Assembly: GCF_028368995.1 (NCBI RefSeq)
Contig: NZ_JAQNDL010000003.1
Location: forward strand, 2,560,001 to 2,624,000
From: Nannocystis bainbridge
Lineage (GTDB): Bacteria > Myxococcota_A > Polyangia > Nannocystales > Nannocystaceae
Direction: 5' to 3'
DNA: 64,000 bases
A model generated the notes under the pieces. It was given only the letters and a program-made list of their open reading frames with translations, made no database searches and was not told the origin of the DNA. This document shows, in pieces, positions 1-64,000 of this stretch (within the stretch, counting starts at the first letter, position 1; every line of letters begins with the position of its first letter). Made by a program: the position numbers and the translations under genes.

Positions 1-334
1 TCGCCTTGACGATCAGGTAGCGCAGCGGCGCGTCGTCACGCTCGTTGCGCAGCTCGAGCGTCGACCGGAACGGCAGGAACACCACCGAGCCGGGGCCGAA
101 CGGCAGCGCGTGGCCGTCGACCCGCGCCTCGCCGCAGCCCGTCAGGCCGATCACGATCTCCGAGTCGCGCTGCTGCACGTGGCGCCCCACGTGCCCGCCC
201 GCCTCGAGCACGCACGAGAGCACCGACGTGAACGGCGGCGCGGGCTGGCCCGCCAGCAGGTCCCAGACGAGCACCTCGCCGTGACCGCCGAACATCGCCT
301 GTCGCCGCGAGGGTGGGCCGTGACCGATCTGCAT
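1..334 (-). CDS. Cupin-domain protein (runs off the window edge)
   Basis: Manually translated, not in the ORF track: MQIGHGPPSRRQAMFGGHGEVLVWDLL...LEAGGHVGRHVQQRDSEIVIGLTGCGEARVDGHALPFGPGSVVFLP...LRN, a cupin beta-barrel pattern. TGG-TATCAT lies 6 nt before the ATG. Confidence 0.7.
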   Translation of the reverse strand, partial: MQIGHGPPSRRQAMFGGHGEVLVWDLLAGQPAPPFTSVLSCVLEAGGHVGRHVQQRDSEIVIGLTGCGEARVDGHALPFGPGSVVFLPFRSTLELRNERDDAPLRYLIVKA

Positions 335-447
335 CGGCCCATGATACCACGCCTCGCCCGCCATGACGGACGAATCCGCGCCCCGCCAGCGCCGTCGCCC
401 TCACGAATGGCGGCACGGAGCGCTGTGTCCACGCATTCGAGCTATGA

Positions 448-1290
448 TCATAGCTCGAGCGTGGCCCCGAGACCCAGGAAGCGCGTGCGCTCCTCCAGAC
501 CCGCGGCTGCGAACGCGCGGTGCAGCTCGCTCTCCGGCTGCTGGAAATGCGCCCAGCCGGTGCGGTGGATCGGCAAGATCTGCCTGGCATCGACCATGCG
601 GCAGGCCGCGATCGCCTCGGCCGCGTCGAACGTGAAGCGGGCATGGCGGAAGCCCGGCGCGTGCGGGAAGCCGACGGCGCCGCAGTGGACCACCGCGAGG
701 TCGACGGGGCGCTCGCGCCGGAGCTCGGACAGTTTGGCCGCGAGCGCCGGAAACATCACCGTGTCGCCCGAGATCCACACGCGCGGGCCGTCGTCGACGT
801 CGATCACGAAGCCCGTGACCTCGTGGACCTGCGGCGCGTAGCTCGGGCCGTGGCGGGCCACGATCGCGGTGATCGTCAGCGGCCCGACGCGTGTGCGAGC
901 GCCCGGTGCGAGGCCGATCGCGCGCTCGCCGAGGCCGAGGCCGCGGCCGGGCGCGTCATGGTTCGCCGGCGAGCGGGCCAGGCGGCGCGCGCTCGGCACG
1001 GTCGTGATCACCTGCGCCACGCGGGCCTCGTCGGCCACCAGCGCGCGGCCGGAGAGATCGAGGTTGTCGGCGTGATGGTCGTGGCTGAGCAGCACCGCGT
1101 CGAAGCGGCCGAGCGACGCCGGGCTCACCGGCGTCGTGTAGCGCTTCTCACTGGCGAACCACGAGCGCGGCGTGAACCACAGCCCGAAGTCGTAGGTGCT
1201 GCCCATCGCATCGAACACCGGGTCGGTCAGGAGCCGCGTCTCACCGACGCGGATCGCCAGCGTCGCGGTGCCGAGGTACGTCAGCTCCAT
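448..1290 (-). CDS. MBL-fold metallo-hydrolase
   Basis: MELTYLGTAT...LLTDP, SHDHHADNLD (HxHxDH-like), ISGDT, PIH. Start trimmed to ATG 1290, 7 nt after the upstream stop. Confidence 0.85.
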   Translation of the reverse strand: MELTYLGTATLAIRVGETRLLTDPVFDAMGSTYDFGLWFTPRSWFASEKRYTTPVSPASLGRFDAVLLSHDHHADNLDLSGRALVADEARVAQVITTVPSARRLARSPANHDAPGRGLGLGERAIGLAPGARTRVGPLTITAIVARHGPSYAPQVHEVTGFVIDVDDGPRVWISGDTVMFPALAAKLSELRRERPVDLAVVHCGAVGFPHAPGFRHARFTFDAAEAIAACRMVDARQILPIHRTGWAHFQQPESELHRAFAAAGLEERTRFLGLGATLEL

Positions 1291-1297
1291 GGCCGGC

Positions 1298-2131
1298 TCA
1301 CGACGCCGCGCGGCTCTGCAGGAACGCCAGCAGGTCGGCGTTGATGCGGTCCTTTTGGGTGGTCGGCAGGCCGTGGTCACCGCCCGCGTAGACCTTGAGC
1401 TGCGAGCCCTTGACCAGCTTGTGACCGGCGTGCGCACTGGCGCCGATGGGCACTATTTGGTCGTCGTCTCCGTGGATGAACAGCGTCGGCACGTCGACCT
1501 TCTTCAGGTCCTCGGTGAAGTCGGTCTCGGAGAACGCCTTGATGCAATCGAGCGCGTTCTTGAGGCCGGCCTGCATGCCCTGGCGCCAGAAGCTGTCGCG
1601 CACGCCGTCGGACAGCTTGCCGCCGGGGCGATTGGCGCCGTAGAACGCGGTCGGCAGGTCCTTGAAGAACTGCGAGCGGTCGGCCGTGACGGCGGTGCGG
1701 ATGCCATCGAACGCGTCGAGCGGGATGCCGCCCGGGTTGGCCTCCGTCTTCAGCATCAGCGGCGGCACCGCGCCGACCAGCACCAGCTGGGCGACCCGCG
1801 ACGTGCCGTGGCGACCGACGTAGCGGGTCGCCTCGCCGCCGCCCGTCGAGTGGCCGATGAGCGTCGCCTGCTGCAGATCGAGGTGCTCGATCAGCTGCGC
1901 CAGGTCGTCGGCGTACGTGTCCATCTCATTGCCGTCGTACGGCTGGCTCGAGCGACCGTGACCGCGACGGTCGTGGGCGATGCAGCGATAGCCGCGCGCC
2001 GCGAGGAACACCATCTGGTCCTCCCACGCGTCGGCGGTGAGCGGCCAGCCGTGGCTGAACACCACCGGGCGACCGGCGCCCCAATCCTTGTAGTAGATCT
2101 GCGTTCCATCCTTGACGGTGATCGTGGCCAT
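1298..2131 (-). CDS. cpo: Non-heme chloroperoxidase / perhydrolase (alpha/beta hydrolase)
   Basis: [29 protein letters not shown] nucleophile elbow, [12 protein letters not shown]. Confidence 0.9.
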
Positions 2132-2137
2132 GACGGG

Positions 2138-3613
2138 TCAGTCCTTTCTCTCGTTCGCCGGCGCGGCGGCGGGTTGGTCGAGGCCCAGCGCGCGGGCCAC
2201 ACCGGCACCGTACGCGGGATCGGCCTTCGTGCAATTGGCGACGTGGCGGCGCTGCACCTCGAGCGACGCGCCGCCGAGCGAGCGGCCGGTGTTGGCGAAC
2301 AGCGCCTGCTGCTGCGCCGGTTTCATCAGGCGGAACAGGTTACCCGGCTGCTCCCAGTGGTCCTCGTCGACGCGGTGGTCCCAGTGGGCCGCGTCGCCCG
2401 GGGTCGCGAGCGGCGGCTCACCTGCGTCGGGGTTGTCGTTCCATTCGCCGTGGCGGTTGGGCCAGTAGTGCTTGGTCGCGCCGAGGTTGCCGTCGACCCG
2501 CATCGCGCCGTCGCGGTGGAAGCTGTGGAACGGGCACTTCGGGGCGTTGACGGGGATCTGATTGAAGTTGACGCCGAGGCGGTAGCGCTGGGCGTCGCCG
2601 TAGGAGAAGAGGCGCGACTGCAGCATGCGGTCGGGCGAGAAGCCGATCCCGGGGACGATGTTGGCCGGCGAGAACGCGGCCTGCTCGACCTCGGCGAACA
2701 CGTTGTCGGGGTTGCGATTGAGCTCGAGCACGCCGACCTCGATGAGCGGGTAATCGCCGTGCGGCCACACCTTCGTCAGGTCGAACGGGTTGTGCTTGTG
2801 CGTCTGCGCCTGCGCCTCGGTCATCACCTGAATGCAGAACTTCCAGCGCGGGAAGCGGCCGGCCTCGAGGCTCTCGAACAGGTCGCGCTGGCTGCTCTCG
2901 CGGTCCTTGCCGACCACCGCCTCGGCCTCGGCGTCGGTGAAATTTTCGATGCCCTGCTGGCTTACGAAATGGAACTTGACCCACACGCGCTCGTTGGCCC
3001 CGTTGATCAGGCTGAAGGTGTGGCTGCCGAAACCGTGCATCGTGCGATAGCTGCGCGGCAGGCCGCGGTCGCTCATCACGATCGTCACCTGGTGCAGCGC
3101 CTCCGGCAGGCCCGACCAGAAATCCCAGTTGTTGTCGGCGTTGCGCATGCCGGTCCGCGGGTCGCGCTTGACCGCGTGGTTGAGGTCGGGGAAGCGCAGC
3201 GGATCGCGGAAGAAGAACACCGGGGTGTTGTTGCCGACGATGTCCCAGTTACCCTCTTCGGTGTAGAACTTGACCGCGAAGCCACGGATGTCGCGCTCGG
3301 CGTCGGCGGCCCCGCGCTCGCCCGCGACCGTCGAGAAGCGCACGAACACCGGCGTCTGCTTGCCGACCGCGCCGAACAGCTTGGCCCGGCTGTAACGCGT
3401 GACGTCCTGCGTCACGGTGAAGGTGCCGTAGGCTCCCGAGCCCTTGGCGTGCATGCGCCGCTCGGGGATCACCTCGCGGTCGAAGTGCGCGAGCTTCTCG
3501 AGCAGCCAGATGTCTTGCAAGAGCGCCGGGCCGCGCGGACCCACCGTCTGAATGTTGACATTGTCGACCACGGGCGCGCCCGTCGCGTGCGTCAATTTGG
3601 GCTTTTCGGACAT
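2138..3613 (-). CDS. katA: Monofunctional heme catalase (small subunit)
   Basis: [56 protein letters not shown]. Confidence 0.97.
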
Positions 3614-3654
3614 CAGTACCTCCGGTGTATCGCGAGCATGCCCGAAAGCGAAAA

Positions 3655-3670
3655 CCCGACCAAGGTCGGG
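3655..3670. promoter_or_regulatory. Perfect 7-2-7 palindrome upstream of katA (putative response-regulator box)
   Basis: CCCGACC-AA-GGTCGGG; an identical copy lies at 6526-6541. Confidence 0.7.
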
Positions 3671-3777
3671 TGACCGCGTTCGGCCCGTTTCGCGGTCGGG
3701 CCGGATCGAGGCTCGCTATCCTCGATCGTCACGGCGCCGTGACGGCAGCGACGATCCGGAAAAGCCCCATCAGGTCT

Positions 3778-6441
3778 TCACGCCCGCAGCTCCTCGAGCG
3801 CGAACTGAAACGTCGCCCCATGGGTCTCGTTGGCGGTGGCCCACAGCTTGCCGCCGTGGCGCTCGAGGATCGAGCGGCTGATCGAAAGACCCATGCCGAG
3901 GCCGTGCTCCTTCGTGGTGTAGAAGGCGTCGAAAAGGCGCGCGCGGTCGGTGCCGGCGCCCAGGCCGACGCCGACGTCTTCGACCGCGACGTGCACGAAC
4001 GAGCCGCTCTGACGCCGCTCGACGAACGAGTGGATCACCACGCGACGGCGCTCCGCCGGCATGTCCTTGCACGCCTCGCCGGCGTTGAGCAGCAGGTTCA
4101 GCACCACCTGTCGCAGCTGCACCGGATCGCCCTCCACTCGCGGTAATTCGGGCAGCAGCGCCTGATGAATCTCGATGTGGTGCCGCGTCAGCTGCGGCGC
4201 CACCAGCGGGACCACCTCGCGGATCACGTCGTTGAGGTCGCACGCGAGGTGCTGCGGCGACACCCGCGACAGCAGCGAGCGGATCTGCCGCAACACCTGG
4301 GCCGCGCGCCCGCCCTGGTCGATGATCACGGCCAACGACTCGCGCACCTTCGCCAGCGCCGGCGGCTCGGCGGCCGACCAGTTGAGCGCCGCGCTGGCCT
4401 CGGCGATGATCGCCGTCAACGGTTGATTGACCTCGTGGGCGATCGAGGCCGCCAGCTCGCCGAGAGTCGTCACCCGCGAGACGTGGGTCAGGGCCGCCTG
4501 CGCCTGCTGCAGCTCGTCGGCCGCGCGGCGGCTGGCGGTGATGTCGGTCGCAGCGCCGACGAGCTCGAACTCGCCGGCGGCGCTGGTGCGCGAGCGGCCG
4601 AGCACGCGGACCAGCTTGACCGCGCCGTCGTCCATCACCAGGCGATGCTCGTGGTCGAAGTCGCCGCCCTCGCGCAGCGTCCGGCGCACGAGCTCGACGA
4701 CGCGCTCGCTATCGTCGGGGTGGATGCGCTCGAGCAACTGGGCGAGGTCGGGCCGCGGCGTCCCGGGCAGGCCGACGATCTCGCGGATGCCCTCGGAGAA
4801 GTCGCATTCACGGGTGCGGAGGTTGACGCCGAAGCTGCCGGTGCGACTGAGGCGCTCGGCCTCGACGCGATACGCCTCGCTGCGCCGCAACGCTTCCTCT
4901 GACTGGCTGCGCTCGATCGCCAGGCTGGTCACGCGGGCGCACCACTCGAGCAGCTCGAGCTCGCTGGCGGTCGGGCCGCGCGGCTGGGCGGCGTAGATGC
5001 CGAACGTGCCCAGCACCCTGCCGTCGGTCGAGAACATCGGCAGCGACCAGCACGCGCGCAGGCCGTGGGCCAGCGCGTGCTCGCGGAACAGCGCGCCGAG
5101 CGGGTCGGTCTCGATGTCGGTCACCACGACCAGCTCTCTCCGCCAGGCCGCGGTCCCGCACACGAACGCGTTCGGCCCGATCGGCGAGCCGTCGATCGCC
5201 GCGGTGAAGCTGCGCGGCAGGCTCACCGCGGCGATGTGGCGCACGGTGCCCGCTTCGGGATCGAGCAAAAGGATCGACGCTCGCGCGCCCGGGGTGCCTT
5301 CCTCGACCAGACGGACCACGCCTTCGAGGAAGCGCGAGGCCGGTTCGCCGCGCGTCAGCATCTCGAGCAGGCGCTGCTCGCCGGCGGCGCGCGCCTGCGC
5401 TTGCTTCTGCTCCTCGATGTCGCTGCCGAGGCCCCACCACTTCGCCACCTCGCCGCGCTCGTCGAGCAGCGGCACCGCGTGGATCTGGAACCACCGGTAG
5501 CGACCGCACGCGCGCTTCAGACGGGCCTCGATGCGCCCCTCCTTGCCCGACGCGAGCAGCCGCGCCCACGCTTCGATCACCGCGGCGCGGTCGCTCGGAT
5601 GGACCAGGTCGGTGGTCACCCAGGCCCAACCTCGCAGCTCCGGCTCCGCCTTGCCCGCGTACGTCTGCCAGCCCCGGCTCAGGAACTCGAGCGAGCCGTC
5701 GGCGCGGGCGCTCCACACCAGGCCGGGCACCGCGTCGATGACCGCGAGCAGCTCGTCGACCGCACCGCCGCCGTCGCGCAGATCGAGCAACGTCGGCGCG
5801 ATGTGACCGTGCGTTGCCCAGGCAACCGCGCATCGCTGAAGATCGGCGAGGACCTGGCTAGCCGTCGCGTACCCGACTTCGTCGCGCTCGACGAGCCGCG
5901 CCACGATCTGCTCGAGCGCCCGCGGCGACCCGTCCGTCGCGCCGACCAACATCTCGTGCAGCACCGCGCCGCAGCCGCGGAGGTCGCAGCGCACGTCGAC
6001 GGAGCGATCGGTCACGACCGCGCCGAGCCGCGCCGCCGCGCCGAAGCCGGTCAGCCAGCACTCGCCGGTGGCCGGCTTCGTCAGCACGTTGCTCGCGCGG
6101 AAGTCGTTGTGCGCCAGGCCTCGCGCGTGCAGCCGCACCAGCGCGGTGACCAGCCCGATCGCCACGCGCAGGAACGCCGCGATGTCCCACGGCGCGCCGA
6201 GCAGCTCGCCGAGCGGCCGGCCGCCGGGATCGGCGAATGTCAGCGACACGCTGTCGCCGTCCCGCTCGATCGTCAGCGGGCGCAACGCCGCCGATGGATC
6301 GAGCTCGTCGCGCAGCGACCACTCGTGCTCGAGCATGGCGACGCCCCACGCGTCGCTGCAGGTCCGCACCAGCCGCGACGCGCTCCCGCCCGCTCCATCG
6401 ACGCGAATGTCACTCACGGGCGCGTGCAGAGTGAGACTCAT
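3778..6441 (-). CDS. PAS-GAF-PAS sensor histidine kinase with degenerate N-terminal Ser/Thr-kinase-like domain
   Basis: H-box LAASIAHEVNQPL, N-box QVVLNLLLNA, DVGVG, FYTTKEHGLGMGLSI; PAS motifs VHPSDR/IHPDD; GAF (CGTAA, CWSLP); N-terminal HNDFRASNVL/LTGFG. Start uncertain; ATG 6441 chosen. Confidence 0.85.
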   Translation of the reverse strand: MSLTLHAPVSDIRVDGAGGSASRLVRTCSDAWGVAMLEHEWSLRDELDPSAALRPLTIERDGDSVSLTFADPGGRPLGELLGAPWDIAAFLRVAIGLVTALVRLHARGLAHNDFRASNVLTKPATGECWLTGFGAAARLGAVVTDRSVDVRCDLRGCGAVLHEMLVGATDGSPRALEQIVARLVERDEVGYATASQVLADLQRCAVAWATHGHIAPTLLDLRDGGGAVDELLAVIDAVPGLVWSARADGSLEFLSRGWQTYAGKAEPELRGWAWVTTDLVHPSDRAAVIEAWARLLASGKEGRIEARLKRACGRYRWFQIHAVPLLDERGEVAKWWGLGSDIEEQKQAQARAAGEQRLLEMLTRGEPASRFLEGVVRLVEEGTPGARASILLLDPEAGTVRHIAAVSLPRSFTAAIDGSPIGPNAFVCGTAAWRRELVVVTDIETDPLGALFREHALAHGLRACWSLPMFSTDGRVLGTFGIYAAQPRGPTASELELLEWCARVTSLAIERSQSEEALRRSEAYRVEAERLSRTGSFGVNLRTRECDFSEGIREIVGLPGTPRPDLAQLLERIHPDDSERVVELVRRTLREGGDFDHEHRLVMDDGAVKLVRVLGRSRTSAAGEFELVGAATDITASRRAADELQQAQAALTHVSRVTTLGELAASIAHEVNQPLTAIIAEASAALNWSAAEPPALAKVRESLAVIIDQGGRAAQVLRQIRSLLSRVSPQHLACDLNDVIREVVPLVAPQLTRHHIEIHQALLPELPRVEGDPVQLRQVVLNLLLNAGEACKDMPAERRRVVIHSFVERRQSGSFVHVAVEDVGVGLGAGTDRARLFDAFYTTKEHGLGMGLSISRSILERHGGKLWATANETHGATFQFALEELRA

Positions 6442-6525
6442 GGACCGCCCGACTATAACCGCTTCTGCTTTTCGCACGAACCGGCTTTCGGAGGTCCCCA
6501 GCCCGCACGCGGACGTTCCGCCCGA

Positions 6526-6541
6526 CCCGACCTTGGTCGGG
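6526..6541. promoter_or_regulatory. Second copy of the 7-2-7 palindrome, upstream of the lysophospholipase gene
   Basis: CCCGACC-TT-GGTCGGG followed by TTTTC, as at katA. Confidence 0.7.
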
Positions 6542-6656
6542 TTTTCTGCGCTTGCGATCGCGGCGATACGGATACGACTCCCACGCCTGCGCGGTCGGTC
6601 TCTCACGCTGAACCTCGCGCTGCGTGAGTCCGCCTCCAATCGGAAGGAACGTCGAG

Positions 6657-7478
6657 ATGAAGCAAGAGAAGTTCGCAGCCAACGACGGCACCCAGATCCA
6701 CCTGCGCTCGTGGCAGCCCGCCGACCCGCGCGCGATCCTGGTGATCGTCCATGGGTTCAAGGCGCACGGGGGCCTTTACGAGTGGGCCGGCGGCCAGTTC
6801 GCCGAGCGTGGGTTCGCCGTCTACGCGCTCGACCTGCGCGGTCACGGCGTGTCCGAGGGCGACCGGCTCGAGGTCGGCAAGTTCGGCGACTACGTCGGCG
6901 ACGTCCATACCCTCGTCAAGCTGGCCAAGGCCCGCAACCCCGGGCTGCAGGTGTTCCTGCTCGGACACAGCGCCGGCGGCGTGATCTCCAGCATCTACAC
7001 GCTCGAGCACCAGGAAGAGCTCGCGGGCTTCATCTGCGAGAGCTTCGCCCACGAGGTGCCGGCGCCGGACTTCGTGCTCGCGGTCCTCAAGGGCCTCAGC
7101 CACATCACGCCGCACGCCCACGTGCTCAAGCTCGAGGACGAGGGCTTCTCGCGCGACCCCGCGGTGGTGGAGGCGATGAAGAACGACCCGCTGATCGAGC
7201 GCCAGGGCTACCCGGCGTATACGGTCGCCGAGATGGTCCGCGCCGACGAGCGGCTCAAGCGCGAGTTCCCGCAGATCACCCTGCCGGTGCTCATCCTCCA
7301 CGGCACCGCGGACCGCGTGACCCTGCCGAAGGGCAGCCAGCGGTTCTTCGACACCGGCGGCTCGCAGGACAAGACCCTCAAGCTGTACGAGGACCACTAC
7401 CACGACCTGCTGGCCGACTACGGCAAGGAGACCGTGCTGGCCGACATCCTGGCGTGGATCGTGGCGCGCATCCGCTGA
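6657..7478 (+). CDS. Lysophospholipase / monoacylglycerol lipase-like alpha/beta hydrolase
   Basis: IVHGF, DLRGHGVSEG, GHSAGG, LHGTADRV, YHDL. Confidence 0.88.
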   Translation: MKQEKFAANDGTQIHLRSWQPADPRAILVIVHGFKAHGGLYEWAGGQFAERGFAVYALDLRGHGVSEGDRLEVGKFGDYVGDVHTLVKLAKARNPGLQVFLLGHSAGGVISSIYTLEHQEELAGFICESFAHEVPAPDFVLAVLKGLSHITPHAHVLKLEDEGFSRDPAVVEAMKNDPLIERQGYPAYTVAEMVRADERLKREFPQITLPVLILHGTADRVTLPKGSQRFFDTGGSQDKTLKLYEDHYHDLLADYGKETVLADILAWIVARIR

Positions 7479-7665
7479 GCGTCGACTGCCACCATTCAGG
7501 TCAGGCCCGGCCGCGCCACGCGCGAGCCGGGCTGCTGTGTTTGCCCTGCCTCAATGATCATAGCATCCGGTGAGCCCGAGGCGATGGACAGGTTCGGCAC
7601 GTCGCGCCGCAGCCGGCGCGGGACCGCGCCGGCTCTCCATCGACTAGTCCTTCAGGACATGTCCC

Positions 7666-9033
7666 TCAGAACACGTGGCCGACGTCGACGTAGAAGCCCT
7701 GCGTCTTGTCGGTCGGCGAGTACGCGCCGTCGAAGCGGACCAGGAACGTCTCGCCCCAGCGCACGCGCAGGCCGCCGCCGGTGCCGAGCTTGAAGGTGCC
7801 GCCGTCGATGCCCTGGCCGCCGAGCTCCGTGCGGCCGAAGTCGGCCCAGATCCGCGCGGCGTCGAGGAACGCCACCGCGCCGACCGTGAAGTGGTTGTTC
7901 TTGATCGTGAACTTCCAGAACATGCTGCGGAGCTCGAGGTTCTGGATCAGCTTGATCTTGCCGGCGTAGCGCTGGCGCGGCACCCCGCGCAGCGACCACC
8001 CGCCGCCCGGGCCGTCGCGGGGCATCAGCGCGCCGAAGCGCGTCAGCTCGTAGAACGGCGCGTCACCGACGATCACGTCGGCGACCCCGCGGATCGCAAA
8101 CGACAGCCACTCGCCGAGGAACGCCTTGTACCACGCGCTGTTGAGGCTGAACGCCGCGTAGCGCAGGTTCTGCTGGACCCCCGGCGAGGCGCGGACCGTC
8201 AGCTCGGTGAAGGTCCCGCGGGTCGGCGTGTACTCGTGGTCGCGGGTGTCGAACAGCGCGCCCGCGCTGAGCACCACGAGCGCGTGCGGATCTGTCCCCT
8301 GGAGCAGGTTGCCGAGCGCCTTGCCGTCGGGCGTGCCCGACGCCTTGAGGGCGATGTCCTGCTCGAGCAGGCTGCCGGCGTACGGCCGCACGATGTTGTA
8401 GGTCGTGTTGAGCCCGACCAGCGCCTCGATGCGGCGCCGCTGCTGCACCGTCGAACGGTCCCACACCTTGATGCGGGCGTTGAAAAGCAGCAGTGGGTAG
8501 ATGTGATCGAAGCGGTGGTAGCGGCGCGCGGCCTGGTAGGCCATCAACTCCTGGTCGGGGTCGATGCCCTCCCACGGCTCGGTCGCCGCCGAGTCGTTGC
8601 CGAACCCGTAATAGCCGGTGTTGGCGAACTTGCGGAAGCCGACGCGCGCGGTGATCCGCAGGCGGTCGCCGGCCAGCCCGGGGAAGTCCATGTTGAGGTA
8701 GTCGTCGTGGAACGGCACCTCGATGCCGCGGCCCGGCGCGCGCTTGGCGTTCGCCGACAGCAGCAATTCGAGGCGCCAGCGGTACGGGCGATAACCCGGC
8801 GAGAAGCGGGCCACGCTGGCGATCAGGCCGAAGCCGAGCCCGAGGTCGCTGTCGTAGCTGAGGGCCGGCAGCGCCCCGATCTCGATGCGCTCCGGCTTCG
8901 GCGGGCCCTTCGGCTTCTTCGGCTGCTTCGGCTTCTTGACCCGATCCTTGGCGGCCGCGGCCACAGGCACAGGCGCAGCGATCGCGCAGACCACCAATGC
9001 CGCCAGCAGCGCGGGCAGCCGGCGCCGGCACAA
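7666..9033 (-). CDS. Omp85/BamA-TamA family outer-membrane beta-barrel without obvious POTRA domains
   Basis: Signal peptide, YDSDLGLGFG, FDTRDHE, LRGVPRQRYAG (LRG..RF motif), C-terminal VGHVF. Start uncertain (TTG 9033). Confidence 0.75.
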   Translation of the reverse strand: MCRRRLPALLAALVVCAIAAPVPVAAAAKDRVKKPKQPKKPKGPPKPERIEIGALPALSYDSDLGLGFGLIASVARFSPGYRPYRWRLELLLSANAKRAPGRGIEVPFHDDYLNMDFPGLAGDRLRITARVGFRKFANTGYYGFGNDSAATEPWEGIDPDQELMAYQAARRYHRFDHIYPLLLFNARIKVWDRSTVQQRRRIEALVGLNTTYNIVRPYAGSLLEQDIALKASGTPDGKALGNLLQGTDPHALVVLSAGALFDTRDHEYTPTRGTFTELTVRASPGVQQNLRYAAFSLNSAWYKAFLGEWLSFAIRGVADVIVGDAPFYELTRFGALMPRDGPGGGWSLRGVPRQRYAGKIKLIQNLELRSMFWKFTIKNNHFTVGAVAFLDAARIWADFGRTELGGQGIDGGTFKLGTGGGLRVRWGETFLVRFDGAYSPTDKTQGFYVDVGHVF

Positions 9034-9090
9034 TGCATATATGTCCCCAAAGACAGGTGACGCCCGGGCTCGCTGTGGTAAGGTCGCCGC

Positions 9091-10416
9091 GTGTCGAGCT
9101 CGCCCTTGAAGCGCCCCCTGCTCCTGGCCTACGCCGCGGGCTCGATCGGCTCGGGCCTGTTCAGCACCGTGCCCGGCCTGCTGCTGCTGTTCTACTTGAC
9201 CGACACGCTCGGCGTGGCCGCGAGCCTCGCGGGCCTGGCGATCCTGATCCCGCGGATCTGGGACATCGTCACCGATCCGCTGGTCGGCGCCTGGTCCGAC
9301 CGCACGCGCTCGCGCTGGGGCCGGCGACGGCCGTTCTTGCTGGCCGGCGCGCTGCTGCTGCCGCCCGGCTTCATCGCCCTGTTCTCGGCCCCGGTCGGCG
9401 ATCCGTCGCTCAGCTTCGCGTGGGTGCTGGTCGCCTTCGTGTGGGCCACCGGCGCCTTCACCCTGTTTCAGATCCCCTACGCCTCGATGCCGGCCGAGAT
9501 GACGGCCGATTACCACGAACGCACGCGGGTCGTCGCCCATCGCATGGCCTTCCTGCCGATCGGCATCCTCGCCGGCGGCGCGCTGGCGCCGATGCTGATC
9601 AAGGCCAGCGGCGGCGGCCCGGCGGGTTATCGGGTCATGGCCGTCACCCTGGCGATCATCGCCGCGGTCGCCATGTCGGTCGCGTTCTTCGGCACCCGCA
9701 GCGCCCCGCAGCTGCCGGCGCCGAGCGAGTCGGCCGGGCTGCGCGAGCAGATCCGCGTGGCCCTGTCGCATCGGCCGTACCGCCGCCTGCTGCTCGGCTT
9801 CGCCGTGCAGAACATCGGCATCGGCGCCGTCCTGGCCGCGGTGCCCTACTACTGCCACTACACCCTGCGCGGCGGCGAAGCGGCGGTGACCGTCCTGTTC
9901 GTGTCGCTGGTCGGGCCGGCGATCGTCGCCATGCCGCTGTGGATGGCGGTGTCGCGGCGGTTCGGCAAGCGCGTCGGCTACATCCTCGCGACCGTGCTGT
10001 TCGCCGGGTGCGCGCTCAGCCTGCTCAGCGCCGCGCCGGGTCGGCTGGCCTTGGTGGCCGCGCAGGTCGGCGTTCTCGGGGTCGGCTTCGCCGGCCTGCA
10101 GGTGTTCCCGTTCGCCATGCTGCCCGACCTCGTCGACGACGACGCGGCCGTGACCAATCAGCGCCGCGAGGGCATCTTCACCGGGCTGTGGTTCGTCGGC
10201 GAGAAGGGCGGCCTGACCCTCGGGGCATGGCTCGTGAGCCAGGTGCTCGCCACGACCGGGTTCGTCGAGCGGCGCGCCGGCGAGCTCGTGACCCAGCCCG
10301 AAGCGGCGCTCGTCGGCGTGCTCGTGGCCACCGCGGTGGTCCCGGCCGCGTGCGCGCTCCTCAGTCTCCCCTTGCTGTTTCACCACGTCGAATCTGCCAG
10401 GAACCGAGCGACCTGA
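9091..10416 (+). CDS. MFS transporter, glycoside-pentoside-hexuronide (MFS_2/MelB) family
   Basis: WDIVTDPLVGAWSDRTRSRWGRRRPF, IPYASMPAEMT..YHER, D..RREGIF. Confidence 0.9.
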   Translation: MSSSPLKRPLLLAYAAGSIGSGLFSTVPGLLLLFYLTDTLGVAASLAGLAILIPRIWDIVTDPLVGAWSDRTRSRWGRRRPFLLAGALLLPPGFIALFSAPVGDPSLSFAWVLVAFVWATGAFTLFQIPYASMPAEMTADYHERTRVVAHRMAFLPIGILAGGALAPMLIKASGGGPAGYRVMAVTLAIIAAVAMSVAFFGTRSAPQLPAPSESAGLREQIRVALSHRPYRRLLLGFAVQNIGIGAVLAAVPYYCHYTLRGGEAAVTVLFVSLVGPAIVAMPLWMAVSRRFGKRVGYILATVLFAGCALSLLSAAPGRLALVAAQVGVLGVGFAGLQVFPFAMLPDLVDDDAAVTNQRREGIFTGLWFVGEKGGLTLGAWLVSQVLATTGFVERRAGELVTQPEAALVGVLVATAVVPAACALLSLPLLFHHVESARNRAT

Positions 10417-10418
10417 CC

Positions 10419-11867
10419 ATGAAGCTGCCCGAGACCGGATGGACCCGCGACCAGATCTTCACCGCCCTCGCCGAATTGCGTGCGGGTGATTTGCCCACTG
10501 AAGGCGGTGCCGCCTTCGCTTACGTCTACGACTCGGGCGAGCGCGCCGCGAGCGAGCTGGCGGCCGAGGCGTTCCGCCTGTTCCTCGGCAGCAACGGCCT
10601 CGACCCGACGGCCTTCCCCAGCCTGCTGCGGCTCGAGAACGAGGTCGTCGGCTTCGCCGCGGCGCACCTCGGCGGCGGGCTCGAGGCGGCCGGCTCGTTC
10701 ACCAGCGGCGGCACCGAGAGCCTGATGCTGGCGGTCAAGACCGCGCGCGAGTGGGCCCGCGAGCATCGGCCCCACATCACCGCGCCAGAGATGATCGTGC
10801 CGGCGACCGCTCACGCGGCGCTGCACAAGGCGGCCCATTATCTCGGCGTCACGCTGGTGCCGACGGCGATCGACCCGATCAGCTTCCGCGCCGACGTGGC
10901 CGCGATCGCGGCCGCCATCACCCCCAACACGATCCTCCTCACCGCCTCGGCCTCGAGCTACGCCCACGGCGTGGTCGACCCGATCGCCGAGATCGGCCAG
11001 CTCGCGCTGCGGCACGAGCTGCTGTTCCACGTCGACGGCTGCATCGGCGGGTTCTTGCTGCCGTACTTCCGCCGCCTCGGCGCCCAGGTGCCGGCGTTCG
11101 ACCTGTCGGTCCCCGGCGTCACCTCGGTGTCGATGGACTTCCACAAGTACGCCTACGCGCCCAAGGGCGCGTCGGTGATCGTCTACCGCGACAAGGCGCT
11201 GCGCCGGCACCAGATGTACGCGTGCGCCGGCTGGACCGGCTACACCGTCATCAACCCGACGGTCCAGAGCACCAAGTCGGGCGGGCCGCTGGCGGCCGCG
11301 TGGGCCCTGCTGCGCGCCATCGGCGATCAGGGCTACCTCGACCTGGCCCAAAGGACACTCGATGCGACGCGCGCGATCATCGGCGGCCTGCGCGAGATCG
11401 AGGGCCTGCGCGTGCTCGGCGAGCCGGAGATGAGCCTGGTCGCCTTCACCGGCGCGAGCCCCGAGTTCCCGCTGTTCGCCCTCGCCGACGCGATGAAGCT
11501 GCGCGGCTGGCTGGTCCAGCCGCAGTTCTCCGGCTTCGGCTCGCCGGCCAACCTGCACCTCACGATCAGCGCCGCTCACCTCGCGGTCAAGGACCGCTTC
11601 CTCGCCGACCTCCGCGCCGCCGTCGCCGAGGTCCAGACGAGCCCGCCCGACCCGGGCATGGCGCTCCTGCTGCAGGCCGCCGCCGCGCTGGACTTTTCGA
11701 ACATGTCCGAAGAGACATTCATGCAGGCGCTCGCGCTCGCCGGGGTCCAGGGCGGCCGCCTGCCCGACAAGATGGCGGCCATCAACGGCCTGCTCGACGC
11801 CCTGCCCGCGCCGGCCCGCGAGGCGGCGATCGTCGCGTTCGTCAACGACCTCTACACGCATGCCTAG
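10419..11867 (+). CDS. PLP-dependent sphingosine-1-phosphate lyase-like enzyme
   Basis: AYVY, NGLDPTAFPS, TSGGTESL, TAHAALHKAA, HVDGCIGGF, SMDFHKYAYAPKG. Confidence 0.8.
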   Translation: MKLPETGWTRDQIFTALAELRAGDLPTEGGAAFAYVYDSGERAASELAAEAFRLFLGSNGLDPTAFPSLLRLENEVVGFAAAHLGGGLEAAGSFTSGGTESLMLAVKTAREWAREHRPHITAPEMIVPATAHAALHKAAHYLGVTLVPTAIDPISFRADVAAIAAAITPNTILLTASASSYAHGVVDPIAEIGQLALRHELLFHVDGCIGGFLLPYFRRLGAQVPAFDLSVPGVTSVSMDFHKYAYAPKGASVIVYRDKALRRHQMYACAGWTGYTVINPTVQSTKSGGPLAAAWALLRAIGDQGYLDLAQRTLDATRAIIGGLREIEGLRVLGEPEMSLVAFTGASPEFPLFALADAMKLRGWLVQPQFSGFGSPANLHLTISAAHLAVKDRFLADLRAAVAEVQTSPPDPGMALLLQAAAALDFSNMSEETFMQALALAGVQGGRLPDKMAAINGLLDALPAPAREAAIVAFVNDLYTHA

Positions 11868-12979
11868 GTCGCGCCGGCGCCGGCAGCGGCGCTGGCCTCG
11901 GCCGGATCGAAGTAGATGCCCCGCAGCCAGCGCGGGCCGGTGAAGCCGGTCCGCGCGTGCAGCGTGCGGTGGTTGTCGTAGACCAGCCAGTCGCCCGGCT
12001 GCAGCCCGACCAGCACGTGGTGCTGCGGGTCGCGGACCAGGCGGATGAAGCGGTCGTGCGCGCGGTAGAACTCGCCCATCTGCGAGAACGGCAGGCGGTG
12101 CGGCGCGAGCGTGAAGTAGGAGCAGCGGACCAGAAAATCACGGTCGCCGCGGCGAGCGACGATCGGCGACTCGACCACGCGGGCGAAGTTCTGCTGCTTG
12201 CGATCGAAGCGGACCGGCACGGTCGCCAGCAATTCGGCCGCGCGCGCGTCGTGGGCCTCGAGGTGGCGGAACGCCGCGCGCGCGTCGGCCAGCAGGTTGT
12301 CGCCGCCCTGGTCGGCCGCGCGGATGCACTGCAGCACCTGATAGCGCGGCGGACGCTCGAGGAACGGCTGGTCGGTGTGGAGGTGGATCGGCGCGTCGGT
12401 GTAGCCGAGCTGGTCGGTGTTCTGGTTGGTGGTGTTGTCGGTGCGCAGGTCCTCGATGCGCCCGAAGTGGGTCGCCACCGCGCGCAGGCCCGCGGCCTCG
12501 AAGGCGGTCACGATCGCCTCGGTCTGCGCCTCGGGCGGCGTGCTGTCCGAAGGGTCATGTCGCACGACCGCGGCTCCGCGCTCGCGCACCCGGGCCAGCG
12601 CCGCGGCGATCTGGCGCCCGAGGGCGACGTCGGCGGCGGACACCTCGAGCGCCGCGAGGTCGGCGGACGGCGCCGGCACGTCGACGCGGCCGCGCGCGTA
12701 GGCGTGGGTGTCGAGCCAGGTCAGCGGGTACAGGCTCTCGTGGCCGTCGGGCTCCCACACCACGAACAGCGCGTCGCCGGCCAGCGAGGCCACCCGCGGG
12801 CGCACGTCGTCGGCCAGCTCCGACGAGCAGCGCGTGCGCTCGCGCGTGAGCGGGTGCCGCTCGCGGTCGCAGTTGTGGCGCAACCATCGGTAGTGAAAGT
12901 CCGCCGTGTGCCCGTCGCCCAGCGGCACGCGCAACCAGTCGCCGTGGAGCTCGACCGCGTCCCGGGGTGCATCTTTCAT
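11864..12979 (-). CDS. Gamma-butyrobetaine/trimethyllysine hydroxylase-like TauD-family Fe(II)/2OG dioxygenase
   Basis: N-terminal WLRHNC...W.DGHESLY (GBBH-like N domain), LGYT..LHTD, DNHRTLHARTGF..RWLRG. Confidence 0.85.
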   Translation of the reverse strand: MKDAPRDAVELHGDWLRVPLGDGHTADFHYRWLRHNCDRERHPLTRERTRCSSELADDVRPRVASLAGDALFVVWEPDGHESLYPLTWLDTHAYARGRVDVPAPSADLAALEVSAADVALGRQIAAALARVRERGAAVVRHDPSDSTPPEAQTEAIVTAFEAAGLRAVATHFGRIEDLRTDNTTNQNTDQLGYTDAPIHLHTDQPFLERPPRYQVLQCIRAADQGGDNLLADARAAFRHLEAHDARAAELLATVPVRFDRKQQNFARVVESPIVARRGDRDFLVRCSYFTLAPHRLPFSQMGEFYRAHDRFIRLVRDPQHHVLVGLQPGDWLVYDNHRTLHARTGFTGPRWLRGIYFDPAEASAAAGAGAT

Positions 12980-13035
12980 GCTGAAGTGAGTTTCAGCAAA
13001 ATGGAGAAGGCCGTCAAGGGCCGAATTCGCGGCCC

Positions 13036-14238
13036 TCAGCCCCAGGGCGGCGCGACCGGCAGGGTGGCACGGCGGACCAGCGACGGCGCCCCGGTCTCGC
13101 GGTCGCGGCGGATCATGTACACCCCGCGGTCGCTGCCGAGTCGGGCGTGTCTCGGCTCGTCGCACGCGTCGAGCTCGATCGTCCTCGGCTCGCCCGGCCC
13201 GCCGAAGCCCCACGTGCGCGACTGGATGCAGCCCACCGCCTGGTCCTGGGGGGTGCACACCGACCATGAGCCGATCGGGTTGCCGTTCGGCGCCGCGTCG
13301 ACGACCCCCGTCGCCGGCCCGAAGTGATTCCCCGGCAAGCCCCTGGCGACGACCCCTTTCACGCTCTCGCCGGTCGCCAGCTCGCAGCTGCCCATGATCG
13401 CCTCCTCGCCGTCGAAATGCTCCGAGCCGTCGAACAGCACGCGCGTCTCGGTCGTGGCGAGGCGCCCGCCGCCACACGCTGTCTCGACCCGGTTCGCCCC
13501 GTCCGGATCGACGAGGGTGACGAGCGGCCCGCCGAGCGCCAGCCGATCGCCCACGGCGTCGATGAGGTGCACGAACAGCGGCCCCTCGAAGTTCGCCAGC
13601 AGCTCCCCGGTCCACGACAGCGTGGTCACCCTCTCGTAGTCCGCGAAGCTCACCCCCACCGACGTGATCGCCATGTCCCGCGACGCGTCCGCCTTCGCCA
13701 CCAGCAGCGGCTCCCCGATCGGCCCGTCGATGCCCGCCCGCACCAGCATCAGCGTCCCGCCCGGCAGCCCGCCGAGCACGCCGACCTCGTCGTGCGCCCG
13801 GTTGACGTGAAACGCGACCACCCACGCGTCCGCCAGCGCCGTGAAGTCGACCTTCGTCACCTGCCCCGACGGCTCGACGCGCTGCACCACGACCCCACCC
13901 GCCTCCGACTCGCCGACCACCCACGCGCGCTGCGAGTGCGCCAGGTCGAAGCCCAGCACGTCTTCCATCGGCGTCAGCGGGGCGCTCCACGCCAGCGGCG
14001 GCTCGACCGGCGAGGTGCACGCGGCGGTGCACGCGTCGCACTCGTCCTCGCCGTCGTCGCACGCCTCGCCCGGATCGACGACCCCGTCGCCGCAGCGGCC
14101 CGTCGGCACGTCGAGCCCACCGCTGCTCGTGCCGCCGGCGTCGCTGCTCGTGGCGCGCGTACTGGCGCCCGCAGTGTCGTTTTGCGGCTCGGGGCCGCAC
14201 GCACAGATGATCGCCATCACCCACCACGGACCGCGCAT
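13036..14238 (-). CDS. Putative lipoprotein with myxococcal Cys-rich repeat (DUF4215-like)
   Basis: Lipobox-like ICAC, Ser/Thr/Gly linker, CGDGVVDPGEACDDG. Confidence 0.65.
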   Translation of the reverse strand: MRGPWWVMAIICACGPEPQNDTAGASTRATSSDAGGTSSGGLDVPTGRCGDGVVDPGEACDDGEDECDACTAACTSPVEPPLAWSAPLTPMEDVLGFDLAHSQRAWVVGESEAGGVVVQRVEPSGQVTKVDFTALADAWVVAFHVNRAHDEVGVLGGLPGGTLMLVRAGIDGPIGEPLLVAKADASRDMAITSVGVSFADYERVTTLSWTGELLANFEGPLFVHLIDAVGDRLALGGPLVTLVDPDGANRVETACGGGRLATTETRVLFDGSEHFDGEEAIMGSCELATGESVKGVVARGLPGNHFGPATGVVDAAPNGNPIGSWSVCTPQDQAVGCIQSRTWGFGGPGEPRTIELDACDEPRHARLGSDRGVYMIRRDRETGAPSLVRRATLPVAPPWG

Positions 14239-14354
14239 CGGAGCAGCGTATCACCCTCACGCGGGCGTGCGCCACGACCTCGGGCCTGCTTCCAGCGAGC
14301 CGGCCCGATCGCCCCGACCCGATCGCCGGCCGCCCAGCCGCGTGAGGCTCGCCG

Positions 14355-14684
14355 TCAATCGTCGTGCTCGTCCTCGACGTGGACGATCGCCCCGGTCTCG
14401 CCGTCGACCTCCACCTCCTTGCGCGGCTGGCTGCGATCGTCCGGCTGGATCTCGATGCTGTAGATCCACCGCCCGCGCTCGCGCTCGAGCTCCGCGTCGA
14501 TCACCGTCCCGGGCACCCGCTTCAGCGCCGTCGCCTGCGCCGCCTCGAGGCTGATCTTCGGCGTCGTCGCCTCGCGCGGCGCCGTCGCGGCGGGCGCCGT
14601 CGAGGCAGTCGGAGTGGCGGAGGTCGCCGCGTGCGAGCAGGCCGGCGCGAGCGACAGGAGGAGGGACATCAGCAGGAAGTGCAT
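14355..14684 (-). CDS. PepSY-domain lipoprotein
   Basis: LAPAC lipobox; ISLEAAQATAL..VPG.VIDAELE....YSIEI...EVEVDGETGAIV. Confidence 0.8.
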   Translation of the reverse strand: MHFLLMSLLLSLAPACSHAATSATPTASTAPAATAPREATTPKISLEAAQATALKRVPGTVIDAELERERGRWIYSIEIQPDDRSQPRKEVEVDGETGAIVHVEDEHDD

Positions 14685-14792
14685 GCTCGCAGCATGCCGT
14701 CCGTGGCCGCCCACGGCCCGTTAAGCCCTCGTGAAGCCGCGGCGTCGGCCTCGCGCTTGACCGCCATCGTTTCGCCCGCGAAAGTTTGACGC

Positions 14793-16247
14793 GTGGACCT
14801 CGACGCCCTCGTGCGACCGATCCTCGACCTCCTGCGGCGGGCCGACGCGCGCGACCCGAGGATCTCCGACCTCGCCGGCCCCGACGCTCACGCCGACGCC
14901 TTCGCCGCGCTCGGCGTGCCCCTGTCTCTCGGGCCAGGTGAACCGCCCGTCGATCCCGCTGCCCTCGCGCGGACGATCGAGGCCATCATCGCCCGCTCGG
15001 TGCGGACCCTGCACCCGCGGTTCTTCAACCAGAACTTCGCTGGCGCCGACCCGATCGCCGTCGTCGGTGATTTCCTCGGCGCCGCCCTCAACACCACCAT
15101 GGCCACCTACGAGGCCGCCCCGGTGTTCACCTTGATGGAGCGACAGGTCCTCGCCCGCCTCGCCGCGCTCGCCGGCTGGAGCGCGCACGAGGGCCTGTTC
15201 GTCCCCGGCGGCTCCTACTCCAACCTCTACGCCTTGCAGCTCGCGCGCCTGCGGGTCGACCCCGACGCTCGCGAGCGCGGCCACGACGGCGCCGCGCGGG
15301 TCGCCTTCACCTCGGCGCACGGGCACTACTCCCTCGAAAAATCCGTCGTGCTGCTCGGCCTCGGCCGGCGCGCCTTGATCAAAGTCGCCTGCGACGAGCG
15401 CGGCCGCATGCGCCCTGACGCCCTCGCCGCGGCGATCGACGACGCCCTCGCGCGCGGGCAGCGGCCGTTCTTCGTCAACGCCACCGCCGGCACCACCGTG
15501 CTCGGCGGCTTCGACCCGTTGCCCGCGCTGGCCGACCTCGCCGAGCGCCACGGCTTGTGGCTGCACGTCGACGGCAGCTTCGGCGCCTCGGCCCTGTTCT
15601 CCCCCGCGCAGGCCCACCTCATGGCCGGCGTCGAGCGGGCCGACTCGCTGGCGTGGAACCTCCACAAGATGCTCGGCGCCACCCAGCAGTGCGCCGCCTT
15701 CCTGGTCCGCGGGACAGGTGCCTTGCGGCCCGCCTTCGCCGCCGGCGCCGACTACCTGTTCCAGCCCGACAAGCCGTTCGCCGAGCTCGACAGCGGCGAC
15801 ACCACCTTTCAGTGCGCCCGCCGGGTCGACGCGCTCAAGGCCTGGCTGCTGTGGAAGGCCCGCGGCGAGCCCGGCTTCGCCGCCCGCATCGACCACGCCG
15901 TCGCCCTCGCCGACAGCTGCGCCGCGCGCATCGCCGGCGACCCGCGGTTTCGCCTGGCCGCCCCGCCCTCGTGGGTCAACGTGTGCTTCTGGTGGCTGCC
16001 TCCGGCCCTACGGCCCCTGCCCGCGCGCACCGCCGACGTCGACGCCGTCCTCCATGATCTCGCCCCGCGGATCAAGGCCGCCATGCTGCGCCGCGGCGAG
16101 GCCATGCTCGGCTTCCAGCCGGTCGACGGCGGGCCCAACTGCTTCCGCCTGCTGTTCATCAACCCGGCGACCACGACCGCCGACATCGAAGCGACCCTCG
16201 AGCTGCTCGACGCCTGCGGCCGCGAGGCCTCGGCCGCAGGCGCGTGA
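14793..16247 (+). CDS. Group II PLP decarboxylase, GAD/cysteine-sulfinate decarboxylase-like
   Basis: HPRFFNQ, TYEAAPVF, PGGSYSN, HYS, ATAGTTVLGGFDP, WLHVDG, WNLHKM, YLFQPDK, QCARR. Confidence 0.85.
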   Translation: MDLDALVRPILDLLRRADARDPRISDLAGPDAHADAFAALGVPLSLGPGEPPVDPAALARTIEAIIARSVRTLHPRFFNQNFAGADPIAVVGDFLGAALNTTMATYEAAPVFTLMERQVLARLAALAGWSAHEGLFVPGGSYSNLYALQLARLRVDPDARERGHDGAARVAFTSAHGHYSLEKSVVLLGLGRRALIKVACDERGRMRPDALAAAIDDALARGQRPFFVNATAGTTVLGGFDPLPALADLAERHGLWLHVDGSFGASALFSPAQAHLMAGVERADSLAWNLHKMLGATQQCAAFLVRGTGALRPAFAAGADYLFQPDKPFAELDSGDTTFQCARRVDALKAWLLWKARGEPGFAARIDHAVALADSCAARIAGDPRFRLAAPPSWVNVCFWWLPPALRPLPARTADVDAVLHDLAPRIKAAMLRRGEAMLGFQPVDGGPNCFRLLFINPATTTADIEATLELLDACGREASAAGA

Positions 16248-16324
16248 CATGTTCGTAGCGCCATGCCCTTCAGGGCATGCCCTTCGCTACATGCTCGAAA
16301 CGACATGCTCCACGAGACATGTCC
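16248..16324. repeat. 14-bp-phased array of degenerate TG-N10-CA palindromes
   Basis: CATG at 16248, 16262, 16276, 16290, 16304 and 16318 (exact 14-nt period). Confidence 0.85.
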
Positions 16325-16726
16325 GCCCGTCCCCGAAGGACCTCGCAGTCGGCGCCGCGCCCGCGCCGCTCGAGGGCCGCATCGGCGACGCGCCCATGCC
16401 CGGGTTCACTCCTGGGCCAGGGCCCGGCGGCACCTGTCTTCAAGGACAGACGGACCCCGGCCCGCGCTCGTCCGCGCGCGACGTGGCGTGAGCCACGTGC
16501 AGCGGCCCGGCGAACGCGACCCGAACGGTGGTCTCCTCGCGCCGCGGCCCGAACCGCCGCGGGCGCGCGTGTGGCCGCGCGGCGCACAGCATGACGATCG
16601 CGCAAGCCGGCGCACGAGGCCGCGGAGAGCTGATAGAACTGTGTCCGTGTGGACCCGTGGCGCGGCCGCTCCGGGTGTGGCCCAGGAAACAATCTGACGC
16701 TGCGGATCGGCGCTATCGCGACGGAC

Positions 16727-18151
16727 ATGGAAGAACGCCAACACCACGAGCCTTCTCCGCCCCGCGCCCCGCTGTGGGCGCGGTTGTTCGGCCCGGTCGA
16801 CATCGCCTCGCTGGTCTGCTTCCGCGTCGCGTTCGGCGTGCTGATGATGGCCGAGGTGGTCCGCTACATCCCGCGGATCGCCCGCTACTACATCGACCCG
16901 CCGCTGCACTTCTCCTACTACGGCTTCGAGTGGGTCCGGCCGTGGGCGGGCGACGGCATGTACGTGCACTTCGGCGTGCTCGGCCTGGCCGCCCTGTGCA
17001 TCACCATCGGCCTGTGTTACCGGCTCGCCGCCGCGGTGTTCTTCCTCGGCTTCAGCTACATGTTCCTGCTCGAGCAGGCGCGCTACCTGAACCACATCTA
17101 CCTGCTGTGCCTGATCGCCTTCATCATGATCTTCGTGCCGGCGCACCGGGCCTTCTCGGTCGACGCCTGGCTGCGGCCGAAGCTGCGCCGTGACACCGCG
17201 CCGAAGTGGGCGCTGCGGCTCGTGCAGCTGCAGATCGGCATCCCCTACGTCTACGGCGGCCTGGCCAAGCTCAACCCCGACTGGCTGCGCGGCGAGCCGA
17301 TGCGCATGTGGCTGGCCGAGCGCGCCGACCGGCCGATCGTCGGCCCGCTGATGACCCAGGAGTGGGTCGTCTACTTCTTCAGCTACGGCGGCCTGCTGTT
17401 CGACCTCTTCATCGTCCCGGCGATGCTGTGGCGGCGCACCCGGCCGTGGGCGTTCGTCGCGGCGCTCGGCTTCCACTTCATCAACGGCAACATCTTCACC
17501 ATCGGCATCTTCCCGTGGGTGATGGCCGCGGCGACGCTGATGTACTTCCCGCCCGACTGGCCGCGGCGCTTCCGCGACCTCCTCGGCCGCCTGCTGCGCC
17601 TGCCGCCGGCCGCGGCAAAGCCCGCACTGCCGCCCGCGCCGCTGCCGACCCGACTCGGCCGCGGCCAGAAGTGCCTGCTGACGTTCCTCGGCGTCTACAC
17701 CGCCTGGCAGCTGCTGTTCCCGCTGCGGCACTGGCTCTACCCCGGCGACGTCGCCTGGACCGAAGAGGGCCACAAGTTCTCGTGGCGCATGAAGCTGCGC
17801 GACAAGGGCGGCAGCGTCGCCTACCACGCCACCGACCCCACGACCGGCGAGTCGTGGAAGATCGACCTGCGCGGCAAGATCAAGCGGTGGCAACTGTCCG
17901 AGATGACAGGCCGACCCGAGATGATCTTGCAGCTCGCACATTACCTGGGCGAACAGCTGCGCGCCGAGGGCATCCCCGATGTCGAGATCCGTGCTCTCGC
18001 CCCTGTTTCGCTCAACGGTCGCGAACCCGAGTTCCTGATCGACCCGGAAGTCGACCTCATGAAGGTCGAACGAAGCTTGCTTCCGGCAACCTGGATCCGC
18101 CCCGAAGCCCCGCTCGAGCCTGCGGCCGAGGCGCGTCTGTCAGAGATGTAA
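16727..18151 (+). CDS. HTTM-domain / vitamin K-dependent gamma-carboxylase-like membrane protein
   Basis: SLVCFRVAFG, YLNHIYL, GGLAKLNPDWLRG, FHFIN..F.IGIFP, WTEEGHKFSWRMKL. Confidence 0.85.
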   Translation: MEERQHHEPSPPRAPLWARLFGPVDIASLVCFRVAFGVLMMAEVVRYIPRIARYYIDPPLHFSYYGFEWVRPWAGDGMYVHFGVLGLAALCITIGLCYRLAAAVFFLGFSYMFLLEQARYLNHIYLLCLIAFIMIFVPAHRAFSVDAWLRPKLRRDTAPKWALRLVQLQIGIPYVYGGLAKLNPDWLRGEPMRMWLAERADRPIVGPLMTQEWVVYFFSYGGLLFDLFIVPAMLWRRTRPWAFVAALGFHFINGNIFTIGIFPWVMAAATLMYFPPDWPRRFRDLLGRLLRLPPAAAKPALPPAPLPTRLGRGQKCLLTFLGVYTAWQLLFPLRHWLYPGDVAWTEEGHKFSWRMKLRDKGGSVAYHATDPTTGESWKIDLRGKIKRWQLSEMTGRPEMILQLAHYLGEQLRAEGIPDVEIRALAPVSLNGREPEFLIDPEVDLMKVERSLLPATWIRPEAPLEPAAEARLSEM

Positions 18152-18234
18152 TCCGCGGTTAATCGACCCGGAAACACTGTTGCCGCTAATCCACTGGGCA
18201 GCGCGGACGATCGACCTCGTCCGCCCACGCCCAG

Positions 18235-21200
18235 ATGCTTGGTTGGCTCATCCATCAATCGATCCAGCTCCGTTTGTTGATGCTGGGTCTCCTGCTGACG
18301 CTCCTCGTGGGCGGCGGCCTCGCTGCGCGCAACCTCCCGATCGACGCGCTGCCCGACATCTCGACGATCCAGGTCAGCGTGCTGACCGAGGCGCCAGGCC
18401 TGTCGGCGCCGGAGGTCGAGCGCAACGTGACGTTCCCGATGGAGAACGCGCTCAACGGCGTGCCCGGGCTCGAGGAGCTGCGCTCCGTGTCCCGCGCCGA
18501 CCTCAGCGCGATCACGGTGGTGTTCCGCGACGGCACCGACCCGTGGTTCGCGCGCCAGCTGGTGTTCGAGCGCATGTTGCAGGCGCGCGGCGACCTGCCC
18601 GACGGCCTGCCGACGCCGCAGCTGGCGCCGCTGAGCACGGGCCTCGGCGAGATCTATCAGTTCGTGGTCCGCTCGCCGGTGCACTCGCGCAAGCAGCTGC
18701 GCACGCTGCTCGACTGGGAGATCGTGCCGCGCCTGCGCGGCGTGCCCGGCGTCATCGAGGTCAACACCCAGGGCGGCGAGCTCAAGCAGTACCAGGTGGT
18801 CGTCCAGCCCGACCGCCTGGCCGCCTACGGGCTGACCCTGCGCGAGCTCAGCGAGACGCTGTCGTCGGCCAGCGCGATCATCTCCGGCGGCTACATCGAC
18901 CGCACCGCCGAGTCCTTCACCCTGCGGGCCGTCGGCACCTACACCGGCGTCGAGGACCTCGAGAGCGTGGTCCTCAAGGTCGCGCCCGACGGCACGGCGA
19001 TCCTCGTCAAGCACGTCGCCAACGTCCGCGACGGCGCCGCCCTGCGCCACGGCATCGTCACCTACATGGGCGAGGACGAGGCCGTCGCCGGCGTCATCAT
19101 GATGCTGCTCGGCTCGAACAGCCGCGACGTCATCTACGCCGTCAAGGACCGGGTCGCCGAGATCCAGTCCGAGCTGCCGGCCGGCGTCGTCATCGAGGCC
19201 GTCTACGACCGCGCCGAGTTCGTCGAGCGCACCCTCTCGACGGTGGTGAAGAACATCCTCGAGGGCGCCGCGGTGGTGTTCCTCGTCCTCATCGTCCTGC
19301 TCGGCAGCGTCCGCGGCGCGCTCGTGTGCGTGCTCGGCATCCCGGCCTCGATGTCGGTGGCGCTGTTCGGCATGCACTGGGCCGGCGTCGCCGGCGACCT
19401 CATGTCGCTCGGCGCCATCGACTTCGGCTTCCTCGTCGACGGCCCGATCGTCCTGCTCGAGGCGCTGATCGCCACCTTCGCCGGCCAGCAGCTGACCAAC
19501 CGCGAGCGCGCCGACGCCTACGCCGCCTCGCTGTCCCGCGTGGTCCGCCCGGTCGCCTTCGCGGTGGCGATCATCATGCTGGTGTACATCCCGCTGCTCA
19601 GCCTCGAGGGCGTCGAGGGCCGGCTGTTCAAGCCGATGGCCACCACCATGGCGTTCGCGCTGTTCGGCGCGCTGGTCTACTCGGTGGCGTTCCTGCCGGC
19701 CTTGCTGGTGCTGTTCGTCCCGCCGGCCAAGCACGGCACCAGCGGCTGGCTGCGCGTCCTCACCCGCGGCTACGAGCGCGCCCTGCCGTGGGCGATGACG
19801 ATGCGCTGGCCGCTGCTGATCGGCGCCGCCATCGTCCTCTTCATCACCGGCGGCATCTTCGCCGGCAAGGGCGCCGACTTCGTCCCGCGCATCGACGAGG
19901 GCGACATGGTGGTCAGCCTGCGCCGCCCGCCCTCGATCAACCTCACCGAGGCCAAGCGGCTCGACCTCGAGGTGCAGAAGATCCTGCTCGGCTTCCCCGA
20001 GGTCGACGGCACGCTCGCGTTCACCGGCCGCGCCGAGGTCGCCATCGACCCCGCCGGCAAGGACAAGACCGACATCGTCGTCCCGCTCAAGCCCAAGGAC
20101 GGCTGGACCACCGCGCACGACCTCGACTCGCTCAGCGTCGTGTTCAAGGACGCGATCGAGTCGCGGGTCCCGAGCACCTTCGTCTCGATCTCGCAGCCGA
20201 TCGAGGACCGCAACAACGAGATCATCTCCGGCTCGCGCGCCGACATCCAGATCATGGTCCTGGGGCCCGACCTGCTCGAGCTCAAGCGCATCGCCGACTC
20301 GATCGCCGCCGCCGTCCGCCCGATCGACGGCACCGGCGACCTCCGCGTCGAGCAGGTGCTCGGCATGCCCGAGCTGACCGTCAAGCCCGACCGCGCCCGC
20401 CTGGCCCGCTACGGCGTCGCCCTCAAGGACGCCCTGCTCGCGGTCGAGGCCGCCCGCGTCGGCCTGCCGATCGGCCTGGTCTACGAGGGCCAGCGCCGGT
20501 TCGACGCCCGCCTGCTGGTGCCGCCGCGCGAGCCCCGGCCCGAGGCGCTCGGCGACCTGTTCGTCGAGACCGTCGACGGTCACCGCGTGCCGCTGTCCGA
20601 GGTCGCGACCATCGAGGAGACCGAGGGCCCGGCGCAGATCCGCCGCCAGGACCGCATCCGTGTCGTGCGCGTCGAGGTCAACTTGCGCGGCCGCGACCTG
20701 GTCTCCTGGGTCGGCGACGCCATGGCCGCCGTCGAGCAGAACGTGCCGCTGACCCCGCCCTACAAGGTCACCTGGAGCGGCCAGTTCGAGAACTTCCAGC
20801 GCGCCAGCCAGCGCCTCGCCGTGGTCGTGCCGATCTGCCTGACCCTGATCTTCGGCATGCTGCTCTGGAACTTCCGCGACGTCCGCTACGCAGCCGCCGT
20901 GTTCGCCCTGGTCCCGTTCGCCCTCATCGGCGGGCTCGCCGGGCTCATCCTCCGTGACATGTCGTTCAGCATCCCCGCCGCCGTCGGCTTCATCGCCCTC
21001 GCCGGCGTCGCCGTCCTCAACGGCGTCGTCCTCGCCTCCGAGGTCCGCACCGCGCTCGACGAAGGCCACCGCTTCGACGAGGCGCTGATCAAGGGCTCCT
21101 CGCACACCATGCGGGCCGTCCTCACCACCGGCGCCGTCGCAGCGCTGGGCTTCCTGCCGATGGCCCTCGCCACCGGCGCCGGCTCCGAAGTGCAGCGGCC

Positions 21201-21327
21201 GCTTGCGACGACTGTCGTGTTCGGTATCGGCGCCTCCACCATCCTCACCCTCTTCCTCCTCCCTGCCCTGCTGAGGCTGGTGCTTCGCCGCGAGCGCCGG
21301 GCCAGCGAGAACGTGACGGATCTGTAA
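18235..21327 (+). CDS. czcA: CusA/CzcA-family heavy-metal RND efflux pump
   Basis: PIDALPD, STGLGEIYQF, MSLGAIDFG, EGRLFKPMA, GFIALAGVAVLNG, GSEVQRPLATTV. Confidence 0.9.
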   Translation: MLGWLIHQSIQLRLLMLGLLLTLLVGGGLAARNLPIDALPDISTIQVSVLTEAPGLSAPEVERNVTFPMENALNGVPGLEELRSVSRADLSAITVVFRDGTDPWFARQLVFERMLQARGDLPDGLPTPQLAPLSTGLGEIYQFVVRSPVHSRKQLRTLLDWEIVPRLRGVPGVIEVNTQGGELKQYQVVVQPDRLAAYGLTLRELSETLSSASAIISGGYIDRTAESFTLRAVGTYTGVEDLESVVLKVAPDGTAILVKHVANVRDGAALRHGIVTYMGEDEAVAGVIMMLLGSNSRDVIYAVKDRVAEIQSELPAGVVIEAVYDRAEFVERTLSTVVKNILEGAAVVFLVLIVLLGSVRGALVCVLGIPASMSVALFGMHWAGVAGDLMSLGAIDFGFLVDGPIVLLEALIATFAGQQLTNRERADAYAASLSRVVRPVAFAVAIIMLVYIPLLSLEGVEGRLFKPMATTMAFALFGALVYSVAFLPALLVLFVPPAKHGTSGWLRVLTRGYERALPWAMTMRWPLLIGAAIVLFITGGIFAGKGADFVPRIDEGDMVVSLRRPPSINLTEAKRLDLEVQKILLGFPEVDGTLAFTGRAEVAIDPAGKDKTDIVVPLKPKDGWTTAHDLDSLSVVFKDAIESRVPSTFVSISQPIEDRNNEIISGSRADIQIMVLGPDLLELKRIADSIAAAVRPIDGTGDLRVEQVLGMPELTVKPDRARLARYGVALKDALLAVEAARVGLPIGLVYEGQRRFDARLLVPPREPRPEALGDLFVETVDGHRVPLSEVATIEETEGPAQIRRQDRIRVVRVEVNLRGRDLVSWVGDAMAAVEQNVPLTPPYKVTWSGQFENFQRASQRLAVVVPICLTLIFGMLLWNFRDVRYAAAVFALVPFALIGGLAGLILRDMSFSIPAAVGFIALAGVAVLNGVVLASEVRTALDEGHRFDEALIKGSSHTMRAVLTTGAVAALGFLPMALATGAGSEVQRPLATTVVFGIGASTILTLFLLPALLRLVLRRERRASENVTDL

Positions 21328-21365
21328 TGTCCGAACAAAAAGCCGCCGTGTATGCTTCCAGACCC

Positions 21366-22031
21366 ATGAAGGCGCTGATCGTCGAGGATGACGTCAAGGT
21401 CGCGCTCTTCATCGCCCGCGTCCTCACGGAGGAGGGATGGGTCACCGACCAGTGCACCCACGGCGCCGACGCCGTGCGCCAGGCGCGGTCTGTCGAGTAC
21501 GACATCATTCTGCTCGACTGGATGTTGCCGGACATCGACGGCCTCGCCGTGTGCCGCGAGCTGCGGCGGGCCGGCTCGGTCGCGCCGATCATCATGTTGA
21601 CCGCGCGCGGCGAGGTCTCCGAGCGCGTGCTCGGGCTCGAGGCCGGCGCCGACGACTACGTCGTCAAGCCGTTCGAGATCGACGAGCTGCTGGCCCGCGT
21701 CAGCGCGCTGCTGCGGCGGACCCAGGGCTTCGGCCGCTTGCAGGTCGGCGGCCTCGAGATCGATCGCCTGCGCCGCGTCGTCACCCTCGAGAACAAGCCG
21801 GTCGATCTCACCGGCCGCGAGTACGCGCTGCTGCTGTGCCTGGCCAGCCAGGAGGGCCGCGTCGTCGCTCGTTCGGAGTTGCTGACCCAGGTCTGGGCGA
21901 CGCACTTCGACCCCGGCTCCAACCTCATCGACGTCCAGATCAGCCGCCTGCGCGACAAGCTCGGCGACTACGCGTGGATGATCGACACCGTGCGTGGCAA
22001 GGGCTACCGTCTCCGGCGCGACCCGCCATGA
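21366..22031 (+). CDS. OmpR-family response regulator
   Basis: LIVEDD, LDWMLP, MLTAR, GADDYVVKPF, wHTH ending TVRGKGY. Confidence 0.93.
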   Translation: MKALIVEDDVKVALFIARVLTEEGWVTDQCTHGADAVRQARSVEYDIILLDWMLPDIDGLAVCRELRRAGSVAPIIMLTARGEVSERVLGLEAGADDYVVKPFEIDELLARVSALLRRTQGFGRLQVGGLEIDRLRRVVTLENKPVDLTGREYALLLCLASQEGRVVARSELLTQVWATHFDPGSNLIDVQISRLRDKLGDYAWMIDTVRGKGYRLRRDPP

Positions 22032-23413
22032 GCCTCCGCGTCCGCTACGTCGTCGCGACCTCGGCCATCACCCTGGTCACGCTCGGCGCCGCGTCGATCG
22101 CCGTCACCCTCGCCGTCAACGCCAGCCAGGAGAAGCAGCTCGACCTCGCCCTCATCCGTGAGGCCCGCGAGGAGGCCGCCGAGGCCGACAAGCTCGGCGG
22201 CGACGAGCTCGCCATCTCCAACCGTCCGGGCCCGTTCGCCAACGACGTCGGGCCGCTCACCAAGTACGCCGTGATCTACGGCTCCGGCGACCGCGTGATC
22301 GCCCAGACCCTGTCGTGGCAGCGCGACCCGCCGCCGCTGTCCGAGCTGCCGCCGCCCGACGGCAACTGCTTCGACCTGTGGTCGGCCCACGAGCACCTGC
22401 GGGCCGTGCACGTCGACATGCCCTCGCACGACGGCATCTCGCTGCTGCTCGCCGCCCCGCGCGCCGACCTCGACGGCGACGCCCGCTTCCTCGAGCGCGC
22501 CATGGCCACCGGCTTCGCCGTCGCCCTGGTGTGGACCGTGCTCGTCGCCCTCGCCGTCGTCCACCGCCTCACCCGCGACCACCGCACGATCGCCGAGGTC
22601 GCCCGCCGCGTCGCCGCCGGCGACCTCGCCGCCCGCATCGACCTCCGCCACGGCGACCGCGAGATCGTCCAGCTGGCCCGCGACATCGACGCGATGATCG
22701 AGCGCCTCGGCCTGCTGCTCGGCCTCCAGCGCCGCTTCGTCGCCAACGCCGCCCACGAGCTGCGCTCGCCGCTGACCACCCTCTACGGCGAGCTGTCGCA
22801 CGCGCTCCGCCGCTCGCGCGACGCCAGCGAGTACGAGCGGGCCATCCGCGAGGCGCTCGAGAGCACCTCGCGTCTGCGCCGCCTGACCGAGGACCTGCTG
22901 GCCGTCGCGCGCATGGGCGCCGCCGGCGACGAGGCCGGCGAGCCGGTCGACATCGGCGAGCTCGGGCACGAGGCGATCGGCCTCGTCCGCCACGAGAGCG
23001 ACGCCAAGGGCGTCAAGATCGAGTGGGACGGCCCGGGCGCCGACGTCGTCGGCCGCGCCCACGACCTCGTGCGGCTGCTCCGCAACCTGCTCGAGAACGC
23101 GGTCCGCCACACGCCCGCCGGCGGCACGGTGCGCGTCCACTGCCGGCCCGGCCCGGCCCGCGTCGAGCTGAGCGTGCGCGACGAGGGCCCCGGCGTCCCG
23201 CCCGCCGAGCGCGAGCAGATCTTCGAAGCCTTTTATCGAGGCACCCGCGAGCGCGGCGCCAACGACGGCGGCACCGGCCTCGGCCTCACCATCGCCCGCG
23301 AGATCGCCCACGCCTACGGCGGCGAGGTCGTCGTCGCCGCCGAAGAAGGCCCCGGCGCCGTGTTCGCCGTCACCCTCAAGCGCGCCCCCGACGACGCCTC
23401 CGCCAAGGCGTAG
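22028..23413 (+). CDS. HAMP sensor histidine kinase (CusS/CzcS-like architecture)
   Basis: Two TM segments, HAMP, AAHELRSPL, NLLENA, DEGPG, GTGLGL; ATGA overlap with the regulator. Confidence 0.92.
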   Translation: MSLRVRYVVATSAITLVTLGAASIAVTLAVNASQEKQLDLALIREAREEAAEADKLGGDELAISNRPGPFANDVGPLTKYAVIYGSGDRVIAQTLSWQRDPPPLSELPPPDGNCFDLWSAHEHLRAVHVDMPSHDGISLLLAAPRADLDGDARFLERAMATGFAVALVWTVLVALAVVHRLTRDHRTIAEVARRVAAGDLAARIDLRHGDREIVQLARDIDAMIERLGLLLGLQRRFVANAAHELRSPLTTLYGELSHALRRSRDASEYERAIREALESTSRLRRLTEDLLAVARMGAAGDEAGEPVDIGELGHEAIGLVRHESDAKGVKIEWDGPGADVVGRAHDLVRLLRNLLENAVRHTPAGGTVRVHCRPGPARVELSVRDEGPGVPPAEREQIFEAFYRGTRERGANDGGTGLGLTIAREIAHAYGGEVVVAAEEGPGAVFAVTLKRAPDDASAKA

Positions 23414-23429
23414 CGGCCCGCCTCGCAAG

Positions 23430-23520
23430 CATGTCCTCCAGGGCATGCCTCAAAGACAATGCCCCGAAGGACATGGCTTCTCGGTCATGTCCTTTCGAGC
23501 ATGCCCGAGAGACCATGTCC
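23430..23520. repeat. 14-bp-phased array of six degenerate palindromes
   Basis: TGTCCTCCAGGGCA, TGCCTCAAAGACAA, TGCCCCGAAGGACA, TGGCTTCTCGGTCA, TGTCCTTTCGAGCA, TGCCCGAGAGACCA starting at 23432. Confidence 0.85.
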
Positions 23521-23569
23521 TCTCGCGCTGGCACGCGATCCATGTCTCTTGCGGCCGCGACGCCGCCTC

Positions 23570-24001
23570 TCACCGCCGGTTCGCCAGCAGCCCGCCCCAC
23601 CAGGCTGTCGGGAACGCCGTGGCGACGACCGCGAGCGCGTACCACTTCGGCCCGAACTCCGGCCCCGCGCCCCAGGTGGCGATCGCCCCGAGCGCGCTCA
23701 GCACCAGCCCGATCGTCGCCAGCACCGCCACGTGGCGCATCGGCCGGCGCCGGGCCAGCCGCCCGGTCACGAAGCCGCCCGCCACCCCGAAGCCCACCCG
23801 GTAGGCCAGCGCCAGCAGGAACAGCCCGTCGGCCATCGGCTGACCCAGCGGCGGAAAGACCCCGCTCGCGTGCATGAAGGCGTCGGTCGCCACCGACAGC
23901 ACCACCGTCGTCACCAGGCCCGCCAGCACCGGCCCGACCCGCCACAGCGCCCTCGCCAGCGGGCTCGAGTTCTCGTCGGGCGACATTTCAGGGTCTCTCA
24001 T
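23570..24001 (-). CDS. Small 4-TM membrane protein
   Basis: Four hydrophobic segments, GPKWY motif; GAGGAG RBS. Confidence 0.75.
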   Translation of the reverse strand: MRDPEMSPDENSSPLARALWRVGPVLAGLVTTVVLSVATDAFMHASGVFPPLGQPMADGLFLLALAYRVGFGVAGGFVTGRLARRRPMRHVAVLATIGLVLSALGAIATWGAGPEFGPKWYALAVVATAFPTAWWGGLLANRR

Positions 24002-24029
24002 GGCCGTTCTCCTCGTCCTCACCCTCCAC

Positions 24030-24056
24030 GTCGAAGCCGAACCCGCCGGTTCGACA
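24030..24056 (-). promoter_or_regulatory. ECF42-like sigma promoter
   Basis: TGTCGA-17 nt-CGAC on the minus strand, about 30 nt before ATG 24001. Confidence 0.5.
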
Positions 24057-24112
24057 TCACCCCGAAGATTTTTTCGCGCCCCTCGCGCAAACCTCGATCT
24101 ACCGGTCCGCAG

Positions 24113-25186
24113 TCACGCCGCGCGCGGTCGCAGCAGCCGGCTGAACCCGTGGGCCAGCACGATCGCCGTGAACTTGAAATTGCGCAGCAGCAGGGCTGGC
24201 CACGAGATCGGCAGCGGCCCCTCGTCGCTGCGGGCCGGTCGCTGGCTGAAGCAGCGGGCCAGGCGGTCGCCGAGCCGGGTGATCCACGCCACCGAGCGCG
24301 GCGCCTCGTGGATGCCCGCCAGCCAGCGCGGCGGGATCGTCCGCGGCCCGCTCGCCGCCCCCGCCAGCCCGCCGGTGATCGCCGCCACCGTATCGGTGTC
24401 GCCGCCGAGGCGCACCGCCAGTTCGACCGCCGCGCCGACGTCCCGCGGCGCGCTCGCCCAGCAATACAGCGCCACCGGCACGGTGTGGTGGATATATCCC
24501 GACACCCCCGTGACCTGTCCCAAAGCGCAGGCGAATGTCTCTGCTGGATCTCCGCGCCGCAGGTGCTCCGCCGCCAGCGTCAGCGCCGCCGTCAGCTCGC
24601 GATCGTCCGCCGCCTCCGCCAGCGCTGCCAGCAGGCCCGCCGGGTCGTCCGCCGCCTCGTCGTACACGATCGCCGCTGCCGCCCGCGCCACCGCCAGCGC
24701 CCCGGCCAGCGCCCGCGGATCGCTATGGGTCATGCGCGTCGAGCGAGCCACGAACGTCGCCAGCCGCACCGGATCGTCGCCCACGCACACCCCGAGGATC
24801 GCCGCTCGCATCGCCGGCCCGTTGCCCGCCGACTCGACCCCGCTGCGCTCCGGCGACCAGCCGAGCCACAGCCGCACCAGCGCCCGCAGCGTGCCCCAGC
24901 CGATGCTCGCGGGCAGCCCGAGCAGCCACCCACGCAGCCGCCACGCCAGCGAGCGGGCGAACGCGCGCGAGTCGTCGGGCGCCGTCAGCAGCGCCTGCCC
25001 CGTCATGCACGCGTGCTCCGTGTCGTCGCTGATCATCCCGCGCGCGCCGATCAGCGCGTGCTGCAGCGGCGCCGCGCCGACCGCCGCGCCGATGCGCGCC
25101 CGCGTCAATCCTTCCCACGGCAGGCCGATCGCGTCCCCCACCGCGCCCCCCAGCAGACAGCCCACGATCGCGTCTCTCAACTCCAT
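24113..25186 (-). CDS. ADP-ribosylglycohydrolase (DraG/ARH family)
   Basis: GGAVGDAIG, SDDTE, SAGNGPAMR, TH, GGDTDTVAAITG. Confidence 0.92.
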   Translation of the reverse strand: MELRDAIVGCLLGGAVGDAIGLPWEGLTRARIGAAVGAAPLQHALIGARGMISDDTEHACMTGQALLTAPDDSRAFARSLAWRLRGWLLGLPASIGWGTLRALVRLWLGWSPERSGVESAGNGPAMRAAILGVCVGDDPVRLATFVARSTRMTHSDPRALAGALAVARAAAAIVYDEAADDPAGLLAALAEAADDRELTAALTLAAEHLRRGDPAETFACALGQVTGVSGYIHHTVPVALYCWASAPRDVGAAVELAVRLGGDTDTVAAITGGLAGAASGPRTIPPRWLAGIHEAPRSVAWITRLGDRLARCFSQRPARSDEGPLPISWPALLLRNFKFTAIVLAHGFSRLLRPRAA

Positions 25187-25691
25187 GCGCACCTCCGGCC
25201 CGCCTCACAGCAAGCCGCGCGCCAAACCATCGCGCAGACAGGAAGTCACCGCCGCCTCGCGGTCCCTCGCCGAAGCTTGCCATCGTGGCGCGACGCTCCT
25301 CCGCCTCCGTCATGAAGCATCGGCGTCGGCTCGCTGGCAGCGCCGGGGCTGTGGCTGATGCCTCGGCTTCGCCTCCGACGCGCCCGCACGACCTCTTCGT
25401 GCGCCTCGCCGTGGCCCGCTGCGGCCGCCTCGTGCTCGCTCGACGCGTCACCCGAGCCCTCGCGCCCGCTGACAATTCGTCGCGCAGGCCCGCCTGACAA
25501 ATCGTCGACCTCGACGCCGCGACCCGGCCCAACCTGTCAGCACCCCGCGACATCGCGCCGTCGGCTCCAGTCATCACCACCGCGATGTCCTTCGTCGCCC
25601 GCGCGCGCGAACGGCCGCGCTCCCGCGCCCGGCCTCGGATTGCGTCCCTGGGCTCGCGCGGGCATCCTCGCGGCTTCAGGAGCGGTTTCCG

Positions 25692-26621
25692 ATGATCGAC
25701 ATCGTATGGGACATGGAGACCGGCGACCCCGACGACTTTCTCACCCTGCTGCTGCTGCTCGGCCACCCGCAGGTCAACCTCAAGGCCGTCACCGTCACGC
25801 CCGGCACCCCCGATCAGGTCGGCGTCGTCCGTCGCGCCCTCGAGTGGTTCGGCCGCGACATCCCGGTCGGCGCGCACGACCTCGATCATCAGCCGCGCTC
25901 GGTCCGCGAGGGCAACGGCCCCGGCGACGGCCGTCACGGCGCGCGCGGCGTGTGCGTGTCTTCGTGGCACTACAAGGCCTACGGCGACATCCCGCCCTCG
26001 CGCGACGCGGCCCCCGGCGGCGAGGTCTTGCACGCCCACTGCGACGAGTCGACCACCCTCGTCACCGGCGCGCCGCTCAAGAACCTCGGCGCCGCCATGC
26101 GCCTGCCGAACTTTCGCGTCGGCCGCCTCGTCGTCCAGGGCGGCTTCGCCGGCGAGGGCGTGGTCCCGCCCGAGCGCCAGCTCGAGAAGTTCCGCGGCCT
26201 CGTCACCTGCCCGACCTACAACCTCAACGGCGACCCGCGCTCGGCCGAGGCCGCGCTCGTGCACCCTGGCATCGGCGTGCGCCGCTTCGTCGCCAAGAAC
26301 GTGTGCCACGGCGTCTACTACGACGCCGACATGCACGCCGCCGTGACCGCCGTCAAGCACCGCAGCATCTCGCTGCAGCGCATCTGGCAGGGCATGGAGG
26401 TCTACCTCGACAAATCGCCCGCAGGTAAAAAGTTCCACGACCCGCTCGCCGCCTGCTGCGCGATCGACGAGGCGATCGGCGAGTGGGCCGAGGTCGAGCT
26501 CTACCGCGCCCGCGGCGGCTGGGGCTCGCGCCTGAGCCCGGGCTCGAACACGTGGATCATCACCGGCCACGACCACGCCCGCTTCGTCCGCACCCTGCTG
26601 GCCACCGAGCCACCTGTCTGA
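25692..26621 (+). CDS. Inosine/uridine-preferring nucleoside hydrolase family protein
   Basis: DMETGDPDD, TGAPLKN, QGG, YNLNGDP..A, HDPLA. Confidence 0.8.
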   Translation: MIDIVWDMETGDPDDFLTLLLLLGHPQVNLKAVTVTPGTPDQVGVVRRALEWFGRDIPVGAHDLDHQPRSVREGNGPGDGRHGARGVCVSSWHYKAYGDIPPSRDAAPGGEVLHAHCDESTTLVTGAPLKNLGAAMRLPNFRVGRLVVQGGFAGEGVVPPERQLEKFRGLVTCPTYNLNGDPRSAEAALVHPGIGVRRFVAKNVCHGVYYDADMHAAVTAVKHRSISLQRIWQGMEVYLDKSPAGKKFHDPLAACCAIDEAIGEWAEVELYRARGGWGSRLSPGSNTWIITGHDHARFVRTLLATEPPV

Positions 26622-26742
26622 AGGGCCAGGCTCGAAGCGGCACCGCGCGCCTCTCCCCTGTCCTCATGGACATGTCTGCTCGCCACCGGCTCACGGGCAT
26701 CGAGGTCCGCGACCGCCTCGCGCGCGTGGCCTCACGCCCCTC

Positions 26743-27633
26743 GTGATCCCCGCCGCGCCTGGCGTGCTACAACCCAAGCGCGTGGAGGTCGAGCGCACCC
26801 GACACGGGCCCTTCGAGCGGCTGTCCTTCGCCTTCGCCACTGCGACGGGTCGCAGCCAGCACTCCGTCTATCGCCTCGGTGACACCTTGATCGACGCTGG
26901 CGGCACCGTCGCCACCAAGGAGCTGCTCGCCCTCCTGCGCGATCGGCCCCCGCGGCGGATCGTCTGCACCCATCAGCACGAGGATCACGTCGGCAACATC
27001 GCCGCCATCCGGCGCGCCTTCGGCGACCTGCCCGTGTTCGTCCCCCGGCATCACGTCCCGATCGTCACCACCACGGCGCGGATCCCCGAATATCGCGCCC
27101 TGTTCTGGGGCCACCCCGAGCCCAGCGGCCCCGTCGAGCCCTACGACCCCGGGGCTGTCTTCGAGGACAGCTCCGTCGCCCTCGAGGCCGTGCTCACCCC
27201 TGGCCACACTCCCCATCACATCACCTTCGTCGCCCGCGACGGCGCCACCACCTACGCCCTCACCGCCGACCTCTACACCTCGCGTCCGCTCGAGGGATGG
27301 TTCGAGTCGGCCGCCGACGACATGATCGCCTCGCTGCGCCGCATCGCCGCCCGGACCCCGGACCTGGTCGTGCTGCCGAGCCACGGCCGGATCAAGCCCG
27401 ACGGCGCACGTGTCCTTTCAGACATGTCCGTCTGGATCGAGCGCGAGGCGACGCGGATCCACCTCGCCGCCGAGCGCCTCGGCACCCGCGACCCGCGGGC
27501 CATCGCCGCCGCCGTCTACGCCGACCTCGGCCCCGACCTCGCCGACCTCGGCTCCGGCGGCGAGATCAGCCGCGCCGGCTTCGTCCGCTCGATCCTCAGC
27601 CCCAACCGCGGCCTGCCCGTCGACCCCCCGTGA
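26743..27633 (+). CDS. MBL-fold metallo-hydrolase
   Basis: LIDAG, THQHEDHVG, TPGHT, TADL, PSHG. Confidence 0.85.
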   Translation: MIPAAPGVLQPKRVEVERTRHGPFERLSFAFATATGRSQHSVYRLGDTLIDAGGTVATKELLALLRDRPPRRIVCTHQHEDHVGNIAAIRRAFGDLPVFVPRHHVPIVTTTARIPEYRALFWGHPEPSGPVEPYDPGAVFEDSSVALEAVLTPGHTPHHITFVARDGATTYALTADLYTSRPLEGWFESAADDMIASLRRIAARTPDLVVLPSHGRIKPDGARVLSDMSVWIEREATRIHLAAERLGTRDPRAIAAAVYADLGPDLADLGSGGEISRAGFVRSILSPNRGLPVDPP

Positions 27634-27639
27634 GCCGCG

Positions 27640-28473
27640 TCATTGCGGCCGCGGATCGCGGATCGAAAGGATCTTGATCCGGTCTTCCTCCTGCATCAGC
27701 TCGATCTTCATCAGCCGCACCGACCGCTCGCAGTTCAGGTGGATCAGCGTGCCGCGCACGCTGACGAGGTCGGGCTCGCCGAGCGAGCAATCGCCGTGCT
27801 TCGACCGCACGTCGAGCAGGAACCGGCGGATCTTCTCCTCCTCGAACTTCTCGCTGAAGCTGCGGCGAAACAGCGCCGGGTCCCACTGGTCGTACAGCCG
27901 CATCACCGCCTCGGCGGCCGCGCGCACCGGCTCCGCGAGCGCGACGCCCCGCGCGGCCATCATGATGCGGGCGATCTTGCCGGTCTCCGGCGACAGCGAG
28001 AACTGCACCTCGAGCTGCCCGTGCTCGCACTCGTGGCGGTACCGCACCGCCTCGTCCTTCACCATCATCGGTTCGCCGGCGCCGCACTCGCCCACGCGCG
28101 CCCGCAGCCACTGCACCCACTCCTCGAGCCCGACCGAAGGCTTCTCATACAGACCCGCCGCCGCCTCGAGATCGAACGTGTTGAACAGCGCGATCACCTG
28201 CGACGCCGCCTGCGCCTGCTCGTGGCTCGGCGGCCGCGGCACCCGCCAAAGCAGCTCGACGAGCCCCTCGGTGAACCCCGCCAGCCGCTGATTCTTTGAT
28301 GCGGGGGACGCCTCCTCGATGACGGAGCTGCTCCCCGTCTGCGAATCGCCCTCCGCTCGCGGCCCCGCCCCCTCGGTCGTCGAGCCGTCGGCGGTCGACG
28401 GCGATCCACCTGCGAAGAACACCAGGCCGATCGCAACGATCAGCGACGCCAGCAAGATCAGTCGTAAGCGCAT
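27640..28473 (-). CDS. Hypothetical secreted/anchored protein with two similar Cys-pair domains
   Basis: N-terminal hydrophobic segment; repeated (V/H)G(E/D)C...CE pattern; TATGCT 7 nt before ATG 28473. Confidence 0.55.
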   Translation of the reverse strand: MRLRLILLASLIVAIGLVFFAGGSPSTADGSTTEGAGPRAEGDSQTGSSSVIEEASPASKNQRLAGFTEGLVELLWRVPRPPSHEQAQAASQVIALFNTFDLEAAAGLYEKPSVGLEEWVQWLRARVGECGAGEPMMVKDEAVRYRHECEHGQLEVQFSLSPETGKIARIMMAARGVALAEPVRAAAEAVMRLYDQWDPALFRRSFSEKFEEEKIRRFLLDVRSKHGDCSLGEPDLVSVRGTLIHLNCERSVRLMKIELMQEEDRIKILSIRDPRPQ

Positions 28474-28564
28474 ATCCGCCAGCATAACCGAGCGCCGTCG
28501 AACGCGCGCGAGGCGGATCCATCGATCCATGTTCCTGCCCCTTTAGGACAGGATGACCCCGACC

Positions 28565-33025
<4,461 letters not shown>

Positions 33026-33216
33026 CCGGCGAGTATGCCAACCCCGCGCCACCCGCAGAAGTCGAAGCGACCGACCGGGCTCCGTGCAGGCGCCCACAAC
33101 ATGTCTTTCGAGACATGTTTTTAGAGACATTTGTCCGACGACCGTCCGCACGGCCTCTCTGGCGCGTTCCCGCGGACCGCGCGCAAGCAGGCGACCCGTG
33201 TTACACTGGCGCGCAC

Positions 33217-34248
33217 ATGCGGGTCTGCATCCTCGGCGCCACCGGTCTCGTCGGCCGCGAGCTGCTCCACCTCATCCCGCGCGCCTGGCCGGGCGCGCAG
33301 CTCGCCCTCCACGCCAGCCGCGACCAGGAGCTCGACCTCGACGGTCGCCGCTTCGAGGTCAAGGCGGCGCACCACCTCGACGACGTCGACGCCACCGGCG
33401 GCCAGCTCGCGTTCGTCGCGCTCGACGACGAGCACAGCGCCCGCTACGTCCCGCGGCTCCTGGCCCTCGGTTACCGCGTCATCGACAAGAGCAACGCCTA
33501 CCGCGGCGACCCTGCCGTCCCGCTGGTGTCTGCGGGCGTCAACGACGGCCTCGTCGGCGAGGAGGTCCGCCTCGTCGCCAACCCCAACTGCACCACCATC
33601 CCGCTGACACTCGCGCTCGCCCCGTTGCGGCGCAGCTTCGGCGTCCGCGCGGTGGCCGTCTCCACGTACCAGGCGATCAGCGGGGCCGGCATCGCCGCGC
33701 TCGACCAGTTCTTGCTCGACGCCCAGGTCGGCTACGCCGCGCACAACCGCCTGGGCGCAGCCTTTTCGCCCTCGGGGTACGCCGGCAACACGGTCCCGCA
33801 CAACGGCAAGACCGACGACACCGGCTTCTCGGCCGAGGAGCGCAAGCTCATGACCGAGAGCAGCAAGATCCTCGCCTTCCCCGACCTGCCGATCTCCGCC
33901 CAGGCCTGCCGCGTCCCCGTCGCCGTCGGCCACTACGAGCAGGTCTGGCTGACCTGCGAGCAGCCCGTCACCCTCGACGCCGTGGCCGCCGCGTGGCAGA
34001 GCGGCGCCTTCCTCCGCATCGTCCCCACCGTCGACGGCGCTGGCCTGTCGGCGCTCGCCTGCGTGCACGAACGCGACCTCGCGCTGGTCGGCCGCGTCCG
34101 CCTCGTCCCGCACGATCCGACCACCGTCTGCTTCACCGTCGCCGCCGACAACCTGCGCCTCGGCGCCGCCACCAACGCGGTGCGGATCGCCGCGCGCTGG
34201 TTCCCCGCCGTCGACCCGACCTTGCAGGCCCCTGCCAACCTGCCCTGA
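33217..34248 (+). CDS. asd: Aspartate-semialdehyde dehydrogenase
   Basis: GATGLVG, IDKSNAYR, ANPNCTT, STYQAISGAG, RVPV..GH, DNLRLGAATNA. Confidence 0.9.
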   Translation: MRVCILGATGLVGRELLHLIPRAWPGAQLALHASRDQELDLDGRRFEVKAAHHLDDVDATGGQLAFVALDDEHSARYVPRLLALGYRVIDKSNAYRGDPAVPLVSAGVNDGLVGEEVRLVANPNCTTIPLTLALAPLRRSFGVRAVAVSTYQAISGAGIAALDQFLLDAQVGYAAHNRLGAAFSPSGYAGNTVPHNGKTDDTGFSAEERKLMTESSKILAFPDLPISAQACRVPVAVGHYEQVWLTCEQPVTLDAVAAAWQSGAFLRIVPTVDGAGLSALACVHERDLALVGRVRLVPHDPTTVCFTVAADNLRLGAATNAVRIAARWFPAVDPTLQAPANLP

Positions 34249-34255
34249 AAGCCAG

Positions 34256-35353
34256 ATGACGACACCACCACGCAAGTTGGCGATCGCGACCGGCGGCGGC
34301 GACTGCCCCGGCCTCAACGCGGTCATCCGCGCCGTCGTCCTGCGGGCCCACGCCGCCGGCCTCGAGGTCCTCGGCGTCGAGGACGGCCTCAACGGCCTGC
34401 TCGAAGGGACAGGTGCCACCGTGCGCGCCTTGACCCCGCTCGAGGTCACCCCGATCCTCGGCCGCGGCGGCACCATCCTCGGCACCACCAACCGCTGCAG
34501 CCCGTTCGCCTGGCGCGACCCTGACGGCACCACCCGCGACCGCGGCGACGAGCTGCTGGGGCGGGCCCGGGCGCTCGGCATCGACGTCCTGATCAACGTC
34601 GGCGGCGACGGCTCGCAGGCCCTCTCGCTCGAGCTGACGCGCCGCGGCATGACCGTCATCGGCGTGCCGAAGACCATCGACAACGACCTCGACGCCACCG
34701 TCGAGACCTTCGGCTTCGGCACTGCTGTCCAGGTCGTCACCGACGCGCTCGACCGCCTGCGCACCACCGCCGAGTCGCATGACCGCACCATGATCCTCGA
34801 GGTCATGGGTCGTCACGCCGGGTGGATCGCCCTCCACAGCGGCATCGCCGGCGGCGCCGACGTCATCCTCATCCCCGAGCTGCCTTACGCCCCGGCCCAC
34901 GTCGCCCGCGACCTCATGCGCACGCTCGGCGGCGGCCGTCACTTCGCCCTCGTCGTCGTCGCCGAGGGATGCACCTGCGTCGGCGGCGAGGTCACGCAGC
35001 GGCCGGTCTCCGGTGGCCTCGGCCCTTCGAAGATCCTCGGCGGCGCCGGTCAGCGCGTGGCCGAGGAGATCGCCGCCGTCGTGCCCGAGCTCGAGCTTCG
35101 CGTCACCGCGCTGGGTCACATCCAGCGCGGCGGCACGCCCACCGCCTACGATCGCCTGCTCGCCAGCCGGCTCGGCGTCGAGGCCGTCGAGGCCGCCCTG
35201 CGCGGCGAACGGAGCGTGCTCGTCTCGTCGCAGCCGCCCGACATCAAGACCGTCCCGCTCGAGCTCGCCGTCAAGAAGATGCGGGCCGTCGACCCGAGCG
35301 GCCAGCTCGTCGCCCACGCCCGCGGCCTTGGCATCAGTTTCGGCGACCTCTGA
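34256..35353 (+). CDS. pfkA: 6-phosphofructokinase (GGDG + PKTIDND; ATP-type signature)
   Basis: TGGGDCPGLNAVIR, GGTILGT, GGDGS, PKTIDND, EVMGR, LGHIQRGG. Confidence 0.93.
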   Translation: MTTPPRKLAIATGGGDCPGLNAVIRAVVLRAHAAGLEVLGVEDGLNGLLEGTGATVRALTPLEVTPILGRGGTILGTTNRCSPFAWRDPDGTTRDRGDELLGRARALGIDVLINVGGDGSQALSLELTRRGMTVIGVPKTIDNDLDATVETFGFGTAVQVVTDALDRLRTTAESHDRTMILEVMGRHAGWIALHSGIAGGADVILIPELPYAPAHVARDLMRTLGGGRHFALVVVAEGCTCVGGEVTQRPVSGGLGPSKILGGAGQRVAEEIAAVVPELELRVTALGHIQRGGTPTAYDRLLASRLGVEAVEAALRGERSVLVSSQPPDIKTVPLELAVKKMRAVDPSGQLVAHARGLGISFGDL

Positions 35354-35420
35354 TCGCTTGCGCGGCGATGCGCGATCTTGGTTGCGGCCCGACGCAACCC
35401 GCGCCATCCTCCCGCCTCCC

Positions 35421-35756
35421 ATGGACGGAATCAGTCAGGCGATCCTCGAGCACGCGGACGGTGCCGGCACCCGCGGCGTGGCCATGGGGCAGCTTGTCGA
35501 CGCGCTGGTCGGCCGCGGTTACACGCCCGAGGCCGTCGAGCAGGCGATCTGGTCGCTGCTCGGCGCCCGTCGCCTGACCCCGAGCGGCTTCCTCTGCCGT
35601 CAGCTGCGCCGCCGCGACACCTTCGGCGAGATGGTGCAGACCCGCTGCTACGAGCTCCTGCTGGCCCCCTGGTCGAGCGAGCTCGATCACCAGCTCGACC
35701 TCGACCTCGCCGCCGAAGCCGAGGTCGAGGCCGAGCGAGACGACCCCGCGCCATGA
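35421..35756 (+). CDS. Hypothetical protein (possible winged-helix)
   Basis: Coding-like codon use; ATGA overlap with dus; acidic tail. Confidence 0.55.
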   Translation: MDGISQAILEHADGAGTRGVAMGQLVDALVGRGYTPEAVEQAIWSLLGARRLTPSGFLCRQLRRRDTFGEMVQTRCYELLLAPWSSELDHQLDLDLAAEAEVEAERDDPAP

Positions 35757-36871
35757 CCCTCGGGGCCTGCGAGCGCTTCGTCGCCGACCCCGGCCAGCGC
35801 GTCGCCGAAGCTGTCCTCGAGGACATGCGCCGCGCCGGCCTCGCGACCTGGGCCGTCACCTGGTCCGAGCGTCACCGCGTCGCCGCGCGCCCTGGCGACC
35901 CCGGCCTCTACCTCGCCCTCGCGCCGATGGACGGCATCACCGACGCCGTCTATCGCCGCCTCTTGACCGACCAGTTCGGCGGGCGCAGCGGCATCAGCCT
36001 GTGCGTCTCCGAGTTCGTGCGGGTCACGCGAGACCCGGTGCCCGCCGCCGTGCTCTTGCGCGACGTCCCCGAGCTCGCCCACGGCGGCCACACCCGCGCC
36101 GGCGTCCCGGTGTACGTGCAACTGCTGGGCGGCGACCCCGAGCCGCTGGCCGAGACGGCTCGCCGCGCCGCCGAGCTCGGCGCTCCCGGCATCGACCTCA
36201 ACTTCGGCTGCCCGGCCAAGACCGTCAACAACCACGACGGCGGCGCCAGCTTGCTGCGCGCCCCGCAGCGGATCCACTCCATCGTCGCCCGCGTCCGCGA
36301 CCTCGTCCCCGCGCACATCCCCGTCACAGCCAAGGTCCGCGTCGGCTGGGACTCGAGCGACGGCCTCGAAGAGATCGCCGTCGCCGCGGCCAGCGGGGGC
36401 GCCGCCTGGCTCACCGTGCACGCCCGCACCCGCGCCCAGCTCTACCAGCCGCCTGTGCGCTGGCCCGACCTCGCCCGCGCCCGCGCGGCCGTCGCGATCC
36501 CCGTGGTCGCCAACGGCGACCTGCGGGCCCCGGGCGACCTGTCCCATTGTGCAGCCCAGAGCTGCTGCCACGCCTTCATGATCGGTCGGGCGGCGATGGC
36601 TCGCCCTGACCTGTTCGCCGTCATCCGCGGCGCGCGCCAGGACCGACCGCTGCCGCTCGCCGAGCTGGCCGGCATCGTCCGCGACTACCACGCCGCCATG
36701 CGCGACGACGGGCTGGAGCCGGGCCGCGCTGTCGCACGGGTCAAGCAGTGGCTGCGGCTCGCTGCCCAGCTCGACCCGCGCGTCGAGCCGCACTTCGCCG
36801 CCACCAAGACCGCCGTCGCCTGGCCGCCGATCGACGCCCACCTCGCCGGCATCGTCGACGACGATTCGTAA
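35753..36871 (+). CDS. tRNA-dihydrouridine synthase (DusC-like)
   Basis: LAPMDG, QLLG, DLNFGCP, AKVRVG, VHART, ANGD, MIGR. Confidence 0.88.
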   Translation: MTLGACERFVADPGQRVAEAVLEDMRRAGLATWAVTWSERHRVAARPGDPGLYLALAPMDGITDAVYRRLLTDQFGGRSGISLCVSEFVRVTRDPVPAAVLLRDVPELAHGGHTRAGVPVYVQLLGGDPEPLAETARRAAELGAPGIDLNFGCPAKTVNNHDGGASLLRAPQRIHSIVARVRDLVPAHIPVTAKVRVGWDSSDGLEEIAVAAASGGAAWLTVHARTRAQLYQPPVRWPDLARARAAVAIPVVANGDLRAPGDLSHCAAQSCCHAFMIGRAAMARPDLFAVIRGARQDRPLPLAELAGIVRDYHAAMRDDGLEPGRAVARVKQWLRLAAQLDPRVEPHFAATKTAVAWPPIDAHLAGIVDDDS

Positions 36872-36883
36872 GATCGTCCGCGC

Positions 36884-36928
36884 AAAAAACCCCGCACAGG
36901 CTGATTGTCGAGTTCTGCCTGCGCGGGG
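36884..36928 (-). terminator. Rho-independent terminator
   Basis: Minus strand CCCCGCGCAGGC/GCCTGTGCGGGG stem followed by TTTTTT, downstream of the DUF1328 gene. Confidence 0.6.
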
Positions 36929-36967
36929 GTGCTGCGTCTGCTTGATTTTGTATGGAAGCCAGCGGCG

Positions 36968-37156
36968 TCACCAGCCGCGCACGAACCCGAGGCCCAGCGA
37001 CACGAGGGCCGCGAACAGGAACACCAGGAACAGCGCGCGCGCCATCCCGGTCGCCGTGGTCGCCGCGACCTTCGGGGCCGTGCTCACATAGCCCGAGAAC
37101 CCCAGCGCTCCGGCCAGGAGCGCGAGCGTCAAGAAGCTGACCGTCCAAATGAGCAT
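36968..37156 (-). CDS. DUF1328-family small membrane protein
   Basis: MLIWTVSFLTLALLAGALGFSG...ARALFLVFL. Confidence 0.7.
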   Translation of the reverse strand: MLIWTVSFLTLALLAGALGFSGYVSTAPKVAATTATGMARALFLVFLFAALVSLGLGFVRGW

Positions 37157-37417
37157 CGCTCGCCTCGCATCTGCGCAAGTTTCATGAAACGGCCCGCCGG
37201 ACCTGTCAAGCGCGCTACCGACCTCGAGCAACCCACGTCGCACCTGGCGCGCCCCGCGAAACCCCTGACACGATCTTGATGCCTCGCGGCACCACGCCCG
37301 CCTCGCGACCTGGCTTCAAGCGCACGCGATCGAAACGCGCCGAGCGTCGCGCACCGCCGATCGATGCACCGCCATCGATCGCGGCCGCTGTCCGAATGGA
37401 AGACGCGGTCTCGAGCT

Positions 37418-38689
37418 TCACCCGCCCGATGCGCAGTCGCCTCGCAGCACCAGGTCCTCGCCGCTCGCCTCGAGCTTCGTCCCCTGCGCCTCGCTCAGCG
37501 TCGACATCCGCGCCCGGACCGTCTTGCCCATGCCCTTCGTCGCCGGCACCGGGTGCTTGCTCGGCGTCCGCTTGATGTACGCCGGATGGAACGTCAGCGT
37601 CTCGAGGCACGAATTCCCGCTGAAGCGCGCCCGCAGCACCCCCGTCAGGCGCGGGACCTCGTGCGTGTTCTCGAACAAGAAGTTGCCCAGCGAGTACGCG
37701 ATCGCCTTTTTTCCGTATTGCTCGATCGCCTGCAGCACGTGCGGATGGTGCCCCACCACCAGGTCCGCCCCGCGGTCGAGCAGCGCCCGCGCCTGCCGCT
37801 GCTGATGGGCCCCCGGCGCATCCGCGTACTCCTCGCCCCAGTGCACGAACACGATGATCAAATCGTGGGACGCCCGCGCCGCGTCGATCACAGGACCCAG
37901 CGTCGCTTCAAAGTCATTCGTCGACAGGAACGGCAGCTCCGGCGTATCCGGGAACTGCGGCGCGTTGCGGCGTGAAGTCACCGCCAGCAGCCCGATCTTC
38001 CACCCGCGGCGCTCGAACGCCTCGACGCGGAAGATCGGCGGCTCGCTGCGCGACGCCCCCAGCGGCACGATGCCCAGCTCCTCGAGGATCTTGGGCGATT
38101 GCAGCAGCCCGTCCGTCCGTTGATCGAACGAGTGATTGTTGGCCAGGCTGAGCGCCGCGAACCCGCCGTCGACCAGGTGCTGCGCCATCGCCTTCGACGC
38201 CCCGAACGCGAACCTGGCCCCGATCGGGCTCTTCACCGGCAGCTCGTACACCAGCGGCGTCTCGAGGTTGCCGACCAGCAGGTCGCTCTTCATCGTCTCA
38301 AAAATGTCATCGAACGGCCGCTCACCCTCACCGACGATCGGGTCGAACGCCGACGCGCGGTAGCGGCCGAAGATGATGTCACCGACGAACGTGATCTCGA
38401 GCGGCTCGCGCGTCACCGCCGGCTCGACCTTCGCCGGCTCGGCCTCTTCCGCACTTCTGTCCTCCGGGACAGGTTCTTCGAACCGCCGCCCCGCCGCTTC
38501 GTTGCTGTCCTCCGGGACAGGCGCGGGCGCCACCGCCGGCGCCGTCGGCTGGGCCACCGTCGCGCTCTCGCGCCCTGCCCCCGAGCACCCCGGCAGTCCC
38601 GGGACGGAGACCAGAGCAGCGAGAGCGGCGATCCGAACCAGTCCTGGCAAGGCGCGCGGGAGATACGCCCAAACCCTCGCCGCGCGCAA
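37418..38689 (-). CDS. CapA (poly-gamma-glutamate synthesis)-like metallophosphoesterase lipoprotein
   Basis: VGDI, GNLETP, LANNHSFD, HWGEEY, GHHPHV, YSLGNF; LPGC lipobox. Start uncertain. Confidence 0.85.
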   Translation of the reverse strand: MRAARVWAYLPRALPGLVRIAALAALVSVPGLPGCSGAGRESATVAQPTAPAVAPAPVPEDSNEAAGRRFEEPVPEDRSAEEAEPAKVEPAVTREPLEITFVGDIIFGRYRASAFDPIVGEGERPFDDIFETMKSDLLVGNLETPLVYELPVKSPIGARFAFGASKAMAQHLVDGGFAALSLANNHSFDQRTDGLLQSPKILEELGIVPLGASRSEPPIFRVEAFERRGWKIGLLAVTSRRNAPQFPDTPELPFLSTNDFEATLGPVIDAARASHDLIIVFVHWGEEYADAPGAHQQRQARALLDRGADLVVGHHPHVLQAIEQYGKKAIAYSLGNFLFENTHEVPRLTGVLRARFSGNSCLETLTFHPAYIKRTPSKHPVPATKGMGKTVRARMSTLSEAQGTKLEASGEDLVLRGDCASGG

Positions 38690-38793
38690 GAGTTCGGCGC
38701 TTGCGCCGTCCTCGTGCGCGTCGCCGTGGCCCGTCCCCTGGGTCCATGCGCGCGAACTCCCCGCGCCTCGCCTCGTTCGCTACACTGCGTCCC

Positions 38794-39684
38794 GTGCCCC
38801 TCGACGCCACCCGACGCCGCGCCGCCGTCCTGCTCGGCCTCGTCGGCCTCGTCGCCGCCGTCGAGTGGATCGCCGCCGCTCGCGCTTATCGCTCGATCCT
38901 CGGCCCCGCCGACTGGGACGCTGCCGCTGCCGCTCTCGCTGCCCTCCCGCCCGACGAGCCCGTCCTGCTCGCCGACGACTGGCTCGGCCCCACCGCCCGC
39001 CGCCACCTCCTCCCGCTCCAGCGCTCTCTCGGCCGCCCCGACCTCCACGGCGCCCCCCGCTTCCACGTCCTCGCCCTCGGCGAAGCGCTGCCGGCCGACC
39101 TGCGCGCCGACCTCGGCGACCTCGCCCCCGAGCCGCTCGGCGTCGACCCGCTCGGTCCGCTTACCCTCCATCACTTCGCCACGCCTTCGGGACATGTCCT
39201 GTGGGACATCCTCGATCAGCCCGCCCTGCTCGCCGCCGACCGCGCCGGCCCCTGCCGCAAGGCTCAGCGGACCTGGGTCTGCAAGCACGGCCGCGCCACC
39301 GTCCGCCACGCCGAGATCGCCTACCGCCCACGCCGCTGCCTCGCCATCGACATGAGCGACGGCGCCGCCCTCGAACTGCGCGGCCGCGTCGACCTCGGCG
39401 CGCGCCTGCGCGGCCACCTCGGCTTCACCGACTTCAACGGCCGCCTCCGCAACGACGCCCCCGCCATCGTCGAGCTCGAGCTCGACGGCGTCCCGAAGGC
39501 CCGCTGGCTCGTCAGCGACAACCAGGGCTGGGCCGCCTTCGAGCTCGCCACCACCCCCGGCCCCGCCGAGCTCACCATCCGCGTCACCAACCTGCTCGCC
39601 GGCACCTTTAATCCGGGCGGCTACGACCCCGAAACGCGCCGGATCCCCTGCCTCGACCTGCGCGCCATCACGGAGCCCACGTGA
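38794..39684 (+). CDS. Hypothetical membrane-anchored protein with beta-sandwich-like C-terminus
   Basis: N-terminal TM; TACACT 7 nt before GTG 38794. Confidence 0.6.
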   Translation: MPLDATRRRAAVLLGLVGLVAAVEWIAAARAYRSILGPADWDAAAAALAALPPDEPVLLADDWLGPTARRHLLPLQRSLGRPDLHGAPRFHVLALGEALPADLRADLGDLAPEPLGVDPLGPLTLHHFATPSGHVLWDILDQPALLAADRAGPCRKAQRTWVCKHGRATVRHAEIAYRPRRCLAIDMSDGAALELRGRVDLGARLRGHLGFTDFNGRLRNDAPAIVELELDGVPKARWLVSDNQGWAAFELATTPGPAELTIRVTNLLAGTFNPGGYDPETRRIPCLDLRAITEPT

Positions 39685-39835
39685 CGCCCAGAACGCACCC
39701 GCGCCGCACGCACGCTCAGGAGCTCCCGTGGCGCCCCGAACGCACCCGTCGCAGCCGCACGCGCGCCCAGGAGCCCACGTGACGCCCGAAAACCACTCGC
39801 GCCGCCGCACGCACGCTCAGGAGCTCCCGTGACGC
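39672..39835. repeat. ~49-nt tandem repeat (three units plus a partial fourth) of the gene junction
   Basis: GGAGC(C/T)C(A/C)CGTG at 39672, 39719, 39770, 39820. Confidence 0.85.
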
Positions 39836-41817
39836 CGCGCGCCACTCGACGCCTCACGATCGCCGCCGCCCTCGCGCTCGGCCTCGCCGTCGTCCTCCTG
39901 CTCGCCCGCGGCCACCGCGATGTCGGCTACGTCCGTGACGAGGGCATCTACTTCCACGCCAGCCGCGCCTACGCCGACTGGGCCGTGCGCGGCCTGCAGT
40001 CGCCCTCCGTCCTGTTCGACCGCCCCGCCCGCGACCGCGCTTTTGCCGTCAACCACGAGCACCCGGCCCTGATGAAGCTCGCCGGCGGCCTGTCCGCCCG
40101 CCTGTTCTCCGCGCCAGGTCCTGGCGGCCAGCCCCCCGAGACCCGCGCCCAGCCCGGCCTCGCGCCGATCATGCCCGAAGGCGCCGCCATGCGCCTGCCC
40201 GCCCAGCTCCTCGCCGGCCTCGGCGTCGTCCTCCTGTTCCTCGCCGGCGCCGGCCTCACCCGCAAACGGCCTGTCCTCGGGGACAGCCCGCTATCCGCCC
40301 CTCCCGCATCGCCCCGCCCCGCGACGCCCGTCACTGACCTGTCCCCCGGGACATCCTCGCCCCGCGAACCCAACCTGTCCCCCGAGACATCCTCGCCTCG
40401 CGCGACCGACCTGTCCCCCGAGACATCCTCAACGCTCGGCTCAAGCAGGGTGTTCGCGACCGGCACAGCTCCCGCCGCCGACCCGTCCCCCGGGACATCC
40501 TCGCCCCGCGAGCCCAACCTGTCCCCCGGGACATCCTCGCCCTCCGACCTGTCCCCCGAGACATCCGCCCTCTCCCCGCTGATCCCCGCCGTCCTCGCCG
40601 CCCTGTGGTTCATCGGCTTGCCGCACGTGTGGTTCCACGCCGGCCTCCACTGCTTCGACGTCCCCGTCGCCGTCCTCACTCTCGCCGTCGTCCTCTGCTA
40701 TCGCCGCGCCCTCGCCTCCTGGCGCTGGTCCCTCTTGCTCGGCCCGCTCCTCGGCGTTGCCATCTCCGTCAAGCACAACGCCCTCTTCATCCCCGTCCTG
40801 CTCGGCGTCCACTACCTCGCCTGCCTCGCCCTCGCCCGCCGTCGCCCCAGCCGCGGCCAACTGCTCCCGCTGCCTTTCCTCAGCATGGCTCTGCTCGCCC
40901 CGCCGACCGTGCTCGCCCTGTGGCCGTGGTTATGGAGCGACCCGCTCGCGCGCCTCGGCGAATATCTCGAGTTTCACCGCCTCCACGCCTATTACAACAC
41001 CGAATATTTCTCCATCAATTACAACCAGCCGCCGCTGCCGTGGAGCTACCCGTTCGTCCTCACCTGGGCCACCGTACCCACCGCCCTGCTCCTGCTGGCC
41101 GCGATCGGCCTCGTGCTCGCTGTCCGCAGCGACCTGTCCTCCAGGCCATCCGCCGATCTCTGTCCCGCCCGCTTCACCGCCCCTCTGCGCGGCCACCCCG
41201 CCCGCGACGGCCTATTGTGGGCCCTGTTCGGCCTGTTCCCGCTGCTCCTCATCAGCCTGCCGACCATCCCGATCTTCGGCGGCACCAAGCACTGGATCAC
41301 CGCCTACCCCTTCCTCGCCCTCGCCGCCGCCTTCGCCTACGTCACCCTGTGGCGCAGCCTCGCCCTCACCGGCCGCGCCCGCCACCTGCCCGCCGCCCTG
41401 CTGCCGCTGCTGCTCGTGCCCGCGCTGTGGAGCACGCTCCACGGCCACCCCTACAACCTCTCGCAGTACGCCCCGCTGGCCGGCGGCGCCCGCGGGGCCG
41501 CCGACCTCGGCCTCATGCGCGGCTTCTGGGGCAGCGCCGTCCTCCCGCTGCTGGATGACCTGTCCGAACGACCAGGTCCGCTCCACCTCCACGACCTCCA
41601 CGAGCTGGCCCGCCTGCAGTACGAACGCGAGGGCCGCTGGCCCCCCGGCACCACCTCCGCCCCGCTGACGCGCGCCCGCGCCGCCCTGCTGTTCCACGAG
41701 CGCCACATGCTCTCCAACGAGGTCGACGCCTGGAACCATTTTCAAAACTCGGCCCCGCTCGACGTCATCACCCTCGACGACGTGCCGCTGACCAGCCTCT
41801 ACGCCGGCAGCAAGTGA
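39829..41817 (+). CDS. GT-C fold (PMT_2/ArnT-like) membrane glycosyltransferase with repeat insertion
   Basis: RDEGIY after TM1, NHEHPALMK, FDVP, SVKHNA, many TM segments. Confidence 0.75.
   Translation: MTPRATRRLTIAAALALGLAVVLLLARGHRDVGYVRDEGIYFHASRAYADWAVRGLQSPSVLFDRPARDRAFAVNHEHPALMKLAGGLSARLFSAPGPGGQPPETRAQPGLAPIMPEGAAMRLPAQLLAGLGVVLLFLAGAGLTRKRPVLGDSPLSAPPASPRPATPVTDLSPGTSSPREPNLSPETSSPRATDLSPETSSTLGSSRVFATGTAPAADPSPGTSSPREPNLSPGTSSPSDLSPETSALSPLIPAVLAALWFIGLPHVWFHAGLHCFDVPVAVLTLAVVLCYRRALASWRWSLLLGPLLGVAISVKHNALFIPVLLGVHYLACLALARRRPSRGQLLPLPFLSMALLAPPTVLALWPWLWSDPLARLGEYLEFHRLHAYYNTEYFSINYNQPPLPWSYPFVLTWATVPTALLLLAAIGLVLAVRSDLSSRPSADLCPARFTAPLRGHPARDGLLWALFGLFPLLLISLPTIPIFGGTKHWITAYPFLALAAAFAYVTLWRSLALTGRARHLPAALLPLLLVPALWSTLHGHPYNLSQYAPLAGGARGAADLGLMRGFWGSAVLPLLDDLSERPGPLHLHDLHELARLQYEREGRWPPGTTSAPLTRARAALLFHERHMLSNEVDAWNHFQNSAPLDVITLDDVPLTSLYAGSK
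40335..40566 (+). repeat. In-frame ~36-nt tandem repeat (DLSPGTSSPREPN-like)
   Basis: (T/C)GTCCCCCG(G/A)GACATCC at 40340, 40376, 40412, 40484, 40520, 40550. Confidence 0.9.
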
Positions 41818-41827
41818 ACCGCCGCCT

Positions 41828-42040
41828 TTACTCGCTCCACCCCGCTCACTGTCACTCGCGCTGCACCCCGCTCCACGCCGGCAGCGAGTGAGCCGTCGCC
41901 TCTGCTCGCTCCGCCCCATTACTCGCGCTGCTCTCCGCTCCATGCAACGAGTGAGCCGTCGCCTCTGCTCGCTCCGCCCCATTACTAGCGCTGCACCTCA
42001 GTCCACGTGGCAGCAAGTGAGCCACCGCTACTCGCTCCGC
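41828..42040. repeat. ~63-70-nt tandem repeat (about three units) between convergent genes
   Basis: GTGAGCC at 41888, 41951, 42017; CTCGCTCC at 41831, 41905, 41968, 42031. Confidence 0.85.
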
Positions 42041-43587
42041 CGCACGTACTCGCGCTGCAAGCCGGTCCACGGCGTCACCATCCCCGCCGCCGACATATAC
42101 CCCGTCATCGGCACCACCCGCGCCTCGCCTGCGAGCTGGCGCCCCGCCGCGTAACTGCGCCGCAGCGGCCCCCGCAGCCAGCCTGGCACGTCGCCGTCGA
42201 TCCACACCGCCGCAAACTCCCCACGACCCACCGCCTCTGCCAGCGTCGCCTCGATCTGCTCCCGCCTGTCCTTCGGGACATCGTGGATCCCCATCGACCC
42301 CACGTGCCCCGGCCCGCCCGCCAGCACGCTCCACCACGGCCGGTGCAGCGCCAGGATCGCCCGCGGCTCGCCCGCGAGCTCGGCCCGCAGCGCCGCGGCC
42401 CGCTCCCACAGGTCGGCCGGTGGGATCGTCCGCCATGGGTCTTGCCGCGCGTAGCTGTCCCGAAGGCCAGCCAGCCCGCGGTCCTGGATCGGCTGATACA
42501 TCGGCTCGATCACCAGCGCGAACACCAGCTGCGCCGCCACCAGCCCCAGCGCCGCCGCCTCGCCGCGCCCCACCGGCAGCACCACCGCCAGCCACGCCGC
42601 CGCGAAGCACACCCCCGGCATGAACGCGTTCGGCTCGGCCCACTGCGTCGAGTACCCCAGCGCCGACACCAGCAAGCCCGCCGCCGCCATCACCCCCCAG
42701 TATACCGGCCCGCGCCAGCTGTCTTTTTCGCCCTGTCCCGAGCGCCATGTCCTCAGCGCCAGCATGCGCCCGGCGACCAACCCCGCCAGCGCCACCAGGA
42801 ACGGCGCCGCGTGTAAAAACATCCCCCACGTCTTGCGCCAGAACCTCACCGCGTTGAACGCGTGCGCTTGATGCAATTCATAAATGTACGTCCAGAGTCG
42901 CCCCTCGGTCAGCCACTGCCCGAGCAGCACCCCGCCGCCGTCGATCGCCGCGATCGTCGCCGCGTACATCCACACCAGCCGCGGCGCCACGATCAGCCCG
43001 CCCACCCCGCTCGCCAGCACGAACACCGCCGCCGTCTGCTTGGCCCAGAACGCCGCGCCCACCAGCACCCCCGCCGCCACGATCTTTCGCCGACGCCCCG
43101 CGCTCTCGCGCAGCAAGATCAGCCCCCACAGCAGCAGCGCCAGGAAAAAACTGTCCGCGCGGGCCACGTCGTACCAGCGGAACGTGAACACGTACCCCGA
43201 TAAAAACAGCCCGACCGCTGCCGCCGCGTGCGCGCGCGGCTTGCCCTCGAATCGCACCAGCCGCCACAGCCCCGCGCACACCGCCCCGATCGCCGCGACG
43301 CTCACCGCCCGCCCGAGCACGTACCCGAGCGGCAGCACCCACCCCAGCGCCGCCAGCACCGCCGGATACAGCGGCGTGTACAAAAACGGCACGAACTCCG
43401 CCGACGGCTCGGGATACGCGCTCAGCCCCTGCTGAATTCGCAGCGCCGTGTGCAGGCTCCCGCCCTCCATCCATTCGAGCTCGAGCGGGAAGCCGATCCG
43501 GCACGCGAACACCACGATCATCACGACCGCCCACGCGATCGCCAGCCCGCCCACCAGCGCCCGCAGGCGGGTCACCCACACGCTCAC
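42028..43587 (-). CDS. GT-C fold (ArnT/PMT_2-like) membrane glycosyltransferase
   Basis: LEWMEG, YTPLYP, GRAVS, ARADS, AKQT; GTGA overlap with the upstream gene. Confidence 0.7.
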   Translation of the reverse strand: MSVWVTRLRALVGGLAIAWAVVMIVVFACRIGFPLELEWMEGGSLHTALRIQQGLSAYPEPSAEFVPFLYTPLYPAVLAALGWVLPLGYVLGRAVSVAAIGAVCAGLWRLVRFEGKPRAHAAAAVGLFLSGYVFTFRWYDVARADSFFLALLLWGLILLRESAGRRRKIVAAGVLVGAAFWAKQTAAVFVLASGVGGLIVAPRLVWMYAATIAAIDGGGVLLGQWLTEGRLWTYIYELHQAHAFNAVRFWRKTWGMFLHAAPFLVALAGLVAGRMLALRTWRSGQGEKDSWRGPVYWGVMAAAGLLVSALGYSTQWAEPNAFMPGVCFAAAWLAVVLPVGRGEAAALGLVAAQLVFALVIEPMYQPIQDRGLAGLRDSYARQDPWRTIPPADLWERAAALRAELAGEPRAILALHRPWWSVLAGGPGHVGSMGIHDVPKDRREQIEATLAEAVGRGEFAAVWIDGDVPGWLRGPLRRSYAAGRQLAGEARVVPMTGYMSAAGMVTPWTGLQREYVRRSE

Positions 43588-45173
43588 GGCGCGCCCTCGT
43601 CGACGAACGGCCCGACCGCGTGCCCGCGCCGGCGCAGGCAGCAGTAAAAACCGACCTCGAGCAGCCCGCCGGGCGCCGATGGATCACTCACCGTCCCGGG
43701 CTCGGCGCACGCCCACACCATGTCGCGCCCGAACCCGCGCTTTCGCGCCGCCGACGGCGTCGGCCGCTGCGGCCCGACGTGGCCGACGTGACACAGCAGA
43801 TCGGGCTCGCGCGCCAAAATCACCGCTTGCGGCGCCATCAACTGATGCCCCGGCCGCGCCTTGACCTGCGGCTCCACCTCGACCTCGCGGGGCCAGCGAT
43901 CGACCAGCCCGTAGACATCGACCGCCCGCAACCTCGAAGCATACGGCAACGCCCCCGCTGCCCCGACCGAGATCGAAGTGTCCTCCGGGACATGCTCTTT
44001 GAGCCATGTCCCTGCGGCCACCCGCTCGCGGGCGAACCGGTCCATCGCCGTCACCCCTTCCCAGCGACCGTCGAGCCACCCGCTCGCCGTCTCGCGATCT
44101 TTCACCACCCGGCCCCGCGCCAGCAGCCCCAGCGCGATCGCCAGCACCAGCCCGGCGCCGACCGCGACTGCCGGCCCGCGGCGCCTGAAGAACTTCTCGC
44201 CCGCCTCGATCAGCAGCCACCCGACCAGCCCGGCCGTCAGCGCCGTCGCCACCACCAGGAACCGCCCGTAGGCCATGAAGTCGCCGCCGACCGACCACGC
44301 GTAGCCCACCACCGCCGCGATCGGCAGCACCAGCGGCATGTGCCTCGCCCGCAGCAGCAGCGCCAGCGGCGTCAACCACACCAGCCGCAACGCGCTCGCC
44401 CACGCGGCCACGTAGGCCACCCCGAACGTGTCGCGCAGCAGCCGGCCGTGCTGCTTGATCGCCCACGTGTTCGGCAGCCACTCCCCATAATAGGCGTGTC
44501 GCCACAGCAGGTGCACCACCAGCGGCCCGCCCGCGATCACCGTCGCGATCGCCGCCTCGCGCAGCGGAGGCAACCGCTCACGCCTGCCCCCGAGGACATG
44601 ACCGATCGACCAGACTATTAAAAACACCCCGATCGGCAGCACCGCGTCGGGTCGCGTCAATCCTGCCAGCGCCGTGAGCGTCCCTGCCCACCGCCAGCGC
44701 CCCTGCGCCGTCGCTGCCATCGCCGCGATCGTCAGCGCCGCGGCCCACGACGTCTCGAGCCCGCCGTGGGCCCACACCACGTACTCCGGCGCCGCCGCCA
44801 GCAGCAGCCCCGGGATCAGGTCCACCGCCGTCCACGGCCCGCTCGCCCCCCGCAGCCCCCGGATCAGCACGATCGTCGCCGCCGCTCCGGCCAGCGCCCC
44901 CAGCTGCGTCAGCCACGGCGCCAGCGCCTCGGGCAGCGCTCCGAGACATGTCCCGAGGGCCAGCACGATCACCCACAGGAAATTCGTATAGCCCTCGACC
45001 CGCTCGCCGAGGTTGTACTCGAGCGCCCCGTGCTCGGCCAGGTTCCACGCGTAGCGGAACGAGATATACGCGTCGTCGCAGATGAACTGCCAGGCGCGCG
45101 CGTGCACCAGCAGCAGCGCCGCGGTCGCGGCCGCCAGCGCCATCGCGGCCCTGCTCTGCCCGGCCGGCATCAC
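43584..45173 (-). CDS. GT-C fold glycosyltransferase, AftB-like N-terminus
   Basis: DDAYISFRYA.NL, ERVEGYTNFLW, GLET, TRPD, YYGEWLPNT, GGDFM..RF. Confidence 0.75.
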   Translation of the reverse strand: MMPAGQSRAAMALAAATAALLLVHARAWQFICDDAYISFRYAWNLAEHGALEYNLGERVEGYTNFLWVIVLALGTCLGALPEALAPWLTQLGALAGAAATIVLIRGLRGASGPWTAVDLIPGLLLAAAPEYVVWAHGGLETSWAAALTIAAMAATAQGRWRWAGTLTALAGLTRPDAVLPIGVFLIVWSIGHVLGGRRERLPPLREAAIATVIAGGPLVVHLLWRHAYYGEWLPNTWAIKQHGRLLRDTFGVAYVAAWASALRLVWLTPLALLLRARHMPLVLPIAAVVGYAWSVGGDFMAYGRFLVVATALTAGLVGWLLIEAGEKFFRRRGPAVAVGAGLVLAIALGLLARGRVVKDRETASGWLDGRWEGVTAMDRFARERVAAGTWLKEHVPEDTSISVGAAGALPYASRLRAVDVYGLVDRWPREVEVEPQVKARPGHQLMAPQAVILAREPDLLCHVGHVGPQRPTPSAARKRGFGRDMVWACAEPGTVSDPSAPGGLLEVGFYCCLRRRGHAVGPFVDEGAP

Positions 45174-46732
45174 AGCGAGCGGCGCAGCGCCTCGGGGTCC
45201 TGCGCCGCGCCCATCGCCGCCTCGAGCGACACCTTGCGCGCCCGCACCAGCGCCGCCAGCGACTGCTCGAGCGACACCATCCCGTCGGCTCGACCGGTCT
45301 GGATCGCCGTGGCGATCTGGTGCCCGCGGCCCTCGCGGATCTGGGCCGCCACCGCCGAGGTCACCAGCATCTTCTCAAAAGCCACCGCCCGCTCGTTGCG
45401 CGACACCGGCACCAGCACCTGCGTCACGATCGCCCGCAGCGTGCCTGCCAGCTGCAGCCGCACCTGCGTCTGCTGGTGGCCCGAGAACCCGTCGATGATG
45501 CGGTCGACCGCCATCGCCGCCCCGGCCGCGTGCAGCGTCGAGAGCACCAGGTGGCCCGTCTCTGCCGCCGTGAGCGCCGCCGAGATCGTCTCCGGGTCGC
45601 GCATCTCGCCGACCAAAATGATGTCGGGCGCCTCGCGCAGCGACGCCCGCAGCCCCTCGGCGAAGCTCGACACGTCCTTGCCGACCTCGCGCTGGTGGAT
45701 CAGCGCCTTCTTGCTCGTGAACACGTGCTCGACCGGGTCCTCGAGCGTCACCACGTGCCGGGCCGCCGTGCGGTTGACGTGCTCGACCAGCGCCGCCAGC
45801 GTCGTCGACTTGCCCGAGCCCGTCGGCCCCGTGAACAGCACCAGCCCCGCCGGATAGCCGACCAGCGCCGTGAAGTCCTCCGGCAATCCGAGCTCCGCCA
45901 GCGTCGGCGCCTTGTCGCGCACCGGCCGGAGCGCCGCCGACAGCCCGCGCTGCTGGCGGAACACGTTGGCGCGGAAGCGCAGCCCGCCGAGGTCGAGCGC
46001 CGTGTCGACGCTGCCTGCCGCGCGCAGCCGGGCCCGCTGCTCCGGGCTCAGCACCTCGGCGAACAGCGCCGCGATCGCGGCCTCCGACGCCTGTGTCCCG
46101 ATCTCGCGCAGGTCGCCGGCCGTGCGCACCCGCGGCGCCAGCCCGGCCGAGAAGATCACGTCCGCCGCCCCCTCCCAGTGGGCCCGCTGCAGCACCCCAC
46201 GCAGCTCGTCGGCCGCCCGCTGCGCCTCCTCGTCGGGCTCTTCGGACATGTCCTCCGGGACATATTCGTGGACCACCGGCGCCGGCGCCGGCTGCACCGG
46301 CGCCTCGGTCCGGCGCCCAGGCGTCGGCGGTCGCACCGGCGGCGGCGGCGCGGGCGTGCGCACCGGCGGCAGGTCGGGCACCGGGTGGCTGTCCTGAGGG
46401 ACAGGTCTCGAAGCACCTGTCCCTGCGGTCACCCGCGCCTTGGCCAGGCTCAGGTGGTAGCGCCCGCCGTCGATCTTGAGCTCGCCGGAGAACCGCTGGC
46501 CCTCGAACGTGTGCTCGACCTTGACCGACTTGCGCAGGTCGAGCTCCTGGCGCTGCTCCGGCGTCACCAGGTCTTCGAAGAACATCGCCACCATCTCGTG
46601 GCTGACCTTCGGCATCGACAGCGGCACGTCGGCGCCGGCGCGTTTGAGCGAGGGGACGCGTTCGGAGGCGAGGACCAGGCCGTCGGCCTTCTGGGCGTCG
46701 AGGATCTTGAGCAGCGAGTCGATCGCGGCCAT
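45170..46732 (-). CDS. pilT: PilT/PilU-family type IV pilus retraction ATPase with extra N-terminal domain
   Basis: GPTGSGKSTT, LEDPVE, QREVG, LREAPDIILVGEMRD, AETGHLVLSTLH, AVAAQIRE. Confidence 0.88.
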   Translation of the reverse strand: MAAIDSLLKILDAQKADGLVLASERVPSLKRAGADVPLSMPKVSHEMVAMFFEDLVTPEQRQELDLRKSVKVEHTFEGQRFSGELKIDGGRYHLSLAKARVTAGTGASRPVPQDSHPVPDLPPVRTPAPPPPVRPPTPGRRTEAPVQPAPAPVVHEYVPEDMSEEPDEEAQRAADELRGVLQRAHWEGAADVIFSAGLAPRVRTAGDLREIGTQASEAAIAALFAEVLSPEQRARLRAAGSVDTALDLGGLRFRANVFRQQRGLSAALRPVRDKAPTLAELGLPEDFTALVGYPAGLVLFTGPTGSGKSTTLAALVEHVNRTAARHVVTLEDPVEHVFTSKKALIHQREVGKDVSSFAEGLRASLREAPDIILVGEMRDPETISAALTAAETGHLVLSTLHAAGAAMAVDRIIDGFSGHQQTQVRLQLAGTLRAIVTQVLVPVSRNERAVAFEKMLVTSAVAAQIREGRGHQIATAIQTGRADGMVSLEQSLAALVRARKVSLEAAMGAAQDPEALRRSL

Positions 46733-46820
46733 GGCGCCCGGTATAGCGCGAGGGCCGGCGTCCTCGCCAGTGCTCGCCGTCCGATGCGCGCCCAGCCGGC
46801 CCGTGGCATCGTCGGGGCGC

Positions 46821-47723
46821 GTGCACGTGTTTTATTCCGACCAATTCGTGCTGCCGCTCCCGCCCGGCCACCGGTTCCCGATGGCCAAATACGCGGCCCT
46901 GCGCGCGCGCGTGGCCGCCAGCGGCCTGGTCGATCCCGCCGACATGCACGTGCCCGAGCGCGCCACCCCGGACCAGCTCGCCCTGGCCCACGACCCCGGC
47001 TACGTCGACCGCGTCTGCCGCGGCGAGCTCAGCGCCCGCGAGCAGCGCGAGATCGGCTTCCCCTGGTCCGAGGCCATGGTCGAGCGCTCGCTGCGGTCGA
47101 CCGGCGCCACCATCGGCGCCTGCCGGGCCGCGCTGATCCACGGCGGCTTCGCGGTCAACCTCGCCGGCGGCACCCACCACGCCTTCCGCGATCGCGGCGA
47201 CGGCTACTGCGTGTTCAACGACAGCGCCGTGGCGGCCCGCGTGATGCAGGCCGAACGCCGCGCCGCCCGCGTGCTCGTCGTCGACTGCGACGTCCACCAG
47301 GGCGACGGCACCGCCAGCATCCTCGCCGGCGACGACACGATCTTCACGTTCTCGATCCACGCCGCCAAGAACTACCCGTTCAAAAAACAGGAAAGCGACC
47401 TCGACATCCACCTGCCCGACCGCACCGGCGACGACGACTACCTCGCGGCGCTGGGGCGCGGCCTCACCGAGGCCCTCGGCCGCGCCAGCCCCGACCTCGC
47501 CATCTACCTGGCCGGCGCCGACCCCTACGAAGGCGACCGCCTCGGCCGCCTCGCCCTCACGAAGGAGGGCCTGGCCCAGCGCGATCACCTGGTCCTCGGG
47601 ACATTGCGAAAAGCACATGTCCCGACGGCCATCTCGATGGCCGGCGGCTACGCGAAGGAGCTCGACGACGTGGTCGAGATCCATTTTAAAACGGTGAGCA
47701 TCGCCGCCGAGCTCGCGCCCTGA
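46821..47723 (+). CDS. Histone-deacetylase family protein
   Basis: HRFPMAKY, NLAGGTHHA, GYCVFND, DCDVHQGDG, NYPF, GAD, GGY. Confidence 0.9.
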   Translation: MHVFYSDQFVLPLPPGHRFPMAKYAALRARVAASGLVDPADMHVPERATPDQLALAHDPGYVDRVCRGELSAREQREIGFPWSEAMVERSLRSTGATIGACRAALIHGGFAVNLAGGTHHAFRDRGDGYCVFNDSAVAARVMQAERRAARVLVVDCDVHQGDGTASILAGDDTIFTFSIHAAKNYPFKKQESDLDIHLPDRTGDDDYLAALGRGLTEALGRASPDLAIYLAGADPYEGDRLGRLALTKEGLAQRDHLVLGTLRKAHVPTAISMAGGYAKELDDVVEIHFKTVSIAAELAP

Positions 47724-47783
47724 GCTCGCGGATCTCTCCGGGCTTCACACGTTCTGGAAGATCGAGCCGTCTCGCGTTGGCCG

Positions 47784-48791
47784 TCAGACCCGCCGGATCT
47801 TCGCCCCGAGCTCCTGCAGCCGCTGCATCGCGCGCTCCGGCTCGAGCAGGCTCTCCGGGTGATACAACCCGGGTTCCGGCGCCTCGTGCCCCGCGAGGCC
47901 GAGCAGCCTCTCGGTGGCCAGCGCCGCCCCGTACGCGCTGAGGTTCGCGTACACGTCGTCGTCGGTGATCTCGATCCGGACTTGCTTCGCGGCGCCCTCG
48001 TGATCCTCGCCGGCGATCTCGACGATCAACTCCGTCGCAGGCCCCCGGCCGCTCACCGCCTCGCGCGTCGCGAAATCGACGCGGATCGACCTCGCCTCGG
48101 TCGCGGCCGCGAGGCTGACCACGTCGAGCAGCGCCAGCACCCCGCCCTGGCGCTTCACCCCCGTGACATCGACGATCTCGCGCGCCGCCTCCTCGCCGGC
48201 GACCCACCGCCAAAGCCCGTCCTCGCGGATCAGCGCGCTGGGGAACGCGCTCCCGAGCCGCTCGAAGTCGGCCTGCGACGCCGGCCCGCCCTGATCCTCC
48301 GGATCGACGACCCCCGCCAGCGCGATCGACTCCACTTTCTTAAACTCGCGCGCGAGGTGCAGCGCCGCGAGCGTACCGACACCGCCGAACACGTGGCCGA
48401 GGAGCAAGATCGGCGCCCTCCCGGGGTTTTGAATGAAGTGCGCCACCTCGGGGCCGATCTCGAAGGCGAAGCTGGCGAACGACAGGTACGCGAGCCCCCG
48501 TGCCTGCGCGAACTTCAATGAATTCAGCCAGGGGTCCGTCAGCAGCGTGACGACCGCGCCGAAGCTCGCTCCCTCGAGACCCAGGTCCTCGCGCGCCAGG
48601 TCGACGCGCGTCGCCGTCGTCGGCCCGCCGATCTGCGCCGCCACGGCCGTGGCCTTCGCCACGTCACGAGCGGCCAGCACGATCGGCAATTCGGGGTGCA
48701 GGCGGCGCAGCGCCCTGGCGACGCGACGGCCGACCACCCCCGAGCCCCCGAGCAACAACACCGGATTCTTCATCGATGCAGACATACGCAT
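47784..48791 (-). CDS. Saccharopine-dehydrogenase-like NAD(P)-binding oxidoreductase
   Basis: GGSGVVG Rossmann motif; paralogue of the upstream gene; ERLLGLAG...PGLY. Confidence 0.75.
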   Translation of the reverse strand: MRMSASMKNPVLLLGGSGVVGRRVARALRRLHPELPIVLAARDVAKATAVAAQIGGPTTATRVDLAREDLGLEGASFGAVVTLLTDPWLNSLKFAQARGLAYLSFASFAFEIGPEVAHFIQNPGRAPILLLGHVFGGVGTLAALHLAREFKKVESIALAGVVDPEDQGGPASQADFERLGSAFPSALIREDGLWRWVAGEEAAREIVDVTGVKRQGGVLALLDVVSLAAATEARSIRVDFATREAVSGRGPATELIVEIAGEDHEGAAKQVRIEITDDDVYANLSAYGAALATERLLGLAGHEAPEPGLYHPESLLEPERAMQRLQELGAKIRRV

Positions 48792-48829
48792 GAACTCCCT
48801 TCATCTCTCAAGGACAGCAACAGTCGGCC

Positions 48830-49840
48830 TCAAGCCCGACGGGTCTGCGTGCCGAACTCCGCCAGCCGGCGCAGCAGGTACTCCGGCTCGACGATCACGT
48901 GCGGCAGATAGAGCCCCGGCGGCACCGCCGGGCCGCCTGCGAGGCCGAGCAGCCGCTCGACGCCGACCGCGACGCCGACCGCGGTGACCGGCGCCTGCCC
49001 CTCTGGATGGACCAGCTCGATGCGCACGCGGCCGCTCGTACCATCGCTGCGCGTGCCGGCGATCTCGACCACGATCTCGGTGGAGAACGGCTCGCCGCGG
49101 CGACGGCTGGCAGACTCGCCGACGGCGACGTCGGTGCGGATCGATCTCGCCCCGGTCGCGGTGCCGAGGCTCAGGACATCGAGCATCGAGTAGGCCTGCC
49201 CGGTCATCGCGCGCCCGTCGACGGCCGTGAACACGCGCTCGGCCGCGGGCCCGCCGATCCACTGCCACTTGCCGCCCGCGAGCACCAGCGCGCTCGTCTG
49301 CGCCTTCGTCTGCCGCTCGAGGTCGGCGTAGGCCGCCGGCCCGCCGACGTCCTGCTCGTCGAGCACCGCGGCGATCTCGATCGACTCGACGCTGCGGAAC
49401 TCGCGGACGCCTCGCAGCGCCGCCGCCGTGGCCGCGCCCGCCAGCCAGCTGCCGGCCATGAGGATCGGCGCGCTCCTGGGTCTCGCCACGTGCAGCCCGA
49501 CCACGGGCCCGAGCTCGAACGCCACCGTCGAGATCTCGAGGTAGGGGATCTCGCGCGCCTGGGCGAACCCGACCGAGTGCAGCGTGTCGTCCTTCACGAA
49601 CATCACCACCGCGCCGAACCTGCGCTCGGCCGGCTGCCCGAGGTCGGCGCGCGCGAGGTCGACGGCGACGGCATCGGCGTTGCCGAGCTCGCGGGCCACG
49701 GCGCGCGCCTTTTCGAGGTCGCGTCCGCCGATCGTGATCGGCAATTCGGGGTGGAGTCGGCGCAGGATCTGGGCGGCGCGCGAACCGACGACGCCGGAGC
49801 CGCCGATGATGAGGACGGGTGCTTGGGTGCTCGTGGACAT
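48830..49840 (-). CDS. Saccharopine-dehydrogenase-like NAD(P)-binding oxidoreductase
   Basis: IIGGSGVVG, IGGRD, ERLLGLAG...PGLY; start ATG 49840. Confidence 0.75.
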   Translation of the reverse strand: MSTSTQAPVLIIGGSGVVGSRAAQILRRLHPELPITIGGRDLEKARAVARELGNADAVAVDLARADLGQPAERRFGAVVMFVKDDTLHSVGFAQAREIPYLEISTVAFELGPVVGLHVARPRSAPILMAGSWLAGAATAAALRGVREFRSVESIEIAAVLDEQDVGGPAAYADLERQTKAQTSALVLAGGKWQWIGGPAAERVFTAVDGRAMTGQAYSMLDVLSLGTATGARSIRTDVAVGESASRRRGEPFSTEIVVEIAGTRSDGTSGRVRIELVHPEGQAPVTAVGVAVGVERLLGLAGGPAVPPGLYLPHVIVEPEYLLRRLAEFGTQTRRA

Positions 49841-49908
49841 GACAAAACCTCGCTCTCGCGCGGCGGACTGAACCGCCGCGAGTGGCCATGACGCCGGGCT
49901 GGCGCCGC

Positions 49909-49938
49909 AACTTACTCTTAGTAAGTTACGGATGGTAA
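49909..49938. promoter_or_regulatory. Putative TetR operator (double site)
   Basis: AACTTACT-CTT-AGTAAGTT perfect palindrome plus an overlapping TTAC-N5-GTAA, AT-rich, between divergent genes. Confidence 0.75.
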
Positions 49939-50002
49939 TATGGCCCGACGGTGCTACTGTCAAGGACGGCCCGCGAAGAAATCTCGAGGCGACACGACGA
50001 CG

Positions 50003-50593
50003 ATGACGGGGACCACGACCAGCCGACTGCCGAAGGCCGAGCGACGCACGCAGCTGCTCGAGACCGCCCAGCAGATCGTGCGCGAGGAAGGGACCGACGC
50101 GCTGACGCTCGGCCGCCTCGCCGAGCGCGCCGGCGTCAGCAAGCCGATCACCTACAACCACTTCGAGACGCGCTCGGGCCTGCTCGTCGCCCTCGCGCGC
50201 GAGGTCGACGACCGCAGCATCGCCACCTTGCACGAGGCCCTGAAGCGCACGCGCCCGCGCCTGCCCGACGTCGCCCGCGTGCTCGGCACCGCGTACATGC
50301 GCTGCTACTCGCAGAACGGCCCCGAGTGGCTGGCCATCCTCGCCGCGCTCAAGGGCGACAGCGCGATGGAGTCGGTGCAAGAGGAGCTGCTCGACCGCTA
50401 CGTCACGATCTACCGCACCGCCCTGGCCCCGCTCACCGAGCTGACGCCGCGCGAGCTCCAGCGCCGCTGCGTCGCCATCATCGGCGCCGCCGAAGCCCTC
50501 GGCCGCGACCTGTCCCGCGGCCGCCTCGACGAACCCGCCGCCGCCGCGACCCTGACCTCGCTGATCGTCGCCTGGCTCGGCAAGCAAGGTTGA
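50003..50593 (+). CDS. TetR/AcrR family regulator
   Basis: RRTQLLETA, LTLGRLAERAGVSKPITYNHF. Confidence 0.92.
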   Translation: MTGTTTSRLPKAERRTQLLETAQQIVREEGTDALTLGRLAERAGVSKPITYNHFETRSGLLVALAREVDDRSIATLHEALKRTRPRLPDVARVLGTAYMRCYSQNGPEWLAILAALKGDSAMESVQEELLDRYVTIYRTALAPLTELTPRELQRRCVAIIGAAEALGRDLSRGRLDEPAAAATLTSLIVAWLGKQG

Positions 50594-50656
50594 AACGACG
50601 CGCCCGCGATCGACCTCGCGATCATGAAGCGCAGCGCCCTGCTCGGCCGCTGATCC

Positions 50657-52051
50657 TCACCGCAGGCGATCGAGCTCGCCGGTGCAGTCGAGCTTCGCGC
50701 CGTTCTTGAGCGGCACCGAAGTCAGCCCGACCGCGTCGCGCTCGACCCCCATCGCCCGGGCGATCGACACCAGCAGGCGGTTGTGCGGCGGGCCTTGCAG
50801 CTCGTCGCCGAGCAGGCCGGGCACCACGTTCGTCTGCCGCCAGTGGATGTACCGCCCCGGCTTGTCGAAGTATCCCGTCCCGCCGGCCAGCACCACCGGC
50901 AGGCGATGGAGCTGATGCTCGGGCGTCCCCAGCTCGCTCGACCACACCACCAGCGTATCGTCGAGCAGCGTCCCGCCGGCGCTCGGGATGTCCTCGAGCA
51001 CATCCAGCAGCTTCGCCACGTCGTTCGCGTGGTAGCGGCCGAAGTTGGCCATCACCTGCGCCGCGACCGGGTCGCTCGACACCGCGTGGGCGAAGTCGTT
51101 GTGGATGTCGCCGGGCGGCGCCCCGACCTGCTCGTTGCGCAGGCCCCACAGCGCCAGCAAACCGACGCGGGTCAGGTCGCACGACAGCGCCAGCGCCGTC
51201 AGCGTCGTGAACAGCTGCGTGCGCTGGTCGTACCACGCCGGGTCTTCCCACGGCGCCGCCGCCCCCGGCGGGTCCGGCACCTCACATGGCTTTTGGGACA
51301 GCGCCTCCAGCTGCAGCTCGAGCGCGCGCAGCAGGTCGCGGTGTTGCTCGACCTTGAGGCGGTCATCCGCGCCGAGCCGGGGCGCCACCGCCGAGAACTG
51401 CGCCCGCGCCAGCTCGACCACCGCGCTCTGGCGGGCCCGGATCGCCGCCGCGTCGCTCGACAGCGGCGCCTCGCCGTCGGGGAACAGCCGCGTGTAGAGC
51501 TCGGCCGGCTCGTAGATGTACGGCAGCGTCTTGCCGCCCGGATCGTACGAGTAGGGCCAGCTGCCGTGCGACACCTGCAGCGAACCGATCTGGCCCGGCT
51601 CGGCGATCGCCGCCGCCACGATCTGGTCGATCGAAGGCCCTTGCGCGTGCGCCGGCCCGTTCTCGAGCTCGACCGCCTGCGTGCCCGTCAGCGCCGTCGC
51701 GTGCCCCTCCTTGTGCTCGTTGAGCGCGGTCGTCATCCCGACCGCGTTGCCGAGCCCGTCGAGGATCGAAAGCCGCGCGCGGTGGCGGTGCAGGGGTCGC
51801 AAGATCTCGCTGAACTCCGCTTCGGCGAGCGGCGAGAGCGGCGCCTCCCAGTCCGCGTCCTCCGACGGATCGCCGGGGCGCATGCGCCAGCGCGGGTACA
51901 CCGCGCCGTGCTCCGTCATCACCACCAGCAGGCGTCGCACCGGCGCCTCGGCCTGTGCTCTCGCGCCGCGCGGCAGCAGCGACGGCAGGCACAGCGCCCC
52001 CAACCCGAGTCCCAGCCCGCCGCGCAGCCACGTGCGGCGCGAGGTCGTCAT
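50657..52051 (-). CDS. DUF1552-family Tat-exported protein
   Basis: SRRTWLRG Tat signal, LPSL, SIDQIVA, LGADDRLKVEQH, ALSCDLTRV, TLLDDTLV, LPVVLAG. Confidence 0.8.
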   Translation of the reverse strand: MTTSRRTWLRGGLGLGLGALCLPSLLPRGARAQAEAPVRRLLVVMTEHGAVYPRWRMRPGDPSEDADWEAPLSPLAEAEFSEILRPLHRHRARLSILDGLGNAVGMTTALNEHKEGHATALTGTQAVELENGPAHAQGPSIDQIVAAAIAEPGQIGSLQVSHGSWPYSYDPGGKTLPYIYEPAELYTRLFPDGEAPLSSDAAAIRARQSAVVELARAQFSAVAPRLGADDRLKVEQHRDLLRALELQLEALSQKPCEVPDPPGAAAPWEDPAWYDQRTQLFTTLTALALSCDLTRVGLLALWGLRNEQVGAPPGDIHNDFAHAVSSDPVAAQVMANFGRYHANDVAKLLDVLEDIPSAGGTLLDDTLVVWSSELGTPEHQLHRLPVVLAGGTGYFDKPGRYIHWRQTNVVPGLLGDELQGPPHNRLLVSIARAMGVERDAVGLTSVPLKNGAKLDCTGELDRLR

Positions 52052-52181
52052 CGACGCGTCTCCGTCGCGCGGGTCGACTCCGCGCCTGCGCCTGGGCGCA
52101 CGATCGCGCCCGCATGTGGGCTCTCGACGGCGAGCGTGTCGCTGTTGCGGACATGCACATGCATCGCTCGCGCGGCCATCG

Positions 52182-52273
52182 CTGTCACCCTACGAGGCCC
52201 GTCGCGGTGGGTCAAGGCGCTCTCGCGGCGAGAGCGCGTTGACACGTTCGCGCGAGCTTCTTTAAAGTGACAG
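52182..52273. promoter_or_regulatory. Back-to-back sigma70-type promoters within an inverted repeat
   Basis: Plus: TTGACA(52239)-18-TAAAGT(52263). Minus: TTGACC(52215)-17-TAGGGT(52192). Confidence 0.65.
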
Positions 52274-52276
52274 GCA

Positions 52277-52903
52277 GTGTCGGTCACGATCGAGGGCGAG
52301 CGCGTCGACCAGCTGCTGCGCATCATCGTGGCCGCCGCCACCGGCGACTACGAGCTGCGGGTCCCGCTGCTCGAAGAGGACGACGACGAGTTCCTCGAGG
52401 TCGAGCTCGGCGTCAACTACTTGCTCGAGGAGCTGGCGCTCGGCAAGGCCAAGAGCGACAGCCAGCGCCAGCAGCTCGAGGTGCGCGCCGAGGAGCTGGC
52501 CCACCAGCAGAGCGAGCTCGTGCAGGCGCTGTCGACCCCGGTGATCGCCGTGTGGCCGGGCGTGCTGGCGCTGCCGCTGGTCGGTCGCGTCGACGACGAG
52601 CGGGCCGCCACGATCACCGCCGTCTTGCTCGAGCGCGTCGCCGCCGAGCGTGCCACCCACGTCATCCTCGATCTCACCGGCGTCGGTGCGATCGCCGGCA
52701 ACACCATGCCGGCGCTGCTCCGCATGGTCCGCGCGATCGGCCTGCTCGGCGCCAGCTGCCTGCTCACCGGCATCAGCGCGCCCGTCGCCCAGCAGATCGT
52801 CGCGCTCGGGGCCGCCGAGGGCGGCGCGCCGGTGCGTGCGCTGGCCCAGCTGAGCGACGCGCTCGCGCTCGTGCTGGCCCAGAAAGGCGCGCTGGGGCGC
52901 TGA
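52277..52903 (+). CDS. RsbR-like STAS protein with N-terminal HAMP-like/coiled-coil segment (copy 1)
   Basis: AATGDYELRV...E...GVN; LSTPVIAVWPGVLALPLVG; VILDLTGV; LLTGI. Confidence 0.85.
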   Translation: MSVTIEGERVDQLLRIIVAAATGDYELRVPLLEEDDDEFLEVELGVNYLLEELALGKAKSDSQRQQLEVRAEELAHQQSELVQALSTPVIAVWPGVLALPLVGRVDDERAATITAVLLERVAAERATHVILDLTGVGAIAGNTMPALLRMVRAIGLLGASCLLTGISAPVAQQIVALGAAEGGAPVRALAQLSDALALVLAQKGALGR

Positions 52904-52904
52904 C

Positions 52905-53255
52905 ATGCCGTTCCGCTACGAGGAGCTGGTGACGCCCATGGGCCGGCCTTACGTGCGCGTGCACGTGTCGGGCGACATCGACCTGCGCGATGCCGAGGAG
53001 TACGTGGCCAGGTTCGAGGGCGCGTACCAGCGACGGCGCGTGCTGTCGGTGGTCGCCAGCGGCACCGAGTACTCGGCCAAGGCGCGCAAGCACCTGCTGG
53101 CGATGCGCGAGAGCAGCCCGCACGCGACCGTGACGACCAGCGCGCTGGTGCGGGCGGCGATCCACCTGATGACGCGGTCCGCCGCCGGCGGCACATATCG
53201 CGTGTTCACCGACGAACCCGAGGCGCTGGCCTGGCTCGACGACCAGGAGGCATGA
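52905..53255 (+). CDS. Small SpoIIAA-like (STAS/SEC14) protein (copy 1)
   Basis: GTEYS..AR, S.LVRAAI, C-terminal VF..EPEALAWL. Confidence 0.7.
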   Translation: MPFRYEELVTPMGRPYVRVHVSGDIDLRDAEEYVARFEGAYQRRRVLSVVASGTEYSAKARKHLLAMRESSPHATVTTSALVRAAIHLMTRSAAGGTYRVFTDEPEALAWLDDQEA

Positions 53256-53882
53256 ATGTCGCTGACGATCACCGAGGCGCGCATCAACGGGCTCCTGAAC
53301 ACGCTCGTCACCGCCGCCAGCGGCGACTACGACGTCCGCGTCGCGCTCGAGGAGCACGAGGATCCGTTGCTCGACGTCGAGCTCGGCATCAACTACCTGC
53401 TCGACGAGCTGATCGAGCGCCGGACCCAGAACGAGGCCCAGGAGGAGGAGTTGCTGACGCGCGCGCGCCAGCTCGCGCGCCAGCAGGACGAGCTGGTGCA
53501 GGCGCTCTCGACCCCGGTGATCGCCGTGTGGCCCGGCGTGCTGGCGCTGCCGCTGGTCGGTCGCATCGACGACGCGCGGGCCGCCGTCATCACCGCCACC
53601 CTGCTGGAGCGCATCGCCGCCGAGCGGGCAAGCCACGTCATCCTCGATCTCACCGGCGTCGCCGCGATCGCCGACGCCACCATGCCGGCGCTGCTCCGCA
53701 TGATCCGCGCGATCGGCCTGCTCGGCGCCCGCTGCTTGCTCACTGGCATCCGCGCCGAAGTCGCCCCGCAGATCGTCGCGCTCGGCGGCAACGACCTCCA
53801 CGTCCGCGCCCTCGCGCGACTGTCCGACGCGCTCGCCCTGGTGCTCGCCGACAAGGGCGCGCTCGACCAGCCCCACCGATAG
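53256..53882 (+). CDS. RsbR-like STAS protein (copy 2)
   Basis: Close paralogue of 52277-52903, same length (208 aa). Confidence 0.85.
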   Translation: MSLTITEARINGLLNTLVTAASGDYDVRVALEEHEDPLLDVELGINYLLDELIERRTQNEAQEEELLTRARQLARQQDELVQALSTPVIAVWPGVLALPLVGRIDDARAAVITATLLERIAAERASHVILDLTGVAAIADATMPALLRMIRAIGLLGARCLLTGIRAEVAPQIVALGGNDLHVRALARLSDALALVLADKGALDQPHR

Positions 53883-53895
53883 GACCTGACCGCCC

Positions 53896-54258
53896 ATGCC
53901 GTTCGTTTTCGCAGAGGCCACGACCCCGCAGGGCAAACCACTGCTGCGGATCCACGTCCGCGACGAGGTCACGATCACCGACGCCGAGGCGCTCGGCGCC
54001 CGCATCGAGGACGACGGGCCCAACCATCGCTGGCGGATCCTCAGCGTCGTCGAGAAGGGCACCGAATACTCGCCCGCGGCCCGCAGGTACTTCCCCAACC
54101 TGCAGCCCAAGTACGGCGCGATCGCCGTCGCCGTCACCAGCCCGATCGTGCGCGCCGCGATCAACATGATGATGCGGCTGACGGGCCAGGCGCCGAACTT
54201 GCGCCTGTTCTCCAGCGAGGCCGAGGCCCTGGCCTGGCTGGACCAGCTCGAGATCTGA
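53896..54258 (+). CDS. Small SpoIIAA-like (STAS/SEC14) protein (copy 2)
   Basis: GTEYSPAAR, SPIVRAAI, LFSSEAEALAWL. Confidence 0.7.
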   Translation: MPFVFAEATTPQGKPLLRIHVRDEVTITDAEALGARIEDDGPNHRWRILSVVEKGTEYSPAARRYFPNLQPKYGAIAVAVTSPIVRAAINMMMRLTGQAPNLRLFSSEAEALAWLDQLEI

Positions 54259-54340
54259 CGCCGGCCTCGGCCCGCGCGCCGATTCGCCCAGCGGCGCGCG
54301 GATCCGCCGCGCCGTGGTATAAGGTGCGCCGCCCGGGCCC

Positions 54341-55366
54341 GTGAAGCTCATCATCCAGATCCCCTGCCTCAACGAGCGGGAGCACCTGCCGGCGACCTTC
54401 GCCGACCTGCCGCGCGCGCTGCCGGGGATCGACAGCATCGAGGTGCTCGTCATCGACGACGGCAGCACCGACGGCACCGCCGCCGTGGCCGAGCAGATCG
54501 GCGTCCATCATGTGCTGCGGTTCCCCGGCCACCGCGGGCTCGCGGTCGCGTTCCAGGCCGGCGTCGACGCCTGCCTCGCGCTCGGGGCCGACATCATCGT
54601 CAACACCGACGCCGACAATCAGTACCCGGGCGCCGACATCGTCCGCCTGTGCGCGCCGATCCTCGAGGGCCGCGCGGACCTGGTGGTGGGCGACCGGCAG
54701 ACCGACCAGATCCCGCACTTCGGCCCGCTCAAGCGGCTGCTGCAGCGCTGGGGCTCGCGCGTGGTCCGGCGCGCCTCGGGCACGACGGTGCGCGACTCGA
54801 CCAGCGGCTTTCGGGCCATGAACCGGCGGGCCGCCGCCGCGCTGTTCGTGCACAACCGCTTCACCTACACCCTCGAGTCGATCATCCAGGCCGGCGCCGC
54901 CGGCCTCACGATCGCCGACGTCACGATCACCACCAACCCGGAGCTCCGGCGCTCGCGCCTGTTCCGCTCGATGGGCAGCTACGTCCGCCGCAACGGCGCC
55001 GTCATCGTCCGCTCGTACGGCATGTACTGGCCGGTCCAGACCTTCGGCCTGATAAGCCTGCTGCTGCTCGCGTTCGGCCTCGCGCTCGGCGGCCGCTTCA
55101 CCTACTACTACCTGTCCCGTTGGCCAGACGAGAGCGGCCACACCGAGTCGCTGCTGGTCGGCGTCGGCGCGGTCGTGCTGGCCTTTTTGGTCGCGCTGAT
55201 GGCGTTCCTCGGCGACCTCAGCGCCGCCAACCGACGGCTGACCGAGCAGGTGCTGACGCAGGTCCGCGGCCTGTCGGCGGCGCTCGCGGCCCAGCAGGCC
55301 GCGCCGGCCATCGCCGGCCACCGCCGCACCGCCGCCGCCCCGTGGCAGCCGGAGGCGCGCGCGTGA
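54341..55366 (+). CDS. GT2 polyprenol-phosphate glycosyltransferase (DPM-synthase-like)
   Basis: IPCLNE, IDDGSTD, TDADNQY, DSTSGFRA, two C-terminal TM segments. Confidence 0.88.
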   Translation: MKLIIQIPCLNEREHLPATFADLPRALPGIDSIEVLVIDDGSTDGTAAVAEQIGVHHVLRFPGHRGLAVAFQAGVDACLALGADIIVNTDADNQYPGADIVRLCAPILEGRADLVVGDRQTDQIPHFGPLKRLLQRWGSRVVRRASGTTVRDSTSGFRAMNRRAAAALFVHNRFTYTLESIIQAGAAGLTIADVTITTNPELRRSRLFRSMGSYVRRNGAVIVRSYGMYWPVQTFGLISLLLLAFGLALGGRFTYYYLSRWPDESGHTESLLVGVGAVVLAFLVALMAFLGDLSAANRRLTEQVLTQVRGLSAALAAQQAAPAIAGHRRTAAAPWQPEARA

Positions 55367-55965
55367 GGGTCGACGCCGGCAACGTCGTCGGCAACGCCGA
55401 GGCCAAGTACGACCACCCCAACCCGATCGCCCGCCGCCTGGTCGCCGGCTTCAAGCGGGCCGTCGGCGACCTGTACCTTCGGACATGTCCCGAGAGCGTG
55501 CTCGAGGTCGGCTGCGGCGAGGGCCTGCTGGCCGACAGCCTGATCCGCCTGCGCCGGCCGGCCTCGTTCGCGGCCTGCGACGTCGACCTCTCGCGGCTCG
55601 CCCCCGACCTCGATCCGCACCTGAACTTTCAGACAGCCTCGATCTATCAGCTGCCGCAGGCCGACCGCAGCGTCGACCTGGTGATCGCCTGCGAGGTGCT
55701 GGAGCACCTCGAGGACCCGGCCGCCGGCCTGCGCGAGCTGGCCCGCGTCGCTCGCCGGGCCGTGCTGATCAGCACCCCGTGGGAGCCGGTGTGGCGCCTG
55801 CTCAACCTCGCCCGCGGCCGCTACGTGCGCGCGCTCGGCAACACCCCCGGGCACATCCAGCACTTCTCGCGGCGGGGCCTGCTGCGGCTGGCCGACACGC
55901 GCCTGCGCGTGGTCGAGGTGCGACGGCCCTTGCCGTGGACGGTGATCCTCGGTGAGCCGCGATGA
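55363..55965 (+). CDS. Class I SAM-dependent methyltransferase
   Basis: VLEVGCGEG, EVLEHL, STP.EP, PGHIQHF; GTGA overlap. Confidence 0.85.
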   Translation: MRVDAGNVVGNAEAKYDHPNPIARRLVAGFKRAVGDLYLRTCPESVLEVGCGEGLLADSLIRLRRPASFAACDVDLSRLAPDLDPHLNFQTASIYQLPQADRSVDLVIACEVLEHLEDPAAGLRELARVARRAVLISTPWEPVWRLLNLARGRYVRALGNTPGHIQHFSRRGLLRLADTRLRVVEVRRPLPWTVILGEPR

Positions 55966-58889
55966 GCGGCGCGGGCTCTCGCGGCCGGCTGCTTCGACTG
56001 GCCGTTCGGACATGGCCCTTCGCGCTGGTCACCGCGCTCGGCCTGTGGCTGCTGTGGCCGGTGCCCGCCGGCGTGATGCCGCTGTCGGCCGATCACACGG
56101 TGCACCTCACGCGCGCCTGGCTCTACGGCCAGCAGCTCGCCGGCGGCCACCTGGTCGGCTGGAGCCCGTTCTGGTTCTTCGGCTTCCCGCTCGGCGAGCT
56201 CTACCCGCCGCTCGGTGACCTGCTGGTCCTCGCCGTCCGCGGGCTCAGCCTCGGCCTGCTCGACTGGGCCCAGGCGTACGCGCTCGCGTTCACCCTCGTG
56301 TTCCTGCTGCAGGGCTGGGCCCTGCTCCGCTGCGGCCGCGCCCTCGGCCTCGGCCCGCTCGCCGGGCTCGTCGCCGCCGCCCTGGCCCTGCTCGACGCGG
56401 GGGCCTACCGCGAGGGCGGGTGGGTCTACACCGTCACTTACGGGGTCTGGCCGCAGGCCCTGGCCACCAGCCTGGCCTACTGGGCCCTCGCCGAGCTGGC
56501 CCTCGCCGCACGTGTCCGCGAGGGCATGTCCCCGGGGACACATCACCGCCACCTCGCCCTCGCCGCCTTCGCCACCGCCGGCGCCGTGCTGGCCCACCCG
56601 ATGAGCCTGCCGATGCTCGCCATGGCCGCCCCGCTGTGGCTGCTCACCGTCGGCTTGCGCGGCCCCGGGGGGCCGCAGGGCCGGAACGATTCGAGCGCGC
56701 CGGGGGTCGCAGGGAGGCCTGTCCCTGCGGCTATCTCGTCCAGCGCAGCCTCGCCTGTCCCTTCGGCCATCTCGGCCTGCGCGAACTCGCCTGTCCCTGC
56801 GGCCATCTCGGCCAGTGCAGCCTCGCCTGTCCTTTCGGCCATCTCCACCGGCTCGCGCTCACCTGTCCCTTCGGCCATCTCGGCCTGCGCGAACTCGCCT
56901 GTCCCTGCGGCCATCTCGGCCAGTGCAGGCTCGCCTGTCCTTTCGGCCATCTCCACCGGCTCGCGCTCACCTGTCCCTTCGGTCAGCCCCATCACCCGCC
57001 GCGAGCGGCTCGCCGGCGCCGCCCTCGACCTCGCGCTGGCGCTCGGCCTCGGCCTCGCGCTGGCCGCCTGGTGGCTGTGGCCGATGAGCGCCCACCGCGG
57101 CTACATGGCCAGCTACGGCTGGCTCTACGCCCCGCTCGACGCCATGGTGCGCATGCTGCGGGCGGGCCAGTGGACCCAGCTCATGGCGCCCGCGGCCGGC
57201 TTCACGGCGCTGCTCGGGCTCGGGATCGCCGCCGTGCGCGGCTCCGGCTTCCTCCGCTTCCTCGCCCTGCTCGCCCTGCTCCACTGGCTGCTCGCCAGCA
57301 CCGACGTGTTCTGGACCCTGCGCCTCGATCGCCTCAGCAGCGGCTTCTCGCACATCCAGTACCAGCGGTTCCTGACGGCCGCCAAGCCGGCCCTGTTCCT
57401 GCTCGCCGGCGCCGTCGTCGGCGGTCTCGCGGTCCTGGCCCGCAGGACATGGTCCAAACGCCCTGCCCTACGAGCCATGTCTATCGGGACAGCCGTCGTC
57501 GCCGCCGCGCTCGTCGCCTGGCTCGCGCGCGACGCCTGGAACCTGGCCCGGCGCCACGGCGTCGGCGTGGTCCAGGTCGAGCGAGTGCCCGGAGATCCCG
57601 CCTTCGAGGCCGCGTACCAGCAGTTCCTCGCGTGGGCCGCGAGCGCCCGCCAGGGCCAGCCCGCGGGCGGGCGGATCGCCGTCCGCACCGACCGCAACGC
57701 CCACTGGTTCATGGACAGCCCGGTCTACACCGGCGCGCCGATCTACAAGCTCGGCTTCACCCCCGGCGACAACTTCGTCCACAAGCCCGAGGCCGGCTCT
57801 TCGCGCATCCTCGACCTCGCCCAGGCCCGCTATCTGCTCACCACCGGCGGCAGCGGGGCCTCGCAGATCGCCAGCTTCGGCCCCCTCCGCGTGTTCGAGC
57901 GCCCCGGCGCCGCCGGCATCGCCCGCGTCGACGGCCCCGGCGAGCTCCGCGTCGAGGCGGCCGACCTGCAGGCCGGCCGCGTGCGCGTGCGCCTGACCGG
58001 CACCGCGCCTGACTCGCGCCTGGTGTTCCACGTCGCCGGCTACCCGCGCTGGGACCTGTCCTTTCAGCCAGGCGACGACGCGCCCGCCGAGTCGGTCCCG
58101 TGGATCGAGGTCCCCGTGGTCGGCGACGGCCCGACCGCCACGCCGGAGCAGCGGCTGCGCGGCGAGCTGCGCGGCGGCAAGGCCCTCGGCGACGACGGCA
58201 GCGAGCCGACGCTGATCGCCGCGCCCGCGCGCGACGGCGTGTTCGAGCTCCACTACGCCCGCTGGCGCTGGTTCGACGCCGCCGGCCTGCTGGCCAGCCT
58301 CGCGGCCCTGATCGCATGTGTCTCTTTGCTCAGGTCGCCGCGCCTGGTCGATCGCCTGGGCCCGCTCGCCCGCCGCCTCGCCCACCCCGCCGTGCTCGCC
58401 GCCCTCGTCGCCGCCGCGCTGCTCGTCGCCGGCCTGCGCTGGCGCGCCGCTGCCGGGCGCGAGCGCCCGCAGGCCAGCGCCCGCCTCGCCGACGGCCGCG
58501 CGACCGCCACGCACGCGCGCAGCGGCCCGCTGAAGACCGACATGTTGATCTTCCCGGCCGTGCTCGCCGACCCGCGCCGCCCCACCGAGGTCGTCTTCGA
58601 GGGCGTCGCCCCCGGGCCCACGCTCGACGCCTGGTTCGCGCTCGACGACGACGACGCCAAGCAGCGCCGCCGCGGCTCCTACCGCGTCCAGGTCGACGCC
58701 CGCGCGCCCGGCAGCCCCGCGTGGACCCCCCTCGCCGACTTCACCGCGGCCCACCGCCCCGATCGCCAGCGCCCACGCATACCTGTCCCCGAGGACATGC
58801 AACGCGCCGCCGACCTCACCGTCCGCATCACCCCCTCGGGCGAAGCACCGCCGAGGTTCGGCTTCGACGTCGTGCTGGCAGATCCGTGA
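55962..58889 (+). CDS. Large polytopic membrane protein, GT-C/YfhO-like, with repeat insertion
   Basis: DH..H, GW...WFFGFP...YPPL, many TM segments, periplasmic region with YPRW. Confidence 0.7.
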   Translation: MSGAGSRGRLLRLAVRTWPFALVTALGLWLLWPVPAGVMPLSADHTVHLTRAWLYGQQLAGGHLVGWSPFWFFGFPLGELYPPLGDLLVLAVRGLSLGLLDWAQAYALAFTLVFLLQGWALLRCGRALGLGPLAGLVAAALALLDAGAYREGGWVYTVTYGVWPQALATSLAYWALAELALAARVREGMSPGTHHRHLALAAFATAGAVLAHPMSLPMLAMAAPLWLLTVGLRGPGGPQGRNDSSAPGVAGRPVPAAISSSAASPVPSAISACANSPVPAAISASAASPVLSAISTGSRSPVPSAISACANSPVPAAISASAGSPVLSAISTGSRSPVPSVSPITRRERLAGAALDLALALGLGLALAAWWLWPMSAHRGYMASYGWLYAPLDAMVRMLRAGQWTQLMAPAAGFTALLGLGIAAVRGSGFLRFLALLALLHWLLASTDVFWTLRLDRLSSGFSHIQYQRFLTAAKPALFLLAGAVVGGLAVLARRTWSKRPALRAMSIGTAVVAAALVAWLARDAWNLARRHGVGVVQVERVPGDPAFEAAYQQFLAWAASARQGQPAGGRIAVRTDRNAHWFMDSPVYTGAPIYKLGFTPGDNFVHKPEAGSSRILDLAQARYLLTTGGSGASQIASFGPLRVFERPGAAGIARVDGPGELRVEAADLQAGRVRVRLTGTAPDSRLVFHVAGYPRWDLSFQPGDDAPAESVPWIEVPVVGDGPTATPEQRLRGELRGGKALGDDGSEPTLIAAPARDGVFELHYARWRWFDAAGLLASLAALIACVSLLRSPRLVDRLGPLARRLAHPAVLAALVAAALLVAGLRWRAAAGRERPQASARLADGRATATHARSGPLKTDMLIFPAVLADPRRPTEVVFEGVAPGPTLDAWFALDDDDAKQRRRGSYRVQVDARAPGSPAWTPLADFTAAHRPDRQRPRIPVPEDMQRAADLTVRITPSGEAPPRFGFDVVLADP
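56715..56990 (+). repeat. In-frame 36-nt tandem repeat x8 (SPVPSAISACAN-like)
   Basis: CCTGTCC with TGTC at 56720, 56756, 56792, 56828, 56864, 56900, 56936, 56972. Confidence 0.92.
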
Positions 58890-59031
58890 TTTTTTGTCCG
58901 TTGCAGGCTGTCCTCGAGGACATGTGAAGCTTGCTCCCAGCCCCTCCGACGCAACGACGTAGCTCGCCCCGTTGCGGCCAGCCTGCAAACGAGTAGCCCT
59001 GCCCCGCGCGCCCGCGTGGGCTCCCTCAGCA

Positions 59032-59454
59032 CCTCGACCTCCGCCTGCTCTCGCTCGCTCATGCAATCGCGTGGCGCCCACGCAATCCGGTAGACCTCGA
59101 CTTCGACCTTGCCCGCTCGCGCTCGACCCACGCAATCACGAAGTGACTCGCAAGCCCCTCGACCTCGCCTGCTCTCGCTCCCGTTCACCGCAGACATCAC
59201 GTAGCGCCCGCACAATCCGGCAGTTCCCTCGACCTCGACTGCTCGCGCTTGCCCCCAAGCGATCACGTAGTGCCCACACAATCCGGTAGCCCTCGACCTC
59301 GACTGCCCTCGCTCGCCGACACAATCACGTAGCGCCACTCGATCCGGAGGCCTCACCTGCTCGCGCTCGCACCACGCAATCACATAGTGCCCGCGCAATC
59401 CGGAAGACGCTCGACCTCTTGCACCGCTCGCGCTCGCCCACGCAACCGCGTAGG
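59032..59454. repeat. Degenerate ~62-nt tandem repeat x7, intergenic
   Basis: Units start at about 59032, 59095, 59157, 59227, 59291, 59351, 59410; blocks CCTCGACCTC, GCTCGC, CAATCACGTAG, CAATCCGG. Confidence 0.88.
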
Positions 59455-59554
59455 CGGACTCGGGCCCGCTCACGAGCCTCCCGCAAAGCGGCCCAGGAAC
59501 CGGGCAGCGTCGCTCGGCCTCGCGCACCCTGCCGACTTCCGCTAAGCTGAGAAC

Positions 59555-60130
59555 ATGCAGCCCGCCGCCCACGGCGCCACGCTCGCCGACCTGCTCGCCG
59601 TCTCTGACGAGAAGCCCTACTTCGAGTTGCTCGAGGGCGAGTTGAGTCAGAAGGCCGCGCCGCTCTTCAGCCACGGGGACACACAGTTCTCGATCGGCGA
59701 ACAAGTCCGTCGCCACTTCCGCGGCCCACCGGGCGGAGACAAGCTCGGTGGCTGGTGGATCGGCGGCGAAGTGCACGTCGAGCTCGCGCCGAACGAGGTC
59801 GTCGTCCCGGACGTGGTCGGCTGGCGCATCGATCGCCTCCCCGAGCCGCCCGCGGGCTTCCCGGTCAAGAGTCGCCCTGACTGGATCTGTGAGGTCGCCT
59901 CGCCCTCCAGCCCCTCGCGCGACACCGTCCGCAAGCTCCGCATGTACCACCGCGCTGGCGTCCCTCACTACTGGATCGCCGACCCCGATCAGCAGACGCT
60001 CACCGTGTTCCGCTGGCAGCCCGAGGGTTACCTCGTGGTGCTCACCACCCAGCCGCCCGAGCAGGTCCGCCCCGAGCCGTTCGAGGCTGTCGAGTACAGC
60101 GTCGCCGCGCTGCTCGGCGTCGGCGAGTAG
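59555..60130 (+). CDS. Uma2-family (DUF820) PD-(D/E)xK endonuclease-like protein
   Basis: ELLEGEL, P..SH, VPDV, PDWICEVASPS, KLRMY..AGVPHYWIADP. Confidence 0.9.
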   Translation: MQPAAHGATLADLLAVSDEKPYFELLEGELSQKAAPLFSHGDTQFSIGEQVRRHFRGPPGGDKLGGWWIGGEVHVELAPNEVVVPDVVGWRIDRLPEPPAGFPVKSRPDWICEVASPSSPSRDTVRKLRMYHRAGVPHYWIADPDQQTLTVFRWQPEGYLVVLTTQPPEQVRPEPFEAVEYSVAALLGVGE

Positions 60131-60211
60131 GCCGCGCTCTTCAGCGTCGGCAAGGACGCCACGCTGCTCGCCGTCCGCAAGTAGACCGCGCTGCTTGCTG
60201 TCGGCAAGGGC
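60104..60211 (+). repeat. 27-nt tandem repeat x4 derived from the Uma2 3' end
   Basis: Units at 60104, 60131, 60158, 60185. Confidence 0.8.
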
Positions 60212-60483
60212 GATGCGCCTCGCGGTCGACCCTCAGCTCCGTCGTCCGGGCGGGCGCCCTGTCGCGCACAGCCGAGCCCGCTGCGAATCCATGGCAGCCG
60301 CGGTGAGCTGGAGACTCTCGAGCGCCCCTCGATATCCTGTCTGAAGGGACAGGTTATTTTTAAAGAATCCCGCTTCCTCCTCCCGGCTCGCCGCCCGCGA
60401 ACTCGAGCGCTGCTGTCGGGCCGCCTGGATGCTCACCGCTCGCCGGCTCGCCTCAAGGCGCGAGTGCGCCCGTGCCGGGCGAC

Positions 60484-60560
60484 GGGCTGGCCGGCGCCTT
60501 CGCGCGAGCCGGGCTGGCCGCTGCCTTCGCGCGGACTGGGCTGGCCCCGCCCGCTGCGGG
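60484..60560. repeat. 27-nt tandem repeat x3
   Basis: GGGCTGGCC at 60484, 60511, 60538. Confidence 0.7.
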
Positions 60561-60645
60561 TGATAGCCTTCTCGGACCGCGATGTCGGCCTTTGCGTCGC
60601 GCCGCGGTTTGCGCGAACCTCTCGAGGCGTCCTCGCCGGAGTCCC

Positions 60646-61551
60646 GTGCGCCGAACCGTCGCTCTCACTGTCCTCGTCGCTCTCGCCTTGCCGGTCCACG
60701 CCGCGCGGGCCGACGACGATCATCGCCCCTTCCGCCGCGGCACCATCTTGCCCAGCCTCTCCCTCGGCGGCTCCTTCTCGCGCAACTACGGCGGCTCCTT
60801 GCTCGTCGGCGCCGGCGCCAGCTACTTCGTCGTCGGCGGTCTCGCCGTCGGCCTGCACCTGCGCAACGTCACCACCTTTTACTCGCAGTACTTCAAGGAC
60901 CAGGTCGGCTCCGACATCTTCGCCAAGATCCCCACCAACGAGCTGAGCCTCACCCCCAGCCTCCTGTGGGTCGTCTATCGCGGCGAGCGATTCGCCCCCT
61001 ACGTCTCCTTCGGCGTCGGCCCCGTGTTCCTCAACAAGCAGCGCGGCGTCCTCGGTCAGTGGACCGTCGGCCCTGGCGTCATGATCCGCGCTGGCGGCTC
61101 GCTTTGGCTCGACCTCGGCTTCGGCCTCGGCATGCGCTTCACCAAGGACCGCTGCCAGGACGCCTACGGTTACCTCGAACCCGTCACCGAGTACGCCTGC
61201 AGCCTCACCTGGGGCTTCCGCGGCGGCCTCGTGTTCGGCCTCGGCGGGCGCAAGCCGGCCCAGCCCTCCGCCCAGCCCTCTCCGCCGGCCAACTACCAGC
61301 CGCCGCCCGCCTCCTCCTACCCGCCGCCCCAGCCGCAACCTGTCCCGAACGCCAGCCCGCCGAGCCCTGCCCCGCCGGTCGAGGCCCCGCTCGAGGGTCC
61401 GCCGCCGCCCGCCACGCCCGCGCCGATGCCGGTCGAGACCCCCACGCCCGCGAACCCGCCCGCCCCGGCCACGCCGCCGCCCGCGATCGCCCCGACCGAC
61501 ACGACCCCCATCCCGCCGGGCGAGAACCTGCCGATCCCGCCTCCCGCTTGA
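60646..61551 (+). CDS. Putative outer-membrane beta-barrel protein with Pro-rich C-terminal tail
   Basis: GGAG RBS, signal peptide ending ARA, alternating Gly/aromatic strands (PYVSFGVG), about 100 aa Pro-rich tail. Confidence 0.6.
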   Translation: MRRTVALTVLVALALPVHAARADDDHRPFRRGTILPSLSLGGSFSRNYGGSLLVGAGASYFVVGGLAVGLHLRNVTTFYSQYFKDQVGSDIFAKIPTNELSLTPSLLWVVYRGERFAPYVSFGVGPVFLNKQRGVLGQWTVGPGVMIRAGGSLWLDLGFGLGMRFTKDRCQDAYGYLEPVTEYACSLTWGFRGGLVFGLGGRKPAQPSAQPSPPANYQPPPASSYPPPQPQPVPNASPPSPAPPVEAPLEGPPPPATPAPMPVETPTPANPPAPATPPPAIAPTDTTPIPPGENLPIPPPA

Positions 61552-61651
61552 GGCCGCGCAGCCGCTCGAGCGAGCCCTGGTGCCTCGCGCCCGTGATTCG
61601 TCGATCCTGGCCGCCTTGATCCGCCCCCTCGCGCCCCGCGTAACCTCGCCC

Positions 61652-63490
61652 GTGCCCGCTCGCCTCGCCGTCGCGCTCGCCGCTTCGCTCCTGTCCTTCG
61701 GGACATCTTGCAACAAGCAGCCGGCCGCCCCGCCGCCCGTCGCCCCGACCGCGCACGTCGAGCCGGCCTGGCGCGCCTGGGAGCCCGCGGCGTTCGAGGC
61801 CGCCAGGACCGGGCGCAAGATCATCCTCGTCGACGTGATCGCCAGCTGGTGTCACTGGTGCCACGTCATGGACGAGGAGACCTACGCCGACCCCGAGGTC
61901 GCCGCCCTGCTCGCCGAGCACTTCGTCGCCATCCGCGTCGACAGCGACGCCCGCCCCGACGTCGCCGAGCGCTACGCCGACTGGGGCTGGCCTGCCACCG
62001 CGATCCTCACCAGCGACGCTCGCCCCGTGCTCGAGCTGCGCGGCTACCAGGACCCGCGCGAGTTCGCCGCTCTCCTGCGCAAGCTCGTCGCCGACCAGCA
62101 GGCCGGCAACCTCACCGGCCGCGTCTCCCTGCCCGCTCCGCCGCCGCGCGGCGGTGACCTCGTCGACCTGCGCAAGCTCGCCAGCGACCAGCTCGACCGC
62201 ACCTGGGATCCCGACCAGGCCGGCTGGGGCCGCAAGCAGAAGTACCCGCTGGCCGCCAACAACGAGTACAGCCTGTTGCGCGCCTACCTGTACCAAGAGA
62301 CAGCCTGGCAAGAGCGCGGCCTGCTCGTCCTCGACCGCCAGCGCAACCTCATCGACCCGGTGTGGGGCGGCATGTACCAGTACAGCGTCCACGGCGTGTG
62401 GACCGACCCGCACTTCGAGAAGATCGCCCCCATCCAGGCCGGCGCGCTCGAGAGCTACGCCCTCGCCTGGCGCCGCACCCACGACCCGAAGTGGCGCGCC
62501 GCCGCCGGCGACATCGCCCGCTACCTCCTGCAGTTCTGGCGCGACCCCGACGGCGGCTTCTACACCAGCCAGGACGCCGACCTGCGCCTTCCGACAGGTC
62601 GCAAAGGACCTGTCCTTGGGGACGAATACTACGCCAAGGACGACGCCGCCCGCCGCGCTCTCGGCGTCCCCGTCATCGACACCCACGTCTACGCCGACCG
62701 CAACGGGGCCATCCTGCGCGGCCTCCTGCTGCTCGACGCCGTCGCCCCGGACGAGGCCGTGCGGGCCGCCGCGCTGCAGGCCGGCGAGCGGCTGGTCCGC
62801 ACCCACCGCGACGACCGCGGCGGCTTTCGCCACGCCGCCGCCGACCGCGGGCTGTTGCATCTGAGCGACCAGGTCGAGGTCGGCCGCGGCCTGCTCGCGC
62901 TGTGGCGCACGACCGGCGACCCGAAGTGGCAGCAGCTCGCGCGCGACGTCGCCGATTTCGCCCTGCGCGAGCTCGCCGACCCCGCCGGAGGGTTTTACGC
63001 CCACACCGTCGATCCCGCGGCGACCGGCGCCTTCGCCGAGCGGCGCAAGCCGTTCGACGACAACGCTCGCATGGCTCGCTTCCTGCTCGAGCTGCACCGC
63101 GGCCTCGACCACGACGCCGACGACCTGCCCTACGCCAGAGCGGCCGAGCTGGCGATTCGCGCCATCGCCCAGCCCGAGGCCGTCAAGGCGCAGATGCGCC
63201 AGGTCGGCGACTACTTGCTCGCGCTCGCCGAGCTGACCGCCACCCCGATCGACATCACCGTGGTCGGCCGCCCCGACCAGCCGGCCGCGCAGGCGCTCCT
63301 GCGCGCCGCCCTCGCCTACGACGAGCCGCGCGCCAACATCAGCCTCAGCCCGCCCGGCGCCCGCTACCCCGACCTGAAGCAGCCGGCCGCCTACCTCTGC
63401 ACCGACTCCGCCTGCTCGACCCCGATCACCGCGGTCGATCGCTTCGAAAAGTCAGCCGAGGCGTTCCTGCGCGGCGTCCCTCGCCCCTGA
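61652..63490 (+). CDS. YyaL/SPATA20-like thioredoxin-domain (DUF255) lipoprotein
   Basis: WCHWCHVMDEETY, RPD, GWP, D...GG, PHFEK, GGFYTSQDAD. Confidence 0.85.
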   Translation: MPARLAVALAASLLSFGTSCNKQPAAPPPVAPTAHVEPAWRAWEPAAFEAARTGRKIILVDVIASWCHWCHVMDEETYADPEVAALLAEHFVAIRVDSDARPDVAERYADWGWPATAILTSDARPVLELRGYQDPREFAALLRKLVADQQAGNLTGRVSLPAPPPRGGDLVDLRKLASDQLDRTWDPDQAGWGRKQKYPLAANNEYSLLRAYLYQETAWQERGLLVLDRQRNLIDPVWGGMYQYSVHGVWTDPHFEKIAPIQAGALESYALAWRRTHDPKWRAAAGDIARYLLQFWRDPDGGFYTSQDADLRLPTGRKGPVLGDEYYAKDDAARRALGVPVIDTHVYADRNGAILRGLLLLDAVAPDEAVRAAALQAGERLVRTHRDDRGGFRHAAADRGLLHLSDQVEVGRGLLALWRTTGDPKWQQLARDVADFALRELADPAGGFYAHTVDPAATGAFAERRKPFDDNARMARFLLELHRGLDHDADDLPYARAAELAIRAIAQPEAVKAQMRQVGDYLLALAELTATPIDITVVGRPDQPAAQALLRAALAYDEPRANISLSPPGARYPDLKQPAAYLCTDSACSTPITAVDRFEKSAEAFLRGVPRP

Positions 63491-63606
63491 GCGATCGCCG
63501 ACCCCTCGAATCATAGGACTTCCCGGCGACGCGAACATTCGCGCCGCCGGCGCAATGCGCATACCACGGGCCTCGCGGATCCGCGGACAATGTGCATTCC
63601 TTCCGG

Positions 63607-63679
63607 TGCCCAGAGTTGGACTCGAACCAACCCCTCTCCGTCTTCAGCGGAGTGCTTCCACCCGGTTAGCTTTCTGGGC
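63607..63679 (-). tRNA. tRNA-Phe(GAA), atypical
   Basis: GCCCAGA/TCTGGGC acceptor stem, GCT/AGC D-stem, CTCCG-CTGAAGA-CGGAG anticodon arm, GTTGG-TTCGAGT-CCAAC T-arm, discriminator A. Confidence 0.85.
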
Positions 63680-63803
63680 GCTGATACGCACCGCTGCGAC
63701 GGCCCGTCCTGCGGCTCCGCGCGCCGCAAAGGCGACGAAACGAACCGGAGAGAGGGGCCGGAGCGCACGCCAGGGCAGCTCCGGAGGCCCGGAGCCGACC
63801 TGG

Positions 63804-63896
63804 CTACGTAAACAGCGAACCCTGGGCGACAACCACACGCACCACCCGCGCGGCGTGGAGCCGCGCGCCGTGGTCGAGATGTCGTGCCGCCTGCAT
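63804..63896 (-). CDS. Putative 30-aa leader peptide MQAARHLDHGARLHAARVVRVVVAQGSLFT
   Basis: ATG 10 nt after a -10 box; stop is immediately followed by a hairpin; lies upstream of the tRNA. Confidence 0.45.
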   Translation of the reverse strand: MQAARHLDHGARLHAARVVRVVVAQGSLFT

Positions 63897-63906
63897 GGTG
63901 ATTACG

Positions 63907-63935
63907 GGTATAGAAGCACCCGCCGCCATTGTCAA
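63907..63935 (-). promoter_or_regulatory. Sigma70-type promoter for the tRNA-Phe transcript
   Basis: TTGACA(63935-63930)-17 nt-TATACC(63912-63907). Confidence 0.75.
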
Positions 63936-64000
63936 CAGTATGACCCGACCTTTTTTCGTATCGCCGGGCCCGCGCGCTCCTGCGCTTGACGGCCCGCCGG

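Follow-up and report, generated by a model that had tools for sequence, protein, structure and literature searches.

The window analyzed here, a 64-kb stretch of the Nannocystis genome, holds genes for a Ser/Thr kinase, a dihydrouridine synthase, and a PilT-like T2SSE ATPase, among others, together with 33 exact copies of the spaced palindrome TGTC-N6-GACA (Table 1). An earlier note on this DNA had listed 30 starts, all of which are exact copies; the three additional copies begin at 17895, 21491, and 27156. The stricter rule offered in that note, TGTCY-N4-RGACA, describes 31 of the 33 sites, while those at 17895 and 21491 depart from it. The site at 21491 is present in this genome only and is possibly a chance match. 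Alignment of the window sites to four congeners gave 132 site-by-genome comparisons, comprising 75 kept, 23 lost, and 34 unaligned sites.

Table 1. Copies of TGTC-N6-GACA and related repeats in the 64-kb window. Congener status is from alignment to four congeners.
Feature	Position	Context	Kept	Remarks
Site TGTCCCCAAAGACA	9042..9055	Non-coding, between called genes 7666-8970 and 9091-10416	2/4	
Site with ACATG left flank	11704..11717	Stretch 10417-13035, left uncalled	2/4	
Site	16435..16448	Non-coding, 188 nt past stop of gene 14793-16247	Unaligned in 4 congeners	
Site	17895..17908	HTTM / VKGC-lumenal-domain gene 16649-18151	4/4	Departs from Y5/R10
Site	21491..21504	Response-regulator gene 21366-22031	0/4	Departs from Y5/R10
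Site	26659..26672	Non-coding, 38 nt past stop of gene 25692-26621	0/1 aligned	Right flank runs on as ...GGACATGTC
Site	27156..27169	Metallo-beta-lactamase-fold gene 26743-27633	3/4	
Site	27411..27424	Gene 26743-27633, past its Pfam domain	4/4	Right flank GGACATGTCC-like
Site	28921..28934	Ser/Thr-kinase gene 28565-33025 (minus strand)	1/4	
Site	30358..30371	Kinase gene 28565-33025	4/4	Arms kept; spacer and flanks vary
Site	30902..30915	Kinase gene 28565-33025	0/4	Only in this genome
Site	31801..31814	Kinase gene 28565-33025	2/4	
Site AACATGTCTTTCGAGACATGTT	33102..33115	Divergent intergenic region 33026-33216	4/4	TTTTT next; RNA fold -9.8 kcal/mol
Site	35812..35825	Near 5' end of dihydrouridine synthase gene 35753-36871, ahead of Dus domain	4/4	
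Site	38458..38471	N-terminal part of PGA_cap gene 37418-38557 (minus strand)	4/4	Flanks with indels
Site	38506..38519	N-terminal part of PGA_cap gene 37418-38557	4/4	48 bp from site 38458
Site GGGACATGTCCTGTGGGACAT	39195..39208	Gene 38746-39684 (without Pfam match)	4/4	
Six sites: 40272, 40340, 40376, 40412, 40520, 40550	40272..40563	Gene 39829-41817	4 kept, 2 lost (only 6 aligned comparisons)	Within 36-bp tandem repeat encoding Pro/Ser-rich linker (...DLSPETSSPR...)
Site	42267..42280	Gene 42028-43587 (minus strand, without Pfam match)	4/4	
Site	43979..43992	Gene 43584-45173 (minus strand, without Pfam match)	4/4	
Site	46249..46262	Linker of PilT-like T2SSE ATPase gene 45170-46732, ahead of ATPase domain	4/4	Peptide VPEDMS
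Site	46390..46403	Linker of T2SSE ATPase gene 45170-46732	3/4	Forms three-unit, 14-bp-phased array with upstream neighbors
Site	56527..56540	Membrane-protein gene 55962-58889	4/4	Peptide MSPGT
36-bp tandem repeat, 7.4 copies	56717..56982	Gene 55962-58889		Each unit bears TGTCC-N4-GGCCA, the commonest one-mismatch form (peptide PVPxAIS)
Site	57478..57491	Gene 55962-58889	3/4	
Site	58784..58797	Gene 55962-58889	4/4	Peptide VPEDM
Site	58909..58922	20 nt past stop of gene 55962-58889	Unaligned	Fold no better than shuffles
Site CCTGTCTGAAGGGACAGG, then TTATTTTT	60338..60351	Non-coding	Unaligned	Fold -12.7 kcal/mol
Site	61692..61705	Near 5' end of thioredoxin-like gene 61580-63490, ahead of domain	3/3 aligned	

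The over-representation reported earlier is confirmed. Dinucleotide shuffles of the window predict 0.65 copies (sd 0.81, largest 4), and the real count was reached in none of 100 shuffles. The 11.05-Mb genome contains 3,663 copies, compared with 29–175 for spacers of 0–5 and 7–19, placing the excess specifically at spacer 6; a spacer of 20, which corresponds to two abutting sites, gives 984. The excess also holds under a codon-aware null, a control named in the earlier note, as called coding sequence contains 1,240 copies versus 85–100 in five synonymous-codon shuffles and 50–56 in three codon-order shuffles. Coding counts at spacers 3–5 and 7–9 are close to, or only modestly over, the codon-shuffle null, the largest excesses being at spacer 5 (37 versus 14–24) and spacer 7 (106 versus 67–84).

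Across the genome, 2,381 copies (65%) lie in non-coding DNA, 1,239 fall wholly within coding sequence, and 43 overlap a gene boundary, counts that carry some error because the genes (7,254, 78.6% coding) come from our own crude caller. The claim that most copies lie in coding sequence is thus true of the window (26/33) and not of the genome. A sharp pile-up of sites just past stop codons had been missed, and it brings REP-like (repetitive extragenic palindrome) and gene-end functions into consideration. Sites number about 10–16 per 20-nt bin inside gene ends and 319–461 in the first bins past stops; 38% of sites lie 0–100 nt after a stop codon, and in 1,488 of the 7,254 called genes a site falls between -10 and +150 of the stop. 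At least one site is found in 561 of 1,342 convergent, 726 of 3,352 tandem, and 206 of 1,448 divergent intergenic regions, and in tandem regions the median distance from a site to the upstream stop is 91 nt, compared with 233 nt to the next start. These placements would all be expected of hairpins in RNA (or single-strand DNA) at gene 3' ends, acting as terminators that lack a U-tract or as REP-like stabilizers of mRNA 3' ends, with in-gene copies as tolerated by-products. Divergent regions, where transcripts should not end, nonetheless hold 306 sites. The pile-up and the convergent > tandem > divergent trend, being equally predicted by an RNA 3'-end hairpin, count against a protein reader of the sites.

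The earlier note did not recognize that the sites belong to a larger element, in which a 10-bp palindromic core, GGACATGTCC, recurs in exact 14-bp steps with four free bases separating the cores; TGTC-N6-GACA is the inter-core view of this array. Pairs of RCATGY occur at distances of 14 (2,363), 28 (1,261), 42 (955), 56 (456), and 70 (165), versus 21 and 26 off-phase pairs at distances 13 and 15, and arrays extend up to 8–10 units. In 793 arrays of at least three units, adjacent spacers are identical in 4.7% of pairs versus 1.2% of random pairs; within arrays the cores are kept and the spacers are free. The basic site is a 14-bp spaced palindrome with the consensus [A/C]TGTCC-N4-GGACA[T/G]. 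All four combinations of A/C at position -1 and T/G at position +14 are present (1458, 540, 606, and 651), complementary bases are by our calculation not over-represented at positions 5 and 8, and the arms show little or no sign of compensatory double changes. The half-sites act independently, not like pairing partners.

In favor of hairpins, two abutting cores could pair as a 9–10-bp stem with a 4-nt loop, and one-mismatch variants in tandem intergenic regions show a weak bias toward G-U wobble on the transcribed strand (194 versus 144 for the mirror). This wobble bias was also counted against a protein reader; non-wobble mirror controls differ equally (70 versus 107), and in coding sequence the wobble direction is reversed. 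However, pairing does not require a fixed arm sequence, yet one is common to thousands of copies, and the flank and inner base preferences follow the half-site rather than pairing. Relative to the direction of transcription, neither T..G nor C..A predominates at positions 4/9 (140 versus 148 intergenic, 132 versus 155 in coding sequence). Given a genome of 72% GC, the predicted stems are weak (-8.4 to -15 kcal/mol for six folded sites, two of them no better than shuffles), no U-tract follows the sites (96 versus 80 for the mirror control, of 730), and the 1,240 in-gene copies are conserved at the nucleotide level. Hairpins are considered an unlikely explanation.

Conservation between species was probed over 875 kb compared with the congener G005, which include 309 sites, 204 of them in incompletely aligned windows and unscored. 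Arm identity is 93.8% at non-coding sites (n = 30) and 95.9% at coding sites (n = 73), compared with 70% and 84.7% for spacers and 78.8% and 85.3% for flanks. In-gene copies lie in Pro/Ser/Ala-rich linkers and poorly conserved segments, occupying all three frames and encoding a different peptide in each, and, of the arm bases that are A/T at a third codon position, 92.5% are conserved (n = 80) versus 39–43% for all third-position A/T. These results support the earlier proposal that the motif is maintained at the DNA level, independent of the protein code. Arm conservation alone does not distinguish protein reading from stem pairing.

A drive through biased repair or conversion would keep the sites as well, which counts against a protein reader. 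In one such explanation, a methylation- or repair-linked mutational bias converts near-matches to the palindrome and single sites are functionless; Elhai's model reportedly treats HIP sequences as a by-product of such a bias. Within the core lies CATG/RCATGY, which methyltransferases commonly target, and the genome has genes for several N6/N4 methyltransferases. Relative to each of the four congeners, site 30902 shows three substitutions, each toward TGTCC-N4-GGACA. HIP sequences have also been linked to methyltransferases (passages in PMC4390886). However, neither a C5 methyltransferase nor a Vsr endonuclease was found in the genome (90.5% complete), and the 14-bp phasing and post-stop pile-up would go unexplained. 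One-mismatch forms, most commonly A11 to C, remain plentiful (8,008 versus 1,421–3,428 at control spacers 4, 5, 7, and 8) instead of having been converted throughout to perfect copies, and similar conservation of HIP1 is interpreted as selection (PMC5861425). Mutational bias is judged a very doubtful source of the motif.

Site content turns over between species. Among 273 orthologous intergenic regions, a site is present here in 65, in G005 in 56, and in both in 42, leaving 23 with a site here only and 14 in G005 only; regions with sites in both frequently hold unequal numbers of them. Such turnover, together with the many, mainly extragenic, clustered copies, would suit a REP/REPIN- or MITE-type miniature element spread by a transposase. 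Against this, neither a Y1 (RAYT-type) transposase nor TnpB was found in the genome, and the sites lack a shared MITE-like body or terminal repeats, with 362 of 3,188 flanks resembling the flank of another locus. Of 13 clean one-sided indels, none is limited to a site or array, and one gap of 228 bp includes a site; many in-gene copies arose or persist via substitution, and we know of no transposable unit nearly as small as 14 bp. A mobile origin is most improbable.

The REP/BIME elements of enterobacteria and pseudomonads, including REPINs with their RAYT, are nevertheless alike in being short, clustered, mostly extragenic palindromes at gene 3' ends that are commonest between convergent genes. 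Gyrase and IHF are among the proteins known to bind these elements on DNA. In contrast to their units of about 35 bp, the motif here is 14 bp long, perfectly symmetric, and phased, and has one third of its copies in genes, where they are conserved; no RAYT was found in the genome.

The motif is present in every genome of the genus examined, faint in the sister genus (87 copies versus 10 for a control pattern), and essentially absent from some 430 further genomes in the phylum. The earlier view of a genome-wide, lineage-specific motif agrees with both its chromosomal distribution and the phylum survey, and it extends beyond a single window or assembly. Its description as novel also stands, as literature searches (supplementary files outside their scope) found no published account. 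In a GC-rich soil bacterium and its close relatives, a single short spaced palindrome recurs thousands of times and has the look of a genome-wide DNA signal not described before, a parallel to the puzzle of cyanobacterial HIP1.

HIP1 (GCGATCGC) is likewise a short, lineage-specific palindrome that exceeds its expected frequency by one to two orders of magnitude, lies inside and between genes, is conserved at orthologous positions, and has no known peptide or RNA role. It is a contiguous 8-mer, whereas the motif here is a bipartite 14-mer with a free center and exact 14-bp arrays, is concentrated just past stop codons, and belongs to a different phylum. HIP1 also has cognate methyltransferases; here none has been assigned. 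The function of HIP1 is under debate, with roles in chromosome structure or DNA uptake proposed (PMC5861425, PMC13756078), the uptake signal being a recent hypothesis (PMC13756078).

By analogy, molecular drive could maintain the motif as a signal of self-DNA or for uptake: an uptake or recombination machine that prefers motif DNA would cause the motif to spread through the gene pool of the genus. Genus specificity, conservation at orthologous positions, and depletion from low-GC, skew-less, acquired-looking patches (4–10 sites per 100 kb versus a mean of 33) are consistent with such a role. The USS of Pasteurellaceae and DUS of Neisseriaceae, which operate in this manner, similarly reach thousands of copies, are confined to a genus or family, occur within genes in tolerant frames and weakly conserved segments, are rarer in acquired DNA, and frequently form inverted pairs just past genes. 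However, they are asymmetric 9–12-mers rather than bipartite palindromes, the exact 14-bp arrays are unexplained, no uptake receptor was identified, and natural transformation is, to our knowledge, not known in Nannocystis. An uptake signal is quite unlikely.

The excess and its spacer-6 specificity, the arrays, the distribution along genes and genome, the arm conservation, and the confinement to one lineage are best read as marks of a genus-specific family of duplex-DNA sites recognized by a symmetric protein, an interpretation drawn from sequence that we give an even chance of being correct. A dimeric, sequence-specific protein of this lineage would read each site with one half-site per subunit. 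Abutting 14-bp sites share the core and form arrays, on which neighboring dimers may pack side by side; with about 1.3 helical turns per 14 bp, three such dimers would take up four turns. Selection, or continuing drive, on the nucleotides themselves would keep the sites, which would consequently gather where they are least harmful, just past stops and in disordered Pro/Ser/Ala-rich linkers. By analogy with REP/BIME, binding may primarily mark gene ends or affect DNA topology; a second preference is a self-DNA or uptake mark, as for USS/DUS and possibly HIP1. No candidate reader was identified in the genome, which counts against a protein reader.

Operators of dimeric winged-helix and helix-turn-helix repressors share the 4-6-4, 14-bp geometry, in which the outer bases are specific and the center is free, as in the phage 434 operator ACAA-N6-TTGT. 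Such operators are few per genome and lack post-stop arrays, whereas the motif here numbers in the thousands. The geometry of the PadR operator fits, yet no PadR-family gene was found in the genome (90.5% complete). The PadR operator, CATG-N10-CATG, is the best geometric match (passages in PMC5728393), and the extended form of the motif, ACATGT-N8-ACATGT, matches the frame of the B. subtilis padC operator given there.

The palindrome TGTC-N6-GACA is strongly over-represented in the window, which contains 33 exact copies compared to a mean of 0.65 (sd 0.81, maximum 4) in dinucleotide-preserving shuffles; none of 100 shuffles matched the observed count. All 30 start positions listed in an earlier note on this DNA are among the exact matches, and three additional sites are located at 17895, 21491, and 27156. 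The same note stated that every copy has a pyrimidine at position 5 and a purine at position 10, a rule (TGTCY-N4-RGACA) that describes 31 of the 33 sites but fails for the remaining two. In the whole Nannocystis bainbridge genome (G000; 11.05 Mb in 5 contigs, ~71.5% GC), a spacer of 6 yields 3,663 copies versus 29-175 for spacers of 0-5 and 7-19, and the 984 copies with a spacer of 20 correspond to two abutting sites. Genes were called with a crude, author-written caller based on codon usage, which returned 7,254 genes (78.6% coding) and missed some real ones. Within these called genes the spacer-6 count is 1,240, compared to 85-100 in five synonymous-codon shuffles and 50-56 in three codon-order shuffles. 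Under the same codon shuffles, spacers 3, 4, 8, and 9 are at the null level and only a modest excess is seen for spacer 5 (37 versus 14-24) and spacer 7 (106 versus 67-84); the excess specific to spacer 6 thus withstands a codon-aware null. The at least 15-fold palindrome excess over composition-aware nulls that characterizes HIP-type sequences is found both in and between genes. Forms with one mismatch number 8,008 in G000, compared to 1,421-3,428 at control spacers, and replacement by G or C is best tolerated at T2 and A11, whereas G1 and C12 tolerate change least.

A logo over all 3,663 sites widens the motif to (G)ACATGTCC-N4-GGACATGT(C), with A (58%) or C (37%) at position -1 and T (59%) or G (35%) at position +14. 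The 8-mer GACATGTC occurs 2,237 times, compared to 155, 38, and 3 occurrences of the like-composition palindromes GTCATGAC, CACATGTG, and GACTAGTC. Distances between RCATGY words peak at 14 (2,363), 28 (1,261), 42 (955), 56 (456), 70 (165), and 84 bp (79), versus 21 and 26 pairs at the off-phase distances of 13 and 15, showing that the element consists of 14-bp units repeated in tandem. This unit is a 10-bp palindromic core, GGACATGTCC, followed by four free bases, and the 14-mer originally described begins with the right half of a core, crosses the free bases, and ends with the left half of the core that follows. When cores with at least 8 of 10 matches are counted, G000 contains 793 arrays of 3-10 units, some with higher-order periods of 28, 42, or 56 bp. 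Neighboring spacers within arrays are identical in 4.7% of 1,689 pairs, compared to 1.2% of random pairs. The cores and the 14-bp step are thus kept while the nearly random spacers drift. Of the perfect sites, 2,136 stand alone, with no other within 120 bp, and 1,527 lie in clusters of 2-9. Another pattern, TGCA-N8-TGCA, is over-represented in G000:C2:2500001-2700000, which includes the window, with 27 copies where other spacers have a median of 1; either a variant of the palindrome cores (GCATGC-type) or a second motif may underlie it.

The placement of the sites relative to genes was found to differ between the window and the genome. The suggestion that most copies are coding holds in the window, where 26 of 33 sites lie in called genes, but not genome-wide, where 2,381 of 3,663 (65%) are non-coding, 1,239 are fully within called genes, and 43 cross an edge; the window is atypical in this respect. 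Intergenic density is highest between convergent genes (1.85 per kb), followed by tandem (0.91) and divergent (0.51) pairs, compared to 0.14 per kb in genes, and at least one site is found in 561 of 1,342 convergent, 726 of 3,352 tandem, and 206 of 1,448 divergent intergenic regions. The distribution is at its sharpest around stop codons. The last 200 nt of genes hold ~10-16 sites per 20-nt bin, and the first five 20-nt bins past the stop codon hold 319, 461, 344, 309, and 247, with decay beyond. Altogether, 1,398 of the 3,663 sites are centered 0-100 nt past a called stop, and 1,488 of the 7,254 called genes have a site between -10 and +150 of the stop.

Sites within genes are evenly distributed along gene length and occupy all three reading frames (635, 504, and 100 sites), encoding x-V-P/L-x-D-M/I/S, L/M-S-x-G-T, or C-P-x-G-Q depending on the frame. 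A peptide motif can be ruled out as the cause, since the frames give different peptides and synonymous shuffling abolishes the excess. Residues beside these sites are enriched in Pro (1.37-fold), Ser (1.28-fold), and Ala (1.19-fold) and depleted in Ile, Phe, Tyr, and Asn, and the densest clusters are low-complexity linkers repeating PVPADMS, AVPGDRS, DVLGDRG, LSPGTSS, and similar words. Among the annotated genes of the window, most sites fall outside Pfam domains, for example in the linker of a PilT-like ATPase and in the N-terminal parts of PGA_cap, Dus, and thioredoxin-like genes; site 17895 is a counter-example, located within a VKGC lumenal domain. The gene containing this domain (16649-18151) combines an HTTM domain (E 3.5e-91) with the vitamin-K-dependent gamma-carboxylase lumenal domain (E 1.2e-41), a pairing that is, to our knowledge, unusual in bacteria.

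Linker arrays of the site and the tRNA gene in the window
Feature	Window coordinates	Strand	Period	Composition or source
Linker array	40337-40566		36 bp	Perfect sites
Linker array	56717-56982		36 bp	Commonest one-mismatch form
tRNA gene	63607-63679	minus		Rfam

Other repeats are also present in the window. The gene at 39829-41817, which itself bears a 36-bp linker array, is flanked by tandem repeats at 39672-39836 (period 50 bp, 3.4 copies) and 41854-42059 (63 bp, 3.2 copies). A 64-bp tandem repeat at 59196-59439 (wider extent ~58990-59460; 3.9 copies, 71% matches) follows the gene at 55962-58889 in intergenic DNA; its units contain CACGCAATC and CGTAG words and are unrelated to the palindrome.

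Conservation between species was examined first across the window, which is syntenic with four congeners at ~90% nucleotide identity. In 132 site-by-genome comparisons, the site was kept in 75, lost in 23, and unaligned in 34, and at 38458, 38506, 30358, and 43979 the arms are intact amid indels and substitutions in the flanks. At site 30902-30915, three substitutions within 14 bp set G000 apart from all four congeners. Each is toward the consensus and the flanks are nearly unchanged, so that a templated patch or a selected gain is possible. A larger comparison with the congener G005 covered an 875-kb syntenic stretch with 309 sites, of which 204 were dropped because the 54 bp around them were incompletely aligned and 2 straddled a gene edge, so that the figures describe the fully aligned subset of 103. 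At non-coding sites (n = 30), identity is 93.8% in the arms, 70.0% in the spacer, and 78.8% in the flanks; at coding sites (n = 73), the values are 95.9%, 84.7%, and 85.3%. All eight arm bases are kept at 20 of 30 non-coding and 56 of 73 coding sites, compared to ~15% and ~28% expected from flank identity by our calculation. Around coding sites, flank identity (85%) is below the conservation of coding sequence as a whole (84-94% depending on codon position), so the sites lie in the less constrained parts of genes. The strongest individual evidence comes from third codon positions, where A/T in the arms is 92.5% conserved (n = 80), versus only 39-43% of such A/T in general because of decay to G/C, and third positions are 94.8% identical in arms versus 78.3% in flanks. 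The orthologue alignment proposed in the earlier note separates arms (94-96%) from flanks (79-85%) and third-position A/T in the motif (92.5%) from the general level (~40%), and these values show selection, or a continuing drive, on the nucleotides of the motif rather than on the protein. Conservation between relatives above the local background is likewise a property of HIP-type sequences. Among 273 orthologous intergenic regions, a site is present in 65 in G000 and 56 in G005, with 42 in both (~13 expected by chance), and the copy number in shared regions often differs between the two genomes.

The sites could act as duplex DNA or as hairpins at the 3' ends of RNA. At the flank pair -1/+14, all four combinations occur (A..T 1,458, A..G 540, C..T 606, C..G 651), so the preference is set per half-site with only mild association. 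Positions 5 and 8 favor a pyrimidine on the left and a purine on the right, and complementary pairs make up ~33%, as under independence by our calculation. Double changes in the arms give only weak signs of compensation: at positions 2/11, the pair C..G reaches 1.7-fold of expectation but G..C 0.9-fold, and admixed GC-rich background confounds the apparent associations at 0/13. No strand preference is evident at positions 4/9, where T..G and C..A relative to the direction of transcription number 140 versus 148 in tandem intergenic regions and 132 versus 155 in genes, and intergenic loop words are as frequent as their complements. Variants with one mismatch that keep a G-U wobble number 194 versus 144 mirror images in tandem intergenic regions and 142 versus 182 in genes; a non-wobble control pair differs equally (70 versus 107), and the wobble test is read as ambiguous. 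No U-tract follows the palindrome, as at least 5 T in the downstream 12 nt were found at 96 of 730 oriented stop-proximal sites versus 80 in the mirror control. Predicted RNA hairpins reach -8.4 to -15 kcal/mol, with two of six no better than shuffles. Without a U-tract and with such modest folds, the sites do not correspond to intrinsic (Rho-independent) terminators, and a search of the window with Rfam at gathering score returned only a tRNA and nothing overlapping the sites, ruling out a known RNA family. A hairpin, moreover, has no need of one fixed arm sequence across thousands of copies. Together, the half-site, covariation, strand, U-tract, fold, and fixed-arm evidence favors sequence-specific recognition of duplex DNA by a symmetric reader, and an RNA 3'-end hairpin is an unlikely explanation of the sites.

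Several established systems resemble the motif in part. Its gene-end niche and clustering resemble those of REP/BIME elements, and a check for REP features (imperfect palindromes restricted to extragenic DNA, often in clusters at gene 3' ends) found 65% of sites non-coding, the peak after stops, and clusters, but also 1,239 in-gene sites that are conserved there. In REP/REPIN-RAYT systems, the RAYT gene is usually flanked by the repeats. The defining Y1/RAYT transposase (PF01797) gave no match in G000 (90.5% complete), whereas the control search matched 6 of 14 reference genomes, and TnpB was also not found in G000 by a search that matched reference genomes; with neither found, REP/RAYT and IS200/IS605-type mobilization was rejected. 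Flanks of intergenic loci resemble the flank of another locus in 362 of 3,188 cases, and a longer shared body is absent. None of 22 indels of at least 8 bp in megablast alignments contains a site. Chained alignments were separated by 13 clean one-sided gaps, of which one (228 bp) contains a site and none is confined to a site or array, in a comparison of species that, at ~10% divergence, are too distant to catch site births. A MITE would have a shared body with terminal inverted repeats and target-site duplications; the unrelated flanks and, at that divergence, the lack of a clean, site-confined insertion speak against one, and a mobile element is a highly improbable source of the sites.

A by-product of DNA repair or methylation is very unlikely to account for the sites. 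HIP-type palindromes go together with cognate (orphan) DNA methyltransferases for the motif or its core, and G000 encodes methyltransferases of the N6/N4 type, with N6_N4 at ~nine loci, D12 at one, and three strong matches to N6_Mtase. Neither Vsr endonuclease nor a C5 DNA methylase (PF00145) was found in G000 (90.5% complete), although both control searches matched reference genomes, and very-short-patch repair with a C5 methylase was rejected on this ground. Comparison with described operators identified one further lead. Written in its extended form, ACATGT-N8-ACATGT, the site shares its frame with the Bacillus subtilis PadR operator, where the C, T, and G of CATG are stated to be contacted base-specifically (PMC5728393). 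The operator geometry fits a PadR-like reader, yet this lead fails because PF03551 finds no PadR-family gene in G000. The lack of any PadR regulator in an 11-Mb genome is itself unusual, given that the control search matched all 14 reference genomes.

By analogy, the closest counterpart of the motif is HIP1, which is 15-300-fold over-represented and conserved within and between reading frames; evidence that it acts through a peptide, an RNA, or gene regulation is lacking, and a role in chromosome structure has been suggested (PMC5861425). HIP1 has also been proposed to be an uptake sequence (PMC13756078), and Elhai linked HIP sequences to methyltransferases (PMC4390886). The main text of the latter, by term search, does not mention Sorangium or Myxococc, and in PMC3372372 Sorangium appears solely as an example of genome size. 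Both HIP1 and the motif are over-represented and conserved, and neither has a rationale in coding or in RNA; unlike HIP1, the motif is bipartite, with phased arrays and a gene-end niche. With the uptake sequences USS and DUS, the motif shares lineage restriction, tolerant-frame usage, and depletion in acquired DNA, but these are asymmetric words of 9-12 nt and the motif is a symmetric bipartite palindrome, to which that description does not apply. An uptake drive is quite unlikely to explain the sites. As HIP1, REP/BIME, and USS/DUS are each matched only in part, the motif is best filed with the highly iterated short palindromes, outside any named family.

The range of the motif is narrow. The 20-mer ACATGTCC-N4-GGACATGT occurs 142 times in G000, 6-69 times in nine of ten other genomes of the genus, and 3 times in one genome of a second genus, and is missing from 29 further genomes in the same family and class; a backwards control pattern is absent from all of these. 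In the tenth congener (G004, 64% complete, no 20-mer), 114 copies of TGTCC-N4-GGACA are present versus 1 of the control, and the corresponding counts are 333 (control 4), 450 (2), and 2,090 (6) in the congeners G002, G006, and G001 and 87 (10) in the sister genus (G011). The earlier concern that the enrichment might be an artefact of one window or assembly is thus allayed, as the motif is borne by the whole genome, by congeners, and, faintly, by the sister genus. Twenty loci inspected in G011 are a mixture of coding and intergenic sites with no arrays and are uninformative. Among 400 further genomes of the phylum (255 genera), the 18-mer CATGTCC-N4-GGACATG occurs once in each of three, compared to 369 copies in G000. 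De novo scans of small, 200-kb samples from G011 and from another genus of the family (G024) found no comparable spaced palindrome, although the same procedure recovered the motif with z 42 in G000 and z 22 in a congener; dialects of the motif in other genera are not supported by these scans. A phage origin was also rejected, since the 20-mer is found in only 8 viral contigs at one copy each.

The over-representation is real and strong, and it is reproduced across species. Judging from the 4-6-4 layout over 14 bp, which would match operators bound by dimeric helix-turn-helix proteins, a putative symmetric, sequence-specific protein would recognize the sites on duplex DNA, and the exact 14-bp step with drifting spacers suggests side-by-side packing on arrays. 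The chances are about even that such a protein reads the sites, as punctuation of gene ends and topology or as a self or uptake mark. A more specific version, to which little credence is given here, has a dedicated, symmetric DNA-binding protein encoded by the genus and forming phased lattices on GGACATGTCC arrays, one dimer per 14 bp, as gene-end punctuation. Such lattices would stand directly behind about one fifth of genes and in two fifths of convergent pairs, where they would block read-through transcription as a roadblock or insulate supercoiling, and single in-gene sites would belong to the same chromosome-wide scaffold. If this were true, gene boundaries would be marked genome-wide by a protein-based, sequence-coded system, and we know of no such kind described in bacteria.

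A literature search found no description of the motif in bacteria, with supplementary files, which may hold motif surveys, outside its reach. Hyper-abundant short palindromes such as HIP1, REP, and USS/DUS rank with the most poorly understood elements of bacterial genomes, and HIP1 has gone unexplained for three decades. The motif adds an independent second example, from an unrelated phylum, with unusually sharp clues in its dimer-like bipartite site, exact 14-bp phasing, and niche just past stop codons. Clear nucleotide-level selection in genes and a narrow range with a faint version in the sister genus add to these, and the reader protein and its function are thereby open to direct approach. 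In practical terms, binning and the detection of foreign DNA in these very large genomes gain a strong taxonomic signature, and the sequence of disordered protein linkers is shaped by the motif as well.

Along G000, each 100 kb holds between 4 and 60 sites, with a mean of 33 and a variance of 162. Mapping against origin and terminus, as had been proposed, showed no gradient along the 5 contigs, including across the GC-skew switch on C3, which is a weak test at this number of contigs. The lowest densities occur in patches of lower GC with little GC skew. In three of these (C1:1100000-1300000, C1:500000-600000, and C2:1800000-1900000), there are 4-10 sites per 100 kb, 68-69% GC, little skew, and fewer codon-typical genes; such patches are probably acquired islands. 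GC skew is negative on the plus strand across the window, reaching -0.28 at 40-44 kb, and persistently so over megabases of contigs C1 and C2, with sign changes close to C3:1.5 Mb and close to the C1 end.
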